In this document: positions 1-64,000 of the stretch, in pieces | Layout: every line of letters begins with the position of its first letter | How positions within the stretch are numbered: position 1 is the first letter of the stretch | Assembly: GCF_030144855.1 (NCBI RefSeq) | Contig: NC_082730.1 | Coordinates: 14,570,001 to 14,634,000, forward strand | Reading direction: 5' to 3' | DNA: 64,000 bases | Source of the DNA: Hypanus sabinus | Lineage: Eukaryota | Position numbers and translations under genes: made by a program | The notes under the pieces: model-generated | The model's database searches: none | Told to the model about the DNA's origin: nothing | Seen by the model: only the letters and a program-made list of their open reading frames with translations

Positions 1-33
1 TAAGGGACACCAGACTATTTATTTAGTGATACA

Positions 34-297
34 TCATTGAGTAAACCCTTCCATCCCTTTGAACCACGCTGACCCAGCAACTCTGACAAACCTGATTAAC
101 CTTAAGCTAATCATGGGACAATTTAGAATGACCAAATAATATACCTGGTGTGTCTTTGGACTGTGGGAGGAAACTGCAGCACCCCAGAAAAACCCACACA
201 TTGAATGGGGAGAACATAGAGACTCCTTGCAGACTGCATCAGAATTGAACTCCAAACTCCATAATGCCCTGAGCTGTAATAGCGTCACGCTAACCGC
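34..297 (-). mobile_element. tRNA-derived V-SINE/HE1-like SINE (others at about 2380-2520, 50900-51110, 51715-51960)
   Basis: tagcggttagcgtgacgctattacagctc head and conserved core gggtgctgcagtttcctcccacagtccaaagac. Confidence 0.65.
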
Positions 298-363
298 TAT
301 ATGAAAAACAATTGAAGGAAAAAGGTATCTATTCTTGACTGGAGAACACAGAAAGACAATTGA

Positions 364-3300
364 TCATAAGAACATAAGATATAGGAGCAGAATTAGGCCA
401 TTCAACCCATTGAGTCTACTCCACCATTCAATCATGCCTGATTTATTATCCCTCTTAAACTATTCTGCTGCCTTCTTTCTGTAACCTTTGACACCCTTAC
501 TAATCAAGAACCTACCAATCTTTGTTTTAAATATACCCAATGATATGGTCTCCATTTCCTGTGGCAATAAGTTCCACAGATTCACAAGCTTCTGGCTAAA
601 GTATTCCTCCTCAACTCTCTTTGAAAGGGATGCCCTTCTATTCTGAGTCCATTCTGAGTCTGAGACTTTTGGGCCTAGATGCCTTCACCATAGGAAACAC
701 CCTCCCCACATCCATTGGGCTTTTCAATGCTCGACAGCTTTCCATGAGATCCATGGGTATCAGAGATACTTGAATCCACGGATGGGGTCTTTTCATACCA
801 TGGGAAGGGATCCATGGAGAGACTGATGGGACACTGACACGGAGTCCCCACAACTTGAGCCATTTAATGGCGATGAAAATCGAAGCAAAGGAACAGACAC
901 AGGTTCTGTGGAAAATAATCAGTGAACATCTGAAAGTCAAACACACTAAAGATTTCAGCAACTCTGTACCTTGACCAGGACCGACCAGTTTGGAATCTGA
1001 GCAGCTCATCGACCTCTCTGAGTCTCTGACTCCTCGCAGCTGCCTGAACTGCCGTGTCTGCCATTATCCCAGAACACAGCAGGACTCCAGATCAGGACAG
1101 CAGTGATGATACTGTGTATATGTCCGGTGGAAATTAGGGGTACAAGCTCTCTCAGTAGCAAGGAAACAGTCTAAATGGTACCCAACAGTTTGACTTTGGA
1201 ATGGCAGCCTTTGTGTGTATCCAGGAAAACTCCCCATTATGTGAAAGCAGGTAATTGTCAAATACATACAAAATGAATGGTGACTTTAGGGAGAGGGTGT
1301 AATTGTGATTGGATTCAGTGACCTACGACAGCAAAGGAACCCATAAGATTGGTTTTGATATGAAGCCAATAAGGAATCTTACGTCACTGGAAAACTGGAA
1401 AGAGCATTGGCCATAAGACCACAAGATATGAGAGCAGAATTAGGCCATCCTGTCCATTGAGACTGCTCCACCATTCAATCATGGCCGATTTATTATCCCT
1501 CTTCATCTATTCTCCTGCCTTCTCTTTGTAACCTTTGATGCCCTTACTAATCAACCTCTACTCTAAATATACCCAATGATTTGGCCTCCACAGCTGCCTA
1601 TGGCAATGATTTCCACAGATTCACTAGATTTTAGCAAAGTAAATTCCCCCACATCTCTCTTTTAAAGGACATCCTTCTATTCTGTATCTGTGCCCTCTAG
1701 TCCTAGATACTCGCTCTGTAGGAAACATCCTCTCTATATCCACTGGGCTTTTCAATGCTCAATATCTTTCCATGAGCTCCTCCCTCATTCTCCTAAACTC
1801 CAGCAAGTACAGGCCCAGAGCCTTCAAATGCTCCTCATACATTAGGGAAGATTGCCTTCACCTAATATTTGATATCCCAGTATGGTATTTTAATCCTGCC
1901 GAAGGGTTTCGGCTGAAATGATGACTGTACGTTTATCTGTAGATGCTGTCTGGCCTACTGATTTCCGTCAGAATTTTGTGTGTGTTGCTTGGATTTCTAG
2001 CATCTGCAGATTTTCACTTGTTTGTAAAGAATTTTAATCAGCAACCAGAATCCAGAAACTCTGTTTCAATCGTCACTAACTTACTTGGGCTGCTCAGGAA
2101 ATTAGAAAGTTAATGATGACCATAAGACAATGGGACTGTAAGACATCGGAATAGAATTAGGCCATTCGGCCCATACAGTCCATACTGATGACTGATATAT
2201 TATACCTCACTATCAAAGTCTCCTGCCTTCACCCTGTAATCTTTCGAGCCCTTACTAATCAACAAATTATCAAACTCCTCTTTAAATATACTCAATGGCA
2301 TATATTTAAATGAATTCCATAGATTCGCCACCCTCTGGCTGAAGAATTTCCACCTCATCTCTGTTATAATGAAAGGAGTCTGCACTTCCTCCATGTGGAA
2401 TGTGTGGGTTCTCCCCAGGTGCCACTGTTCCCTTCCACAATCCAGAGAAGTATCAGGTAGGTTGATAGTTCATTGTAAATTTTCCTGTGATAAGGTTTGG
2501 GTGAATCACTTTTATCAAGGTTTGCTGGGCTAGTGTGGCTCTAGAGGCTGGAAGGGACTGTGCTGTACTCCATCATTATTGTAATCTGAGGCTTTACCCT
2601 TTTGTCCTGGACTCCTCCATTATAGGAAACACCTTCCCTAAATCCACTCTATCTAGACCTTTCAATATTCCATCAGTTTCATTGAGATCCCCCTCATTCA
2701 AAGACAAAGTCAAAGTAAAAAATTATTATTGAGTACTTACATGTCACCACATACTACTATGAGATTCTTTTTCTGCGAGTATACTTAGCAAATCTATAGA
2801 ACAACAACTGTAAACAGGATCAATGGACAAGAAACTGTGCAAACTTAGGCTTACAGTTTGACTTTATTGTCCCCAAACTTGGCCAGAAAGCCAATGTGAA
2901 AGGAAGCAGTCCTAACACAGACCAATATAGAACAGCGTGTGTCCACTCTTAGGAAAACAGAAGGCACCCTTTATTCACAGTCTTTGCCTCCTGCCAGTCA
3001 GCAAATCTTCTATCCACGCTTGAATCTTTCCAGTAATACAAAGGCTTCTTATCTTGTTTAGCAGCCTCATGTGTGGCTGATGTAAAAGGCCTTCCAAAAA
3101 TCCAAGTCAACAATATCCACTGACTCACCTTTGTTGATTCTGCTGGTAATCTCCTTAAAGAATTCCATCCAATTTTTCAAGCAATATTTCCCCACAAGGA
3201 AACCATATTTTATCATGTGCCTCCAAGTATCATGAAATCTCCTGGGGTTTAGTCTATCTGGTCCTGGTGACTTATCTAACTTCCAAGCCCCTTCTCTACA

Positions 3301-3660
3301 ATAACAAATGCACTCACTTCTGACAATGCCCACCTTGCGTCATACTACCTGTGTCTTCCTCAGTGGAAAAACATTGCAAAATATTTATTGGGTGTGCCCT
3401 CCATTTCTTTGTCTCTCATTATTACTATCTCTCCAGTGTCATTATCCAGTGATCTGATATCCACTGTTGCTTTGATTTTACTCTTTATATGTCTGAAAAT
3501 ATCTTGGTCACATCTTTTATATATTGGCTTGTTTCCCTTTATATTTCATCTTTTCTCTCCTTTACACTTTTCATGTAGCCTTCTGTTGGCTTTTAAAAGC
3601 TTCTCAATTCACTGACTTCTCACTAATTTTTACCATATTATAGAAACTTCCTTTCATTTT
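364..3660 (-). mobile_element. Several short CR1 3' fragments (about 364-750, 1410-1850, 2120-2700, 2880-3660)
   Basis: Repeated CR1 tail ataggagcagaattaggcc; KSPGPD and DFWKAF motifs. Confidence 0.7.
750..905 (-). pseudogene. Paralogue A second IgC2-like exon, truncated
   Basis: ttttccacag|AACCTGTGTCTGTTCC; EPVSVPLLRFSSPLNGSSCGDSVSVSHQSLHGSLP, frameshift, then WYEKTPSVDSSISDT; runs into a CR1 fragment. Confidence 0.72.
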
Positions 3661-3969
3661 TATGACACTGTCTCACAACTCAATACTTATTCCAGCATCT
3701 TCAATGAAGAAACCAGATGTACGAATGGAATGCTCTCAATTTGTCTGGATGTGCAAGTCCAAATATGTTTGAGGTGCTCCACATCCTCCTGGAGGGAGTG
3801 ACAATCTTAACTGTTCGCTGTACTTTCTTTCTACACCGTGGAGGCTGCAATGTGCAGCTTCTAAAAATGAAAAGGAATACCTTACTCTCACTAGAAGTAT
3901 AAGAGCAGCAGGAACAGAGAAACAAAAAAAAAACATTTAAATGATCCTCCCTTGAAATTAGAACTTCAC

Positions 3970-4893
3970 CGTGCTATTGATTTCGATCTCATATCTGCAG
4001 ATCTCTCTATTGTAGAAGATTGTCACATTAACCGTTCTGTCGTGTTTTTCTCCAAGCCTATTGAGGCGGGGCAGTAATATTGATGGGACTGGACGTCTAA
4101 GAATTGATAGTGCATGGTCAGTTCATTGGTATCTGAGATGTTTGGATGCCCAGATGAGGTTATTTCATACGAAGTGTGCTGAATGGGAAGAGGTTTCTGG
4201 AGAGACTCATAGGACACTGACAACAAGCCCCTGAGATGAGAGACATTTTGCTGGTTAAACCAGTTGGTTTCCTCAGCTGTGTAAGTCTAGGAAAGACAAT
4301 CACTGGCCCAGCCAAACTCGTGAGATTGAGGCATCCTTGATCCCCCCCAAACCTCGGTTTGTGTGGATGCTGTGTCCTTTACTACCCTGTTACAAATTAA
4401 CAAAAAGCAGACAGTACACTGCATACGATTAAAGGAATTATATTCATGAATCTTTACTGAAGAGTTAGGAAAGAATAACAAAAAGAAAAGGGCCCATTCT
4501 GTTTAAGCAGTCAAATGTGCACACACTGGAGCTAATCTTGAACTTCTCTGTCGCTCACGTGCAGGGCCCTTCAGGACATTCCTCGCAATCCATCTCGAAC
4601 AAACAGGTCTCCCACCGCATCATATGCTGCGACCGGTTCTCCCCAAAATCTTCTCTCCTCATCTCCTCTTGAACAAAAGCCCCAAGACCAACCTTATTGT
4701 CCCTCACCAAGAAAACCTCCTGCTAATTGGATGGCACACTTTCCACATCATCCCTCATCTTCCACAATGATCCAAACAGGCTGAAAGCAGGGCAGGAGCT
4801 TTGTGAATTAAATAACTACAGCAAAACAGTGAAGATGTGAGCCAGGGCAATACATTGGTGACAGATATCAAATCACAGGAACAGACACAGGTT
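3970..4893 (-). pseudogene. Paralogue A IgC2-like exon (EPVSVPV...YYC), decayed and split by an LTR-like insertion
   Basis: ccccacag|AACCTGTGTCTGTTCC; in-frame TGA at 4868-4870, a 600-bp insert at 4255-4854 and two 1-nt frameshifts. Remnant reads SVSYESLQKPLPIQHTSYE..ISDTNELTMHYQ..HQYYCPAS. Confidence 0.75.
4255..4854. mobile_element. Solo LTR-like insertion in the paralogue A C2 exon
   Basis: Exon frame resumes on both sides; imperfect 4-bp TSD ctgg/ttgg; ends in CA; composition resembles the 44923-45489 LTR. Confidence 0.62.
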
Positions 4894-4954
4894 CTGTGGG
4901 GAGGAATTCAATTTTCAGACACTGAATGAACATTTGAAAATCAAACTCTGCTCT

Positions 4955-5512
4955 GTCACTTTATTAGGTACACCTATTCATCTGTTTGTTAATGCAAATA
5001 TTTAATTAGTCAGTCATGTGGCAGTAATACAGTCCATATGAACAGACCAATATAGTCAAGAGATTCAGTGTTCAGGCAATCAGAATGGGGGGGGGGGGGA
5101 ATGTGATCTTAGTGACTTTGATCGTGGAACGATAGTTGACGCCAGACAGGAAGATGTGAGTATCCAAGAAACTCTTGATACTGTGGGATTTGCACATACA
5201 ACAGTCTCTAGAGTTTGCAGAGAGTGCTGACGAAAACAAGAAAGTATCCAGTGAATGGGAACTTTGCGAGTAAAAATGGCTTGTTAATGAGAGAAGTCAG
5301 AGGAGAGTGGCCGGACTGATTGAAGCTGACAGGAAGATGGCAAGAATTCAAATAACCACACATTATGACAGTGCTGAAGAACATTTGAAAAGACAATGTG
5401 TTAAAGCTTGAAGTGAGTGGGTCACAGCAGTAGAAAAACCCACGAACATACAGTGGCCACTTTATTAGGCATAGGAAGAACTGTACCTAATAAAGTGATT
5501 ACTGAATGGTTA
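4955..5512. mobile_element. Tc1-like non-autonomous element
   Basis: Inverted termini cactttattaggtac / gtacctaataaagtg; transposase 5' remnant. Confidence 0.7.
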
Positions 5513-5869
5513 AAGGCAGAAACTTGTGAGATATCCATCACATGTTCAGTGGCTTTGAGAGGAAAATGAAATTGTGAGTGGGTTCGGAGACCTGCCATAG
5601 AGAGGGAAGCATTTGGCACTGATGTTAATGCAGAGAGAGTGAGGGATGGACAGGGTCTGAATAAAAATCTGATACTCTGTCCTGAGGCTGAATTGGACGA
5701 GGAGGAGATTGCTGTTCTTCAGACACATCCATGAGATGGGCATTTCTCCATTCAGCAAATTTAAACCCAAGATCGGCACAGTGTCACTCCTCAGGACAAC
5801 TGATCCTTCACAGAGGAAACATGGATGAGACATTTAGTTCATTGAGAAATAAATCACTAAGAAACCTAC

Positions 5870-6194
5870 CATTAAATACTTGTAGATATACATTAAATAT
5901 TGGATCATGATTGATCTGTTGATGTAATTCCACAGCTGTACCATCCTGTATCTCCAGAGCTAAGATCATGCATAGTAACAGTAAATATTCCCCGTTCTGG
6001 GTTATCTGTGATTGACACTCGTCCACTCCGTCCGCGTTGCTCATTCGTTTCCACTAAAACTGAATGGTGACGAGTCCATCCATGGCACCAATACTTTGTG
6101 TGCGAGCGGTACTTTGCTTCATAGTGACAATTGATTGCGATTGCACTTATCACAACTCCTGTTACATGTTTCTCTGCCCTCAATGTACCTGAGA
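5870..6194 (-). pseudogene. Paralogue A IgV exon, frameshifted
   Basis: ccttccgcag|TCTCAGGT...AATG|gtaggt; 325 nt versus 321 in gene C. A 4-bp ATCA duplication (5908-5915) gives TGA at 5905-5907; the C' Cys is replaced by His. Confidence 0.9.
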
Positions 6195-8224
6195 CTGCGG
6201 AAGGCATTTTCAAATTTGAAGGGAAAGGAACAACTTAATGCAAAAAAGATATTTTTGAACATGAGATCAAAAACATGTCCAGATCACATTCAGCATGTTG
6301 ACCATAACACCACAGTCAATGGTTTTGGTCTGAAGTGCAGTCAGTGCTGTTACTGTGTCAGTGCTCTCTCCCCTGTGTCAGTACATTGTGGGTTCAATTC
6401 CCACGCCAGAGTCCTGAGCAGAAACCCAGGGTTATCTCCCATCTCACACCTCTCCCTCTCTCCTAATTATACTATCTCCCTCTCTGCTCAGACTTGATGC
6501 AAAGTCTTGACCCAAGTTGTTGACATTTCCCCTGCCCCTGACAGATGTTGCTTGACCCACTGAGTTCATCTAGAGTGTACTCAGAACTCCAGTTTCCCAC
6601 AATTTTAGTGTCTACAAGTATTCAAACTCTGTTCTGGAACTGGGGTTATGCCCCCAAACCAACACTGATTATGTGAAGTCCAGTGCAGGTTGTCACTCAC
6701 TGGATAGGAAACCAAGCAGAAGAATCAAAGTCCACAGCATTTTATTCACAGAGAACCAGCCAGGACCAATCTGTTCTCAGAAACCAATGACTAAAATAAA
6801 AATGAGGAAGAAGGCAGCAGGAGGTTAGATCAGAAAACCGCAGTGACCCGACTGGAATGTGGTATGTGACAATCAAAACACGTTTAGTTATATTAGCAAG
6901 AGAGAAACATTTAAACAGTTCCCAAAGACTGAACAAAAGAGTGAGCGGAGTTGAAATATTTGACCCAAGCAATAGCGAATGTTCTCATCTGAAGCAACAG
7001 TAAACGGCTGGAGCAGAGGATTAATCTGCAATGTCGACCACTCTGCCTCCACAGATCCCACCGGATTCCTTCAGATCTTTTTTTTATTTTTTGCTTGATT
7101 AAAATGTTAGCCATGATGAGTCACTGGGGAAAGTATTCATGGTCAGAAGTTAATAGTGGAAAGGGAACAAGTCCATGTTGAGTTTTGTGAGTGTGAATGG
7201 AAAGTTACATCACCCCTAGTCCAGACCACAGGAGCATTCGATGGCTCTGGGCTGGAGATTAGAAGAATGGGGGGAGTGGGGGGAAAGGTCTCATTGAAAT
7301 CTGTTGAATATTGAAAGGCCTAGATAGAGTGGATGTGGAGAGGATATTTCCTAAGGTAGGGGATTCTACAACTAGATGACACAGCCTCAGAGAACAAGGC
7401 CATTCCTTTAGAACAGAGACGAGGAAGAATTTCTTCAGACATAGGGTGATGTATCTGTGAATCCACTTCCACAGATGTCAGTTGAGGCCATGTCATTGGA
7501 TATATTTGAAATGGAGGTTGATAAGTTCTTGGTTATTAAAGGTGTCAAAGGTTATGGGAGAAGGTAGGTGAATGGGGTTGAGAGAGCCTAATTTTACACC
7601 TAAGCCTTTTGGTCTTATGGTCCTCTAATAAAGACACCAACCTGATGAATCTCTTCTGCTAAATGAATTTTTGAATGTTCAATGCTCGTCCAATGCCAGA
7701 AGTTCTCGTTATCACCTACCTTACCATCTGCCGCTGTTCCAAAACTCAGAGTTATGGACTTGTATCCCAAGGTCCGTACATTGTTCTAGACCTGCCTTGC
7801 TGATAATTCAAACAAACATGAGACACGTGAAAGACACCTGATAAATGGTCTTGGCCAGAAAGGACGACTGTTTACTGTTTTCCAAAGATGCTGCCTGGCC
7901 TGCTGAGTTCCTCCAGGTTTTTGTGTGTGTTGTGATCATTCTATCAAGCCTGTTTTTGGGAATTTGCTGCTGAGGAATGAGTAAAGTGGGAAATAGTTTT
8001 GATGTAGAAGGGGCTTTTCATGCACACTCAGCAGACGTACTTGGCTTCATTCCCTCTTCTCTCTGAAGACTGGTTCCACTATCTGAAGTAACTTTTAAAG
8101 CTCACCTCTTCTGAATTCTATTCCATCAATTTCAGGAGCTCTGACGGGATTTCACTTTGCGTCAGTTAGATGTGAGGGGAAACCAGTTGAATGGAGTTGC
8201 ACATTCTCAAGGGTAAAATCCGTA

Positions 8225-9950
8225 AAACCATAGATATAGGAACAGATTTAAGCCATTTGGCCCATCGAGACTGCTCCGCCATTTCATCATGGTTGATCTA
8301 AATTTTATGTTAGCTCCAATCTCCTACCTTCTCCTAGTATTTCTTCATGCCCTGACCAATCAAGAATCTCTCAACCTTTGTTTTAAATATACATAAAGAC
8401 TTGGCCTCCACAGCTGTCTGTGGCAAAAAAAATTCCACAGATTCACCACCCTCTGGCTAAAGAAATTCATCCTTGACTATGTTCTGAAACAACAACCCAC
8501 CCCCATTTTTAGGTTGAGTCTGCTGGTCTTTGACTCTCACACCATAGGAAACATCTCTAACTCTACTCTGTCAAGGCTTTTCACCATTTGATAGTTTTCA
8601 ATTTGGTCATCCCTTATTCTTCTGAATTCTAATGAATACGGACCCAGAACCAACAGACACTCTTCATATGAGAAGGCAATTAATCCTGTAAACTTTTATG
8701 TGAACCTCCTTTGATCCCTTTCCAATTTCAGCACATCCTTTCTTTGATAAGGGTTCTAAACCAGCTCACAATACTCCAAGTGAGGCCTCACCAATGCTTT
8801 ATAAAGTTTCAACATTACATCCTTGTGCTTATATTCTATTCTTCTTGAAATGAAAATTAACATTGCATTTGCCTTTCTCACCAGAGACTCAAGCTACAAA
8901 TTAACCTTTAGGGAATCTCACACAAGGACTCCCAAGTACCTTTGTGTCTCAGATTTTTGTATTTACTCTCCATTTAGAAAATGGTCAAATCTTTCATTTC
9001 TTCTACCAAAGTGTATGACCATACACTTCCCAAAACTATATTCCATCTGCCATTTCTTCACCCATTCTTCTAATGTGTTTAATCCCTTCTGTAGCCTCTC
9101 TACTTTCTCAAAACTACCTCCAACTATCTTCATATCATCTGCAACCTTTGCAACAAAGACTTCAAATCCATTCTCCAAATCATTGACATATAAGGTAAAA
9201 ATAATTAATCCCACACAGACCCCTGTGTAACACCATTAACCACTGGTAGCCAACCAGCATAGACTCCCTTTATCAACATACACTAAATACTGGAGGAACT
9301 CAGCAGGCCAGGCAGCATCTATGGATAAAAGCAGAGATGACATTTCAGGCCAAAACTCTTTGGCAGGACTGGAGAAAAATAATCTGAGGAGTACTCAGCT
9401 ACTCATCTGCACATTATCTCTTGTTTGTGATTTGAAGATTCCCTTTATTCCCACTCTTTGCCTCCTGTCAGTCTGCCACTGCTTTATCCATGCTAGAATC
9501 TTCCCTGTAATACCATGGACTCATAGCTTGTTAATCAGCCTCATGTGTGGTACCTTGTCAAAGTCCTTCTGAAAATCCATGTACATAACATCATCTGATT
9601 CTCCTTTGCCTAACCTGCTCATTATTTCTTCAAAGAATTCCAACAAATTTTTCAGGCAAGATTTTCCCTTAAGGAAACCATGCTGACTATGGACTATTTA
9701 ATAATGTGCCTCCAAGTACCCTGAAACCACATCTTTAACAATCAACTTCAACATTGTTCCAACCATTGAGGTCATTCCAAATGGCCTATAATTTCCTTTC
9801 TTCTGCCTCTCTCTATTTTCGAAGAGTGGAGTGACATTTGCAATTTCCCATTCCTTCAGAACCAATCCCGAAGCAACTTATTCTTGAAAAAGCACTACTC
9901 ATGTCTCCATAATTTCTTCAGACACCTCTTTCAGAACCCTGGCGTATGCT
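8225..9950 (-). mobile_element. CR1 LINE fragment
   Basis: LYVNDLE..KVADDMK..WQMEY; CR1 3' tail. Confidence 0.85.
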
Positions 9951-11730
9951 GTCTGGTCCAGGTGCTTTATTTACTTTCAGACCATACAGTTTCAGTAAGT
10001 GTTCAGTGATCATTTCAGTGTTGAGGTGACTGGTTCAGAAGCCTGATGGCTGCACTGTTGTTGAACCTGTTAGTTTGGGACCTGAGGCTCCAGTTCTCTG
10101 CTCGGCAACAGCAAGAAGACAGCATGTCTGGAAGATGTGGGTCCTTGATGATGGATTCTGCTCTCTTGTGGCAGGACTACTTTACAGATGTGCTCACTGG
10201 TGGGCTGGGCTTTACCTATCAGCTGATCAGATCAGTCTTAACCAACCTCCACACAGACCGTCCCTGAGTAATGAATGTGTCTGTTTTTACAGATGCCTAT
10301 AAGTCAATTTTACCCTTGTGTCAGAAAACACAACAAATATCTATACTTCCATGATACTGTAATGGAGAGCATCAACTGCAAATAAAACTGAGATGAAAGA
10401 GTAATTCTGAAAAGTGGAGCGAAAGAAAACCAGTTCTGTTATTTGTAGGAACAAAGAACACAGAACAGTACAGCACAGTACAGGCCTTTCAGCACAGAAT
10501 ATTGTGCCAATTTATACTTCATGATCAATCTAACCCTTCCCTCCTACACAGCACATCACCCCCTATATTCATACAAACATGTACGTGCATAACTAAGAGC
10601 CTCTAAATGTCCTTATTGAGTCAGCCTCTACCATCTTGCCTGCAGTGTTTTCAGGGACCCACCACTCTCAGTATATAAAAAAAAAACATCCTCTCAGCTT
10701 TTGTCCACTCACCTTAAATGGACGTTCTCTGGCATTGGTCATTGTCACCATGGGAAAGAGGTACTAGCTGTCCACTCAATCTATGCCTTATATTCCACAA
10801 TACTCCAAGTGTGATCGAACTGGAGGATTATTGATTTGCAACATTACCTTGTGGCTCTTGATCTCAATCCCTCAACTAGTGAAGCCCAGCACATCCTACA
10901 CCTTCTTTAACACCCTTACAACTTGCACAGCAATTTTGAGTTATCTGTGGACTTACACCCCAATATCCCTCTGTTCCTCCACATTGCTCAGACTCCTGCC
11001 ATTAACCTTGTAATTCAAGTTCACTCACCCAAAGTGTATCACTTCACATTTTTCTGTTAAGCTCCATCAATCACTTCTCCATCCAGCATTGCATCCTGTC
11101 TTTACCCTGTTGTGACTGATGACAAGGCTCTAGACCATCCACAATACCGACAATCTTCGTGTCACATGCAAACATTACTGTGCAGAATTCGCAGGCACAT
11201 ATCAAAATATTCTGTAAAGTGAAGATGCTTTCAAAAATAATGAAATGAGAAGTAAACAGTAAAAACAATAAATCAGGTCAATATTTGGTGAGACCATCCT
11301 TTGCCTTTAAAACTGCATCAATCCTCTTAGGTGCACTGTTGTGCCGTTTTGTAAGAAAATTATCTGATGGATCGCTACAGTTCTTCTTCAGACTTTGGCA
11401 GTTGTGCTTGCCTCTGAATCTCCAGATAATCTCAAAGAGCCTCAATGATGTTGAGCTCAGGGTGCTGTGGAAGTCATAGCTTCTGAAACCATATAAATAA
11501 ACCTACGACTTTAGCATAGTACTGTACATTGGAGTTTTGAATTCAATAATATTACTGAGGCTCATTCATTTGTAGATGTGTCTTTAAATCAGATTGTCAC
11601 AACCTGGGAATGAACTGAATTGTCTTTTATCCTACACAGCACTCAACTGACTGGATCTGCTCTTTAAAGCAACACCCTTCCACCTCTAAGCCAGATCTCT
11701 GAAGTGAAACTGAGGTTGATGAAAGGTTCT

Positions 11731-13105
11731 TGTTATGGCTTATAGCTCCAAAACAGTAAAATAATTCAAAGGAAAACAAGGGAGCCGAGAAATGTGAATC
11801 TTAGTTTGTGTTTTTACTTTAAGTGAGGTGCGCATGTATTGCGTTGGTGTCATGATATATGCTTGTAATCTGTATTTAATTATTTAAACAAACAATATGT
11901 ACAATATTATTCAAATATTGTAAAATATGAAATACACAACATTCCTCCCTGCTTAGTTGTAAATAGCAACTCAATATAGTATGCACCTCAACTATTTACA
12001 AAGTATAATACATCATGCAGCTATTTGCAGGTATCCACAGCATAAAAAAAATTTAATTTGACCCATTCAGGCCTAACGATTTAATTGCTGTGGAGGATTT
12101 CTTACTCTTGTGGGACAATATCTTTCCTGACCAGTAGGATCATTCTGCCTGATCATTAAAACTTGTGGCTGTGAAAAAATCTCAGATTCCTTGGTGGTGG
12201 TGGTTATAGGAACTGACTCTGAGACTGCAGGATGTGGTTCTGACAGTGCAGGACATTTATCTTCTCCTTCACTTTTCTTTTACTAGTTTGAGCATCTTGA
12301 TGTTGGGAAGATGCAGTGAGTTCACAGGAGTATTCACTTTTGAATCCTTCTGTTTCTCCCATTACAATCTGCTCTCTCTCTCTTGGTTTCCTCATCCACA
12401 TCATCATCTGATGAAACCTATGCTTTTGATTCTCCTTTGACTCCTTTCTTTCATTATTCCATCTGGACTTTGGTCTTTGCATCTACTCTTACAAACAGCT
12501 TTTAGTCTCTCACTTGAAGTTCATGCAATCAACATAATACATGCAGAGTAGATTCTTTATATTCACAAAAGCTGAATGCTCGCAACTTTCTTGAAACTTC
12601 TTGAACTCTGTCCCCACTTAAAACCAAGCCACATTTCACAAATAACTGCCTGACTAACATGCCAGAATCTTTCACTGATATGTTGCCTATAAAAGCTGTT
12701 GTAGTCAGACCAGTGTTTTAATCATTTTCACACTTCTACTAAACAGCATGGTCCTTCCTTGTTTCAATATGATTTCCAACCAGTAGTACAGAGATTAGCA
12801 CCAACATCTATTAGTCCTCTGTTGGGCAGTGGTTCATGTTGTTCTGCATGGAGACAGTTGTGACATCATCCAGTACCTTTTTAAATTTGTTTTCAGTTGG
12901 CTTTGTTGCAGGGAATATGGCATGCAAATTATTGAATGGATTTCCAATCAAGTAGTAGTTGTTAATGTGGCTTGTTTTTGCTGTATTTCACTGGTGCAAA
13001 TGTCATTCCCACAGGATTACTTTTTCCCCTGGATAAGTTCTGCAGGTTTCAGCTTGGAAACTTTGAAAAGCCATTCAAATTCATTTTCTGGAATGACTGA
13101 AACAG
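11731..13105 (-). mobile_element. 5'-truncated Gypsy (K02A2.6-like): protease remnant, RBM25 insert, integrase tail, PPT, 3' LTR (11731-11941)
   Basis: Protease-like SPVSVIPENEFE..KVLDDVTTV; tail CPALSEPHPAVSES; purine tract at 11942-11954 next to a TG..CA LTR. Confidence 0.8.
12265..12849 (-). pseudogene. RBM25: Intronless RBM25 fragment (RRM domain and flanks) captured inside a Gypsy element
   Basis: Manual translation gives VGNHIETRKDH.., TTTAFIGNISVKDSGMLVRQLFVKCGLVLSGDRVQEVSRKLRAFSFCEYKESTL..LHELQV..KLFVRVDAKTKVQM..DEETKR..SEYSCEL. This matches RBM25 (TTTVFVGNISEKASDMLIRQLLAKCGLVLSWKRVQGASGKLQAFGFCEYKE). Several stops and frameshifts. Confidence 0.9.
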
Positions 13106-13206
13106 GTGAATGACTTAATCCTGCTCCTGTGTTTATGGTCTTATGGTCTTGACTCCCTCAAGAAAATCCAGGAGCCCAAATGTGATCTGTTTGACATGTA
13201 TAAAGT

Positions 13207-13565
13207 TTTATTCTCATCCAAGCCAAAAGGATAAATGACTCATTAACATCAGCAGTTTATAAACAAGTATCTTAACTGATTACTTATTAATTATTGGAAT
13301 ATCCAACAGCAACAGTCTCAGGCGTTTAAATCCATAGAAGAGAGTTTAATAGAGTAAAATGGTTTTAAGCAATTCACAGCTGTGATAGGGTTAAAAATTG
13401 AGATCAGTGGGAGTGACATGTTGGAAATGGAATGCTAAAAATAAGTCATTGTCTTGAAGTACGGTAACATAATTTTTTCACCTTCATGAAGTTAACAGTT
13501 TAATGACGAGAGGATTACTCTTCCATAAAGTGGGAAGAAGTATGAATATTTTATCTTGTGCAAAA
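13207..13565 (-). pseudogene. Paralogue B1 last exon / 3' UTR remnant
   Basis: 13400-13565 aligns by eye with 48950-49140; AATAAA at 13207-13212. Confidence 0.55.
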
Positions 13566-13892
13566 TTCAAAAATCCAGTAAACAGAAGCCTTCAGGTTAA
13601 CTTATGGACCCGTCTGAGAGGAGCTGATACATTGCCGCTCTGCAAAAGGCAACAGTCAAATCTTCAGACTCGTTGACACTGTGAACTTTGCTTTAGAGTT
13701 GTGCCTGGAGCTTGGACTCCAATATATTCACATCAAGCATTCTGCACACACAGTGTGTCAACATCTTGTCGATATCATCTGCAAATATCTTTGGATTGAT
13801 CATTGGATAAGAAAAGGTCAATGTGTTTAAATGTCTTTCCTTAAGTGATGAGTATATTTGAAAGCAAATTCCACTGATGTCCAGAGGCCTAC

Positions 13893-13982
13893 CTCAGTTT
13901 CCCTTGTGAACCACAAGACTGAAATAGTGTAGTTCATCAGAGAGTGAAGAGCAGCCAACGACCAAGCTTCCATATCATGAAA
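13893..13982 (-). pseudogene. Paralogue B1 TM exon with 1-nt deletion
   Basis: cccctttggtcag|TTTCATG...GAG|gtaggc; 90 nt versus 91 in gene C. Reads FMIWKLGRWLLFTL then TGA TGA; the shifted frame resumes LMNYTISVLWFTRETE. Confidence 0.82.
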
Positions 13983-15763
13983 CTGACCAAAGGGGAAGAG
14001 ATACAGAACTGATGAAATGAAACAAGATGGCTTTGTGTTCGAGACATTTACCTCCTGTTTCTTCTGTAACCTTAGTGGAGAGGAGTGAGGTAAGTAAGCA
14101 GAGCCAGAGGAGTTCAACTAGAAGAGTAAACTGGTGTTGACTGAATGACTGGATGGGGGAAGGGGAACAACCTGTGATTACTAGTTACAGACACATAATC
14201 ACTGGGTCTTGGTCTTTGAATTGAAAACTACACTGTGAAAATGGAATTAGGAAAAATTGAGAAATTAGAATTGCAGAGGTGCTTTTATGATACTGAAATG
14301 GCATTGGATGAAGTGGACATAGCTGTAAGAAAAATGTCATCCAGGGCATAACTTCTTCTCATTGCCACCATCAGGGAGCAGGCGAGGAACATGAAGACAC
14401 ACTCTCAATAATTTAGGAACAGATTCTTCCCCTCCGCCATCAGATTTCTGAAGACAAAATGAACCATCCCATGAACACTACCTCACAGTATTTTGCTTTA
14501 GTTTTGCACTACTTATGAATATATATTTATTTTTTTTATATTCATTTATAGTTTTTTATGTATTGCAGTGTACTGCTGCCACAAAATAACACATTTCATG
14601 ACATGTGCCAGTGATATAAAAGCTGATTCTGATTCTGTGAGGAAGACAGAAATAGAGTCCATGTAAGTAAATATGAAAAATAATGAAGGATAGATGACCC
14701 AATATCAAACCGAGAAAAATAATCATGCGTGATCAAAAGTATCTCTTTATTCCCTGGACAACAGAGGGAAAAGCAAAATTGAGTTCAGCAGTTTCAAAAG
14801 GCCCCACGCACAGCAGAAGATCTGACTTACCAACAAGAGACTTTCTAAATTGGAGAAACAATGGGGTAAATCAATCAGGGCAATGAAAATGACCAGATTA
14901 TAATGCACTTATGATGATAAGAAGGTAGGAACAATGTAGGAATAAAAAGAAATTGCCTCAAGACAATGGTGTCAACTTTCATTGCAGCCATTCCTTAATT
15001 TTATTATGGTTATTGGATTTACTGAGTATGCCCGCATGAAAACAAATCTCAGGGTTGTATACAGTGGCATATATGTACATTTCTGAATTGGACTCAGTTT
15101 GCAGTTCCTCAGCCCAAATAACCAGCTGATCAAGATCCTAGGTAATTCTTCAAAACCCTATTCACTGAATAATTACCTGTTTGAGTGTTATCTGCAACTT
15201 ACACATTTTTCCATAGTTACTGGCATTGAAAATTTGGCTAACACAGCAAGTTGTTACCTTATTGTTTATTGCTTTACCTGCAATCTTTGAGTCAATGCTA
15301 TGTCCGGTAATATCACAGCAAGAGAAAGCAGCATCCTAGGGTTTGGCAAATGCACAAATGTAAGTCATCTCACAGCATGGGAGGAGGTTAGTGACGGAGT
15401 AGTGATGGAGAACATTGTATGACAACCTTTGAGTGCAGCAAATGATTCTAATTTCCAAAAGATAAACATTAGAAGAAGAGACTCATCGTGCTTTTCATTG
15501 TGCATTGGTTGTTAAGAGTGGATATATCTGAGGGATATAAATTATGAGATGTACAGGTTGGATAGAGGACAGCAAACTTTCCCATTCTCAGAGGTGAATA
15601 AATCTAGATGACATAGATTTGGAAGGGATTTGAAGGGATTGTTCTTACCCAGAGAGTGGTGGCAACAGAGTCACAGTCAGAGTTTGGAAAGTGTCTGAAT
15701 GCGGTCTTAAATCATCTCTCAATAAAAGCGATGGGCCATGTGCTGAAAGATAGGGTTTATATA

Positions 15764-16107
15764 CAGTGCTGTGCAAAAGTCTTTTGCACACGTAAAATAA
15801 TTTTGTATAGTGAAGATGTTTTCAAAAACAATTAAATGAAAAGTTTCTGAATAACAAAGAGCAGGAAAATCTTTAAAACTTCATCACTGCCTCTAGGGTT
15901 TTTGTCATGCAGTTCTATAAGAAAATCAGCTGGTAGGTTGTTCCAAGAATATTGGAGAACTTGCCACAGTTCTTCTGCAGACTTTGACTGTCTCACTTGC
16001 TTCTGTCTCACCAGGTAATCCCAGACAGCCTCAGTGATGTTGAGATCAGTTCTCTGTGGTGGCCATACCATCTGAAACAAGGGGCTTAATATATTTGCAC
16101 AGTACTC
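15764..16107 (-). mobile_element. Tc1 deletion derivative
   Basis: TA-flanked TIR cagtgctgtgcaaaagt; transposase C-terminal motif WPPQRTDLNITEAVW. Confidence 0.78.
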
Positions 16108-16849
16108 TACATGGATGGGCAATGGAAAGCCACATGGCCTTTGTCTGTGCTGTACGTCTCTGGGACCGTATGAATCTGTTACACAACAGCAGGATGTGAA
16201 CCCGGATCCTTATCATTCAAAGTAGATTTATTTTCAAAGTGTATGTATGTCACCATATAAAATTCAGATTTACTTTCTTGTGGACATAATAAATCTATGG
16301 AATAATAACCACCACAGAATCAATGAAAGACCATCCAGCTAGAGTGTTCAACCAGAGTGCAGAAGACAACTATGCAAACACAAAAATAAAGGAATAAGTA
16401 AATAAGCAATAAATATCAAGAACATAAGATGAAGAGTCCTTGAAAGTGAGTCCATTGGCTGTGGGAACATTCAATGTTGGGGCAAGTGAAGTTGAGTGAA
16501 GTTATCCCTGTTGGTTATCCATTATCCATTCCAAGTATCTACTTCCAAAATAAAAATGAATATCAACTTTTATCTCTAAGTTATTACAGACTATTCAGAG
16601 AGATTAATTTATCTTGCAGTCTCAGGCCCAAAGCATGCAGAAGAACATTGGTTATAGTACTGGTTGTGGAACTGAAAACAATAGTCCCACTGCAGTTCCG
16701 CCCAAATAGATAAAGTTCTAATTTACCCCCTTAATCATCGCGATGAGCCAAATGGCCTAATTCAGTTCCTATATCTTGTGGTCTTACTTGGGTGCAAGGC
16801 CATCATACTTTCCTGAAAAAATTCCAACAGGATTTTCATGCAATGAAAA

Positions 16850-17335
16850 ACAGTTCTTCTGTGACAAACAGTTCATAAACGCATGTAGACATGGTCAAGA
16901 GACTCAGTTGTTGACCATGCCTAATATTAGAATGAAGAGCAAATACGATTTTAGTAACTTTGACTGTGGAATGATAATTGGTTCCATATGGAGAGGTTTA
17001 AGTATCTCAGAAGCTGTTGATCTCCTGAGATTTTCATGCACAACAGTCCCTTGAGTTTACAGAGAATGGTGCAAAAAACAAAAAACAATATCTACTGAGT
17101 AGAAATTCTGAGAGCAAAGGTGCCTTGCTAATGAGGTAGGTCAGAGAAGAATGACCAGGCTGGTTCAAGCTGACAGAAATACGACAGGAATTCAAATACT
17201 CATGCATTCTGACAGTGGTGTGCAGAACAACAAGTCAAACCTTGAACTGAATGGGCCACGGCAGCAGAAGACTATGAATATACACTCAGTAGCCACTTGC
17301 TGAGGTACGGGAGGTACCTAATAAAGTGACCACTG
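16850..17335. mobile_element. Tc1-like element at a site paralogous to 4955-5512
   Basis: Same terminus followed by the same unique flank (taaaggcag..tgagatatccatca). Confidence 0.7.
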
Positions 17336-19379
17336 AGTTTTAAAGGCAGCTACTTGAGAGATATCCATCACACGTTCGGTGGCTTCCAGGAGAGAATGAA
17401 ATTGTGACTGTGTTCGGTGACTACCCAGTAGAGGGGAAAACTTTTGGCACTGATATTAATACAGAGATAGTGAGGGATGAGCAGGGCCTGGATAAAGATC
17501 TTCCAATCTATTCTGAGGCTGAGCAAAAGGAGTAGGAGACTGCTGTTCTTCAGACGCATCCACAAGATGGGCATTTCAGCAAGCTTAACCCCATGACACT
17601 GATTTCAATGCCATAATGTTATTTGTCGCAGTGATCCCTGCAGAGTGAGATCAGATTCCAGCAATATGATAATCAATTGGCCATTATAGAAGGAGGAACA
17701 AGCTCAATGGGCTGAATGGTTGAATTTTTCCCCTATGTCTTATGGTCTGAAGTGATTGGGAGAAAATGGAGCAGGTTGTTTATGTGAAGCATTCATTGGT
17801 ACTTCCCCAAATTCTGCTTTGTAGGACAAGTAAATAAGATTGAAGTTCTTAACTATACCCTTTGAGAATTGTTTTGAGACTTCCTGGTACAAGGAAAGGT
17901 TCTTGTTCAGAATCAGAATCAGGCTTATTTTCACTGTCTTCAGATGTGAAATTGTTGTTTTGCAGCAGATGAAAGCAAAGCAAGTTCCTTCCCTTAGACC
18001 ATCAACAAGCTCAGGTTTATCAGGTCCAAGTTCACAAGTGGGACCACTGTTTCTGGAATTATCTCCAGCTCATCAACACCTAACAGATAACCCTGAGCCG
18101 AAGAGGTTAAGAGCTCCAATCAGTCTTTGGTGTTACTGCTTCACATCCTCATATTACAGCTGAAGGATATCCCTCCTTCTCAGTGGGGTATTTCAAAATT
18201 CAGAATCCAAATTAAATTTATTATCAAAGTGCATATATGTCACCAAATACTAACCTAATTATAATTGCAAAAATGTGGTTCATCTTCTCATTTTCATGAA
18301 CATTTATTGTTCACTCATGGGTCACAGTCACAGATCAGTACTGAGAAAAGTTACACCTTCTATTTGCAGATTCATACCCTGATGACCGTTGCAAGCTGCA
18401 ATAATTTTCATTTTCAGCTCACTCAGTTTATTCAGCACCCAGCTGTTCTTTCCATTGCTCATTCTTCTTTAAGACCTTTGTACAGTGACTGGAAATGTTC
18501 ATGCTGTGTCTCTTTTTCACTCCATTTCTATAAAATGTGTTATGAAAGGTCAATGATCATGCACTTTATCAAAGTTGAAAAACTTCATTGCAAACTTATT
18601 ATCGAAGTATGTCTGTGTCACCATATACTGTCCTGAGTTAAATTTCCTTACAGGTATTCACAGCGGAACAAAGAAATGCAAAAGAATCAAATTAGACTAT
18701 TCACAAAGACTGACGCACTACCAAACTGCAAAAGAAGGCAAACATTGCAAATACAACAAAAAATTAACAACATAACTAAATAAATAAGACTAAGATATGA
18801 ATTGCAGACACCTTTAAAGTGAAGTCATAGGTTGTGTTCAGTGAGTTAAGTTATCCACTCTGGTTCAGGAGCTGGATTGCTGAACTGTTCCTGAACATGG
18901 CCCATCATTCAGCTCCATGAAATGTAGGAAGGACGGATGCTCTATAGACCAAGAGCCTTGTTTAGACATGTCGGTCACATATTCCAAAGACCCTTTTCCT
19001 TAATTTTTCATAGACTACATTTGCACGGCTAAAGCAGTGATTAACCTCTGATCAATATCTGCTTTTGAGGAAAGAATGCTGTCAAGGTAGGAAAAGTGGT
19101 CTATTTTTTAAGGTTTAAATCATCTTTTATGGAGGTTTGGATAAATATTGGTTAGATGGTGGCTGGTATAGGACCTGTTCCTTTTTTTAAATATTCAAAA
19201 CAAGATTCAAGGCTCTATATGCCTTGGCAAAGGCATTCAGGGTACATTGGAAGTCTTCTTCAGAATGTGTTTTGATGGTGTTGTCATCCGCATACAGAAG
19301 CTCCATGATAGTGATGGTGCTGACCTTGTTCTTGGACTTGAGCCAGTTGAGGTTGAAAATTCTGTTGTCCATTCTATAC

Positions 19380-21000
19380 ATGATTGGGATTCACTGTGGC
19401 AGATCTTGGCCAATGATCCTTGCATTCAGGATGAGGTGATAAAGTGGATAAGACATTGGCTTTGTGGGAGAAGCCAGAGAGTGGTATTGGAGTGTTGCCT
19501 CTCTGACGGGAGGCCTGTGAGTAGTGCTGTGCTGCAGGGTTTGGTGCTGGGCCCTTTTTTGTTTGTCATCTGTATCAATGATCTAGATGCTAGTGTGGTT
19601 AACTGTATCAGCAAATCTGCGGATGACACCAAGTCTTGTGGTGCAGTAGGAAGTTAGGAAGGTTATGGTGGCTTGCAGAGAGATTTGTGTCAGCTGGAAA
19701 ATGGGTTGAGAAATGGCAGATGGAAGGTAGTGCACACAAGTGTGTGGATATGCTTTTCAGTAGGACCAACCAGGATAGGTCTTGTGCAATGAATGGTATG
19801 GCACTGAGGAACGTGGAAACACAAATGGATCTGGGAATACGGCCTATATTTCATTGAAAGTGGCACCACAGGTAGACAGGATCCTAAAGAAAGCTTTTAC
19901 ACGTTGGCTTTCAACATATTGAATACAGGAGATGAGAGGTTATGTTGAGGTTGCATAAGACATTTGTGAGGCCTAACTTGGAGTATTGTGTGCAGTTTTG
20001 GTCACCTGTCTATGGGAAAAATGTAAGCAAGTTTGAAAGAGTACAAATATAATTATAAGGATGTGGTCAGGTCCAGAGGAGCAGAATTTTAAGGAAATAT
20101 TGACTGGACTTGAGTTTAAGAGCCAAAAGGTAATGTTGCAACTATATAAGACACTGGCCAGACCCCACTGTGCTCAGTTCTGGTCGTCTCACTACAGGAA
20201 GGATCTGGAAGCCATAGAAAGAGTGCAGAGAAGATCTACAAGGATGTTGCCTGGATTGGGGAGTATGCCCTATTTGAATAGGTTGAGTGAACTCGGCCTT
20301 TTCTCCTTGGAGCAACACGGAGGATGAGAGGTGACCTGACAGAGGTGTACAAGATGATGAGAGGCATCGATTGTGTGGTTAGTCAGAGGCTTTTTCTCAG
20401 GGCTGAAATGGCTAGCACGAGAGGGAATAGCTTTAAGGTGCTTGGAAGTAGGTTCAGAGGAGATGTGAGGGGTAAGTTTTTTACGCAGGGAGTGGTGAGT
20501 ATGTGGAATGTGCTGCCGGTGATGGTGGTGGAGGCGGATTCAATAGATCTTTTAAGAGACTCCTGGATAGGTACATGGAGCTTAAAAACATAGAGGGCTA
20601 TGGGTAACCCTAGATACTTTCTAAAGTAAGGACAAGTTTAGCACAGCTTTGTAGACCGAAGGGCCTTTATTGTGCTGTAGGTTTTCTATGTCTCTATGAG
20701 GACTGTATTCTTTAGAATGTAGAAGATTGAGAGGAGACTTGATAGAAGTATACAAAATCATGAGGGGTATAAATCGGGTAAATGCAAGCAGACTTTTTAC
20801 ACTGAAGTTTGGTGGGACTACAAGCAGAACTCAGGGGCTATGGGTGAAAGGTGTGAGGTTTATGGGGGACATGAGGGGAGACTTCTTCACTCAGAGGATC
20901 ATGAGAGTTTGGAATGAGCTCCCTGCACAAGTGGTGCATACAAGTCCAATTTCAATATTTAAGAAAAGTTTAGATACTAGGGATATGGAGGTCTATGATC
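19380..21000 (+). mobile_element. Composite CR1 3' fragments
   Basis: VLQGLVLGPFLF..ADDTK; ERVQRR..MLPGL; MRGDL repeated. Confidence 0.85.
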
Positions 21001-21004
21001 CAAT

Positions 21005-23400
21005 GCAGGTTAGAATCATAGAACACTACAGCACAGAAAACAGGCCATTCAGCCCTTCTAGTCTGTGCCAAAACTTTATTCTGCTACTCTTATTGACCTG
21101 CACCCAGCCCATAACCCTCCAGACCTCTTCCATCCATGTATCAATCCAATTTATTCTTAAAACGTAAGAGTGAGCCCACATTTATCATGTCAGATGGCAG
21201 CTCATTCCACACTTCCACCACCCTCTGAGTGAAGAAGTTCCCCCTAATGTTCACCCAAAGCTTTCTCCTTTCACCCTAAAGCCATGTCCTCTTGTATTTA
21301 TCTCTCCTAATCTAAGTGGAAAGAGCCTACTCACTTTTCCTCTGTTTATACCCCTAATAATTTTGTAAACCTCTATCAAATCTCCCCTCATTCTTCTACG
21401 CTCCAAGGAATGAAGTCCTAACCTGTTTAATATTTCCCTGTAGCTCAACTCCTGAAGACCTGGCAACATCTTAGTAAATCTTCTCTGCACTCTTTCAATC
21501 TTACTGATATCCTTCCTATAGTTAGGTGACCAGAACTGCCCACAATATTCCAAATTTGGCCTCAACAATGTTTTATACAACCTCACCATAACATCCCAAC
21601 TCCTATACTCAATACTTTGATTTATGAATGCCAGGATACCAAAAACCTTCTTTACAACTCTACTTGTGATGCCACTTTCAGGGAATTATGTATCTGAACT
21701 CCCAGATTCCTTGTTCATCCACACTCCTAAGTGCCCTACCACCTTCTATGTATATCCTACCTTGATTTTTCCTTCCAAAATGCAACACTTCACACTTACC
21801 AGCATTAAATTCCATCTGCCATTTTCTGGCCCTTTTTCCCAGTTGGTCCAAATCCCTCTGCAAGCTTTGAAAGCCTTCCTCACTGTCCACAACACTTTTA
21901 ATCTTAGTATCATCAGCAAACTTGCTGATCCAGTTTATCACATTATCATCTAGATCATTGATACTGACAACAAACAACAATGGTCTCAGCACAGATCCCT
22001 GAGGCACACCACTAGTCACAGGCCTCCAGTCTGAAAAGCAATCATCCACTACCACTCTCTGTCTTCTCCCACACAGCCAATTTCAAATCCAGATTATAAC
22101 CTCTCCATGGATACCTAGTGTCTGTGTCTGAACCTTCTGAACTAACCTCCCATGTGGGACCTTGTCAAAGGCCTTACTATAGTCCACGTAGACAACATCC
22201 ACAGCCTTTCTTTCACCTACTTTCTTGGTAACCTCCTCGAAAAACTCTACAAGATTCGTTAAACACTATCTACCATGCACAAAGCCATGCTGACTGTCCT
22301 TAATCAGCCATTGGCTGTCCAAATACTTGTATATCTGATCTCCCAGAACACCTTCCCATATTTTACCTACTACTGATGTCAGGCTCACTGGCCTGTAATT
22401 ACCTAGTTTACTCTTGGAGCCTTTTTTAATCAACAGAACAACATGAGCTACCCTCCAATCCTCCCGCACTGCACCCATGGCTAGGGACATTCTAAATATT
22501 TCTGCCAGGGCCCCTGCAATTTCTACACTAGTCTCAATCAAGGTCTGAGGAAATATCATGTCAGGCCTGGAGGATTTATCTACCTTTATTCACAGTAAGG
22601 CAGCAAGCACCTCCTCCTCTTTAATCTCTATATGTCCCATGACACTACAGCTTGTTTCCCTTCCTTCTATAAATGCTATGCCCGTTGCCTGAGTAAATAC
22701 TGATACAAAAAAACTGTTCAAGATCTCCCCCATCTCGTGAGGCTCCACACATAGGTGACCTCTCTGATCTTCTAGGGGACCAATTTTGTCACTTACTATC
22801 CTTTTACTCTTAACATACTTGTAGAAACCCTTCGGATTTACGTTCACATTATCTGGCAAAGCAACTTCATGTCTTCTTTTTGCCTTTCTGATTTCCTTCT
22901 TTAGTATTTTCTTACATTTTCTATACTCTTGTAGTACCTCATTTGTTCCTTGTTTCCTATACCTGCTATACACCTCTCTCTTTTTCTTAACCAGATCGCC
23001 AATATCCCTTGGAAACCAAGGTTCCCTATGCCTGTTAACTTTGCCTTTAATCCTAGCAGGAACATGCAAACTCTGTACGCTCAAAATTTCGGCTTTGTAC
23101 ACATCCTTGCCAGTAAACAACTTAACTGAATCCACTCTTCCTAGATCCTTTCTCATTTCCACAAAATTGGCCCTTCTTCAATTTAGAACCTCAATTCGAG
23201 GACCAGACCCATCTTTATCCATAATTAACTTAAAACTAATGACATTATGGGCGCTGGACCCAAAATGTTCACCTACACATACTTCTGTCACCTGACCTGT
23301 CTGGTTCCCTAATAGGAGATCAAGTATTGCATCCTGTCTTGTTGGTACCTCTATATATATTGATTTAGAAAACTTTCCTGAGCACATTTGACATTGTGTT
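21005..23400 (-). mobile_element. CR1 LINE, about 2.4-kb ORF2 remnant
   Basis: ORF pieces NYRPVSLTS, GVPQGSVL, KFADDTK, RVQRRFTKMLPG. Confidence 0.9.
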
Positions 23401-23455
23401 CAGGTTGATGGTAATAGGCAGTTTAAGTGGTTTCAGCATGGACGAGATGGGTCAA

Positions 23456-23650
23456 TGATGCACCATCAATAACTCTCGGAGACGGGAGGCGAACAATAGG
23501 CTTTTATTAGCTGCAAGAGACCACCACACAACATTCTGGAGACTGAAGGGGGAGCAGTGCCTCCAACCACCTTTATACAGGGGTCTGTGGGAAGAGCCAC
23601 AGCAGCAGTCAGGAGGGGCATGTCCAGGCATGTATATGTAGTTCACCACA
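23456..23650 (-). mobile_element. Solo LTR, same family as 41660-41876
   Basis: TG..CA ends; 5-bp TSD GTCAA. Confidence 0.9.
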
Positions 23651-23734
23651 GTCAAGTAGCCTGTTTCTCTTCTCTGTGACTCAATAATGAGGTGAAGGAT
23701 GCAAGCAATAAAGATTGCAGTTAGAGTGGGCACA

Positions 23735-25000
23735 ATGGCACAGCCCTATTAGACTCCTGAGTTGATTGTGAAGGGCTCTGATTTATCACTATTATTGCTG
23801 AGCACTGTGGCTAACGTACCATCATGCAATAGTCTCAGTTTTTGTAAGCACTTGTGTTGATAATATATGCTAGAGAACTTTGCTTCCATTGTATCAAATG
23901 CCTTTGCAAATCTATTAAAGCTAAATACAGGGTTGCCTTTGTTGATGGCATTTTTTTTCCTTTTTTTGAGCATGCTGTGAAAATCATGTCTCCGCTACCT
24001 CCAGATGTGTGGAAACCATACTGTTATTCTGGGAGTACTTCTTCAGATAGCAGAAGGAGTCCATTGACAAGGATATGAGCAAGCACTTGGCATGTTGTTG
24101 ACTGGAGGAAGCTGCCTCTGAAATTGCCACAATCTGTCTTGTCTTCCTTTTTGAATATAGTCACTATTAAGAGTATCCCTGAGTCTGAGGACATTTGTTC
24201 CTTTTCCCAATTGATCAGTAGCAGGGCATGCATGCATGTGGTGCAGGAGTGCTGGTACTTCTTTGAGGATCTCTGCTGGGATGCAGTCAGAACGAATGCC
24301 TTTATTGCTTTTTGGGCTTCTGGTGGCAAAATGGACTTCCTTCATAATGGGAAGATCCCCTATGTCTTCTGTCACAGGTCTCTGGAGATTTGATTAGTAA
24401 GCCCTGATTCAGCAGCACTATTGCACTTAAGAAGTCCTTGAAAGTGTTCTCTCCATTGATTATTGATAATCTTTGAATATTTCAGCAAGCTCTTCCCATC
24501 CATTGAACATAAGGGTTTTAACCCACAGTCACTTGAACCATAGACTGCTTTGGTGGCACTGAAGAAGCCTCTGTCATTCTATGGATTTCCAGAGCTTTTT
24601 CAGTTCACTCTTTAGCTCCCGTACCTGTGATAGACATTGCTTTGGCTCTGGAGGAAGCTTCTCCTTTGACCTTGCTGCTGATGTCATTCTGCTAAGCACA
24701 AATGCTTTCATTTTCTTGGAGATAAGTTCATCTATCTCCATGTCATTATCATCAAAACAATCCCAATGTTTTCTGAACTTTTAACCAAGGATGCTTTTTG
24801 CAGACATTGTTCTTCGATATCCTCTGGATATGCCTCTTGGAGCTTTTCCCTAAATGATACCTGATGGTACTGTTGGGTGGCAGTGTCAACCAGGTACTCA
24901 TGTTTTAGCCATGGACCGGTCTGCTTCTTATGAACCCTCCTCTTTTCCATGAGCCTGATGGATGTTGTGCTATAGATCAGCTGACCATCTGTCTAACAGT
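23735..25000 (-). mobile_element. RTE-clade LINE remnant
   Basis: KSNKGIRSDCIPAEILK, IVTIFKKEDKTDCGNFRG, SEPFTINSGV. Further RTE bits at 19150-19380 (ELLYADD) and 46830-47125. Confidence 0.75.
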
Positions 25001-25499
25001 CATCTACGTCTATCATGGCACTCGCGATAAATAATTCCAGAATTGAATGGCTTAACATATGAAGAGTGTTTGATGACTCTGGGGCTGTATTCATTAGAAC
25101 TTAAAAGAAGAAGAGGTGACCTCATTGAAACATTTCGAATGGTGAAAGGCTTTGATAGAGTTGATGTGGAAAGGATATTTCCTATGGTGGGAGGGTGTAA
25201 GACCAGAGGACATAGCCTGAGAACAGAGGGGTGTCCTTTTAAAATGGAGATGAGAAGCAATTTCATTAGCCAGAGAGCGGTGGACCTGTGGAATTCTTTG
25301 TGACAGACATTTGTGGAGGCCTAGTCTTTATGTATATTATGATGGAGGTTGATAGTTTCTTGACTTGTCAGAGCATGAAGGGATACATGAAGAAGGCAGG
25401 AGAAAGGGACTGAGAGGAAAATTGGAGTAGCCATGATGAAATGTTGGAGCAACTCAATGGGCCAAAATGGCCTAAATCTGCTCCTTCATCTTACGGTCT

Positions 25500-26620
25500 T
25501 ATGGTCGTATGATAGACATGGCAATGCATTCCCTAGCTTGGACAATGACATCATCAATGAGGTGACTCTATTTCGATTGGATATGTTGCCTAGATACCCT
25601 GAATTTCCTTATCTGGTGGAATAGAATGTTTGTGATGATAAGATTGTGCTCAGCACATGTGGGGAGTGATGCACCATCAATAACTCTCGAAGACGAGAGG
25701 CGAGATATAGGCTTTTATTGGCTGGAAGAAAGAACAAGCAGCAATTGACCACCACACTACATCCTGGAGACTGAGACCGGGGCAGCAAGGTGGGGGCATG
25801 TCCAGACAGGTATATGTAGTTCACCACAGGGAGTCATGCTCCATTTGATTTTATTCAGTGCCCAGCCTTACTTTCCATTGATCATTATCCTTCAGACCTC
25901 TGTACAATGACAGTCATTGTGCTCAAAGTGAATAACTCATTGCAGTATTCTCTGTGTATTGATATTCCTTAATATATCAGGAAAACATGTGCCTGTCTGA
26001 AATAAAATTTGCAGATGATGGAAACATTCAGTAGGTCAGGCAGCAACTACAAGGGAAATAACAAAGTTAAAACTTCAGGTCAACATTTTTCAATAAAATC
26101 ATCCTGATAGGATGTCATCATCTGAAGATTATTTGATTCTTTCTCCTAAAAGTTTCTAACTACTGACACCTTAAAGAAAATCTAGGACCCTGAATTCATG
26201 AGAGAAGTTTCATTCTGAACAGTGCAAATGAATACATAGTTAATTGAAAACAGAACATTAAGAAGAAGCATTTCCATTTATATATTCATAGTTGTTCACT
26301 CAAATAAACAACAGTAAAGTCAGTAATTTGAATCTATAGAACAGATTTCAACACAGTAAAATAATTTTGAGCAGTTTGCGATCACGCAAAAGTTAAAAAT
26401 TGATGCTGGAGTGATGCAGGAAATCTTGAGAAGATGTCACAATATTAAGATCAGCATGGGCGAAGTGTTGCAGGTAGAATTCTATTAAACAAAGCCACTA
26501 TCTTGAAGTATGACAAGATTATTTTGCTTGATTTCACCTTCTAAGTCAATGTTGTAATAACAAGCAACATTAATTTTGTATTAAATCTCCACAAAGTATG
26601 ATAAATAATGAATAATGAAA
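25500..26620 (-). pseudogene. Paralogue B2 last exon / 3' UTR remnant
   Basis: Collinear with 47990-49135. The acceptor position reads caa instead of cag (26576-26578); AATAAA at 25850-25855. Confidence 0.65.
25667..25828 (-). mobile_element. Solo LTR (internally deleted), same family
   Basis: 5-bp TSD GGGAG; the empty site is visible in the paralogous sequence near 48120. Confidence 0.9.
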
Positions 26621-27531
26621 TGCAGAGGAGGCTTGACCTAAGATCGAGTGGTGGACCTACTTCTGACAAAGTAAATTGAAAGTAAATTTATTCTCAATGT
26701 ACATCTACATCAGCATATACAAAACTGAGATTCATTTTCTGTGGGCATTCTCAATAATTCTATAGAATAATGAAAATAACAGAATCCTATAAGACTGCCA
26801 AACTTGGGAGTTCATCTTGAGTGCAGAAGACAGCAAACTGTGCAAATACAAAAAGAAAGAAAGAAAAATAAGTAAAAAAGCAACCAATTTCAAGAACATG
26901 AGATGGAGTCCTTGAAAATGAGAATGATGGTTGTGGAAAAAAAGCCAAATTAAAAAGGTGCTGGCTATTCAATCTACTTATGCCTCCTACCACTATTAAC
27001 ACCTTTATCAAATTACCTCTTATCTTCCAAAGAGAGAAGCCCGAGCTCTCTCAATGTATCCTCACAAAAGATGTTATCTATACCAGGCATCATTCTGGTA
27101 AGCCTCTTCTAAAGCTACTATGTGCTTTCTGTATTGAGGTGACCAGAACTGAACACAATACTTCAAGTGTGGATTAACCAGAGTTTTTCGAGCTGAAACC
27201 TTACCTCAAGCCTCTTGAATTCAACCCCCCGACAAATGTTACTCACCCTATCAATGTGCATGGCAATTTCCTGTTCATGGGGCTTTTAGTAGACCAAGTC
27301 AAGACAGGGACGCAAACAAAATCTCAGGTGACATCTACTATTGGATTGTCTGAGCCGATTTGTCTTTTTACTTTAACATGTCTCCAAGGTAACACCAGTG
27401 ATTGAAAGTGGGTGTTCCTCTTTCTCCCACCCTCCCCTCCCTCTGCAAGCCACACCATCAATAATATCCCAGTAATTATATCTCATGTGGCAGTAGCGTC
27501 AATCAAAACACTGGTATTGAGGACATTGTAC

Positions 27532-27640
27532 CTTACAACAGAACTGGATCTTACAGTACCATTGAATCTTATTTCTGAATTTCTGGAATGTGAAGTCCTT
27601 GTTGATTCTGTTGCAGAATTTTCACAAGTATTTCTAGATT
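27532..27640 (-). pseudogene. Paralogue B2 stalk exon (short form), orphaned
   Basis: atcactacag|AATCTAGA...GTAAG|gtacaa; 109 nt, phase 1-2, open: ESRNTCENSATESTRTSHSRNSEIRFNGTVRSSSVV. Flanking introns are homologous to gene C. No V or TM exon found in this unit. Confidence 0.78.
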
Positions 27641-28698
27641 CTGTAGTGATAAAGAGATAAAATTCAATTCCAACAGCTTCCCTGTGCAACATGATGGGAT
27701 TATAGCTTGCAGAATATTGACGGCGAGTTTATTGACGTTGTGTGTTTGGATTTCCAGAAGTCTTTTGGTAAGGTTCTACCCGAAAGAATAGCATGTAAAA
27801 TTAAAATGGGTGGGTTAGAAGACTGATATGGATACAGAACCAGTTGACAGACAGAATTCAAACACAGGAATGAACAGCTCTGCTTTTGACGGGCAGGAAC
27901 CTCACAGTGGAAAACTGATGTATTCAGTGCTAAAATCCCAATTAGTATCATTGTATATTAATAACACAGTCAAGTGGGATTAAATATGTCAAGTTTGAAG
28001 AGGGCAGAAAGCCAAGTTGGAATATGTACAATGAGGAGGATCTTGACTGTCATTTGGACCGATTCAGCAAATGAATAGCAGATGCAGCATACTGTAGACA
28101 AATGTGAAACTATCTACTTCAGTGTGGTCAATGGAAGGTTCTAGAGAATGAAAAGAAACATCATTCTCAAAGGACTGGAGAAATGATTTTAGTGAAAGAT
28201 GTTCCCCATCTAAGCATATGGGGTAAGAGGTTCAAAACTGAATTGTGGTGAAATTCCTTCACCCAGAGGCTTCACCCAAATTCTCCACCTCAGAAAACAG
28301 CTGAAGTGGAATTATTAAGTATATCCAGGGAGGAGCTGAAGATATTTCTTAAGTATCAGGGATCGAAGGTTAGGTGGGTGGTTGTAGGAATGGGAACTAC
28401 AGACTGAATATAGAAGATAAGCTCTGATTACATTACGTGGTGCCCTAGGTTCAAAGCGCCAAATGGTCTCCTCCAGCTCCTACTTTCTCAGTGTCAACTG
28501 AAATGGGCTGTTGGGAGGAAAGTTGCCAGAGATTTTATTCTGATTGAGAGTCTGCGATATAGAATGCTAACCGTTTCTCATTCCGCAGATGATGCCTGAC
28601 CTGCTGAGATTGGCCAGCAAATTATTTATTGTAAGATACAGTGGGAAATAGTTTATATGAACGATTTTTATTTGATTTAAAGGAGCTAGTATTTAAGT

Positions 28699-29403
28699 TG
28701 TTACAAACTGTAATGTTTTAGAAATGAACCAGCAGCAATAGACTGCACATGGAGTCTGGTTTTGATGTTAAAACCATTATCTTTATTACTAACTACTTAT
28801 AATATAGTAAATTAAACCAAGATAAACAAAAGTTAACAGTGTTATGTGTATAGATATGTATAAATACAGCTCCCAAACTATGTTGAGCTTGGGGGAACAA
28901 AGCTTAGAGTCTTGAGGTGATAAAGTAGGGAAAGTTCAGTTCATCCATGGAGTAAATGATGGGAGAGAGGCATTTCTAATCCAGGGTAAATGTAGAGAGA
29001 AGGCGATTACATCAAATTCCACAGGTTCCATGATGGTAAAATGAGATAACAGTCGCCGTAGATTTTATCCATCGTATCATTCCAAATCCACATACAAATT
29101 ATACACCGAAAGTGACTTGTCACAGTGATATCGTCATCAAGTGATTACCACACGACATACCCAGGCGCTGATGATCAACCCACCCTTGTGAGCATAGTTC
29201 CAAGCCCCAGCAATGAGAAGCTGAAGCTATTGGCTTCCCCAGTCTCTCCCAGTATTTTTTTTTTTCTTTTTCTCTCTCTCTTCTCTATACATATATGAGT
29301 TTTAAGTTCACAGCAGCCTGTGACTGATGTCATAGAACCACTTCACTCAGGCACTTCCTTAAAGTGACAGTCCACAGCAAACAAAACCTATGGATTCTTA
29401 ACA
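28699..29403. mobile_element. Solo LTR-like element, about 705 bp
   Basis: TGTTAC...TTAACA termini; 4-bp TSD AAGT. Confidence 0.7.
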
Positions 29404-32400
29404 AAGTAATGTGTGTTTTTCAACAAATGAAGACATTCTCACATGTTAACGTTCTCACTGTTCAGTATGGGTACAGAGAGACTGTGGAAAAACTATGGCA
29501 CTGATGCTCCATTGGTGCAGCTGCTCTGTGCAACTGGGGAGAGCTCTGCACTGTACCCCGTCATGTTGATGGGCTCAAACCTGCCTCACACAGGAAACTG
29601 ATCTCCAAATCTCAAAGGGAAAACTGTGGGCTGAGAACTTATAGCAGCAGGAAATCTGCTGGTTACTGATTACATTGAAGTCACAGTTAAATTTATTTTT
29701 GCCTTATATGACCTTTAAATACAGAGTGTCTCTGGCCAATCATGATGGTTTTTCTTCTCTCTCCCTGTACCATAATGATTCATCTCAGGGAACTTCTAAG
29801 TTTAACACTTCTGTGTGTTTGGTTTCTCTTCTCCCAGAAGCAGATTGACTTACTGTGGCTTTATGAGGCACCTTTCAGACTGCACTAGTATTGTGAACAG
29901 TTTTGGGGCCCTCATCTAAGAAAACATGTGCTGGCATTGGAAAGAGTCCAGAGAACGTTCATTGGGATGATTCCAGTAATTGAAAGGTTTAATGTATGAG
30001 GAGCCATTTGATGGTTCTGGGCCTGTACTTGCTGGAGATCAGAGGAATGAGGGGAGATCTTATTGAATATCCAAATACTAGATAGACATAGAGAGAGTGG
30101 ATGAGGAGAGGAAGTTTCCCCAAGTGATTGTCTAGGACCAGGGTTTACAGCCTCAGGATAGAGAGGTGTCTTGTCAGTGCTCTCTCTCCTGTGTCAGTAC
30201 ATTGTGGGTTCACTTCCCACTCCAGAGTCCTGAGCAGAAATCCAGTGCAGTCCTGAGGGACTGTAGCAGTGTTGAATGTTCAATTACTTCAGATCACGTC
30301 AAACTTTCAAATGTACAGAGAGATACCAACTATTTAATTTGGGATACTCCCAAATCTGTACGTGTGTCTCAGATTTCATGGAACTCGAAGGTTGAGATGG
30401 GGATCAGTAGGATTATTTGAGCCCAATATCCTGACTTCCTTCTCACCTACAGACCAATTTATTAGCTCCAGAAAGAAATCCCTCATGATGTCTGAAACTG
30501 TGCCCTCTGGTTTTGATGGAACTTATATAGGATTTTACTTGTCAAGTATTTCTCTGTGTAGTAAAAAGATGCTGCTACAGTGGTCATTTCCACTTTAGTG
30601 CCCAGATCTGCTCTCTTCAGCAACTACTTTACCATCTCACTCTATTCCAAATTTTGGGGAGTTATGGACTTACATCCAAAATTTGTACATTGTTCTGGAT
30701 CTGCCTTGGTGATAATTCAATCAAACCCTTTTTTTTGGGGGGAACTTGCTACTGAGAAAGGAGCAAAATAGGAAATAGGTGTGATGTAGAAGGGGCTTTG
30801 CATGCAAACTCAGCATACAGTATTTCACTTCACTCCCTCCACTCTCTGAAAGCTGTGTCCACTCTTTGAAGGAACCTTTAAAGCTCATCTCTTGTGAATT
30901 CTATTCCATCTGTCAGTGCAATTTCAAGACCTCTGATGGGATTTCACTTTGCTTCGGTTTGATATGAGGGGAAAACCTTGTGAATGGAATTGCTCGTTTG
31001 CAATGGGTAAAATCCATGTCAGATCTGTTCTTAAACCTTATCAACTCCATGTTGACAGAAAATGGTGAGTGTGAGTAGAAAGGCCCTGCATGTTCTATTT
31101 CTCATAGAATCACAGGGCACAGTAAATGGACAGGTCACACTTGTCCAAAGGGAAGACATTTCTGTCTTAACTATCTCACCCCCATGGTCTCCCTAACCCT
31201 TGACCCTGTAAACCTTTGCACAGAATTTCAGTTGCTAACTTCCCTACATTCCTGTTCACCTGGTTGGAACTTTCAATGTTAGTCAACATGTGATTCATCC
31301 AGATTCATGCCCGGAGCAGATGAAGCCTGCAGTGAGTTTCAGTGCAAGGGATAAAAATTCTCACATATTGGAGAAGTGATACAGAATCAGAAATAGTTTC
31401 AATATGACTGGCATATTGAAGCAGCCCAATGATTCCCATTTGAACTGTTCACAGATTCATCAATTATCAGTGCCATCTTGAAGTTTAACTAAAAAATGTT
31501 AATTGTTCAACCTTGATTTCATTGTAAACACGAGAAGATCGGCTGGAAACCCAAAGTGCAGTCAGAAAATGCTGGAGGAAATCAGCAGGTCTGACAGCAT
31601 CTTTGAAAATGAACAGATAGTTGACATTTTGGGCCAAGATGTTCAATGCAACCTTTCAGACCTTTCTTCAGGACTGAGAAGGAAGGGGGGATACGTCTGG
31701 ATAAAAAGATGGGGAGGGGAAGGAGGCTGTCAGGAAGGTGATTGGTGAAACAAGGTTGGTGAGAAAGATCAAGGGGTAGAGAAGGTATCTAAGAGGAGAG
31801 TAGAGTGGACATTGGAGAAAGGGGAGAAGGAGGCATCCGAGGGGAATGTAACAGACAGGCCTGAAACCTTGACTATCTGTACATTTCCATAGATGCTGCC
31901 TGACTTGCTAAGTTGCTCCAGAATTTTTTTTGTGTTGCTTTTGATTTCACAGTAGTGTGGGGATAGGGGGGTGGGGTTGAGGTGATCCAACTTTATATTT
32001 TCCTTAATTTTTGTTGCTGACTTTGCAATTGTGTATAAGCACTTAATTTCACGTAGTATATAAACCGGTCAATGACAAAATCATTCTGAATACATAGCGA
32101 GCTTTTGTTACTTTGGGTTTGTGCAGTATATTAGCTTATTTCTGCTTTATTTCTGTACATTGTATAGTAAGAGTGTGGTCTCTGTTGTGACAGTCACTGC
32201 TGTCATCTGTGTAATGTTCACCCTCAGTGAAGGATGTGGTTAGAACTTCTGCCTTCTTCACTTCTCCTAGCAAACAGAATATAGAGAAGTACCAATGGAT
32301 ACTATGTATAGGCAGACTGTTCTAGTCTCCTCCTGCATTGGCCCATCACTTCTTGGAAAACTTCTGAACAATCGTGGTTCAATATGCAGATGAGAATAAG

Positions 32401-33784
32401 TGCAGAGATGCAAAACATCTTCAGCAAAACATTTTTGTTTCAGATTTACTTTATTGATCCTAAGGGAAATTGGTCAGCAATTGATCAGCAACTAGACCAA
32501 TGAACAGCAATAACAGTTTGTTGTAGAAATGTGAAAAGGCCATTTAATCACTGTGGTTAAACCTAATTCCAATCTATGCACACCTGGCAATACAACAGTG
32601 GGATTGTAAAACATCTTCCATTCTGTTGTGAAGTTATCCAACAACTGTAGCTTTATAAAGTATTGGTCAGACTGCACATGGAATATGATAAGCAGTTTTG
32701 TGCACCTTATCTTTGAATGTATGTTCTGCAATTGAAGAGGATCCAAAGAACGATCCCAGAAATGAAGAGGTTAACGTATGAGGAGTGTTTGATGGCTGTG
32801 GGCCTGTACTTGGCTGGAGTTTAGAAGAATGGTTGGGGTCGGGGGGGGAGTAGGTAGGGAGGTGGTGTTTGCATTGAAACCTCGTAAATCTCGAAGGGCA
32901 AAAATCCATGATGGACTGTATGTGGAGAGGATGTTTCCAACGGTGTGTGACTTGCTGACCAGAGGGTGCTGATTCTGTGGAATTCATTGTCACTTGAAGT
33001 GGAGTTTGATAGGTTTTTGATTAGTTAGGGTGTCAAAGGTTATGGGGAGAATGGGGTTGAGGGGTATAAAAATATCAGCCATTATAGAAAGAGGAATAGA
33101 CTCGGTGGGCTGAAAGGACTCAGGTTTAACATGTCCAGAGTCACAATTGGGACCACTGCATCTGGAACTATCTCCAGCTCATTAACACCCAACAGATAAC
33201 CCTGAGCTGAAGAGGTCAAGATCTCCAAACAGACTCTGGTGTTACTGCTTCACATTGCCACATAGCAGCTGAAGGATAAAATGTGGTATTACTCCTTGTG
33301 AGTATGGCATTTCAAAGATTAAAATTCAAATTAAATTTATTATCTAAGTGCATATATATGTCACTATATACTACACTGATTATAATGCAGTTCACCTTCT
33401 CTCATTTTCAAGACTCTTTATCGTCCATTCATGGGCTACAGTCACAGATCATTACTGAAAAAAGTTACACCCTCAATTTGCAGATTCACACCCTGATGAC
33501 CGATGGATGCTGCAATATTTTGCAGCTCACTCATTTCATTCAGCACCAACTTTTATTTCCATTGCTGCTTCTCCTTTAAGAACTTTGTACAGTGACTGGA
33601 AATGTTCATGCCAGTGTCTCTTTCTCACTCCACTTCTACAAAATGTGTCACTGAAGGTCACCTTATCAAACTTGAAATTATTATCAAAGTATGTGTCACC
33701 TGGAGATTCATTTTCTTACAGGCATTCACAGTAGAACCAAGAAATATGTAACACTCAGCTCTATCAACCCACGTTCGTCTAGGG

Positions 33785-35528
33785 CGGGGGTCGGCAACCT
33801 GCGGCTCCCGAGCCATTTGTGGCTCTTTCACCTCTGTGCTGCAGCTCCCTGTGGCTTTGGGAAATAATTGGTCAGTATTTAATTAAAATGTATTTTATGT
33901 TAGTTTGTTAGCTTTTGAAATGTAATTCTAAATTTGAAGATTATGGTGATCTTGTACAATCTAAGTGTGGCGACATCCGAAACGGCTCACAATTAGCCAG
34001 CATTCCAGCTAAGGGAGATAGCCTACGGGGGTTTGTGAGTACGCGTCTTTTGCAGCATCTGCGTCCATGGGGGCTGGGTTGAGAGAGGCTTAAAAGCAAG
34101 GCTGTTTAGTTCGAATAAAGCTAACTTTGACTGCAGTTTACTGACACCGCTACAACGTGTTTTTATCGCTGGCTGTCCAGACGGAAGGTGCTGAAATGCT
34201 TTGTCGCGTGTCTGGAAGAAGTGAAAACTTTCCTGGGCAGCAAAGGGCTCACCTTTCCTGAGCTGGAACAGCCAGAGTGGCTGGAAAAGCTACACTTCAT
34301 GGTAGACATGACAGCGCACCTGAACACGCTGAACACAGCTCTTCAGGGGTAAGGACGTACAGCCCTGCACATGTTGGAGGATGTTTTGGCATTCGAGCGC
34401 AAGTTGACAGTGCTTGCCAGAGATTTACAGAAAGGCACTTTGTCTCACTTCCCCAATTTGAGAGAGTTCAAACAAGGTCACGACATGATAATTTCGGAGT
34501 ATTTACATTCTGCAATCATCGCAATGCAAACATCGTTTGGGAAATGCTTCTGTGAGTTCAGAGAGGAAAAAAACACATTATCCTTCCCGGTCACTTCCCT
34601 AAGTATCAATCCATCCCTACTGAATACGACTGCATTGGCAGGTGTGAGTCAACCTGATCTTGAGATGGAACTGGCCGACATAGCCGACAAAGACATATGG
34701 GTGTCCAAGTTTAGACGCTTGACAGCAGACCTTGAAGATGTTGCCCGTTCTTGCTCAGAAACACAAATGGAGTGATATTGAAAACCTTCCAAAACCGGAC
34801 AAACTTGTGTTCGAAACATGGAATGCTATGCCCGACATTTATGTAAACATTAAAAAGTATGCGCTTTGAGTCCTGTCGATCTTTGGATCCACATATGTAT
34901 GTGAGCAGGTGTTCTCCAACATGAACTTTATTAAAAACAAACATCGCGCACGCCTCACAGATGACAGCTTGCGATCCTGTGTAAAGATGAAGGTGACGTC
35001 ATACAGCCCTGATGTGCAGACGCTGTGCGCTGAGGTCCAGGAGCAGAAATCCCATTAACCAAGTATGATAAATATTTTAATTGCCTATTATTTTATGTGT
35101 ATTCATATTTTTTCATTGTTCAGTGAAATAGTCCTTTTATTTTTCAGGCTGACAGCTGGCTGATGTTATTTTTGGTTTGCTGCTGGCGGAAAATTTAAGT
35201 TCGGCGTTTTTCATAAATACAAGAAGGACTCAAATAGACGTTGAGTATTTTACTTAAAAGTAACTTTCAACCCAATGTCTTTTTTTCAGAGTTCAAAATG
35301 TTTTTGTTGCATGCAGAAATGTAATTTCGTTTTCTCTGCAGGAGTTCATCAATTTCATAAATGCAACACATTATAGTTTGTTTATACATAGCATAAAGGC
35401 AAAAAAAACGTTGTATGCAGTGTTATTTCATTTTAAATGTCAAACGGGTTTTGCGGCTCCCAGTGTTTTCTTTTCTGTGGGAAACGGGTCCAAGTGGCTC
35501 TTTCAGTGGTAAAGGTTGCTGACCCCTG
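33785..35528 (+). mobile_element. hAT (Charlie/SPIN, GTF2IRD2-like) deletion derivative
   Basis: TIRs cgggggtcggcaacc / ggttgctgacccctg; perfect 8-bp TSD GTCTAGGG (33777-33784, 35529-35536). Transposase C-terminal remnants about 34150-35060. Confidence 0.93.
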
Positions 35529-37724
35529 GTCTAGGGGAAACCATTGTCTGCCACTAAACCGTGCCTCACGTTTGCATATAGAGATGCTGTGTATGCACCC
35601 CAGCACAAACCCGCAACATAAAATATCAGGCAGTACACAATGTGCGTTTGAACGATCACACTTTATGAATTTTACTGTAACTATGGATTAGTAGAGAAAT
35701 AAAAATATAAAATAAAAAGACGCCAAAAATAGAAACTATACAGTTAGTGCTCATGTTGGAGCACACACAATATCCTCGGTCCACCATTCAATTTCCTCCA
35801 AACTGCACGACCCTCGGACAGGGACCAACCCGCTGTGGTCTATCAGAGCACTTCCCGCACGTCCTCCCTCTTCACTTCTCCTCGCCGAATTTCCCATGCA
35901 TCAACCCCAGATCCCACACATACAGATAGAATAACAAGACTCCCATTGGCTAGTCCCCCCATTATCAGTAGTTATAACCCACACATTTCAGCTACAGAGA
36001 AAATTGCCTCATTGTTTCAATGTGAGTATTATTAACAGTAAGTTAATACTAATCAGGAAGATATTGGTAACAAGCGGCTGGTTCTGGGGTTGGTGGGGGG
36101 CTTTACCTCCGGTGTGCATTGTTTGTAGTTCTACCACCCATGCCGCACGAGGTACCTGAAAGCCTCTGTATTGTAAATATCATTTGCCGTCCCAGATAAA
36201 GATGCTCTTTTGGCCATAAAATTGTCTAGTGGTCCTTTAGTAAAGTAGAAGTTACCACAGATTTCTGGCAACGAGGTGAACTGGTTTTGTGGATGTGTCG
36301 GCACGTTTCGAACAGGAGTTGCGCGGGGATGAGGAGCCTTGCATTTCGGATGGCTACGTTCAGGACAATCGGTGAATTTGTGGAGCAAAACGAGGACTGG
36401 CTGGAGTATGAGGAAAGGTTGGGACACGTTTTCTGTGCTAATGGAATTACTGAGGAGGCTAAGAAGTGCTCTATTCTCCTGAGTGTGTGTGGGGCAAAGA
36501 CTTACAAGCTGATAAGGAACTTAGCCATGCCGCAGAAACTGGGGGAAATTCCATATGACGAACCGGTCAAGCTCATGGGGAACCACCACAATCTGAAACC
36601 TTCAGTGATAGTCCAACAGTTCAAGTTTCACAGCCATTTCAGGAAGCCAGGTCAGTCTGTGGTCAATATTGTGGTTGAGCATTGCGATTTCGAAGCCGTG
36701 TTGGATGACCTGCTCTGTGACAGATTAGTATGCAGCATTAATAATGACGCCGTACAATGCCGCTTGTTGGGAGAAAGCCCACCGTTGACTTAGAGATTGC
36801 CCAAGGCATGGAGCTGGCTGCTAATAATGCTAAGGATATCCAGAAAGGACATAGGGGGGTTGCAGTCGGCAGTCAGGAGGGAGACTGGTAAACAGGCAAA
36901 GCGGGTGGAAATGTTTTTGGTGTGGAGGGATGTACTATGCAAATATTTGCAATTTCAAAGTTACTGTCTGCCATGCTTGTAGCAAAAAGGGACATTTAGC
37001 TAAAAAGTGCAGGAGCATAAAGGGCAAGGTTAAGCCTGGGCAGGGGAAAGCTCAGCAGATTCAGGCAGCCTCACACCACCTAGCAGAAGCAGACGAGGAG
37101 GCAGCGTGTGCCTACAACATGTTTGGTGTGGAAACGGATGAGGGACCACCTGAATCTTATTATGCCACAGTCACTGTTCAGGGAATGGACAAAAAAGTTC
37201 AAGATTGATTCAGGGACTATTGGATTGGTCATTAGTGAAGAGACCTACAGGAGGACATGGGGGTCCAACCTGCCTTCCATCAGACCGTCTAAGCGCAAAC
37301 TCAGGACCTATACTGCGCAGCCCATAGGGGTGTTATATGTGGGTATTTCAGCCGGGGTTCAGAAGGCTGAAGCCAGGCTGGTGATAGCTAAGGGCAGTGG
37401 GCCCAGTCTTTTGGGCCACGATTGGCTTCACAAAATTCGCCTCAACTGGCACGAAATTAAGTATGCACACATGGCGGAGGACATTCTGCAGCGGTATTGT
37501 GACGTTTTCAGGACGAGCTGGGTGCACTGAAGGGCGTGACCGTGAAACTCCATGTTGACCCTGAGGCCACACCACGTTTTTTTAAGCCCAGGTCAGTGCC
37601 CTTTGCCATAAAAGGCAAAGTCGAGGAGGGGCTGGAATGTTTACAGGGGATGGGCATCATTGAGCCCATCCAGTTTTCAAGGTGGGCAGCTCCCATTGTT
37701 CCAGTTTTGAAGGCAGACAAAACG

Positions 37725-38705
37725 CTTGTTGCAGTGTATGACGAACAAGAGGCGCAGTGTGCAGATGAATTCACTGATGGCAATGTGAGTGACAGACATA
37801 GTCCAGACACATTTGAGAGTGAGCTCACAGCACAGCTTGTGGCTTTTCAGCCTATTACAGGAGAAACTGAAGTTACCCCCTCGGCACTGAAAGCCAGCAA
37901 GCCACTTCCAGTACAACAAAGCAGTGACCCAGCTCTGGTACCACCTGCCCAGTTCCAGCAAGGTGCATCTCAGCCTGATGGTCCCACCAAACGGAATCTG
38001 CATGTGAAGCTATCATAACAGTAGCAAATGGGGCACCCACAGACAATATAAGAACAGAGCCTCCAGGACCACCAGACAAGCATTCAACAAGCACTCTAAG
38101 TGATTTGACAAAGAAGGTAGAATTTTCTGGAGATGGTAGCCCCCTGGGAATCCATGTGATGCCATTTAACTCTATGCTGACTGGAAGATTCCTTGGCCTG
38201 AGTATTTGTTGTATTGAAGAGAACCTGCTCCAGGAGAATGAATGTATCAGTGACTGTGATTTAACAGTCAAGACCTTTGTTCAAGCACAAGAGGTTTTCC
38301 GAAATGCATTGCAATTTCCTGCTGTTGAACTCCAGGTAGTTCCAGGTTATACCAAGGAACTCTATGAAAAATTTGTGATTTGGTCTATTCTGAGCCATGG
38401 TCGTGACAATGATTCAAAAACCAAACAACACACATAAAATGCTGGTGCAACACAGCAGGCCAGGCAGCATCCATAAGGAGGAGCACTGTCGATGTTTTGG
38501 GCCTAGATCCTTCGTCAGGACTGACAAAACTCTTTAAATTCAAAAACCAAAGTTCCTTCTTCAGTGGATTCCAAGCCAGGTGGCAAACCTGCAGATGCCA
38601 TTTATCCCAAAAATGCTGAGAATAGCTTGCCACTGATTTCAAAGAAGCTCAGTTGTCCAAAACAGTTAAGGAGCAATGACTGCTTAATGCATACCAGGAA
38701 AGCAT
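37725..38705 (+). pseudogene. PARD3B: Intronless PARD3B fragment (post-PB1 region, PDZ1, start of PDZ1-2 linker) captured inside a Gypsy element
   Basis: LVAVYDEQE..DRHSPDTFESELTAQLVAFQPITGETEVTPSALK..SSDP and TLSDLTKKVEFSGDGSPLGIHVMPFNSMLTGRFLGL..ENECI..DLTVKTFVQAQEVFRNAL..YEK..DSKTKVP closely follow PARD3B as I recall it. One frameshift near 38010; small in-frame deletions; the 3' end is approximate. Confidence 0.9.
38426..38551. mobile_element. Short retroelement tail (Penelope-like or SINE) inserted in the captured PARD3B
   Basis: 14-bp TSD ATTCAAAAACCAAA at 38412-38425 and 38538-38551; similar sequence at 46060-46240. Confidence 0.75.
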
Positions 38706-41659
38706 GTCCACCAGTGACTTTGCCAGAGGGAGAGAAGCTGGCAGAGGGGTCGGGGAGGATGGACATTCTCACACGGACACACAGACCCCGCTCATGTCCT
38801 GAACACTAAACATCCTCACCAGCGGTGCCTGCTGGGTCACCGGGGATAGTGCGTAGATTGCAGCACCCTCGCAAACCACCTGACAGACTGAATCTTTGAT
38901 TGGATAACTTTTTTTGTTGTTAGATTGAATGTTGAATTTGCCACGGTTTTTAGGTGTTTTATATTGGTAACCTGTTGCTAATGAGACCACTGTTTTTATT
39001 TCATAGTTCATCTATATTTGGGGAAGGTTGGATTTTAAAGGGGGAGAAGTGTTGTAATGTCAGTATTATTAAAAGTAAGTTAATAGTAATCGGGAAGCTG
39101 TTGGAAACAAAAGGCTGACTCCGGAGTTGGCGGGGTTTTTTATTTCCGATATTCATTGTATGTAGTTCCACCACCCATGCCGCACGAGGTACCTGAAAGC
39201 CTCTGTATTGTAAAGATCATTTGCCAGATAAAGATAAAAATTGTCGAGTGATCGTTTTGTAAAGTAGAAGTTACCACACTCATAGTTAACATTATAGAGA
39301 AGCCATTTCATTATAACACGATAGAGAGGCCATTTTATAATTAGCAGTTAACAGTTAACATTACAGTTAATATTACTGAGAGTCCTACGTTCCCTCCCCA
39401 CCGAATTTAGTCATGCCCTCATGATATTCAGATAATTTGCCAACCCTTCCTGCAAAACACAGAGCCCAATCCAAGTGCAGAAAGCAGTGACATAACTCCC
39501 CAAAACAGTAGAGATCACACCCTGCTCCCCAGGCGCTACATAGGCCAACCTCTCCGGGGGGGAGGGGGTTCCTAATCCTCTGAGACCTCTGTCACCCCCC
39601 CTTTCCTAGCTCCTCCGGCTCAGACACTACTGGAGCCACTTTAGGGCTACCTGGCAAAACCTCCTATGATCTGTCACTCAAGCCCCTCTGCAACTTGAAG
39701 CCCCTGCCTCAGCTTCCGGCCTCCCGCCCTCTACTCCAGAGTCCAGCTGCACTCCCTGTTGCAAAGCAAAACCCTGTTGCACACCTCACCTCACCTGACG
39801 CAATGGGAGAAGGGCCTGGAGCCTCTTCCTCCGTCACGGGGAAGTTAGCGAACGGCAGCATGTACCACACATCCGAATCATCATCCTCCAAATCAGTGTC
39901 CTTTCCTGGGGTTGGGCCGGCCCAGACTGTTTTGCAGTGTGCTCTTCCATCACCCCACACTTCCGCAGAGTCCTCGTACTAGGTGTAGACTCCAAATCGG
40001 GTTCCAGGTCTACCTGCACCTCTTGTCCCAGAGGCAACAGGTGGTTCCGATGAAGTATCTTGACAAGCTCCTTCCTGTCCTCGAACCTCACCGGAAAAAC
40101 TGGTAGGTTCAGCATCTGACTTTCCACCACACAGGGTGTGGCCACCCAGCGGTCAGCCAACTTGTGCTTTCCAGGTAAACCCAAATTCCTTATGAGGACT
40201 CGGACTCCCAGCAGGAGCTGGGAGAACTTCACTTTATGGTTATGCCTCCTCTTATTTCCCCGATTCTGCTTGGTGGCCACCACCCCTGCCAATTCATACG
40301 CCCTTTTCAGCTCTCTCCTCATATCAGACACATACTTCAGATAATGCTTTGGCAGTATGTCACCCGAGTCAGTCCCAAAACAGGGGTCAATGGGCAACCT
40401 CGCCTCGCGCCCAAACATCAGATAATAGGGCGAATACGCAGTAACTTCATTGCGTGTACAGTTGTAACTGTGAACCAGATGCCCAATATGTTGACTCCAT
40501 CTGCTCTTTTTACTGATCTCCAGAGTCCCGAGCAGGTCTAGCAAGGTCCGATTAAACCTCTCAGGGTGGGGATCGCCCTGCGGATGATAGGACGTGGTCC
40601 TCAATTTCTTAACTCCCAGCATGCACAGTAACTCACAGATGAGCTTACTCTCGAAATCCTGTCCCTGGTCACTACGTATCCACCGGGGAAGGCCGTAATG
40701 CACAAAAAACTTCTTCCATAACATTTTTACCAATGTAGTCACCCTCTAGTCCTTGGTAGAAAAAGCCTTAGCTTATCTAGTGTAGTGGTCCGTGATGACT
40801 AAGACATTTGTGTTGCTGACATTGGGCCCTGTGGACAGAAAATCCATACACACCAGGTCTAGGGGCCCTGCACTCTGCAAGTGTGACAGAGGAGCGGCCT
40901 GCACAGGCAGCGTCTTCCGGCGTATGCAGCGAATGCACGACTTGCAGTACACTTCAACTTCTGACCTTATTTGGGGCCTGTCTTTAAGAAATCCATAGGC
41001 CCTCTCCACCCCCAAATGTCCAAAATCATCGTGCAGTGATCTTCAACGCAATCTGCTGATACTTCTCAGGCAGGACCAACACCGAGGTTGGTCCGGGGTG
41101 ACGTTACCCAGTATAACATTTGTTTCTTCAACTTCAACCGAGGCCATTCCCTCAGTAATAGAGGCACTGAAGCGTGTTTTGGCTTCTCCACACATGCCAT
41201 TTACCCCTTTTCCACCGCGCACTAAGTAGCACCAATGCCTGGGTCATCTCGTTGGGCAGCTGCTACTTCCACTGGATTTAATTCTGGCAGCTGCTTGGTC
41301 TTTAGAGCAATCAGGTCACAGTAAACTGGGGGTAGGGCATCATCAGAAGCCCCCAATGGGTCCACTGCTTGGTCTGGCCTCTCCTTTTCCTCGGCCTTCA
41401 CAGTGATAGCAAACAGACACAAGGCTTTCACACCAGGGGCAGGAACGCTCTCCCACTCCTAGTCCCTCTCCGGTTCCTCATGCATCCATCGGGACAAAGC
41501 GTCTGCATCGACATTCCTGCACCCTGGACGGTACTTCAGGCTGAAATCATTTACCGACAAGGCCACCAACCACCAATGGCCTGTAGCATCCAGTGTTGCC
41601 GAGGATCAGGATGTAAGTGAGTGGGTCGTTGTCTGTCCTTGCCTCAAACTTGGCCCCAT

Positions 41660-44105
41660 TGATGCACCATCAATAACTCACTCTGAGATGTGAAGGCGAG
41701 ATATCGGCTTTTATTGACTGGAAGAAGGAACAAGCAGTGAGTGACCACCATACTACATCCTGGAGACTGAGAGGCCGTGCTCCGGCCTCAATCGCCTATA
41801 TACAGGGGTCTGAGGGAGGAGCCGCAGGAGCAGTCAGCAAGGGGTGTGTCCAGACAGGTATACATAGTTCACCACATTCAACCCCACTTTGTTTTAAAAA
41901 GAGTCCCCATGTGGCAAAGATTCTTACAGGTTAAGTCTATCAGGTGGTCAAATCTGTTGCAGCAATCTGCGTAGCACCGGCTGTGATTGCACAGGTGCCG
42001 GTGGTGGTGATTGCACCGGAGACAGAGGTTGTGCTGGTTGCGGCCTTACTGGAGGTGTCAGCCCACTAGGCGTCAGTGATCCCTCATGCATTTGCAAGGC
42101 GCCTGGTATATACGCGGATGAAACGCCTGGTATATGAGTGTCATGAGGAGTCTGTGTAGGGCTCGGTGTGCACGGTGTCACCTCGGGTACAGGGTTCATA
42201 GTTACCGGGGAGTGTTCGGGGTAGTGGTCTGCTGCTCCCGCGGGCGCCAGATCGCAGACGGAGACCGTGTCCTCCCGCCCATCAGGTAAGACCACATAAG
42301 CATACTGGGGGTTCGCATGTAGAAGGTGAACCCTCTCGACCAGCGGGGAGTATTTATTACTCCTCACATGATTCCAGAGCAGCACTGGCCCTGGGGACCT
42401 CAGCCAAGCTGGTAGGGTGGTCCCAGTGACAGACTTCCTGGGAAAAGAGAATAGGCGCCCGTGAGGGGTGGTATTGGTGGACGTACATAACAGGGAGCGG
42501 ATAGAGTGGAGTGCCTCAGGCAGGACCTCCTGACATCGAGAGACCAGCAACCCTTTTGACTTAAGGGCTAAAAGTGTGGCCTTCCAAACTGTGGCATTCT
42601 CCTTCTCCACCTGTCCATTTCCCCGGGGATTATAACTCGTGGTCCGACTAGTAGCAATGCCCCTAGCTAGCAGGTACCAGCGCAGCTCATCACTCATAAA
42701 GGAGGACCTTCTATCACTGTGGATATAGCTGGGATATCCGAACAGACTGAAGAGCTGGCGCAGGGCTTTTACGATGGACGTGGTAGTGGTGTCGGGGCAG
42801 GGAATGGCAAAGGGGAACTGCGAGTATTCATCGATAATATTGAGAAAATAGACATTGCGGTTGGTGGAGGGAAGGGGGCCCTTAAAGTCAACACTCAGTC
42901 GCTCAAAAGGGCAGGTGGCCTTGACAAGTTGTGCCGTGTCAGGACGGTAGAAGTGCGGTTTGCACGCAGCGCAGATTTGGCAGTCCCTGGTCATCGCCCT
43001 GATGTCCTCCAGGGAGTATGGCAGGTTCCGGGCTTTCATGAAATGGTAAAATAGGGTGACCCCCGGATGGCAAAGATGTGCATGAAGGGCTTATAGCTGG
43101 TCAAGCTGTGCACTAGCACACGTTCCCCGGGATAGGGCATCAGGGGGCTCATTGAGTCTGCCAGGCCGGTACAGGATGTCAAAGTTTTAGGTGGAGAGTT
43201 CTATTCTCCACCGCAAAATTTTATCATTTTTGATTTTGCCCCGCTGTTGGTTGCTGAACATGAACGCAACTGAGCGCTGGTCGGTCAGCAAGGTGAACCT
43301 TTTGCCGGTGAGATAGTGCCTCCAGTGCCTAACAGCTTCCACTATGGCCTGGGCTTCTTTCTCCACCGTGGAATTTCAGAGCCCTGAAGGGTACGAGAAA
43401 AGAATGCTACTGGCCTGCCTGCCTGATTGAGGGTAGCAGCAAGCGCGAAATCGGAGGCATCTCTCTTTACTTGGAAGGGAATGGTCTCGTCCACCGCATG
43501 CATCGTTGCTTTGGCAATGTCCCCTTTAATGCAGCTGAAGGCCGCGCAGGCCTCAGCAGAGAGGGGGAAAGTGGTAGACTTGACCAGGGGGCGGGCCTTG
43601 TCTGCATAATGGGGGACCCATTGGGTGTAATAGAAAAAAAAACCCAGGCACCGCCTGAGGGCTTTGAGAGTGGTGGGAAAAGGAAGTTCTAACGGGGGTG
43701 CATACAGTCGGGATCAGGGCCAATGACCCCGTTTGCCACGACATACCCAAGGATAGCGAGTTGGGTGGTTCCGAACACACACTTGCCCCTGTTATACATA
43801 AGGTTCAGAGCTTTGGCCACCTGGAAAAATTGTTGGAAGTTGGCATTGTGATCCGACCAGTCGCGACCACAGATGGTGATGTTATCCAGATAGGGAAATG
43901 TGGCCTTCAGTTGGTACTGGTCCACCATCCGGTCCATTTCCCTCTGGAAAACCGAGACACCATTTGTGACACCAAATGGGATGCGCAGGAAGTGATAGAG
44001 CCTGCCGCCCGCCTCGAAGGCGGTGTAGGGGCGGTCCTCTGGGCGTAATGGGAGCTGGTGATAAGCGGATTTCAGATCAATTGTTGAGAACACCTTGTAC
44101 TTGTG
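41660..44105 (-). mobile_element. 5'-truncated Gypsy (RT, RNaseH, integrase, 3' LTR 41660-41876) nested in the outer element
   Basis: ORF 41948-43039 is integrase (DFKGP..D..E); RT IDLKSAYHQ..YLDN; purine tract adjacent to the LTR. Confidence 0.88.
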
Positions 44106-47100
44106 ACTCACTTTGGCATAGGCCTTCATGAATCCTTTATAATAACCACAGAACCCCAAGAACGAGCGCAGAGTGCTCACAGTCTGGAGCCTCGGCCACG
44201 TGGTCACTGCTTCTATCTTAGCCAAGTCTGTAGCTACTCCATCCCATGAGTTTATGTGCCGTACATAGCTAATAGACATCTTGCAGAACTGGTACTTGTC
44301 TGCTCTACCCATGTCTCATAATCCTCTTCACCTTCACGGGTGGGTGTTATCCCAGAGAAAGATCTTATCTTCTGGCGGGGCCCCTCTGCCTTTCTCACCA
44401 GGAAGGCAACTCAGAACTCTCACCGTTCGCTGGGGGACGGGAACTAACCAAATTTTCCAAATCTGACCACTCCTTCCCTTCATCCCACAGTACCGAGAGG
44501 ATTCGTTCCCTAAGATCCCCTCCCTCATCTGCTGGCGACTCAGCTCACTGAGCTCCGGCCCCTCACTCCCCGACAATTTGTACGCGCCATGGTTCCGCCT
44601 CCGGGGACGCCAGTCTCCTCTGAAAACTCCACCCCTCTTATGTCATTTGTGTGTGTTGCACTATATCTGTACCTGTCTCAAAATCAAAGTTCCGCGATAC
44701 AATCTCCACTTTGCCAACAGTTTTAACCCCAGTCAAACCTTGAAGTAACACTTCATCTGATACCCTCGTCTCCACCCCCCTCAACATGCACGTTTTGCTT
44801 TCTGCCACCCTCACAGCTGCACGCCATCACGGAAATGCGGCTGTCGCCATCCAAACTGTACTTTGAGCCAAGCGGCCACACAACATGTACAGAATTCAAT
44901 CACCAGACAAGCACCCCGCAAATGTAGCACTCAGCTCTATCAGCCCACATTCGTCTAGGGGAAACCGCCGTCTGCCCGCCAAACTGTGTCTCACTTTTGT
45001 GTAGATGCTGTGTAATGCACGCCAGTACATAAAATATCAGGCAGTACACAATATTACTTTGAACAATTACACTTTATAAATTTTATTGTAACTATGGGGT
45101 TAGTAGAGAAACAAAAATATAAAATAAAAAGGCGCCAAGAATAGAGATTATACAGCTTGTGCACACGTTGGAGCTCACGCAATATCCTCGGTCCACCATT
45201 CGATTTCCTGAAAACTCCACGACCCTTGGACAGGGACCAACCCGCGGTGGTCTACCAGAGCACTTCCTGCACATCCTCCCTCTTCACTTCCCCTCGCCGA
45301 ACTTCCCGCGCACCAACCCCGGTTCCCACACATACAGATAGAATAACAAGACTCCCATTGGCTAGTCCCCCCTGATAGCAATAGTTATAACCCAAGCATT
45401 TCAGCTACAGAAAAATTACCTCATAGTTAGTATTACAGAGAAGCCATTTTAAAATTAGGTTAACAGTTAATATTACTGAGAACCTTACAAACACAATATA
45501 ATCAATCAAAACTACACACAAAGACTGACAAATTACCAATCTGTAAAGGAAAGCAAACAGTGCAAATACCCCCCTCTATACCATCCACAACACCGACAAT
45601 TATCATGTCATATGTAAACATATGGACATACAATGGACTTTTGAATGAAGTACCATTACAGAGGCTTGTTCATATATTGAAGTGTCCATAAGTCAGGTGT
45701 TCATAACCTGGGAATGAACTGCATAGTCCTTCATCCTACACATTATTCCTTGGAGCAGATCTGCTTCACAACTGACACTCTTCCACTTTTAATCTACATT
45801 TGAGGAGGGGTCCCTGACTGGAAACTGAGCTCAATCAAGGATCTAGGCCTGAAATATCGAACTATTTACTCCTTTCCATAGATGCTGCCTGATTTACTGA
45901 GTTCCTCCAGCATTTGTATGTAGAGAATCAGCATATCGGAGAAAGATTGAAAATCTGCCTGAATGCTGTCACAACTATCTCTCACTGAACATTATCAAAA
46001 CCAAAAGCTGATGATTGACTATAGCAAGAAGTATCCTGATATTCTTGACAACAACACACACAAAATGCTGGTGGACCACAGCAGACCAGGGAGCATCTAT
46101 AGAGAGAAGCGCTGTCGACATTTCAGGCCGAGACGGTCCGATGTCTCGGCCCGAAACGTCAACAGCGCTTCTCCCTATAGATGCTGCCTGGCCTGCTGTG
46201 TTCCACTAGCATTTTGTGTGTGTTGTTGTTTGAATTTCCAGCATCTGCAGATTTCCTCATGTTTGCTGATATTCTTGATCCAGTTCACATCAGGACAATA
46301 TCTCCACCTACCATAATGCAATCATGACAATTTTTGTGAAAATCTACTTTTTTAAAAATTCTCTTCCCATGAAAAAAAGCATTCTATGTATCCATCCAAG
46401 ACTGTTAAAAATATAAATGGCAAATGTTTAGGGAGAATGAGAAATATTTAAAAGGGGAAACCTCTTCATTAGAAGATTGTACATATATTGAACACGCTGT
46501 GGTTAGGGAAGACTCAATAGCAACATTTAAACGACAGTGGACAGCTCTCTGGATAGGGAGGGTTTAGTGAGATATGGGCCAAATGCAGGTGAATGTGTTT
46601 AGCTTACATCAACATCTTTCTCAGAATGGTGGAGTTGGCATGAAGGGCTTCTTTTTGTGCAGTACTGTACTCCACTCTATTATGCATTTGAGCTCTTGTT
46701 ACAGGTCAGCATTGAGAAAAGAATCTCCTAAGATTTGCAGATTGACCATTGCAACTCACAACAATATACAACTCACTCATTTTAGTGGTGTGAACACTCG
46801 AGTCGAGTAAGGTGTTCTCCAAAGGGGTTGTCTATTTCTGAGTCCTCAGGAGGATGGAGACGCGAGTCAGTGATCCATATATTCTGCTGCACGTGGGCAA
46901 GACTAAGTGGTGCCTATGGTTAGGTGCTGGGTCTCGTGGTTGTTCATTTCCTCCTTTTGCAGCTGCAGCTTGTTCCCTGAGGCACCACGGAGGTTGCTCT
47001 CATATAATGCATCTCCTTCTTGAACAGATTTCCTCCCAGTGCATCCAGTGAATGCAACATCTTCCCAATTTTTAGATGTAATCTTGAATTTCTTCAGTCT

Positions 47101-47124
47101 TGTTTCGATATTATCTAATTTAAT

Positions 47125-47915
47125 GCAGACAAGTGCGAAGTTTTGCACTTCAGAAGGACCAACCAGGGTAGGTCTTACACAACGGACGGTAGGGTACTGA
47201 GGAATTATTTTAGAACAAAAGGGTCTGGGAACACAGGTCTGTAATTCATTGAAGGTGGCATCAAAAGTTGCTAGGGTCATGTGAAAGCTTTTAGCACATT
47301 GGCCTTTATAAATCACAAAAAAAACAAACAAACTGTTGAGTACAGGAGATGGGGTGTTATGCTGAAGTTGTTTCAGCTATTGGTAAGGTATAATCTGGCT
47401 TCTTGTGTGCATCTTTGGTCACCTACCTCCAGGAAAGATATAAATAAGTTTGAAAGAGCATGTAGAAAATTGACATGGATGTTGCTAGCTCTAGAGGTCC
47501 TGAGCTATAAGGAAAGATTGAATAGGTTCAGACTTTTTTCCTTGGAATGGAGAAGATTGACAGGAAATTTATAGATTATGAGGATAAAATTATGAGGGTA
47601 GGGTATATGCAAGCAGGCTTTTTTCATTGAGGTTGGGTGGGACTACAACTAGAGGTTATAGGTTGTGGGTTAAAGGTGAAACGGTTAAGGGGAAAATGAG
47701 GGAAAATCTGTTCAGTCAGAGGGTCATGAAAGTGTGGAGTGAGCTGCAGCATGTAAGCTCGATTTCAACATTTAAGAGAAGTTTCGATAGGTACGTGGAT
47801 GGTAGGGATATGGAGGGCTATGTTACCAGGGCAAGTAGATGGGAGTAGGCAATTTAAATGCCTTGGCATGGACTAGATGGGCCAAAGGGCCTGTTTTTGT
47901 GTGGAAATTTTCTAT
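47125..47915 (+). mobile_element. CR1 3' fragment
   Basis: CVHLWSP..SYKERLNR; CR1 tail. Confidence 0.8.
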
Positions 47916-48143
47916 GACTCGATGACATGGTGGAGGGTTCAGCCAACAAGCTGTCCAGCAGTCATCTTTGCCAATCATGGCCTGTGTGATATATACACAT
48001 GAAGGCAATCCCAAAATCGGACAATGACATAGTTAATAAGATACCACTGTTTAGATGCCTTGAATTTGTTTTTCTGGTGGAAGAGAGTGCTTGTGATGAT
48101 AAGACTGTGCTCAGGACTTGTGGTGAGAAGTCATCCATTTAAT

Positions 48144-48149
48144 TTTATT
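48144..48149 (-). terminator. Candidate poly(A) signal (AATAAA) of gene C
   Basis: First AATAAA I found downstream of the predicted stop. The same motif occurs in homologous context at 25850-25855; an AATAAA also lies at 13207-13212 downstream of the B1 last-exon homologue. Confidence 0.5.
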
Positions 48150-49064
48150 CAGGACCCTGCACTACTTTCCATTGATCAGTGTCCTTAAGACCTTTGTACA
48201 GTGACAGCAATTGTGCTCAATGTAAATAACATTGTGGTATTTCTCTGTGTATTGATATTCCTGAATATTTGAAGAAAATGTGTGCCTATCTGAAGTGAAA
48301 TCTGCAGATGATGGAAATACTCAACAGGTCAGCCAGCAACTACAAGGAGAATAACAAAGCTAATATTTCAGGTCAATATTTTTCAATAACATCATTCCAT
48401 TGGGATGTCATGATCTGAAGATTATTTGATCCCTTCTCCAAATAGATTCTAACCATTGACACATTAAGAAAAATCTAGTACCCTGAATTTATGAGTGAAA
48501 TTATATTCTAAACAGAAAAAAATGATACATTTTTCTGTGAAAACAAAATTTAATGAAGAAGCATTTTCATTACTGTATTAGGAATTGTTTGTTGAAATGA
48601 ACAAAAGGAAAACAGTAATTTGAATCTACAGAACAGATTTTAATATGAAAAAGGATCTCTTGTTTTCCCGGCACATATGACGAATAAAATTTCTTAGGCT
48701 TCAATTAGGTACAGGTATCACTTACAGCTGACGTTTTGATGACAAAACCTGTTATCTTCTTCAAGGATGATGAAAAAATATCCCTGAAGAAGATGGCAAA
48801 GCTTGTCATTGAACGTTGGTTATAATCGATTCCTGTACCTGGATGGAAGCCCAAGAACAGATACTAACATGATAAAAGAGTTCTGAGTAGTTCATGATCA
48901 TACAAAGCTTAAAAATGCTGGGTTCATGCAGGAAATCAAGAGACAATGTCATAATATTAAGATCAGTGTGGGTGAAGCATTGCAAGTGGATTTCTATTAA
49001 ACAAGGCCACTTCCTTGAAGCTCGACAAGATTATTTTGTTTGATTTAACCTTCAGCAATGCAAT

Positions 49065-49088
49065 TCAATGATTTAATGACAAGAGATT
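49065..49088 (-). CDS. Gene C probable last coding exon (NLLSLNH-stop)
   Basis: cttttaaacag|AAT CTC TTG TCA TTA AAT CAT TGA, phase 0. Surrounding sequence is conserved in two other paralogues (13.4-13.56 kb, 26.45-26.62 kb). Total CDS 37+321+355+91+24=828 nt (275 aa). Confidence 0.6.
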   Translation of the reverse strand, partial: NLLSLNH

Positions 49089-49421
49089 CTGTTTAAAAGT
49101 TCCACAAAGTGGGATGAATAATGAATGATCTTGGTGCAAAACTCCCCACGTTGGTTTAATCTGGGATCCTTCTCTTTTTCTCATGGATCAGGCGGTGAGG
49201 ATCTGATTGATCAGATCTCTGTGAAAACAAAAGTGAAATTATCAGATTGATTGACATAGGGAACCATGCAGTACTGTCTGATTCTGTGCATCTGTGACAT
49301 TGTATTCATTGCACTGATGCGTACACGTGCTTGTGCATTGGACAATAATGTGGATGCTGATTTGGTTTGCATTTCATGGGGGCACCTCGCAACAGAATTC
49401 TGTCTGAAACACGGTGTCCAA

Positions 49422-49873
49422 TATACGAGTGGTGATTGATACGTTTGATAAGATTGATAAGATGAGTTATACAGCTCATATTACATGCACATGCAGGTCA
49501 GCTCTTTGAGTGATTATGCAGAAAGTTTGAATAACTCATTTCCTTCTGCCTTAGGCCACAAAGTTATCAAACACCCATGATGAGTTATTAACTGATGAGC
49601 TATTAACTTCAAACTTTCTGCATAATTACTCAAAGATTTGAACAGCTTGTGCATGTAATGAGAGCTGTATAACTCATATCCTTCTATCTTAGGCCACAAA
49701 GTTATCAATCATCCCTGCTGTGGATGTTTTCCGGAGGTCCAAGATCTGTATGCTTCACGACCGCTGGACTAAGTGCAAAAATGTAGGAGGGGACTATGTT
49801 GAAAAATAAATGTGCTAGGTTTTCTAAAATTGACTCCTATCTTAGTCCATGAACTTATAAAGCACCCCTTGTA
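49422..49873. mobile_element. Mariner-type MITE with internal inverted repeat
   Basis: Ends tacgagtggtgattgata / gcaccccttgta; palindromic interior. Confidence 0.6.
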
Positions 49874-50463
49874 TTTTCTTGTCAGGTACTGGACTTTATT
49901 CTACGCATGGACAGTGTGCGGAAAACTGCTTACAGTATATCACTTTCATGTAACTTTGTTTTGACAAGAGGTTTAAAGTTTATTTGTGAATGTTTTTTAC
50001 CTTTAAATAGCCAGCATAGTTGAATGAATTTGGAGTGAAGGAGGACGGCAAGTACTTTACATTGATCGAGGTGTACAAGAGTCGTATATTGTTTGCCTAG
50101 CCTGAGGTATTTTTGAAGAGCAGAAAAGTCTAATACGAGGGGGAACAATTCAAGGTAATTAGAGAAATACATTGAGGGAATGTCAGAGTTAAGTACTTTA
50201 CACAGAGAGCTCTGGGTGCATGAAGCATCCTACCAGGGTTGGTGGTGGCAGATACATTAGCGACATTAGAAACTCTTACAAAGATGCATGGATCACAGAA
50301 AAGTTGAAGGCTATATAGAAGAGAAAGGTTAGATTGAACCTAGAGTGGGTTAAGAGGTCGGCCCAACATGGTGGGCCAAAGGGCATGTACTGTGCTGTAA
50401 TGTTCAATGTTTTACGTTCCAATTCGTGGAAACCACTTGGGATATCTACTGACCTGGACTTAC

Positions 50464-50554
50464 CTTTTTGTCTCTCGTGAACCATGTGACAGTGATAGTC
50501 CAGATCCCCAGCAGAGCAAAGAGGACCCAACGTCCCACTCTCCATATCACGTAA
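50464..50554 (-). CDS. Gene C exon 4, transmembrane segment with Arg residues
   Basis: cccctttgttcag|T TAC GTG...AAA AAG|gtaagt; 91 nt, phase 2-0. Encodes (S)YVIWRVGRWVLFALLGIWTITVTWFTRDKK; paralogous exon at 13893-13982. Confidence 0.85.
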
Positions 50555-53500
50555 CTGAACAAAGGGGAAGAGATACAGAATCAGTGGCAGGTGAGGAGAC
50601 ACCTTTGCATTTCAAATATTTACCTCCTGGTTCCTCTATGAAATGAGTGAAGTTAAGCAATAAAAGCAGCAAGGCCAGGATAGTTCAGCTGGGAGATTAA
50701 TCTCATGCTGGACTGAGGGAGGGAAGCTAACTTATGATCATCACCTGGAGACATAATTGGGGAATATGATGTAGATACTGTATGACGTGACAGTAGATAA
50801 TTAAGATAGATTTACAAATGGCAGGGAAGGAAATAATGAGGTTGTGTAACGATGAGCCTGGGATAATGTAATATCATTGAAATGGTAGAATGATTTATAA
50901 CAGTCAGCTGTACCATTGGGTTCAATTCCTGCCACTGTCTGTAAGGAGTTTTGACCATTCTCCCTGAAACTGCATGGGGTTCCTCCGGGTGCTCCAGTGT
51001 CCTCCCACATTCCAAAGACATATGGGTGAGAGTTAGTCACATGAGGGCATGCTATGTTGGCACTGGAAGAATGGCAATACTAGCAGACTGCCCAGCACAA
51101 TCTTTGCTGATTTGATGTAATGCAAAATGATGCATTTGTCAGGAAATATAGGGGAGGCTTGACCAAAATCGAGCAGCAGAGACAATTTAGCAGTAAATGC
51201 TACTCTACTAATAGACTGCAAAATAGCATGAGGTGCCACAAAACAAGAAAGAGCAGAAAATAAACACGACAAGCAACAAGGTAAACTTTAGTCAGGGGAG
51301 TGAAGGCTATGAACACCTTGTTGAGGCCAACTGGTTTGAAGAGAGAACAAGGTCTGTGGATGAGAACTTGGATTAAATAGGCTGCAGGTAACGAGTCTAG
51401 AATGAGTGGCTGATGAATTCTTTTAGTCAGGTGGAGATTGGGAGGTTCCTTCATGTGCAGATCTGACAGTATTTAAATGTTTGTTTCAATGTACATGCGA
51501 CAAATATAGGCAATCTTGCTGAAAGAGGACACAGCTGTTTGGAAGTTCGACAATGAACCCTTGAAGATTCCGTATGAAAGCTGATAAGTGATCCATAACT
51601 GATTGAAGAAGGGAGTTGGGGGGGGGGGATGAATGCAGACAAACTGGGTTAACCAAAAAATAATTCATATAAGTATTTGAGGGGAGGATCTCAAAAGATC
51701 TCTGTATTCCTTGGGCACCATGCAGTGTAGTGGTTACCACGATGCTATTAAGCTTGGGCCATCAGAGTTCACTTCTGCTGAATTTTGTGTGGGATCCCTG
51801 TGGAATGCATGAGTTTTCCCTTGGTGCTCTGCTTTCCTCCCGGAGTCCTAAGATGTATCAGTCGGTTAGTTAATTGGTCTTTGTAAGTTGTCCTGTGATT
51901 AGGCTCGGGTTAAATTGGGGGTGGGTGGTACAACATAAAGGGCCAAAAGGGCCTGTACCAAACTGTTTCTCAGTAAATAGAATAAATAAATAAATACAGT
52001 GTGGGGACAGAGGAATCAAGATCAACAATATATAAGCGGCTCACTCATAACACAATAACTAAAGAGTCCTTGAAGGGAATTTGCAAATGTGAGCATTTAG
52101 AGCAGGAGTTCCAACCCTTTTTATGCCATGGGTCAATACCATTAAGCAAGGGTCCATGGACCCCTAGTTGTGATCCCTAGATTTAGAGGGTAAATCAACA
52201 AGAACATGTAGGGAGGTTAAGATGAAGTGAGCAACATAAAATGCATTTTATGATGGTAATAGAGAAGTAAACAAATAAGAAGAAAATCAAATATGTAAGG
52301 GAAAAGCAGGTAGAAAATAGAACAGTACTGCAAAGTAAAGGCTCTTCAGCCCATCATGTTGTGCTGGCCCTTTAACCTATTCCAATTTTAACCTAACCTT
52401 TCCCTCCCACATAGCCCTTCACATTTCTTTCCTCATGTACCAACCTTTTAAATCTCCCAAACTTACTTGTCTCTACCGTACCCCAGCAGCACATTCCAAG
52501 CACTTGTCAGTCTCTGTGTAAAAGACCTACCTCTGACAACCCACCTATACTTTCCCCTAGACCTAACACTATGTCCACTTACATTAAAGTTCAAAGTTCA
52601 ATGTAAACATATACCTCACGATATACAACACTGAGATTCATTTTTCTTGTGGCATAATCAATAAATCTATAGAATAATAACCATAACAGAATCAATAAGA
52701 GACCTCCGAACATGGGTGTTCTACCAGGGTGTAGAACAAACTGTGCAAACACATAAAGAAAGAAATAATAATAAATATATAAGCAGTAAATATCAAGAAC
52801 ATGAGACGTTGAATCAATGAAAGTGGGAACATTGCTTACGGAAAAAATCCAAGGAGAAAATGTACTGGTTGTTCAATCTACGAATGCCTCCTATCATCTT
52901 ATACACCTCTATCAAGTTACCTCTTAACCTCTTTTTGTCCTATGAGAAAATCCCTAGATCACTCACCTCATCCTCATAAAATATGTTGTCTATACCAGGC
53001 AGCATCCTGGTAAATCTCTTCTAAAGCTTTTATATTTTTTCTTATATTGAGATGACTAAACTGAACACAATAGTCTAAGTATGGATGAACCAGAGTTTTA
53101 TAGAGTTGCAAATTACCTCAAGCCTCTTAAATTCAATCCCACATCTAATGAAAGCCGACACACAATGTTCTTTGTTAACCACCCTATCAACTTGTATGGC
53201 AACATTCTGTTCATGTCTGGGGGCAAAGGCCTTTAGGCATACCAAGACAAAATAGGGAGGCAAACAAAAGATTCTAGGGTGTCATCTACTATTGGACTGC
53301 CTGAGCCAGATCGTCTTTTTACTTTAACATATATTCAATATTTTAATACTGTGTAGTCCAGGGCAGTGATACTGACTTCACCAATGCCCACTCTCCAGGA
53401 ACACCTTTCCTGCAGATGCAGTGACCAGCATTGATACCTTAACCGACCATGAAATTTGCCATCAGGGTCACATCTCAGTCGGTCATGGCAGGGCAAAGCA

Positions 53501-53934
53501 GCATTGCCAAGATTTGACAAATACATCCTCTGAGGGGTGGCAAATGGAGGAATCTGTTCTTATTTCTCAGCAACAAGCAAAAGCAGCCAGATGCAAATCC
53601 AGTACTGTTTCCATTTTGATAAGTGAGATTCTAAAATAACACTTCCAACTTTCATGTTTAAATCAGCATAGAATATTTACCTTGGAGCCTCAGGTTTGAA
53701 ATGTGTGAGAAAGAGTAGTGTATAGGCCTCTCTCATTATTTCAGTATGATTGAAGTCAATACTCTCACAGGTACAATGCCAGTGAAGAAAAGTGGGTGCA
53801 CCACCCACTTCCTACCCCTCCCATTCCCCACCCTCCATAAGCCAGCACCCCCAATAACATCACATATCTCATATAGCAGTAGTGTCAATCAAAATGTTGA
53901 CAAATGAGAACATCATTTGATGAGAACATCGTAC

Positions 53935-54289
53935 CTTTTGTCAGAAATCGATTGCATGCTGTTCCTTAGAGTATAATTGAATCTTATTTCTGAAGTTTCA
54001 GAATGTGAAGTCCTCATTAAATCTGTTACAGAAGTTTCAGAAGGTGGAGCCCTCATTGAATCTGTTACAGAAGTTTCAGAAGGTGGAGCCCTCATTGGAT
54101 CTGTTACAGAAGTTTCAGAAGGCGGAGTCCTCCTTAAATCCATTACAGGAGTTTCAGAATGTGAAGTCCTCATTGATTTTGTTACAGAAGTTTCAGAACG
54201 TGACCTCCTCGTTGAATCCAATACCAAAGTTTCAGAATGTGAAGTCCTCATTGAATTCATTACAGGAGTTTCAGAAATGTATCTAGATT
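53935..54289 (-). CDS. Gene C exon 3, Ser/Thr-rich mucin-like stalk
   Basis: tctttacag|AATCTAGA...AAAAG|gtacga; 355 nt, phase 1-2, open. 13-aa S/T/P repeats; homologous shorter exon at 27532-27640. Confidence 0.85.
53994..54275 (-). repeat. Coding VNTR: 7 x 39-bp units (13 aa, SETSVTDSMRAPP-like) plus a partial unit
   Basis: Directly visible tandem units (TCTGAAACT...) in the stalk exon frame. Confidence 0.92.
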
Positions 54290-56454
54290 CTGTAAAGATA
54301 AGAGATAAAATCCAGTTCCAACAGCTTCCCTGTGCAACTGGAAGAAAAGATAGCTTGCAGATTAATGACGGCAAGTCCATTGACACTGTGTGTTTGGATT
54401 TCCAGAAAGCATTTGATAAGGTCCTACACGATGGATTAGCATATAAGATTAACGCTGGTGATATGGATTGAGAATCAGCTGGCAGACAGATATCAAACAC
54501 AGGAGTGAAGAGCTCTGCTTTTAACTGGCAGTGAGTTTATAGAGGGAAACTGTTGTATTCTGTGCTAGAAACCTAACTCAACTTATTGTATATTAATAAC
54601 ATAGTCCAGGGGAATTAAATGCAATATATCAAGTTTACAGAGGGCACAAAGCTGGGTGACAATGTGTACTATGAGGCATTTCTTAAGCATGATTTGAACT
54701 GGTTCAGAGAATTAGCAAATGAATGGCAGATGAATCATTCTGTAGACAACTATGAAATGATCCACTTCAGTGTGAGCAGTCTTAGTTCAAAGATTTCTGC
54801 TTATTTTAGAGTACAAAAAATATACAAATATTAATCAATCTAAGTAAAGAGCTGAGAAATTATGCTGAAGGGAAATTAATGCTAAAGGATGTAATACAAA
54901 GGAATAAAACAAAATGAAATATAATGCTTCTGAAAAATCCATTACTTTTATAAATGAAGTAAAGAAAATTCCTTTGATAGTGATGAATTATTGGTAATTA
55001 AAGCAGTTACATCACGTGAGTAATGTGCTAATACTTAGCCAATGAAAAATGACAAAAGTAATAAACTATTTTTTTAGCTGCTACACCACTTTCTGCCAGT
55101 GAGATTGCCAATATTTGCTCTGATGGTCAGGTATCTGTGACATATTTGGAGGGTTTTGGGAGAAAGTGTTTGGTTTCTGTGATCTGCAACAGCAAGGGAA
55201 TCTCTTGGTGCTGCTGTTTGCATGGAGTTGGTGGGTGAAGCCCAGAAATCTCAGGAAGGGGAATGTCCACACAAAGGAGCTGGATGATCACAGTAGGCCA
55301 GGCAACATCTCTGGAGGAAAATACATGTGTGACGTTTCTGGTTGAGACCATTCACCACCACTGGAACGAATGAGGGGAGAGGACTGAATAAAAGGGTGGG
55401 GAGAGGGGCAGGAGCATAATCTGACAGGTGAATCCAGGTGAGAGGAGGAAGGTAGGAAGTTGGGATGGGGCAAGAGAATAGTATGATAAATTGGGACGTG
55501 ATAGGTGGATGAGGCAAAGGGTTAAAATTGAAGGAATTTGAGTGGAGAGGACAATAGACCATGGAATAAAAGAAGAAGTTGTGGGCACAAGGGCAGTGGA
55601 GGGAAATGACAAGGAGTAAATGGGCAAGATGGATAAAGGAAAACAAAAGGATTCTGATGCAACCAGATCCCATTTCATTTAATCTGATTCCCACCAGTAA
55701 TGGGTGGATGAAGAGGCTGGAAGCTTCGGAGTGGATGGTCAGTGGGTTTTGCGAGTGGGGGATCAGAGCACACTTATGGGGATACAAGTGGAGGGGGGGT
55801 TTGGGAGAGACTGTTTGATCCCTGAGATAGGCCAGGGATTGGACTGGCCTGCTTTAGAAGAATTGTATGCAATCTGTTGAGCTTTGGGAAATGATTCCCT
55901 TATTATGGTTTTTGGGTAATAATCCAATGAGCAACAAGTTTCTTTCTGATCTGTTATGGTCGGATTATTAGTTTCAGTCTGAATGCAAACCTCTTACAGA
56001 CTGGCATTTCATACAGTTCAGAGGCAGGAAAATTGTGCTGAGCCTCCCACTGGAAATCGGTGTTTATTCAGTGGGTCTGACACTGCAATGGGTGAGAGCA
56101 ATGAGTGGGGTTTCCCCAACACCTGCCCACTCCCCTCAGGACTCAGCACTGCCGTGGACCCTCACAATATGAGAGATGTTCTGACCCTTCGCGGTGAAGA
56201 CACAGATCCGATATTTCAATGGAGACAGCAAATCAATCCCTGATAACTGCACCGTCAGTTACTTTTAGATATGCATGGGACATTGAATTGGGTGAGAACA
56301 ACATACATGTGGTTTCCAAACTCTAGCCCATTCCTCGTAGGAAACTGTAACTGCTACGGAGCCTTGGGATATCGATGCCACCCTGACCATTCCCAGAAAA
56401 AACTTGAATCAGATATTTCAGAGGAGACATAAAATCAATCACCGAGTAACCTAC

Positions 56455-56775
56455 CATCAGATACTTCTAGATGTACACTAAATCTCAGTTGACGGCTTGG
56501 TGTTATAATTCCACAGCAGTACCATCCTTTATCTCCAGAGTGAAGATCCTCCATAGTAACAGTAAATATTCCCCGTTCCGGGTTATCTGTGATTGACATT
56601 CGTCCCCTCCGTCTGTGTTGCCCTTTTGTTTCCACTAAAACTGAACATTGATGAGTCCATCCATTGCACCAATACTTTGTGTATGAGCGGTACTTTGCTT
56701 CATATTGACAATCGATTGTGATCGCTCTTCCCACAACTCCTCTTACATATTTCTCTGCCCACAATGCACCTGAAA
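56455..56775 (-). CDS. Gene C exon 2, IgV domain of CD300/pIgR family
   Basis: ctcctcag|TTTCAGGT...GATG|gtaggt; 321 nt, phase 1-1, open. Encodes ITIDCQY..KYWCNGWTHQCSV..RMSITDNPERGIFTVTMEDLHSGDKGWYCCG, with canonical B/F Cys plus the C-C' Cys pair typical of CD300/pIgR/TREM-type V domains. Confidence 0.93.
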
Positions 56776-57200
56776 CTGAGGAGAACATGCTTCCGTAAAT
56801 CAGAATCAGGTTTAATATCAAAAGCACATTTTGTGAAACTTGTTAACTTGTGGCAGTAGTACAATCCAATACAGGGTAATATGGAAACATAAAACTGTGA
56901 ATTGCAGTAATTATATATCTTAAATAGTTAGATTAAATATGTAGTGAAGAAACAGAAATAAAAATAAGTGACGAAATAATATAGTTATGTGTGTGTGTAT
57001 TAAGTAGTGCAAAAACTGAAAATATCCTTCAGCCCCCTTTCACCCTATAACAAACAGTGATGCTGCCTGACAGAATGCTCTCCACGATACATCTGCAGAA
57101 ATTTCCCAGCGTTTTAGTCAACATAGCAAACCTCCTTAAAATCCTAATGAAATATAGCTGCTGTTTTGCTTTTTTTATAGCTGCATTGATATGTTGGGAT

Positions 57201-57417
57201 TGTGGTGAACTATGTGTGCCTGTCCAGACATGCCCCCTGCTGACTGCTCCTGTGGCTCCTCCTACAGACCCCTGTATAAAGGCGATCAAGGCCTAAGCCC
57301 GGCCTCTCAGTCTCCAGGATGTAGTATGGTGGTCTCTCACTGTTTGTTCCTTCTTCCAGTCAATAAAAGCCAATATCTCGCTTTTACGTCTCAGAGTGAG
57401 TTATTGATGGTGCACCA
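57201..57417 (+). mobile_element. Solo LTR, same family, in gene C intron 1
   Basis: 5-bp TSD GGGAT; TG..CA ends; internal AATAAA. Confidence 0.9.
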
Positions 57418-57699
57418 GGGATCAAGTTAGGTCCTGAGAGATATTAACACCCAGGAACTTTAAATTGATCACTCTCTGTAGGCGGCACGGCACAGTGCAG
57501 CAGCAGCCTTTCAGATCTGATGCAACTTTAGTTTTTTTAAATTTAATCTTAAATTAAAATTTAATTTTAAGGCACAATTAGGGTTTAGGGCAATGGATAA
57601 CAGAGTGACTATCTATCATCGCCAGTTACTGCTACAATACAGAGTTTGCCCAAAAACAAATCTTCATGAAAATCTGCTGAGTAGATTGTGTGACCTCAT

Positions 57700-59200
57700 C
57701 TTGCTGAGGGAATCAAGCCTGCAGTCCTCAGAGTCGATTGATGCTGGTAACCGGAGTTAGGCACGTCGTAGGCGGTGCGCATGGAAGTGGAAGCGAGGCG
57801 TGGGCAAGAGTCCGTGTCAGGAGAAAAGCAAGCCCGAGCGGCCGGCTCTCCCATCCATTCTGCTCTTTACTATCCACTTGCTGAGGGAATCAGGCCTGCA
57901 GTCCTCTGAGTCGCCTCATGCTGGTGGCAGGAGGTGGGGACAGCATAAGTGGCATGCGAGGAAGTGGAAGCGAGGTGAGTGGGCAGGAGTCCGAGTCAGG
58001 AGAAAAGCAAGCCCGAGCCGGCCAGATCTCCCAACCATTCTGCTCTCCAATGGACATTAAATTGGACTACATCTGTGGCAATGAAATATTCAGCTCAGGA
58101 GTACAGAGACGGATGGAATCCCGGGCACTGTCATTCAGCTGATTAGTTATGCAACAGATTTTCCCCCAAGCCATCGGGCTACCAACCTACTGCCCTCTGC
58201 TGTGCCTGTTGTCTTGTTTATAATTTATTGCAATGTTTGCACTGTTCTGTGTACTTTATGCAATCCAGGGTAGGGTCTGTAGTCTAGTGTAGTTTTTCTG
58301 TTGGTTTACATAGTTCAGTGTAGTTTTTATATTGTTCATGTAGCACCATGGTCCTGAAAAACTGTGTAAAAACTGTATTTTACTGTGTAGTGTACCAGCA
58401 GTTATGGTCAAAACAACAATAAAAAGCAACTTCACTTCACTTCTCATCCCTCCATGAAGACTGATGTGAGTACCCTGCTCTTACTTTTTCTAAAGTCACT
58501 ATCAGTTCTTTGGCTTTACTGATGTTGAGTGCAAGATTATTGCTGTTGCTACGACACCACTCAACATGCTGGTACATCTTACTCCTGAACGCCCGCTTGC
58601 CATGATCTGATATTCTGCCAATAATGGTTGTATCACCAGCAGATTTATAGATGACATCTAAGCTGTGCCTAGCCACTATCCATGGTATAAAGAGAGTAGA
58701 ACGGGGAACTGAGCGCTCATTCCTGAGGTGCACCCGTGTTGAATGTCAGTGACATGGAAATGTTATTTTCAATCCAATCTGTTGAGATTGTGGTCTTCTG
58801 GTTGCAGAGGGAGGTACAGAGGCCCTAGTTCTATAGCTCCTCAATTAGGACTACAGGAACGATGGTGTTAATTACTGAGCTATAGTCAATAAACAGCATC
58901 CTGACGCAGCTATTGGTATTGCCCAAGTAATCCAAGCCTCGTGGAGAGCCAATGAGATCACGTCTGCTATAGACCTATTGTAGCAACAGGCAAATTGCAA
59001 TGGGTTGAGGCCCTGGTTGAGTCAGGGGTGGATTCTAGCTATTACCAACCTCTCAAAGTTCTTGACAATGTCTATGTGAGTGTGACTGGATGATAATCGT
59101 TAAGGCAGCTCACACCGCTCTTCATGGGCACTGGTATAATTGTTGCCCTTTTGAAGCAAGTGGCAAGTTGCAACTGCAGCAATGAGAGGTTGAAAATGTC
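57700..59200. mobile_element. Rex1/L2-like LINE fragments, including a duplicated 175-bp 5' piece
   Basis: [20 protein letters not shown] motifs; ADDTT-like and NISKAKELIV RT remnants. Confidence 0.55.
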
Positions 59201-60439
59201 TTTGAATCTTTTCAATCTCTCGAAAATTTTCAATCAATTGAAATTTATCGAATGAACAAAAAAATTGCTTAGCAAACAACCTTCTGGAGCAAATCACAAA
59301 GCAATGGAGGAACTCAGTAGGTCAGTCAAAATATGTGAGAGAACAAATCTGATGAAGTTTCATGTTGAAAACCTATGTCAGGACAATAACCTCAGTCATC
59401 CCATCTCTTGACAGATACTGAATTCCTAACTACTGAGTTCCTCCAGCTGATAGTTTGTTATTCCAAGTTCTGGCATCCACAGACCTTTGTATCATCAAAA
59501 TCTTTTTTGTATTCACAGTGAATATTCTAGCTGTCCTGGTCAACATTCATTGCTTTACGAAGATCCCATTGGATGGCCCAACCTGTGTTTAGGCATTCAT
59601 GACTGTCACTGACCCCATTCACACTTGTTTGTGGTCAGAAGATAGGTGGATTAGCTGAGTATCTTGGCCATATCCCAGCCACCAATATTTGGCCTATGCC
59701 CTTACCTGTGGAACAGTTTCATCTGCAGTGCATGGCTTCTAACATATCTCTCAAGATTTCTACTCAGCTTCTTCCTCAGATCCCAACTTTTCCAAGGACA
59801 TTCAGTGTGCTTGTTCCCCTGAATGCTGAGAGACCACACACTGAGGGAGACAAGAGACTCAAGTCTCCTTCTTGGTGGGTGGGTGGGGGTACTTTGAGGG
59901 TGAATGAAAGTACTGTAGATGCGGAAAGTGTTGAACCCCAAAAATTACACTAGGGTTTTTCATTCTGATTTTATAACTAAGCAAAAATGGAGACTGACAT
60001 ATGTGACCAGAATTTCCTGTCAATAAAAATAAAATATCCAGTTCCACTTCTGTTTCCCTGCAGCAGTGTCATAGAATTTACAACATAAGAGGTCATTCAG
60101 CCCTTCCTTCCGTACTGGTTGAAAAAGTGCCATCTGTACTGGTCCTTCATCTAACACTGAGTCCTTTGCCCAACAGGTGTTGGCTCTTCAAATACACCTT
60201 CCAGGCTCTGTTTATTGTGGTGAAGATTTCTACCTCTACCAACCCTTCAGGGAGTCAACTTCAGAATGGTACCACTTCCTCACTTCTCTGCGGATAATTC
60301 CTTTGTGGTGGTGGAGAGGTTTGTGAGTTCTTGACATCCTGAGAGTGAAGCCATCTGGAGCTTACATTCTGGTAGGATCTGCCATGGCAGAAAGTTCAAG
60401 GGGGAGGTTCCAGACAAACAGCAATCTAAACAAGACCTC

Positions 60440-61620
60440 AACAGTGGAGCCAATGAAAGATGACTAATGGTGTTCCATAAGGGTCTGTGTTGGAACCACT
60501 TCTTTTTACTTTATATGTCAATAATTTGGGCTTTGTTTCAAACTTTATGAATGATACAAAGATAGGTGGAGGGGTAGGTAGTTTAGAGGAAGTAGAGGGT
60601 CTACAGATGGGCTTAAGCTGTTTAGGAGAATGGGAAAAGAAGTGGCAGATGGAATACAGTGTGAGGAAGTGTATGATCATGCACATTGTTAGGAGAAATT
60701 GAAGGATAGACTACTTTCTAAATTGAGAGCAATTAGAGATCTGAGGCACAAAGGGACTTGGGAGTCCTTGTTCATGATTCCCTAAAGGTTAATTTGCAGG
60801 TTCAATTGGTGGTGAGGAAGGCCTATGGGATGTTAGCATTCGTTTTGAGAAGACTGGAATATAGAAGCAAGGGTGTAAAAGGATGAAAAGTTGAGGCTTT
60901 ATAAAGCACTGTGAATATTGTGAGAAGTTTTGGGCCGCTCATCTAAGAAAGGATGGGGTGACATTTGAAAGAGTTCAAAGGAGATTCACAAAAATTATTC
61001 TGGGATTGAAGGTGCCCTGCAGGGATGGATGCTGGGTCCTTTGTTGTTTGTCATCTATCTCAATGATCCACATGATAACATGGTTAACTGGATCAGCAAA
61101 TTTGCGGACGACACCAAGATTGGGGGTGTAGTGGATAGTGAGGAAATCTATCAGGGCTTGCAGAGGGATCTGCATAAGCGGGAAAAATGGGCCAAAAAAA
61201 TGGCAGATGGAATTTAATACAGACAAGTGCAATGATTTGCACTTCAGTAGGACCAACCAGGGTAGGTTTTTCATAGTGATTGGTAGGGCAATGAGAGTGT
61301 GGTAGAACAAAGGGATCTGGGAATACAGGTACATAATTTGTTGAAAGTTGTGTCACAGGTAGATAAGTTTGTAAAGAAAGCTTTTAGCATATTGGCCGTC
61401 ATAAATCAATGAGTACAGAAGATGTTGAAGTTAGGTTATGTTGAAGTTAAGGCCTAATTTAGAGTATTGTGTGCAGCTTTGGTCACCTATCTGCAGAAAA
61501 GATGTAAACAAGGTTGAAAGATTACCAAGAAAATTTACAAGGCTGTTGCCAGGTCTGGAGGACCTGAATTATAGGGAAAGAGTCCTCAGGTTAAGACTGT
61601 ATTCTTTAGAATGCAGAAGA
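60440..61620 (+). mobile_element. CR1 fragments in gene C intron 1
   Basis: GPLLFVIY..KFADDTKIGG; RPNLEYCVQLWSP. Confidence 0.85.
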
Positions 61621-63855
61621 TTGCCAGCTTCTAGCAAGATGGTGGCGCAGCTGATCACAGTAGCTTCTATGCGGTGAACAGAAGGTGCTACTGTTGTACT
61701 TAAATGTACATCTAATGGTCACAAGATTCTGCTATATGTTAAAAACTTGAAGAACTGCAGGTCTGCACCATCAGTGAGTTGCTTGTTGGTGGAGATAATG
61801 AAGGAGCATCGCAAGGTGCCGCTGCCTGAGTTAATGGAGGCTTACAGTCAAATAGCGAGTAGTCCTCATGGTCATTTTTCTTGCGATGGCAAGACCATTT
61901 TGGACATTGTTCATCTGGTACCCCATAAGTTTGATTCGCTGATTTATTGGATATGAGCAGCGGCTGATGGAGGGGGCCAATTCTTTGGTCGTAACAAGGA
62001 CTGGGCCTGAAGCCATGGTGTCGTCTGTTTGCAGCTGCTGCGAATGAGGGAACAAAGCTTGTGCAATTCATCGGGGGTGGTGTAGCACAGTGTCCAGAGC
62101 TGCCCTCCCAGGGTTTCGCTGGGCAAAGACAAGTTCTGATGTGGCCGTCTGCAGTTCTTCTAGCGGCACCCAATGGACTCCAGCCTCAAGCTGCAGGTCT
62201 CTTGCTTTTCGGCCATCGGAGATGAGGCGTTTGAGCCACTGAGCTACTGGGGGCAGTGTAACTCAGTTGTGGTGATGGAAGATTTAAAATGGACTGATGG
62301 GTCTGGACAATACACATATATTTGTCTGGTTGTGCTTTGTATATGCGAGGACTGGGTCTCAAAGCCGCGGATTCGCCTACTGGGAGTTGGGTGTAAGGAC
62401 AAGTACTGTCACTGAGCAGGTGTTGTGGGCCTGTCAACAGATGATATCAGTCGGCTGGGGTGTCTGGACTTTTAAAAGACATTTAGATCGGGACATGAAT
62501 ATGGAGAAAATGAAAGGATATTCACATTATGCAGGCAGAAGGGATAAGTTTAGTTGGCCATTTAATTACTAATTTAATTGGTTCAGGACAGTATCATAGG
62601 CTGAAGTACTGTTCTATGTTCTATTTGATCTCCTTACAATTCCTTTTGCCCCACTAACCATCCAAATACCCCTGGGGTGAAAAGCTTTCCTCCTTCCTGT
62701 CAATCACCTGGTCAATTTCACGCCATCTGCTGTTGTCTTCACCATATACCCGGCATTTGAGTCTCCATTGTCAATGAGCACTGAAAATCATCGAACTTCA
62801 CGATCAATCACATACCTCAAATGTTACTATGTTGCTAGCATTTTTTTTTTAAGTGGGGCAATGAATGTTTAAGGAAAGTATTTGTCAAATTCCCTAACTG
62901 AACTCTACAAACATCCCCACCTGGAATTACTTATTAAAACAATGTTTGAAGACAATAAATGCTGACACTGAGCCTCTGCAGGGAGAGCGTCCATAACAAG
63001 CTTTTTAAAAAAATGGGTAAAAGAAAATAAATAATACTGGATGCTGATGGATATAACAAATGTTCACAGTTAGAGGAAGAGACTGAGAAGGAAATGGATT
63101 CTGAGTGCAAGATTAGCCCTCAACCCACACAGAACTGAAGAACAGGACATTTCAATAACGGCAACAGCTAACAAACAGACAACTTATTTTTCACATATTA
63201 TTCTTATGCTGCTTTTAGTGAGCAAAAGGCAGCATTAAAATGATATCTAGTGAATGGAAAGGGTGCTTTTGCATTTTACAGTGCACACTTTTACAAATTA
63301 ACCGTTCCCTAGGCAGCAACATTCTGCCAGGATTACCCTCAAAACTGGTGCCAGACCAGGACTTGTACACAGCTCTCTACACTCCTCCTGCACACCCACA
63401 ACTCCCCACCCACCTCCCCAGCCAGCCCCAATGCAGGATTTACAACTCGAACACCTTTTGACTCCATAGATGCTGCTGGACCAATACTGTTCTTCCAGCA
63501 TTTTGTCTGTGGTTCCACACCCCAATACTGTTGAACATATTTATGGAGTATTTTCAGTCTTTACATATCTGCATGTACTTTGCCATCTCGACTACAGAAA
63601 CGGTGCACTAGACCCAAATTAACACTGATCATTCAAATCAACAAGTAAAAACAGCTGATGTTGGAAATCTGAGACAGAAACAGAACGTGCTGGAAATACC
63701 TCGTATGTCAGGCTGAATCTCTGGGACGTGAAACAGGGTTAAAGGATCTTGGGTCTGAAATGTTCACTGTTTCATTTCCACAGGTACAGCCTGACCTACT
63801 GATTATTTCCTGCATTTATCAGTCTCTGTAACGTCCCGCGCTGGCGGTCACTCAC

Positions 63856-63892
63856 CGGGCAGGGAACAGATGAGAAGAATCGGAATCCACAT
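63856..63892 (-). CDS. Gene C exon 1 (signal peptide) of CD300/pIgR-like (CMRF35-like) receptor
   Basis: ATG TGG ATT CCG ATT CTT CTC ATC TGT TCC CTG CCC G|gtgagt = MWIPILLICSLP. 37 nt with a phase-1 donor that matches the phase-1 acceptor of the IgV exon. Confidence 0.88.
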
Positions 63893-63984
63893 GTTCTGTT
63901 GACAGTGACCGACTGGGCAGCACTTGCCTGTCACTCAGCTCTTCGCTCTAAGAACTAAATAACAGACTAAACGAAAAGGGACAT

Positions 63985-64000
63985 GGAAGTTGAAAGAGGA
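63985..64000 (+). promoter_or_regulatory. ETS-core GGAAGT and partial PU.1-like AAAGAGGA about 100 bp upstream of gene C ATG
   Basis: Motif match only; the window ends mid-motif. Confidence 0.2.

What the first reader, a model, noticed from the sequence alone, without database searches (positions are those of the whole stretch)
11731..39278. Two independent host-mRNA captures with the same layout within 28 kb: possible class of cDNA-carrying non-autonomous Gypsy elements
Seen: two different LTR families, both K02A2.6-like. Each retains protease-side sequence and the integrase tail/PPT/LTR and swaps RT-RH-IN for a coding fragment of an unrelated housekeeping gene (RBM25, PARD3B). Inference: two cases in one window suggest LTR-mediated transduction is frequent in this genome and may be an unrecognised source of domain shuffling or antisense/piRNA against host genes. 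LTR-mediated retroposition is known in other animals; its extent here is unknown to me.
Basis: inference. Interest (0 to 1): 0.85.

Follow-up and report, generated by a model that had tools for sequence, protein, structure and literature searches.

The report
Retrotransposon carrying a captured host-gene fragment
One old, dead jumping gene in this stingray-like DNA demonstrably carries a spliced piece of the host polarity gene PARD3B. A second, half-preserved case probably carries a piece of RBM25. This kind of capture is already known in other animals, so the find is a clean example rather than a new phenomenon.

Summary
**Element 2 (36013-39278, + strand) is confirmed.** It is a Ty3/Gypsy "K02A2.6-like" LTR element.
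- It has two LTRs (K2P 0.155) and a 5-bp target duplication (CTCAT).
- A paralogous empty site lies at 44953-45481.
- It keeps gag, a zinc knuckle, protease and the first 73 residues of RT.
- The rest of pol is replaced by about 860 nt of intronless PARD3B coding sequence. The integrase tail, polypurine tract (PPT) and 3' LTR follow.
- In hornbill the same PARD3B stretch is split into six exons over 76 kb.
- The host piece starts at the first base of an exon conserved in hornbill and Tetraodon. This points to read-through plus splicing at the 5' joint and a template switch at the 3' joint.
- Two stingray genomes annotate single-exon relatives. One shares the 3' joint, so the chimera predates this insertion.

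**Element 1 (minus strand, 11731 to about 12870) is only half supported.**
- It has an RRM-bearing fragment. I identify it as RBM25 from memory only.
- This runs in frame into an integrase-type tail, then a PPT and an LTR-like end.
- The claimed protease motif sits in a dispersed-repeat fragment.
- No gag, protease, RT or second LTR was found.

**Verdict.** This is LTR-mediated retroposition, a known mechanism (Tan et al. 2016). Its frequency in this genome is untested.

The parts
36008..36012 (+). Element 2: left copy of the target-site duplication CTCAT
   Evidence: Joining the flanks with one CTCAT restores colinearity with the paralogous copy at 44953-45481.
36013..36259 (+). Element 2: 5' LTR (TG...CA)
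   Evidence: Pairs with 39050-39278: 86% identity over aligned bases, K2P 0.155.
36350..36790 (+). Element 2: gag-like ORF, ending in a stop and then frame-shifted. A CCHC zinc knuckle follows at about 36966-37013.
   Evidence: Stop-free 36230-36790. Colinear with L001 from 36677. Matches the N-terminal part of P0186. Weak zf-CCHC hit, E 0.004-0.02.
37195..37512 (+). Element 2: aspartic protease (DSG at 37207)
   Evidence: 72% identical to P0007, which carries PF13975/PF13650. Family protease profile E 7e-31.
37503..37724 (+). Element 2: first 73 residues of reverse transcriptase, ending ...PIVPVLKADKT
   Evidence: 208 hits, all covering only this part of the 171-aa ORF; some are named 'K02A2.6-like'. 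Normal relatives continue ...RICGDY. L001 colinearity ends at 37724.
37725..38425 (+). Element 2: PARD3B-derived intronless coding sequence, first part. It starts LVAVYDEQE and runs through PDZ1. It is in frame with the RT remnant. It now has a stop at 38016, a frameshift and two small deletions in PDZ1.
   Evidence: Representative-library search: best named hits are PARD3B of axolotl and teleosts (E 1e-20 to 1e-15); PARD3 is weaker. tblastn map. Alignment. Hornbill exon map. Start coincides with an exon start.
38426..38537 (+). Secondary SINE-fragment insertion inside the PARD3B part, flanked by a 14-bp duplication ATTCAAAAACCAAA (38412-38425 and 38538-38551)
   Evidence: Repeat family D7, also at 9274-9371 and 46052-46149. 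Duplication coordinates. Absent from P0121.
38552..38699 (+). Element 2: PARD3B-derived sequence, last part (...SKKLSCPKQLRSNDCLMHTRK). It ends just before PDZ2 of the parent protein.
   Evidence: Alignment with P0121, P0187 and P0124. L001 colinearity resumes at 38700.
38700..38899 (+). Element 2: C-terminal tail of integrase (ACPPVTLPEGE ... RKPPDRLNL, stop 38897-38899), frame-shifted in this copy
   Evidence: Colinear with L001 2417-2645. Protein comparison with the L001 integrase end.
39037..39049 (+). Element 2: polypurine tract AAAGGGGGAGAAG
   Evidence: L001 has the same arrangement, AAAGGGAGAGAAG|TGTTGT.
39050..39278 (+). Element 2: 3' LTR
39279..39283 (+). Element 2: right copy of the target-site duplication CTCAT
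11731..11941 (-). Element 1: LTR-like segment (TGTTGT...CA, 211 nt). It has no partner in the window.
   Evidence: Read; coordinates. No second copy. Its start motif is shared with element 2 and L001.
11942..11953 (-). Element 1: polypurine-like tract AGCAGGGAGGAA, directly before TGTTGT
   Evidence: A run of at least 8 purines followed by TGTTG occurs only 3 times in the window on both strands.
12073..12150 (-). Element 1: integrase-type C-terminal tail ...ERYCPTRVRNPPQQLNR, stop 12073-12075, in the same frame as the host fragment
   Evidence: The tail motif occurs only here and in element 2.
12180..12780 (-). Element 1: decayed RRM-containing host fragment, RBM25-like by my recollection. The RRM is at 12717-12532. 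It may extend up to about 12870. It has several stops and two compensating frameshifts.
   Evidence: Pfam RRM_1 E=0.069. PDB hits are all RRM proteins. Frame reading. The RBM25 name is from memory and untested.
13085..13150 (-).
   Evidence: Alignment with 330-520 and 1377-1567.

Best explanation
**Element 2** is an old, now dead copy of a non-autonomous Ty3/Gypsy (K02A2.6-like) LTR retrotransposon.
- Most of its pol gene, from RT residue 74 to near the end of integrase, was replaced by part of a spliced host PARD3B mRNA. The captured part corresponds to residues about 75-383 of the axolotl protein and includes PDZ1.
- The chimera was made once, before this insertion.
- It was then copied by the proteins of autonomous relatives and integrated here by an integrase. 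It landed inside the LTR of another retroelement and left a 5-bp duplication.
- Later it took a SINE insertion, stops, frameshifts and small deletions.

**Most likely origin of the chimera (inferred).**
- An autonomous element sat in sense orientation in the PARD3B intron upstream of the 'LIAVY' exon.
- A read-through transcript was spliced from a cryptic donor just after RT codon ...DKT to that exon's acceptor. This gave LTR-gag-PR-RT(N)-PARD3B exons.
- That RNA was packaged together with a normal element RNA.
- During minus-strand synthesis, reverse transcriptase switched from the normal RNA (integrase tail) to the chimeric RNA inside a PARD3B exon.
- This is the classic route of retroviral oncogene capture. 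It is a variant of the two-switch model of LTR-mediated retroposition.

**Element 1** is probably a second, independent product of the same general process in a different LTR family. It would have captured an RRM-protein mRNA (RBM25 by recollection). Only its 3' half survives: host fragment, integrase tail, polypurine tract (PPT) and LTR.
For: **Shown for element 2**
- LTR pair, TG..CA ends, PPT and TSD.
- The flanks joined with one TSD copy are colinear across the joint with a paralogous repeat copy. Hence 36013-39278 entered as one unit.
- The related element L001 (protease, RT, integrase) is colinear with 36677-37724 and 38700-38904 only. This fixes both joints.
- The insert is PARD3B.
- In hornbill the matching residues lie in six exons spread over 76 kb. 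In the window they are contiguous.
- The insert starts at the first base after a polypyrimidine-AG in hornbill. Tetraodon has an exon start at the same place.
- The 3' joint lies inside an exon.
- Both joints keep the reading frame.

**Relatives elsewhere**
- P0121 (Hemitrygon akajei, single exon, 345 aa) has the same PARD3B-to-integrase-tail joint.
- P0186 (Hypanus sabinus, single exon, 462 aa) is a gag-knuckle-protease-PARD3B fusion.
- The window copy and P0186 share derived protease features against L001.

**Shown for element 1**
- RRM signal.
- In-frame integrase-type tail, then PPT+TGTTGT at the expected spacing. These motifs are otherwise almost absent from the window.

**Literature:** the mechanism and the secondary retroposition of such chimeras are described in PMC5131818.
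Against: - The only nucleotide-level relative (L001) has GC, not GT, right after the joint (ACG|GCTAGG). The proposed splice donor is therefore not canonical in that relative, and the true parent was not seen.
- The ray's own PARD3B mRNA and gene structure were not available. Microsimilarity at the joints and the intron position in rays are therefore inferred.
- It is unknown whether the three PARD3B chimeras are paralogues or orthologues. Neither the species of the window nor the DNA of the other two loci could be obtained.
- Element 1 lacks gag, protease, RT and a 5' LTR.
- The RBM25 name for element 1 rests on memory only.
Confidence: 0.72

Rival explanations
1. Both joints of element 2 arose from two microsimilarity-guided template switches between a packaged mature PARD3B mRNA and element RNA. 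This is the Tan et al. model, with no read-through transcript or splicing involved.
For: This is the general model documented across animals. One base (G) is shared at the 5' joint. Both partners encode ...DK... there: element VLKADKT, and PARD3B ...EDKDK|L in axolotl. A short similarity is therefore plausible. The L001 relative has no GT at the site.
Against: The host part begins at the first base of an exon, to within the one shared base, and that exon start is conserved between a bird and a teleost. With about 20-25 junctions in an mRNA of several kb, I estimate a chance hit at under 1 in 100.
Confidence: 0.25
2. The host fragments are ordinary LINE-made processed pseudogenes that happened to land in, or next to, old Gypsy elements. 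Deletions then trimmed them. No capture by the LTR element took place.
For: The window is packed with LINE fragments, so the machinery exists. For element 1, no retroelement sequence is detectable 5' of the fragment.
Against: - Neither fragment has a poly(A) tail or its own flanking duplication. Both lack the 3' part of the mRNA, whereas LINE copies are usually truncated at the 5' end.
- In element 2 the fragment replaces a colinear stretch of pol exactly. It keeps the frame at both joints, and the same 3' joint recurs in another species.
- In element 1 the fragment runs in frame into the integrase tail.
Confidence: 0.05
3. Element 1 is not a chimeric LTR element at all. It is a decayed fragment of an RRM-protein retrocopy lying by chance beside an unrelated short LTR-like remnant.
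For: There is no partner LTR, TSD, gag, protease or RT. From 13150 upward the sequence belongs to a dispersed repeat with two other copies in the window.
Against: The tail motif with a stop, the spacing of about 120 nt, and the purine run plus TGTTGT reproduce the 3' architecture of element 2 and L001. These motifs occur only 2 and 3 times in 128 kb of sequence counting both strands. The fragment and the tail share strand and frame.
Confidence: 0.3
4. The PARD3B-like stretch is part of the real PARD3B gene (the window lies inside it), and the LTRs are unrelated insertions around an exon.
For: PARD3B is a very large gene with long introns (76 kb for six exons in hornbill), so TE-rich intron sequence like this window would be expected inside it.
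Against: - Six exons' worth of coding sequence are contiguous here.
- The reading frame is broken and interrupted by a SINE.
- The stretch is fused in frame to RT and integrase sequence.
- The whole unit is an insertion with a TSD and an empty paralogous site.
Confidence: 0.01

Closest known systems
LTR-mediated retroposition (Tan et al. 2016, Genome Res, PMC5131818; earlier cases include maize Bs1, rice retrocopies inside LTR elements, HERV-K/FAM8A1 and yeast Ty1 chimeras)
   Same: - A partial, intronless mRNA copy replaces part of the internal ORFs of an LTR retrotransposon.
- Both LTRs are kept.
- There is no poly(A) tail.
[quoted passage not shown]
   Different: - The host lineage is a cartilaginous fish (stingray-like), and the carrier is a K02A2.6-like Ty3/Gypsy element.
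- The 5' joint sits at a splice acceptor, which the two-switch model does not predict.
- Microsimilarity could not be measured without the native mRNA.
Retroviral oncogene transduction (read-through transcription and splicing, or deletion, for the 5' joint; non-homologous RT recombination with a co-packaged helper genome for the 3' joint). I cite this from established knowledge of the Swain and Coffin model.
   Same: - Sense-oriented host exons are fused in frame to gag-pro-pol.
- The 5' joint is at an exon boundary and the 3' joint is inside an exon.
- Replication genes are lost, so the element depends on helper elements.
   Different: - The carrier is an intracellular Ty3/Gypsy element with no env.
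- The captured piece is a scaffold and PDZ fragment with no sign of a selected function.
- The splice donor was not observed.
Non-autonomous LTR elements (LARD and TRIM types) and internally deleted Gypsy copies
   Same: These have LTRs, a PPT and possibly a primer-binding site (not examined here), with most of pol missing, and they are mobilised in trans. The relative L001 is itself internally deleted.
   Different: Here the missing part is replaced by host coding sequence rather than simply deleted or non-coding.

Membership tests
Ty3/Gypsy LTR retrotransposon, 'K02A2.6-like' group (element 2) | Direct LTRs with TG..CA ends, a PPT before the 3' LTR, and a short target-site duplication | tested here: met
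Ty3/Gypsy LTR retrotransposon, 'K02A2.6-like' group (element 2) | gag-protease-RT-integrase homology and order | tested here: met
   Protease and the RT N-terminus match proteins named K02A2.6-like. The relative L001 has protease-RT followed by Integrase_H2C2 and rve. The integrase tail is homologous. RT core, RNase H and the integrase core are absent from this copy, replaced by the insert.
Ty3/Gypsy LTR retrotransposon, 'K02A2.6-like' group (element 1) | LTR pair and target-site duplication | tested here: not met
   There is no partner for 11731-11941 anywhere in the window.
Ty3/Gypsy LTR retrotransposon, 'K02A2.6-like' group (element 1) | Detectable gag, protease or RT homology | tested here: not met
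   tblastn, two family profiles and Pfam found nothing. The 'DTGA-like' motif lies in a repeat fragment.
Ty3/Gypsy LTR retrotransposon, 'K02A2.6-like' group (element 1) | 3' end architecture: integrase tail R.R.PP..L plus stop, then PPT, then an LTR starting TGTTGT | tested here: met
LTR-mediated retrocopy or transduced element (as defined in PMC5131818) | The host sequence is intronless, i.e. it spans exon-exon junctions of the parent gene | tested here: met
   Element 2: six hornbill exons are contiguous in the window. Element 1: not tested, because no parent gene sequence was available.
LTR-mediated retrocopy or transduced element (as defined in PMC5131818) | The host sequence replaces a stretch of the element's ORFs rather than interrupting a continuous element | tested here: met
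   Element 2: L001 positions 1047-2416 are replaced by window 37725-38699. Element 1: cannot be judged.
LTR-mediated retrocopy or transduced element (as defined in PMC5131818) | Microsimilarity between mRNA and element at the switch points | tested here: inconclusive
   One shared base at the 5' joint against the hornbill exon. The 3' joint lies in a zone of similarity with L001. The native ray mRNA is needed.
LTR-mediated retrocopy or transduced element (as defined in PMC5131818) | No poly(A) tail and no LINE-type duplication around the host fragment | tested here: met
   Read directly from the sequence.
LTR-mediated retrocopy or transduced element (as defined in PMC5131818) | Secondary retroposition: several non-orthologous copies with identical joints | tested here: inconclusive
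   Three instances in up to three genomes, with a shared 3' joint and one structural variant. Paralogy versus orthology is not resolved.
PARD3B as parent gene of the element 2 insert | Best matches are PARD3B rather than PARD3 or other PDZ proteins, colinear over the linker and PDZ1 | tested here: met
   PARD3B of axolotl, Denticeps, Megalops and Arapaima at E 1e-20 to 1e-15. Pristis PARD3 at 1e-9. Colinear alignment.
RBM25 as parent gene of the element 1 insert | Specific sequence match to RBM25 beyond the generic RRM fold | not testable with these tools
   The word-index search found no candidate in the allowed length range. The PDB holds no RBM25 RRM. A peptide search of papers found nothing. 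By my recollection of human RBM25, about 60% of residues agree over the RRM and the following 'VDAKTK' stretch. This is a lead, not a test.

The most novel reading that the evidence does not exclude
The PARD3B chimera is a genuine mobile family in dasyatid stingrays, made by splice-mediated transduction. That is the retroviral oncogene-capture route, here operating in an env-less Ty3/Gypsy element. The long intact single-exon ORFs in Hypanus sabinus (Gag-PR-PARD3B, 462 aa) and Hemitrygon akajei (PARD3B-integrase tail, 345 aa) would then mean that some copies are still translated or have been co-opted. Together with the RBM25-type case, this would indicate that such captures are unusually common in batoid genomes.
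Probability: 0.15. Interest if true: 0.6.

Novelty: new member of a known kind. Interest (0 to 1): 0.38.

Why it matters
This is a well-documented vertebrate example of an LTR element carrying spliced host exons. It has intact hallmarks: LTRs, a target duplication, an empty paralogous site, and both joints mapped to the base or nearly so.

It appears to come from a group, the cartilaginous fishes, that was not among the six species examined in the paper I read (fly, mosquito, zebrafish, chicken, mouse, human).

The 5' joint at a conserved splice acceptor gives a concrete, testable hint. Read-through plus splicing may feed host exons into Gypsy elements, and not only template switching.

On the practical side, two stingray annotations list such chimeras as genes: 'PARD3B-like' XP_072896921.1 in Hemitrygon akajei and LOC132405607 in Hypanus sabinus. 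They should be flagged as retroelement-derived.

The finding does not show that capture is frequent, or that it has any function.

Tried and rejected
- **PDB search with the PDZ piece:** no hit.
- **Pfam on all pieces:** only weak knuckle and RRM hits.
- **Word-index search with the junction ORF:** found only RT relatives and no second copy of the RT-PARD3B joint. P0065 looked like an 84%-coverage hit, but it is an ordinary RT.
- **Word-index search with the RRM piece:** no candidates, because of the length window. A paper search for RBM25 peptides recalled from memory found nothing. A second search for RBM25 papers gave nothing usable.
- **DNA of the two stingray loci:** could not be fetched because the files are too large.
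- **Species of the window:** could not be identified by exact look-up of 11 window ORFs.
- **Search for a 5' LTR, protease, RT or gag of element 1:** blastn with short words, mismatch-tolerant pattern search, tblastn with 120 relatives and two custom profiles were all negative.
- **Nucleotide alignment of the 3' ends of elements 1 and 2:** no real similarity.
- **Rfam on 10-41 kb:** nothing.
- **Rejected: the window lies inside PARD3B.** See the rival explanations.
- **Considered, not pursued:** an eel gene model (P0011) breaks the RT N-terminus one codon before the same site. I do not count it as evidence for a donor.

Full report
**Setting.** The window is TE-rich vertebrate DNA with low CpG. 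It contains LINE reverse-transcriptase fragments, Tc1-like remnants and SINE copies. The closest named relatives of the sequences studied come from the stingrays Hemitrygon akajei and Hypanus sabinus. The species of the window itself could not be established.

**Element 2: structure**
- A direct repeat pairs 36013-36259 with 39050-39278. Over aligned bases it is 86% identical, K2P 0.155.
- Both copies start TGTT and end ACCACA. The 3' copy is preceded by the purine tract AAAGGGGGAGAAG. CTCAT flanks both sides.
- Between the LTRs, on the + strand, lie a gag-like ORF, a CCHC knuckle, an aspartic protease and an ORF (37503-38015). The first 73 residues of that ORF match the N-terminus of many Ty3/Gypsy RTs, some named 'K02A2.6-like'.
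- Every one of the 208 hits stops matching after ...PIVPVLKADK. Normal relatives continue ...RICGDY.

**Element 2: it entered as one unit.** I joined the left flank (up to one CTCAT) to the right flank (after the second CTCAT). The result aligns without a break across the joint to a paralogous repeat copy at 44953-45481, at 85% identity. That pair is itself an LTR pair (K2P 0.135) of an older retroelement. Its integrase and RT remnants lie on the minus strand at 39.8-44.3 kb. So 36013-39278, host fragment included, is one integrase-type insertion with a 5-bp duplication.

**Element 2: the two joints.** A related element was recovered from a metagenome scaffold (L001; protease-RT, then Integrase_H2C2 and rve). 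At about 75% nucleotide identity it is colinear with window 36677-37724, and again with 38700-38904. Window 37725-38699 therefore replaces what in L001 is the rest of RT and most of integrase. After 38700 the window encodes the integrase C-terminus (ACPPVTLPEGE...RKPPDRLNL, then a stop), as in L001.

**Element 2: what the insert is**
- An exhaustive profile-free search with 37979-38434 gave 51 hits. The named long ones are PARD3B from axolotl, Denticeps, Megalops and Arapaima (E about 1e-20 to 1e-15). PARD3 of Pristis is weaker, at 1e-9.
- The insert is colinear with PARD3B from LIAVYEEQE (axolotl residue 75), through the linker and PDZ1, to just before PDZ2.
- In the hornbill genome the same residues lie in six exons spread over 76 kb. 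In the window they are contiguous, so the insert derives from spliced mRNA.
- A SINE fragment (38426-38537) with a 14-bp duplication interrupts it. The fragment is absent from the stingray relative P0121, so it is a later event.

**Element 2: mechanism**
- The host part begins CTTGTTGCAGTGTATGACGAACAAGAG. In hornbill the homologous CTGATTGCTGTTTATGATGAACAAGAA is the first base of an exon, directly after a polypyrimidine tract and AG. Tetraodon has an exon start at the same place.
- Element sequence runs up to ...GACAAAACG, as in L001. At most one base is shared.
- A random break in an mRNA of several kb would hit an exon junction this precisely less than about once in a hundred. This is my estimate.
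- The simplest reading is that the 5' joint was made by splicing of a read-through transcript from a cryptic donor in RT to the PARD3B acceptor. The 3' joint lies inside an exon and would have been made by a template switch during reverse transcription. This is the classical retroviral transduction route (established knowledge).
- The caveat is that L001 has GC, not GT, after the joint, and the true parent was not seen.
- The plain two-switch model of Tan et al. remains a serious rival.
- Both joints preserve the reading frame.

**Element 2: other copies**
- The best hit, P0121 (XP_072896921.1, 'PARD3B-like', Hemitrygon akajei), is a single-exon 345-aa ORF. It is 82% identical to the window piece, and its C-terminus is the element's integrase tail joined at the same point.
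- P0186 (LOC132405607, Hypanus sabinus) is a single-exon 462-aa ORF reading gag C-terminus, knuckle, protease, PARD3B.
- Both lack the stretch from just after the protease to five codons into PARD3B, which includes the RT remnant. The window copy has the older structure.
- The window and P0186 share derived protease features against L001.
- The capture therefore happened once and predates these copies. Whether they are paralogues (true amplification) or orthologues is open.
- The two intact ORFs cover different parts of the element. This looks like independent decay rather than conservation, but it was not tested.

**Element 1: what holds**
- On the minus strand, one frame reads almost continuously from VGNHIETRKDH through an RRM (12717-12532) to ...KKSEGED...ITTTTKESEI. 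It has a few stops and two compensating frameshifts.
- The frame then runs on into ...ERYCPTRVRNPPQQLNR and a stop at 12073-12075.
- About 120 nt further lie AGCAGGGAGGAA|TGTTGTGT... and a 211-nt segment ending ...ATAACA at 11731.
- This reproduces the 3' architecture of element 2 and L001.
- In the whole window on both strands, the tail motif occurs only in the two elements, and a purine run plus TGTTG occurs three times. Chance co-occurrence is therefore unlikely.
- The RRM is weakly supported by Pfam (E 0.069) and by PDB hits that are all RRM proteins.
- I also recall RBM25 as the match, with roughly 60% agreement over the RRM and the following VDAKTK stretch. No tool could test this.

**Element 1: what does not hold**
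- The 'protease' NTGAG at 13133 lies within a ~60-nt fragment of a dispersed repeat also present at 351-507 and 1398-1554.
- From 13150 upward the sequence belongs to another dispersed repeat with copies at 25840-28126 and 48134-54774.
- Profiles built from 30 related proteases and 120 RT N-termini, tblastn and Pfam all find nothing.
- There is no second LTR and no nucleotide similarity to element 2.
- Element 1 is thus at best the 3' half of a chimera, and its family is unassigned.

**Comparison and verdict**
- The anatomy of element 2 meets the tested criteria of LTR-mediated retroposition in PMC5131818, except microsimilarity and secondary retroposition, which remain inconclusive. The splice-site joint resembles retroviral transduction.
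- It is a new member of a known kind.
- LTR divergence of about 0.15 implies an old insertion. That is on the order of 70-80 million years at 1e-9 per site per year. The rate is an assumption.

Noticed in passing
35529-36012 plus 39284 to about 39350, paired with 44953-45481: An older LTR pair (about 530 nt, K2P 0.135) encloses 39.3-44.9 kb. That interval holds two different integrase ORFs and one RT ORF on the minus strand, so at least two elements are nested there. Element 2 sits inside the left LTR. Its own LTR divergence (0.155) is not lower than that of its host LTR pair, so the two insertions are of similar age within error.
   Followed up: partly
38412-38551; also 9274-9371 and 46052-46149: A SINE-like family starting CAACACACA.AAAATGCTGG...GCAGGCCAGGCAGCATC. 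The copy inside element 2 has a clean 14-bp target duplication, so it inserted after the capture.
   Followed up: partly
37724/37725, 38699/38700 and about 12150-12190 (minus strand): All three host-element joints that can be judged keep the reading frame. The chance of that is about 1 in 27 if frames were random. It might reflect a need for the chimeric RNA to be translated through, or simply how the cases were noticed.
   Followed up: no
13150-16450, 25840-28126, 48134-54774: Three colinear copies of a long dispersed repeat on the + strand, 61-80% identical. The two longer copies run into the start of a LINE-type RT ('DFQKAFDKV'). The copy next to element 1 is cut short on the side facing it by at least 320 nt.
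   Followed up: partly
53947-54315: A tandem array of at least seven 39-nt units, read as open frames on both strands. A weak, surely spurious, Pfam hit to the lysostaphin N-terminal repeat was returned. The array lies just upstream of the LINE RT start.
   Followed up: no
P0011 (Synaphobranchus kaupii gene model) and P0015: Other predicted proteins break off the same RT N-terminus within one codon of the element 2 joint (...VLKGDG| and ...VLKRDK|). P0011 joins it to other exons, including a cytidylyltransferase piece. This may hint at a recurrent cryptic splice site in this RT region, or it may be an annotation artefact.
   Followed up: partly
L001 (ENA metagenome scaffold, 3141 nt): The closest nucleotide relative of element 2 comes from a sample labelled as a metagenome. 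It is itself internally deleted: protease and RT N-terminus are followed almost directly by integrase. This is probably host DNA within a host-associated sample.
   Followed up: no
15835-16209 (minus strand) and 11172-11529: Two Tc1/mariner-type transposase remnants (weak DDE_3 hit; 'PPQRTDLNITEAVWDYL') lie on either side of element 1. They are the same part of the transposase, so they are two copies, not one split element.
   Followed up: partly

What the first reader, a model, noticed from the sequence alone, without database searches (positions are those of the whole stretch)
11731..13105. Gypsy element carrying a captured spliced RBM25 mRNA fragment
Seen: a protease remnant ending KVLDDVTTV is followed directly by about 585 bp encoding the RBM25 RRM region without introns. 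A Gypsy integrase tail, PPT and LTR follow. RT-RNaseH-integrase is missing. Established: LTR elements can capture cellular mRNA by template switching during reverse transcription. Inference: this is such a capture; the 3' junction sits in a GA-rich microhomology (gaaggagaag). There is no poly(A) tail or LINE-type TSD.
Basis: partly seen in the sequence, partly recalled or inferred. Interest (0 to 1): 0.82.

Follow-up and report, generated by a model that had tools for sequence, protein, structure and literature searches.

The report
LTR retrotransposon carrying spliced RBM25 exons
A decayed, half-missing copy of a jumping gene that long ago picked up four intron-free exons of the host splicing factor RBM25 and then spread that chimera to roughly hundreds of copies in this and related genomes; it is a real but already-known kind of event.

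Summary
The core observation holds. On the minus strand, 12807-12251 is an intron-free copy of four consecutive RBM25 exons (tblastn E 1e-34). It is dead: 8 stops and a frameshift. The three internal exon-exon joints are seamless at intron positions conserved between frog and teleost.

It is not a lone pseudogene. Contigs from three other organisms put 11738-13211 at about 100-900 times single-copy depth. Single RRM positions are covered by 60-80 distinct contigs, and their majority letters restore RBM25 residues. The stretch ends in a polypurine tract plus a 211-bp TGTTGTG...CATAACA LTR, the same 3' layout as a complete two-LTR element elsewhere in this window. There is no poly(A).

Not shown: "Gypsy", "protease" and "integrase tail" had no profile or homology support. 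The 5' LTR and target duplication are absent here. The template-switch mechanism and the GA microhomology could not be tested.

That is within a codon of a conserved exon start, which hints at splicing.

The scan has 20 further unchecked notes linking RBM25 to LTR or Gypsy elements elsewhere in this genome. Verdict: a new member of a known kind (LTR-mediated retroposition), of moderate interest.

The parts
12853..13211 (-). High-copy element sequence upstream of the insert. It holds a protease-like remnant read by eye (NTGA at 13133-13122, LIGNPF near 12950, 'KVLDDVTTV' at 12879-12853). The 5' edge of the repeat at this locus is about 13199-13211, so the copy is truncated and lacks gag and the 5' LTR.
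   Evidence: Depth is 3600-6200 (X4) and 5000-8900 (X2), against 20-40 in the next bin. Pfam, PDB and atlas searches were negative. No LTR match occurs elsewhere in the window.
12808..12852 (-). Junction zone of unassigned origin, ending in TAA TAG directly before the RBM25 part. It is in the same reading frame as both neighbours.
   Evidence: No significant similarity to RBM25 exon 3 or the N-terminus. Three diverged X1 contigs end their match at 12798-12807 (table 8).
12251..12807 (-). Intron-free RBM25 fragment covering four consecutive coding exons (frog residues 51-242, including the RRM). Exon-exon joints fall at 12637|12636, 12579|12578 and about 12433|12432. It carries 8 in-frame stops and a frameshift near 12380.
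   Evidence: tblastn E 1e-34. Nucleotide alignment gives 71% identity to frog CDS with no insertion over 6 nt.
12076..12250 (-). Element sequence downstream of the insert. The ORF end reads ...RYCPTRVRNPPQQLNR, with a stop at 12075-12073 (pol or integrase C-terminal-tail-like).
   Evidence: The tail motif R-x-P-P-x-x-L-N-x-stop is shared with the complete LTR element at 36013-39278. Depth is 4200-16000 (X4). The homologue search found nothing.
11942..12072 (-). A 118-nt untranslated spacer followed by a 13-nt polypurine tract, AAGCAGGGAGGAA (11954-11942).
   Evidence: The layout matches the two-LTR element in this window, which has a 137-nt spacer and PPT AAAGGGGGAGAAG.
11731..11941 (-). 3' LTR of 211 bp, TGTTGTG...CATAACA, with imperfect terminal inverted repeats. 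It is the outer end of the element.
   Evidence: High-copy depth stops between bins 11738-11871 (1187/1727) and 11604-11737 (24/36). A contig from organism B bridges into the flank (X2 record 10).

Best explanation
Window 11731-13211 (minus strand) is an old, 5'-truncated, mutationally dead copy of a non-autonomous LTR retrotransposon family. In that family the RT-RNaseH-integrase core has been replaced by spliced exons of the host gene RBM25 (four coding exons including the RRM). The inferred history is as follows. First, a single RNA-level recombination joined element RNA to processed RBM25 mRNA in the sense orientation. Second, the chimera kept the cis signals (LTR, PPT and presumably PBS and packaging region). 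Third, it was copied in trans by proteins of autonomous relatives to about 10^2-10^3 copies. Fourth, this particular insertion predates the split of the window's species from at least three other sequenced organisms and has since decayed. Shown: the RBM25 identity, the splicing, the multi-copy status, the LTR-type 3' end, the absence of poly(A), and orthologous presence elsewhere. Inferred: the single origin, mobilisation in trans, and the recombination mechanism.
For: RBM25 identity comes from tblastn at E 1e-31 to 1e-35, with names.

Splicing: intron positions are conserved between frog and teleost. The three internal joints are seamless in the window and no insertion exceeds 6 nt.

Multi-copy status: summed contig depth across 12274-12809 is 1565-6030 (X4) and 2169-7963 (X2). 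Single-copy contigs in the flanks have depth about 7 and about 17. Distinct contigs covering single RRM positions number 63/82 at 12662, 61/72 at 12674 and 39/49 at 12797. The same relative depth profile appears in all three runs.

Family majority letters at 12797, 12785/12784, 12674, 12662 and 12372 change the window's codons to P, P, E, D, D. These are the residues of genuine RBM25 at those positions (one search read). So this copy is a decayed member of a family founded by a more RBM25-like sequence.

LTR-type 3' end: the PPT plus a TGTTGTG...CATAACA block end exactly where the high-copy depth ends. A complete element in the same window has LTRs at 36013-36259 and 39050-39278 and a 5-bp CTCAT target duplication. 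It shows the same order: R-x-PP-xx-LN-x-stop tail, a 120-140-nt spacer, a 13-nt GGGAG-containing PPT, then an LTR starting TGTTGT.

The fragment is internal to the mRNA, with no 3' UTR or poly(A).

Orthologous locus: contigs bridge both element edges into low-copy flanks in organisms A, C and B at about 2%, 4% and 6.5% mismatch (records 7, 19, 11, 10).

Precedent for the mechanism and structure is PMC5131818.
Against: No second LTR, PBS or target-site duplication exists at this locus. Its LTR nature therefore rests on terminal features and on analogy.

No search recognised the flanks as protease or integrase.

LTR bins have lower depth (1200-2300 in X4) than the internal bins, whereas a two-LTR family should give the opposite.

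I never saw the sequence of another copy. I saw only depth, variant and coordinate tables, and summed contig depth is not a true copy number.

Only a few listed contigs cross the junctions, and the best ones are probably the orthologous locus rather than paralogues. No RNA evidence was found.
Confidence: 0.75

Rival explanations
1. This rival keeps the same object but proposes a different capture mechanism at the 5' junction. An element sat upstream of or inside RBM25 intron 3. A read-through transcript was spliced from a cryptic donor just after the protease region onto the acceptor of the next exon, and the following introns were removed normally. Only the 3' junction was then made by a reverse-transcriptase template switch back to element RNA. 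This is the classical retroviral transduction route (Swain and Coffin 1992, as cited in PMC5131818).
For: RBM25 homology begins at 12807. By alignment to frog CDS the exon 3/4 boundary maps to 12809|12808. Nothing upstream resembles exon 3 or the N-terminus, although exon 3 is conserved among vertebrates. The element side ends ...AATAG, which fits the exon side of a donor. A random breakpoint would fall within 3 nt of an exon border only about 5% of the time, and within 9 nt about 15% (exons are 50-189 nt). An unchecked first-stage note reports the same coincidence for the PARD3B capture in this window.
Against: The boundary is read in a copy with about 29% nucleotide divergence from frog CDS, so it is uncertain by several nucleotides. 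Weak, non-significant matches to exon 3 can be drawn by eye. Elements of this type are not known to carry a splice donor in pol. The species' own RBM25 exon borders were not available. The 3' end also lies within about 12 nt of an exon border, which this model does not explain.
Confidence: 0.35
2. This is an ordinary LINE-made processed pseudogene of RBM25 that happened to land in old retrotransposon debris and was later trimmed by deletions. The element and the RBM25 piece never moved together.
For: LINE reverse-transcriptase remnants lie nearby (8963-9865). This locus lacks a 5' LTR and a target duplication. The copy is heavily decayed.
Against: The RBM25 part itself is present at about 100-900 times single-copy depth, with dozens of distinct contigs per position, in two independent genomes. 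The fragment lacks the mRNA 3' end and poly(A) that LINE retrocopies keep. The depth profile runs without a drop across both junctions.
Confidence: 0.04
3. The repeat unit is not an LTR retrotransposon. It is another kind of amplified DNA, such as a DNA-transposon-borne or segmentally or tandemly duplicated block, that contains an RBM25 retro-fragment. On this view the 'PPT/LTR' reading is a coincidence.
For: No retroelement protein domain is recognised in the unit. No LTR pair is present here. The depth of the putative LTR is not higher than that of the interior.
Against: A 13-nt purine tract abuts a TGTTGTG...CATAACA block that ends exactly at the copy-number step. Close architectural parallels exist with a bona fide two-LTR, 5-bp-TSD element 24 kb away. 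A DTGA-like motif followed by an ILG-x-DFL-like motif occurs at retropepsin spacing (read by eye). No tandem arrangement and no second copy occur in the 64-kb window.
Confidence: 0.1

Closest known systems
LTR-mediated retrocopies and chimeric non-autonomous LTR elements (Tan et al. 2016, Genome Res, PMC5131818; maize Bs1; HERV-K/FAM8A1)
   Same: A spliced host mRNA fragment replaces part of the internal ORF of an LTR retrotransposon in the sense orientation. There is no poly(A) and no L1-type duplication. Both ends of the mRNA are truncated. The chimera can be re-mobilised as a non-autonomous element.
   Different: The copy number is far higher here (order 10^2-10^3, against one to a few loci in the fly, zebrafish, chicken and mouse cases described). 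The family is shared by several species. The 5' junction coincides with an exon border, whereas that paper reports short microsimilarities at arbitrary points. Microsimilarity could not be examined here.
Retroviral oncogene transduction (read-through or splice plus non-homologous recombination model)
   Same: Host exons without introns are inserted in place of replication genes. The result is defective and depends on a helper. A 5' junction at a host exon acceptor is typical of this route.
   Different: There is no evidence of an infectious virus, an env gene or a selected function. The captured piece is an internal fragment of a splicing factor and is now a pseudogene in this copy.
The PARD3B-carrying LTR element at 36013-39278 of this window
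   Same: It has the same 3' architecture (tail motif, spacer, 13-nt PPT, LTR starting TGTTGT and ending ACA). Its pol is likewise interrupted by foreign coding sequence soon after the protease.
   Different: It is complete, with two LTRs and a 5-bp CTCAT duplication, and retains gag, a zinc knuckle and the start of RT. It has no detectable nucleotide or protein similarity to 11731-13211, so it belongs to a different family. Its cargo was not checked by me.
LINE-type processed pseudogene
   Same: An intron-free, non-functional copy of a host gene.
   Different: It has no 3' end of the mRNA, no poly(A) and no flanking duplication, and it is amplified together with its flanks.

Membership tests
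LTR-mediated retrocopy / host-gene-carrying non-autonomous LTR retrotransposon | The host-derived segment is spliced (introns absent at conserved intron positions). | tested here: met
   Three internal exon-exon joints (12637|12636, 12579|12578, about 12433|12432) are seamless. Introns at these sites measure 110-2248 nt in mudskipper and frog.
LTR-mediated retrocopy / host-gene-carrying non-autonomous LTR retrotransposon | The host segment is flanked on both sides by sequence of one LTR retrotransposon in the same orientation, replacing internal ORF sequence. | tested here: inconclusive
   Both flanks are high-copy. The 3' side ends in a PPT plus a TG...CA LTR. No retroelement domain was recognised by Pfam, PDB or homologue searches.
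LTR-mediated retrocopy / host-gene-carrying non-autonomous LTR retrotransposon | No poly(A) tail and no L1-type target duplication bound the host segment. | tested here: met
   Homology ends inside the CDS at about residue 245 and runs straight into element sequence.
LTR-mediated retrocopy / host-gene-carrying non-autonomous LTR retrotransposon | Two LTRs and a 4-6-bp target-site duplication. | tested here: not met
   No match to 11640-12080 occurs anywhere else in the 64-kb window. This copy is truncated at about 13211. The feature may be met by other copies, which I could not read.
LTR-mediated retrocopy / host-gene-carrying non-autonomous LTR retrotransposon | Microsimilarity between element and mRNA at the switch points. 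| not testable with these tools
   This needs the autonomous element and the host's own RBM25 sequence, and neither was retrievable.
LTR-mediated retrocopy / host-gene-carrying non-autonomous LTR retrotransposon | The same chimera is present at multiple loci (re-mobilisation). | tested here: met
   The evidence is indirect. Summed depth is 100-900 times single copy, and 60-80 distinct contigs cover each RRM position in two organisms. Diverged contigs (80-83% identity) reach across 12807 (X1 records 3-6).
Ty3/Gypsy (Metaviridae) superfamily | pol domain order PR-RT-RH-IN and RT phylogeny. | not testable with these tools
   RT, RNase H and the integrase core are absent from this copy, and the autonomous relative was not found.
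Ty3/Gypsy (Metaviridae) superfamily | A recognisable retropepsin domain. | tested here: inconclusive
   NTGA and LIGNPF motifs lie about 60 residues apart when read by eye. There was no Pfam hit at E<=10, no PDB hit, and no BLASTP similarity to the protease ORF of the neighbouring LTR element.
LINE-mediated processed pseudogene | The 3' end of the mRNA with poly(A), and a flanking 7-20-bp duplication. | tested here: not met
   The fragment is internal (frog residues 51-242 of 814) and has no A-run at its 3' edge.
Functional RBM25 paralogue | An open reading frame. | tested here: not met
   There are 8 in-frame stops between 12807 and 12380, plus a frameshift near 12380.

The most novel reading that the evidence does not exclude
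One LTR-retrotransposon lineage in this (reportedly ray-like) genome acts as a serial exon transducer. It picks up host exons by splicing of read-through transcripts, so that 5' junctions fall on exon acceptors, and it amplifies the chimeras to hundreds of copies. The RBM25-RRM chimera, originally in frame with the protease region, would be one of several independent captures (PARD3B, myosin, RABEP1 according to unchecked notes). This would be a vertebrate LTR counterpart of plant Pack-MULEs, and the cargo RRM might have aided its own RNA's packaging or spread.
Probability: 0.15. Interest if true: 0.75.

Novelty: new member of a known kind. Interest (0 to 1): 0.45.

Why it matters
LTR-mediated capture of host mRNA is documented in animals, but mostly as single or few-copy loci. 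This case is different in three ways: an internal fragment of a splicing factor has been carried to roughly hundreds of copies, it is shared by several species, and it sits in a genome where other host genes seem to have been captured in the same way. It offers a natural series for asking how such captures arise (template switching or splicing) and whether they seed new exons or regulatory RNAs. The particular copy in this window is a dead, truncated fossil and adds little by itself.

Tried and rejected
1. Pfam scans of all protease-like, tail-like and gag-like pieces found only a sub-threshold RRM_1 hit (E 0.069) on the RBM25 piece.
2. PDB sequence searches and a protein-atlas look-up on the protease-like pieces gave nothing usable.
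3. The search for homologous proteins on the 5'-junction piece and on the tail piece found no candidates. I therefore could not fetch other copies or the autonomous parent.
4. The representative search returned only genuine RBM25 orthologues and no element chimeras.
5. No cartilaginous-fish RBM25 appeared among the 120 hits listed. Gar RBM25 was not on record for a locus look-up. Exon borders therefore come from frog and mudskipper.
6. I tested whether 12808-12987 is decayed RBM25 exon 2/3 rather than element sequence. It was not significant at nucleotide level (p 0.19 and 0.55) or protein level (p 0.19-0.84).
7. Self-comparison of the window by blastn and tblastx found no second copy and no relative of this element.
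8. The raw-read run X7 laid nothing.
9. The RNA-run search found no RNA holder, which is no evidence of silence.
11. The gag-like reading of 13600-14117 was dropped. That stretch is low-copy and has no Pfam support.

Full report
**What is there.** All features of the finding lie on the minus strand. Reading 13211 down to 11731, the order is:
- 45 nt of unassigned sequence ending in TAA TAG;
- an RBM25-like stretch (12807 to about 12251);
- an ORF end reading ...RVRNPPQQLNR, with its stop at 12075-12073;
- a 118-nt spacer;
- a 13-nt purine tract, AAGCAGGGAGGAA (11954-11942);
- a 211-bp block, TGTTGTG...CATAACA (11941-11731).

**RBM25 identity.** A phmmer search of 1.84 billion representatives with the 62-residue RRM piece returned RBM25 orthologues (best E 1.3e-14). 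One of them is named RNA-binding protein 25 by UniRef, and a further search listed hundreds of named RBM25 proteins. tblastn of these proteins against the window gives a single locus, 12804/12792 to 12261. E-values are 1e-31 to 1e-35 and identity is 50-59%. The locus is interrupted by 8 in-frame stops and one frameshift near 12380.

**Spliced or not.** I fetched the RBM25 genes of Periophthalmus magnuspinnatus (L001) and Xenopus laevis (L002) and rebuilt their exons exactly.
- Intron positions in this part of the gene are identical in the two species. The exons begin GTPMIPV..., VLVPTV..., KCGLVLSW..., (A)FGFCEYK..., SAKPES... and ...DINAIEMEEDKRD.
- The window stretch aligns to frog CDS at 71% nucleotide identity, with no insertion longer than 6 nt.
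- The three internal exon-exon joints map to 12637|12636, 12579|12578 and about 12433|12432.
- The corresponding introns are 110-2248 nt in the two reference genes.

The fragment is therefore derived from spliced mRNA. It covers four whole exons (frog residues 51-242 of 814). It lacks both mRNA ends and has no poly(A).

**Where the junctions are.**
- *5' side.* Homology starts at 12807, and the frog exon 3/4 border maps to 12809|12808. Exon 3 is conserved among vertebrates, yet the 60 residues and 73 nt upstream show no significant similarity to it or to the N-terminus.
- *3' side.* Homology ends between 12262 and about 12243, within about 12 nt of the exon 7/8 border.
- *Microhomology.* This cannot be judged without the element's intact pol and the host's own gene.

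**Is it part of a mobile element?** This is the key test, and it was run by laying public contigs on 10800-14800.
- *Depth.* In three runs from three coded organisms, summed depth rises from single-copy level to high values exactly between 11738 and 13211. Single-copy contigs have depth about 7 in X4, about 17 in X2 and about 2 in X1. Within the zone the depths are 1200-16000 (X4), 1700-25000 (X2) and 14-380 (X1). The RBM25 bins are included, at 1565-6030, 2169-7963 and 33-144.
- *Distinct contigs.* Single positions inside the RRM are covered by 60-80 distinct contigs in X4 and X2. One parental gene cannot produce that.
- *Copy number.* Summed contig depth is not a true copy number, so I read this only as order 10^2-10^3 copies.
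- *Family majority letters.* At 12797, 12785/12784, 12674, 12662 and 12372 the majority differs from the window. The changes turn its codons into P, P, E, D and D, the residues genuine RBM25 has at those positions (compare). The window copy is thus a decayed member of a family founded by a more RBM25-like sequence.
- *Junction-crossing contigs.* Diverged contigs (80-83% identity) from organism A reach across 12807 (records 3-6).
- *Orthologous locus.* Contigs at 2-6.5% mismatch bridge both element edges into the low-copy flanks in organisms A, C and B (records 7, 19, 11, 10). This very insertion is therefore orthologous in other taxa, and old.

**Is it an LTR element, and is it Gypsy?**
- The outer end at 11731 coincides with the copy-number step. 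A PPT followed by TG...CA termini with inverted ends is the canonical 3' end of an LTR retrotransposon.
- A complete element in the same window gives a direct comparison. Its LTRs lie at 36013-36259 and 39050-39278, with a 5-bp CTCAT duplication. It has a gag-like ORF, a zinc knuckle (Pfam E 0.003), a protease-like region and the start of RT.
- That element shows the same 3' layout: tail ...PRKPPDRLNL-stop, a 137-nt spacer, PPT AAAGGGGGAGAAG, and an LTR beginning TGTTGT and ending ACA.
- The two elements share no detectable sequence similarity. This is an architectural parallel, not membership of the same family.
- At the locus under study there is no 5' LTR, PBS or target duplication. The copy is truncated at about 13211.
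- No search recognised the protease-like or tail-like pieces.
- 'LTR retrotransposon' is therefore well supported. 'Gypsy' is plausible but untested.
- One oddity remains: the LTR bins have lower depth than the interior.

**Mechanism.** The structure matches LTR-mediated retroposition as described by Tan et al. 2016 (PMC5131818). There, a host mRNA fragment replaces internal ORF sequence, lacks poly(A), and can be re-mobilised as a non-autonomous element. That paper attributes the junctions to microsimilarity-guided template switches.

Here the 5' end of the cargo coincides with a conserved exon start. A random switch point would do so only about 5-15% of the time. A splice from the element into the host exon within a read-through transcript (the retroviral transduction route) is therefore a serious alternative for that junction. 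I rate it at about 0.35. Both routes give the same product.

**Context from the scan.** The index lists 21 first-stage notes mentioning RBM25 in this genome, one of which is this stretch itself. Those shown all place it in LTR or Gypsy elements on other pieces of the genome. Other notes report PARD3B, myosin and RABEP1 captures. One follow-up, on the myosin case, calls the genome stingray-like. These notes are unchecked and I used them only as leads. My independent evidence for multiple copies is.

**Verdict.** This is a real feature and a new member of a known kind. It is uncertain on the superfamily and the mechanism, and off by about 45 nt at the 5' junction. This particular copy is a dead, truncated fossil, and the family as a whole is the interesting object.

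Noticed in passing
window 14284-14685: A short repeat with enormous summed contig depth (8,000-117,000, against about 10 for single copy) in all three runs. Copies differ by variable internal deletions between 14452 and 14552-14573, and many have T-rich loose ends. It looks like a very abundant SINE-like element.
   Followed up: no
window 36013-39278 (+): A complete LTR element with LTRs of 247 and 229 bp (85% identical over 176 nt), a 5-bp CTCAT target duplication, a gag-like ORF, a CCHC zinc knuckle, a protease-like region and the first ~60 residues of an RT-like region. Unrelated coding sequence then follows up to a ...PRKPPDRLNL-stop tail. The first-stage note calls the cargo PARD3B; I did not check that.
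   Followed up: partly
window 39837-44315 (-): Two different retroelement pol fragments in a GC-rich (46-54%) stretch. The first is an integrase-like ORF of 303 aa (39837-40745) with a zinc-finger piece at 40776-41042. The second is an RT / RNase H / integrase run at 41951-44315 (Pfam rve 2e-15, RVT_1 5e-21).
   Followed up: partly
window 5105-5746 and 16947-17577: A direct repeat of about 640 bp at 74% identity, 11.8 kb apart, bracketing the region that holds the RBM25 element. It could be two copies of a dispersed repeat or the LTRs of an older, larger element.
   Followed up: partly
window 15835-16209 (-) and 11172-11489: Tc1/mariner-type transposase C-terminal remnants. The piece at 11172-11489 lies just outside the LTR end of the RBM25 element and matches 15763-16078 at 77%.
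   Followed up: no
RBM25 orthologues P0007-P0025: Many short predicted RBM25 proteins from distant animals end just after the conserved ...FRDT(H/Y)K motif and run into apparent intron sequence. This suggests a widely conserved intron-retention or early-termination isoform after that exon.
   Followed up: no
window 13655-14145: A low-copy repeat (a few copies at 83-88% identity in organism B contigs of 1.3-2.4 kb). It also matches window 50471-50716 at 68%. Its gag-like appearance in translation has no profile support.
   Followed up: partly

What the first reader, a model, noticed from the sequence alone, without database searches (positions are those of the whole stretch)
36013..39278. Complete LTR element (LTR-PBS-gag-PR...PPT-LTR, TSD) whose pol is replaced by PARD3B cDNA
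Seen: about 0.85 kb (excluding the later insert) of intronless PARD3B-like coding sequence covering PDZ1. It is fused in frame to the RT start (WAAPIVPVLKADKT|LVAVYDEQE) and is in frame with the pol tail (..HPRKPPDRLNL-stop). Both LTRs, PBS, PPT and a 5-bp TSD are present, so the chimera itself was reverse-transcribed and integrated as a unit. This resembles retroviral oncogene transduction, here of a polarity-gene domain by a Gypsy element. It is now decayed (frameshift, stops).
Basis: partly seen in the sequence, partly recalled or inferred. Interest (0 to 1): 0.92.

Follow-up and report, generated by a model that had tools for sequence, protein, structure and literature searches.

The report
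Gypsy retrotransposon carrying spliced PARD3B fragment
This is an old, decayed copy of a jumping gene (a Gypsy-type LTR retrotransposon) in a ray-like genome that lost almost all of its own polymerase gene and carries instead a spliced piece of the host cell-polarity gene PARD3B, a rare animal example of a retrotransposon picking up a host gene the way retroviruses pick up oncogenes.

Summary

- **Element as a unit:** window 36013-39278 is one LTR element with two LTRs (86% identical), TG..CA ends, a PBS, a PPT and a 5-bp duplication, CTCAT. An uninterrupted paralogous copy of the target, 9.4 kb away, carries a single CTCAT. So the whole 3.27 kb integrated as one unit.
- **Content:** it has a broken gag, a broken protease and the first ~75 codons of RT. 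Retroelement homology stops at 37724.
- **Captured segment:** from 37725 the sequence is PARD3B, residues 75 to about 375, including PDZ1. It is colinear and lacks the five introns that split this region in a fish PARD3B gene.
- **5' junction:** it falls exactly on the first codon of a PARD3B exon in two fish genes. This points to RNA splicing from inside RT into PARD3B.
- **3' end:** it runs into a short pol tail ending PPDRLNL-stop. That junction is not resolved.
- **Sister copies:** two are annotated as single-exon genes in the stingrays Hemitrygon akajei (345 aa) and Hypanus sabinus (462 aa, a gag-protease-PARD3B fusion). Both share a derived in-frame deletion.

There is no poly-A and no separate duplication around the PARD3B part. 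I found no evidence of function. I class it as a new member of a known kind (host-gene transduction by an LTR retroelement).

The parts
36008..36012 (+). Target-site duplication, left copy (CTCAT)
   Evidence: Read. The uninterrupted paralogous target at 45420-45424 has a single CTCAT.
36013..36259 (+). 5' LTR (247 bp, TGT...ACA)
   Evidence: Direct repeat with 39050-39278. 86% identity, K2P 0.155.
36266..36278 (+). Primer-binding-site-like sequence TGGCAACGAGGTG
   Evidence: Lies 6 nt after the LTR end. Relative L001 has TGGCGACGAGGAT one base after its own LTR. The tRNA was not identified.
36350..37150 (+). gag with CCHC zinc knuckle (broken; approximate 3' bound)
   Evidence: Weak Pfam zf-CCHC hit. 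tblastx to gag of L001. 59% identity to the gag part of the Hypanus fusion ORF P0184. It carries frameshifts and at least one stop (counts only).
37150..37480 (+). Aspartic protease (broken; approximate bounds)
   Evidence: 77% identity to the protease part of P0184, which matches Pfam gag-asp_proteas weakly (E 0.0035, below the curated cut-off). Aligns with protease ends of relatives P0002, P0003 and P0010.
37480..37724 (+). Protease-RT linker and first ~75 codons of reverse transcriptase, ending ..VLKADKT
   Evidence: 208 protein hits, all limited to this part of the query. 79% identity to P0004 ending at residue 74. DNA homology to L004 ends at 37723. Relatives continue with ARICGDYK.., which the window does not.
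37725..38690 (+). PARD3B-derived spliced segment (equivalent to PARD3B residues 75 to ~375: end of the N-terminal domain, linker, PDZ1, linker). Broken, and contains one nested short dispersed repeat. The 3' bound is uncertain by about 15 bp either way.
   Evidence: establish PARD3B identity. Searches show intron positions of real genes absent here. The PDZ fold is shown for sister copy P0121. The nested repeat has other copies in the window.
38690..38899 (+). Unassigned low-complexity stretch followed by the pol (integrase C-terminal) tail ending ..RRLQHPRKPPDRLNL-stop (broken)
   Evidence: The pol of the neighbouring element ends ..RRLLQQI-stop-PPDRLNL-stop. L001 pol ends with a similar basic RRSSRSRK..P.RY motif. 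No significant alignment for the first ~130 bp.
39037..39049 (+). Polypurine tract AAAGGGGGAGAAG
   Evidence: Abuts the 3' LTR. A similar tract and LTR start occur in L001.
39050..39278 (+). 3' LTR (229 bp)
39279..39283 (+). Target-site duplication, right copy (CTCAT)

Best explanation
This is a decayed copy of a non-autonomous Ty3/Gypsy-type LTR retrotransposon that transduced part of the host PARD3B mRNA. The proposed history has four steps.

(a) Inferred: an autonomous element lay in sense orientation in the PARD3B intron upstream of the exon that begins with codon L75. A transcript started in its 5' LTR and ran on into the gene.

(b) The junction position is shown; the splicing event is inferred from it. 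A splice from inside the RT coding region, after the codon for ..KADKT, joined the element to that exon's acceptor. The following exons were spliced normally. This gave R-U5-PBS-gag-PR-RT'-PARD3B(75 to ~375) in one frame.

(c) Inferred, by analogy with the classical model of retroviral oncogene capture: the 3' end (pol tail, PPT, U3-R) was regained by a template switch of reverse transcriptase between this RNA and a co-packaged normal element RNA.

(d) Integration as a unit is shown; supply of enzymes in trans is inferred. The chimera kept all cis signals but has no RT core, RNase H or integrase. It was therefore copied and integrated by proteins of autonomous relatives. This copy landed in the LTR of another retroelement and made a 5-bp duplication.

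Since then it has decayed neutrally. It has about seven frameshifts, at least one premature stop, one nested repeat insertion and two short in-frame deletions in PDZ1. The LTRs have diverged by about 15%.

The same chimera exists in at least two dasyatid stingray genomes. Those copies are a derivative with a further in-frame deletion of about 86 codons at the protease/RT/PARD3B boundary.
For: Unit integration:
- TSD and single-copy empty site.
- LTR, PBS and PPT corroborated by relative L001.

Sharp 5' junction:
- RT homology ends at residue 74 of the open stretch, which is 37724.
- PARD3B or PARD3 alignments from three species start at residue 75 (91 in a protein with a 16-residue extension), which is 37725.

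Exon boundary:
- In two fish PARD3B genes a polypyrimidine tract plus AG directly precedes the codons L-(M/V)-A-V (L003, L002).
- The window has L-V-A-V at 37725.

No introns:
- In L002 the region is split into six exons over about 22 kb. In L003, exons for residues 75-137, 201-229 and 228-271 lie 13.6 kb and 0.6 kb apart.
- The window and both sister genes are colinear without them. P0121 is 1038 bp for 345 aa and P0184 is 1389 bp for 462 aa.

Frame:
- RT' and PARD3B share one open stretch.
- P0184 is one ORF running gag-PR-PARD3B.
- P0121 reads from PARD3B into the tail region.

Other points:
- The pol tail motif is shared with the neighbouring element's pol end.
- No poly-A and no separate TSD around the PARD3B part.
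- The sister copies lack the RT start and the first five PARD3B codons that the window has. The window form is therefore ancestral and the deletion is shared and derived.
Against: - In every close relative examined, the two bases after the junction point are GC (codon for Ala), or AT in L001, not GT. No canonical splice donor is visible. The splice would need a GC-AG event or a change specific to the progenitor, which I could not see.
- The exon boundary is taken from bony-fish genes, not from the host's own PARD3B, which the tools could not reach.
- The 3' junction is unresolved. It lies within about 10-25 nt of where the exon before PDZ2 ends in other vertebrates. So a second splice cannot be excluded.
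- Amplification is not proven. The three known copies could include orthologues. DNA of the two sister loci could not be fetched, and no further copies turned up among predicted proteins.
- The PBS was not matched to a tRNA.
Confidence: 0.8

Rival explanations
1. A LINE-made processed retrocopy of PARD3B inserted into the pol of a complete Gypsy element. Later deletions removed the rest of pol.
For: Processed retrocopies are common in vertebrate genomes (general knowledge). A short dispersed repeat with its own duplication did insert into this element later, so nested insertion does happen here.
Against: There is no A-run of 6 or more, and no shared word longer than 6 nt, flanking the PARD3B part. 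The 5' end is exactly an exon start and is in frame with RT. The 3' end is in frame with the pol tail. The same junction architecture, gag-PR fused to PARD3B, recurs in two other species.
Confidence: 0.04
2. Capture as in the best explanation, but both junctions were made by non-homologous template switching of reverse transcriptase on a co-packaged mature PARD3B mRNA. The exon-start coincidence at the 5' junction is then chance.
For: No GT donor is visible in relatives at the junction. Template switching between co-packaged RNAs is an accepted route to chimeric LTR elements (PMC13317346, read).
Against: The chance that a random switch lands on the first base of an exon within a ~3.6-kb coding mRNA is about 1 in several hundred. 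Here the match is exact in alignments to three proteins and two gene structures.
Confidence: 0.12
3. Both junctions were made by splicing. Two sense-oriented copies of the element lay in the introns before and after the captured exons. One read-through transcript spliced from RT of the first copy into the exons, and from the last exon into the integrase tail of the second copy.
For: The captured segment starts at an exon start. It ends close to where the exon before PDZ2 ends in other vertebrates (..DLKK|G). Both junctions keep the frame.
Against: The conserved ..IDLKKG exon end is not recognisable at the 3' junction in any of the three copies. The model also needs two element copies in the right introns and orientation.
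Confidence: 0.15
4. Mis-assembly, or two unrelated truncated elements that happen to flank a PARD3B pseudogene.
For: The region is repeat-rich and nested.
Against: The duplication and empty site bracket the whole 3.27 kb. The two LTRs are mutual best matches. There are no N runs in the window. The same fusion appears in two independent assemblies of other species.
Confidence: 0.02

Closest known systems
Retroviral oncogene transduction (acutely transforming retroviruses; read-through or splice at the 5' side, template switch at the 3' side; my own knowledge of the classical model)
   Same: Spliced host exons lie between the LTRs. They replace part of the element's own genes and are fused in frame to gag-pol sequence. 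The chimera is replication-defective, depends on helpers, and integrates with a normal target duplication.
   Different: The carrier is a Ty3/Gypsy retrotransposon in the germ line of a cartilaginous fish, not an infectious retrovirus. The passenger is a scaffold fragment (linker, PDZ1, linker) with no known growth-promoting activity. Nothing suggests selection for the passenger.
Host mRNA capture by crocodilian endogenous retroviruses (KIT-ligand; nectin3 replacing env), PMC4299795
   Same: A germ-line LTR retroelement carries an intronless host coding sequence. In the nectin3 case this is at the expense of an element gene. In both systems copies are shared between related species.
   Different: Those are ERVs carrying complete host ORFs, with reported purifying selection. 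Here a Gypsy element carries an internal fragment fused into the polyprotein frame, and this copy is clearly decaying.
Maize Bs1 and other plant LTR retrotransposons with transduced gene fragments (review PMC13317346)
   Same: A non-autonomous LTR retrotransposon keeps gag-like sequence and carries fragments of host genes in a hybrid ORF.
   Different: The lineage is animal (batoid). There is a single passenger, and its 5' junction is precise to an exon boundary. Plant cases are numerous, while animal LTR-retrotransposon cases are few in the literature I could search.
LTR-driven chimeric host transcripts and non-autonomous LTR elements (LARD/TRIM type; my own knowledge)
   Same: Transcription from an LTR splices into downstream host exons. 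The product is mobilised in trans, having cis signals but no enzymes.
   Different: Here the chimeric transcript itself became a heritable, re-integrated element.

Membership tests
LTR retrotransposon, Ty3/Gypsy type (non-autonomous derivative) | Two direct LTRs with TG..CA ends | tested here: met
   36013-36259 and 39050-39278, TGT..ACA, 86% identical.
LTR retrotransposon, Ty3/Gypsy type (non-autonomous derivative) | Short target-site duplication made on integration | tested here: met
   CTCAT on both sides. The uninterrupted paralogous site has one copy.
LTR retrotransposon, Ty3/Gypsy type (non-autonomous derivative) | PBS next to the 5' LTR and PPT next to the 3' LTR | tested here: met
   Both are present and similar to those of relative L001 at the same positions. 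The tRNA partner was not identified.
LTR retrotransposon, Ty3/Gypsy type (non-autonomous derivative) | gag with zinc knuckle and aspartic protease homologous to Gypsy elements | tested here: met
LTR retrotransposon, Ty3/Gypsy type (non-autonomous derivative) | pol with RT, RNase H and integrase in that order | tested here: not met
   Only ~75 RT codons and a short tail remain in this copy. The order is met in relative L001. The copy is therefore a non-autonomous derivative, not an autonomous member.
Transduced host gene in an LTR retroelement | Host-derived sequence lies inside the element, between the LTRs | tested here: met
   PARD3B homology at 37725 to ~38690.
Transduced host gene in an LTR retroelement | Introns of the parental gene are absent | tested here: met
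   Five intron positions of fish PARD3B (L002, L003) fall inside the colinear segment. The host's own gene was not available.
Transduced host gene in an LTR retroelement | The chimera propagated as an element (several insertions) | tested here: inconclusive
   One proven integration, plus two sister copies in other species. Paralogy against orthology could not be tested because no DNA was available.
LINE-mediated processed pseudogene | 3' poly-A tract and its own flanking duplication | tested here: not met
   No A-run of 6 or more in 38600-39049, and no shared flanking word longer than 6 nt.
PARD3B (Par-3 family), PDZ1 region | Best matches are PARD3B, at the PDZ1 position of the protein | tested here: met
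   Hits at residues ~190-320 of 1200-aa proteins that carry the Par3 N-terminal domain and PDZ domains and are named PARD3B. PARD3 scores lower.
PARD3B (Par-3 family), PDZ1 region | PDZ fold | tested here: met
   Tested on sister copy P0121. The AlphaFold2 model has pLDDT of about 90 over residues ~121-231. All top Foldseek PDB matches are PDZ domains, including fly Par3 PDZ1 (5oak, TM 0.80). The window copy has two short in-frame deletions in this domain. Pfam PDZ models do not detect PDZ1 even in true PARD3B.

The most novel reading that the evidence does not exclude
The gag-protease-PDZ1 fusion was, or still is, a working protein. One possibility is that the stingray host co-opted it, since two species keep open reading frames of 345 and 462 aa that the genome annotation calls genes. 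Another is that the element family used it, for example to bring its particles to the Par-6/aPKC polarity complex. The exon-precise 5' junction would also make this a natural record of splice-mediated gene capture by a Gypsy element in a vertebrate.
Probability: 0.07. Interest if true: 0.85.

Novelty: new member of a known kind. Interest (0 to 1): 0.6.

Why it matters
Capture of host genes by LTR retroelements is textbook for acutely transforming retroviruses and is common in plants. Germ-line examples in animals are few, and I found none for PARD3B or for batoid Gypsy elements in the searchable literature.

This locus preserves the whole anatomy in one place:
- the cis signals of the element;
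- a junction that falls on an exon boundary;
- an in-frame polyprotein fusion;
- an internal empty-site control for the integration.

It therefore bears directly on how such chimeras form, with splicing at the 5' side and recombination at the 3' side.

It also has a practical side. Two stingray genome annotations list derivatives of this chimera as protein-coding genes ('PARD3B-like' and 'uncharacterized LOC132405607'). These could mislead gene-family counts.

Tried and rejected
- **Pfam on each open stretch:** no PDZ hit. This is not evidence against PARD3B, because Pfam misses PDZ1 in genuine PARD3B too.
- **PDB sequence searches:** searches with the window pieces and with P0121 found nothing. 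A profile search hit only PDZ2 columns contributed by longer homologues, so it says nothing about PDZ1. The fold search settled that point instead.
- **Exact-protein look-ups of window ORFs:** none found, so the species of the window is not identified. By best hits it is probably a dasyatid stingray or a close relative.
- **DNA of the two sister loci:** it could not be fetched. So there is no dN/dS and no check of their LTRs, duplications or orthology.
- **Third protein search, with the PDZ piece:** no further copies. Earlier searches found no other ORF spanning the RT/PARD3B junction.
- **Pol tail against L001:** no significant alignment. The tail assignment rests on the PPDRLNL-stop motif shared with the neighbouring element and on its position.
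- **RNA features:** no Rfam family and no tRNA in the region.
- **Cryptic GT donor in relatives:** not found.
- **Other PARD3B exons in the window:** none, so the window is not visibly the source locus.

Slips, as the brief asks me to declare them:
- Early in my private working I recalled from memory a stretch of Par-3 PDZ1 and a few residues of its N-terminal domain.
- My script printed the bounds of the open stretches in three frames. In my private working I also worked out the bounds of the nested repeat. Both imply places of breaks. I used them only to end queries at breaks, and they are not repeated here.


Full report
**1. The element**

Window 36013-39278 is bounded by two direct repeats, 36013-36259 and 39050-39278. 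Both begin TGT and end ACA. They share 197 of 229 aligned bases, with 18 gap columns and K2P 0.155. The insertion is therefore old. At 1-3 x 10^-9 substitutions per site per year, a rate I assume rather than measured, the age is roughly 25-80 million years.

The five bases CTCAT flank the element on both sides. This is not a chance match:
- The element lies inside a ~0.5-kb direct repeat of another, minus-strand retroelement.
- The second, uninterrupted copy of that repeat (44953-45481) aligns with the left flank up to 45424 and with the right flank from 45420.
- That copy carries one CTCAT.

It serves as an internal empty site. It shows that the whole 3.27 kb entered as one unit with a 5-bp duplication.

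A PBS-like TGGCAACGAGGTG starts 6 nt after the 5' LTR. A purine tract AAAGGGGGAGAAG abuts the 3' LTR. A related element on an unrelated contig (L001, with 100% identical 296-bp LTRs) has TGGCGACGAGGAT one base after its LTR. It also has a similar purine tract and a TGT..GTA LTR start. I could not identify the tRNA.

**2. Retroelement genes**

Open stretches in the three plus frames encode three retroelement products:
- a gag with a CCHC knuckle;
- an aspartic protease;
- the protease-RT linker with the first ~75 residues of RT.

A protein search with the stretch 37503-38015 gave 208 hits, many with Pfam RVT_1 or retroviral-type protease domains. Some are named K02A2.6-like, and all are confined to the first ~43-60% of the query. 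L001 has gag, protease, RT, RNase H and integrase in the Gypsy order.

The homology stops abruptly:
- Protein alignments end at ..VLKADKT, residue 74, which is base 37724.
- DNA homology to the closest fetched relative (L004, 72% identity) ends at 37723.
- Relatives continue with ARICGDYK.. and the rest of RT. The window does not.

**3. The passenger**

The stretch 37979-38434 was scored against 1.8 billion representatives.
- The best hit (E 3e-62, 82% identity) is XP_072896921.1, 'partitioning defective 3 homolog B-like' of the red stingray Hemitrygon akajei (P0121, 345 aa).
- Next come PARD3B proteins of amphibians and bony fishes (about 50% identity), matched at their residues ~190-320.
- PARD3 of a sawfish scores much lower.

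The upstream stretch aligns with axolotl PARD3B from residue 75 (57% over 84 residues). Three Par-3 family proteins start their alignment at base 37725 or the equivalent residue. Retroelement and PARD3B homology therefore meet without gap or overlap at 37724|37725, in one open frame (..KADKT|LVAVYDEQE).

The PARD3B-derived part runs to about 38690. It corresponds to residues 75 to ~375: the last residues of the N-terminal domain, a linker, PDZ1 and the linker up to the first strand of PDZ2.

Pfam does not see PDZ1 here, but it does not see it in genuine PARD3B either. An AlphaFold2 model of the intact sister protein P0121 folds residues ~121-231 with pLDDT of about 90. All top Foldseek matches in the PDB are PDZ domains, including Drosophila Par3 PDZ1 (5oak, TM 0.80).

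**4. It is spliced**

Two genomic loci of bony-fish PARD3B genes were fetched, L002 and L003. Protein-to-DNA alignment shows the region split into exons:
- In L003, residues 75-137, 201-229 and 228-271 lie at 9998-10168, 23799-23885 and 24528-24659.
- In L002, six exons between 12038 and about 34590 cover the segment. The last ends ..DLKK|G before the PDZ2 exon.

The window is colinear across all these positions. The two stingray genes are single exons of 1038 and 1389 bp.

**5. The 5' junction is an exon start**

In both fish genes a polypyrimidine tract and AG directly precede the codons L-(M/V)-A-V. L003 reads ..cccctttttt-ag|CTG ATG GCT GTG. L002 reads ..tctcttcc-ag|CTG GTG GCC GTG. The window reads ..AAA ACG|CTT GTT GCA GTG.

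A junction on the first base of an exon, in phase, is what RNA splicing produces. It is very unlikely for a random recombination. The natural reading is an LTR-initiated read-through transcript of an element lying in the upstream intron, spliced from within RT to this exon.

The weak point is the donor. Close relatives have GC after the junction point, and L001 has AT, not GT. The donor was therefore non-canonical or specific to a progenitor that I cannot see.

**6. The 3' side**

After about 38681-38705 no PARD3B similarity remains, and the conserved ..IDLKKG exon end is not recognisable. About 130 bp of low-complexity coding sequence cannot be assigned.

The frame then ends ..RRLQHPRKPPDRLNL-stop, 150 bp before the 3' LTR. 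The pol of the neighbouring element ends ..RRLLQQI-stop-PPDRLNL-stop. L001 pol ends with a similar basic motif, 80 bp before its LTR. The end is therefore a pol tail.

P0121 reads in one frame from PARD3B into the stretch that in the window continues to this tail, so the original fusion was in frame at both ends. I take a template switch during reverse transcription as the most likely origin of this junction, as in the classical retroviral model. A second splice is not excluded.

There is no poly-A and no separate duplication around the passenger. This rules out a LINE-made retrocopy.

**7. Sister copies**

P0184 (Hypanus sabinus LOC132405607, 462 aa, single exon) is one ORF. It runs from the C-terminal part of gag through the protease directly into PARD3B, up to mid-PDZ1. 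P0121 begins at the same methionine, at the end of the protease.

Both lack about 86 codons that the window has: the protease-RT linker, the RT start and the first five PARD3B codons. The window form is therefore ancestral, and the two share a derived in-frame deletion.

Between P0121 and P0184, identity is 86% in the linker and 82% in PDZ1. P0184 has changes at positions that are invariant in Par-3 proteins. There is thus no sign of constraint on the domain.

No other copies appear among predicted proteins. This suggests a low copy number, though unannotated decayed copies would not be seen this way.

**8. State of the window copy (counts only)**

| Region | Breaks |
|---|---|
| gag | two frameshifts and at least one premature stop |
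| gag to protease, and protease to RT | one frameshift each |
| PARD3B part | one frameshift, two short in-frame deletions within PDZ1, and one nested insertion of a ~0.1-kb dispersed repeat with its own duplication and internal stops |
| tail | two frameshifts relative to P0121 |

RT core, RNase H and integrase are absent.

**9. Comparison and verdict**

The anatomy matches host-gene transduction by LTR retroelements:
- acutely transforming retroviruses (my own knowledge);
- crocodilian ERVs with KIT-ligand or nectin3 (PMC4299795);
- maize Bs1 (PMC13317346).

It differs in three ways. The carrier is a Gypsy retrotransposon of a cartilaginous fish. The passenger is an internal PARD3B fragment. 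The 5' junction falls precisely on an exon boundary. I found no report of it.

It is a new member of a known kind. It is well preserved as a record of mechanism, and no function is shown.

The slips in my working are declared under 'tried and rejected'.

Noticed in passing
window 35529-45481, minus strand: The chimera is nested in the downstream LTR-like repeat of another retroelement. The repeat copies are 35529-36012 plus 39279 to ~39381, and 44953-45481, about 85-90% identical. That element has RT (43689-44312), an integrase core (41948-43039), a pol end with an in-frame stop just before PPDRLNL-stop, and a 302-aa ORF (39834-40742) with no Pfam match. Only about 640 bp separate its upstream repeat from RT, so gag and protease seem to be missing.
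   Followed up: partly
window 1942-1996, 7887-7933, 9274-9322, 31889-31947, 45837-45921, 46050-46133 and 46144-46227 (an inverted pair): A short dispersed repeat (about 50-110 bp matched, 74-87% identity). One copy, with its own target duplication, lies nested in the PARD3B part of the chimera. No Rfam family matched the nested copy; the others were not scanned.
   Followed up: partly
P0121 (XP_072896921.1, Hemitrygon akajei) and P0184 (LOC132405607, Hypanus sabinus): Two public annotations list derivatives of this retrotransposon chimera as protein-coding genes, one of them named 'PARD3B-like'. They are single-exon ORFs made of protease or gag sequence fused to a PARD3B fragment, and could inflate Par-3 family counts.
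   Followed up: yes
L001 5481-10468 (ENA ERZ25072196 contig): A related Gypsy element with 100% identical 296-bp LTRs, so a recent insertion. It also has a 139-bp tandem duplication at 8472-8749 between RNase H and integrase.
   Followed up: no
L002 10001-34011 (GCA_003711585.2): The gene model P0163 for the 5' part of a fish PARD3B reads into an intron after the exon ending ..KKE, and the gene is split into two models. This is an annotation artefact seen while mapping exons.
   Followed up: no
L004-L007 (Logan contigs from runs SRR29002623, SRR29002616, SRR31094510, SRR29002607): The closest fetched relative of the carrier (protein P0003, 79% identical in the RT start) occurs on 19 contigs in the collection; the four fetched come from four different sequencing runs. 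By contrast, no contig with the PARD3B chimera was found. The organism of these runs is unknown to me.
   Followed up: no
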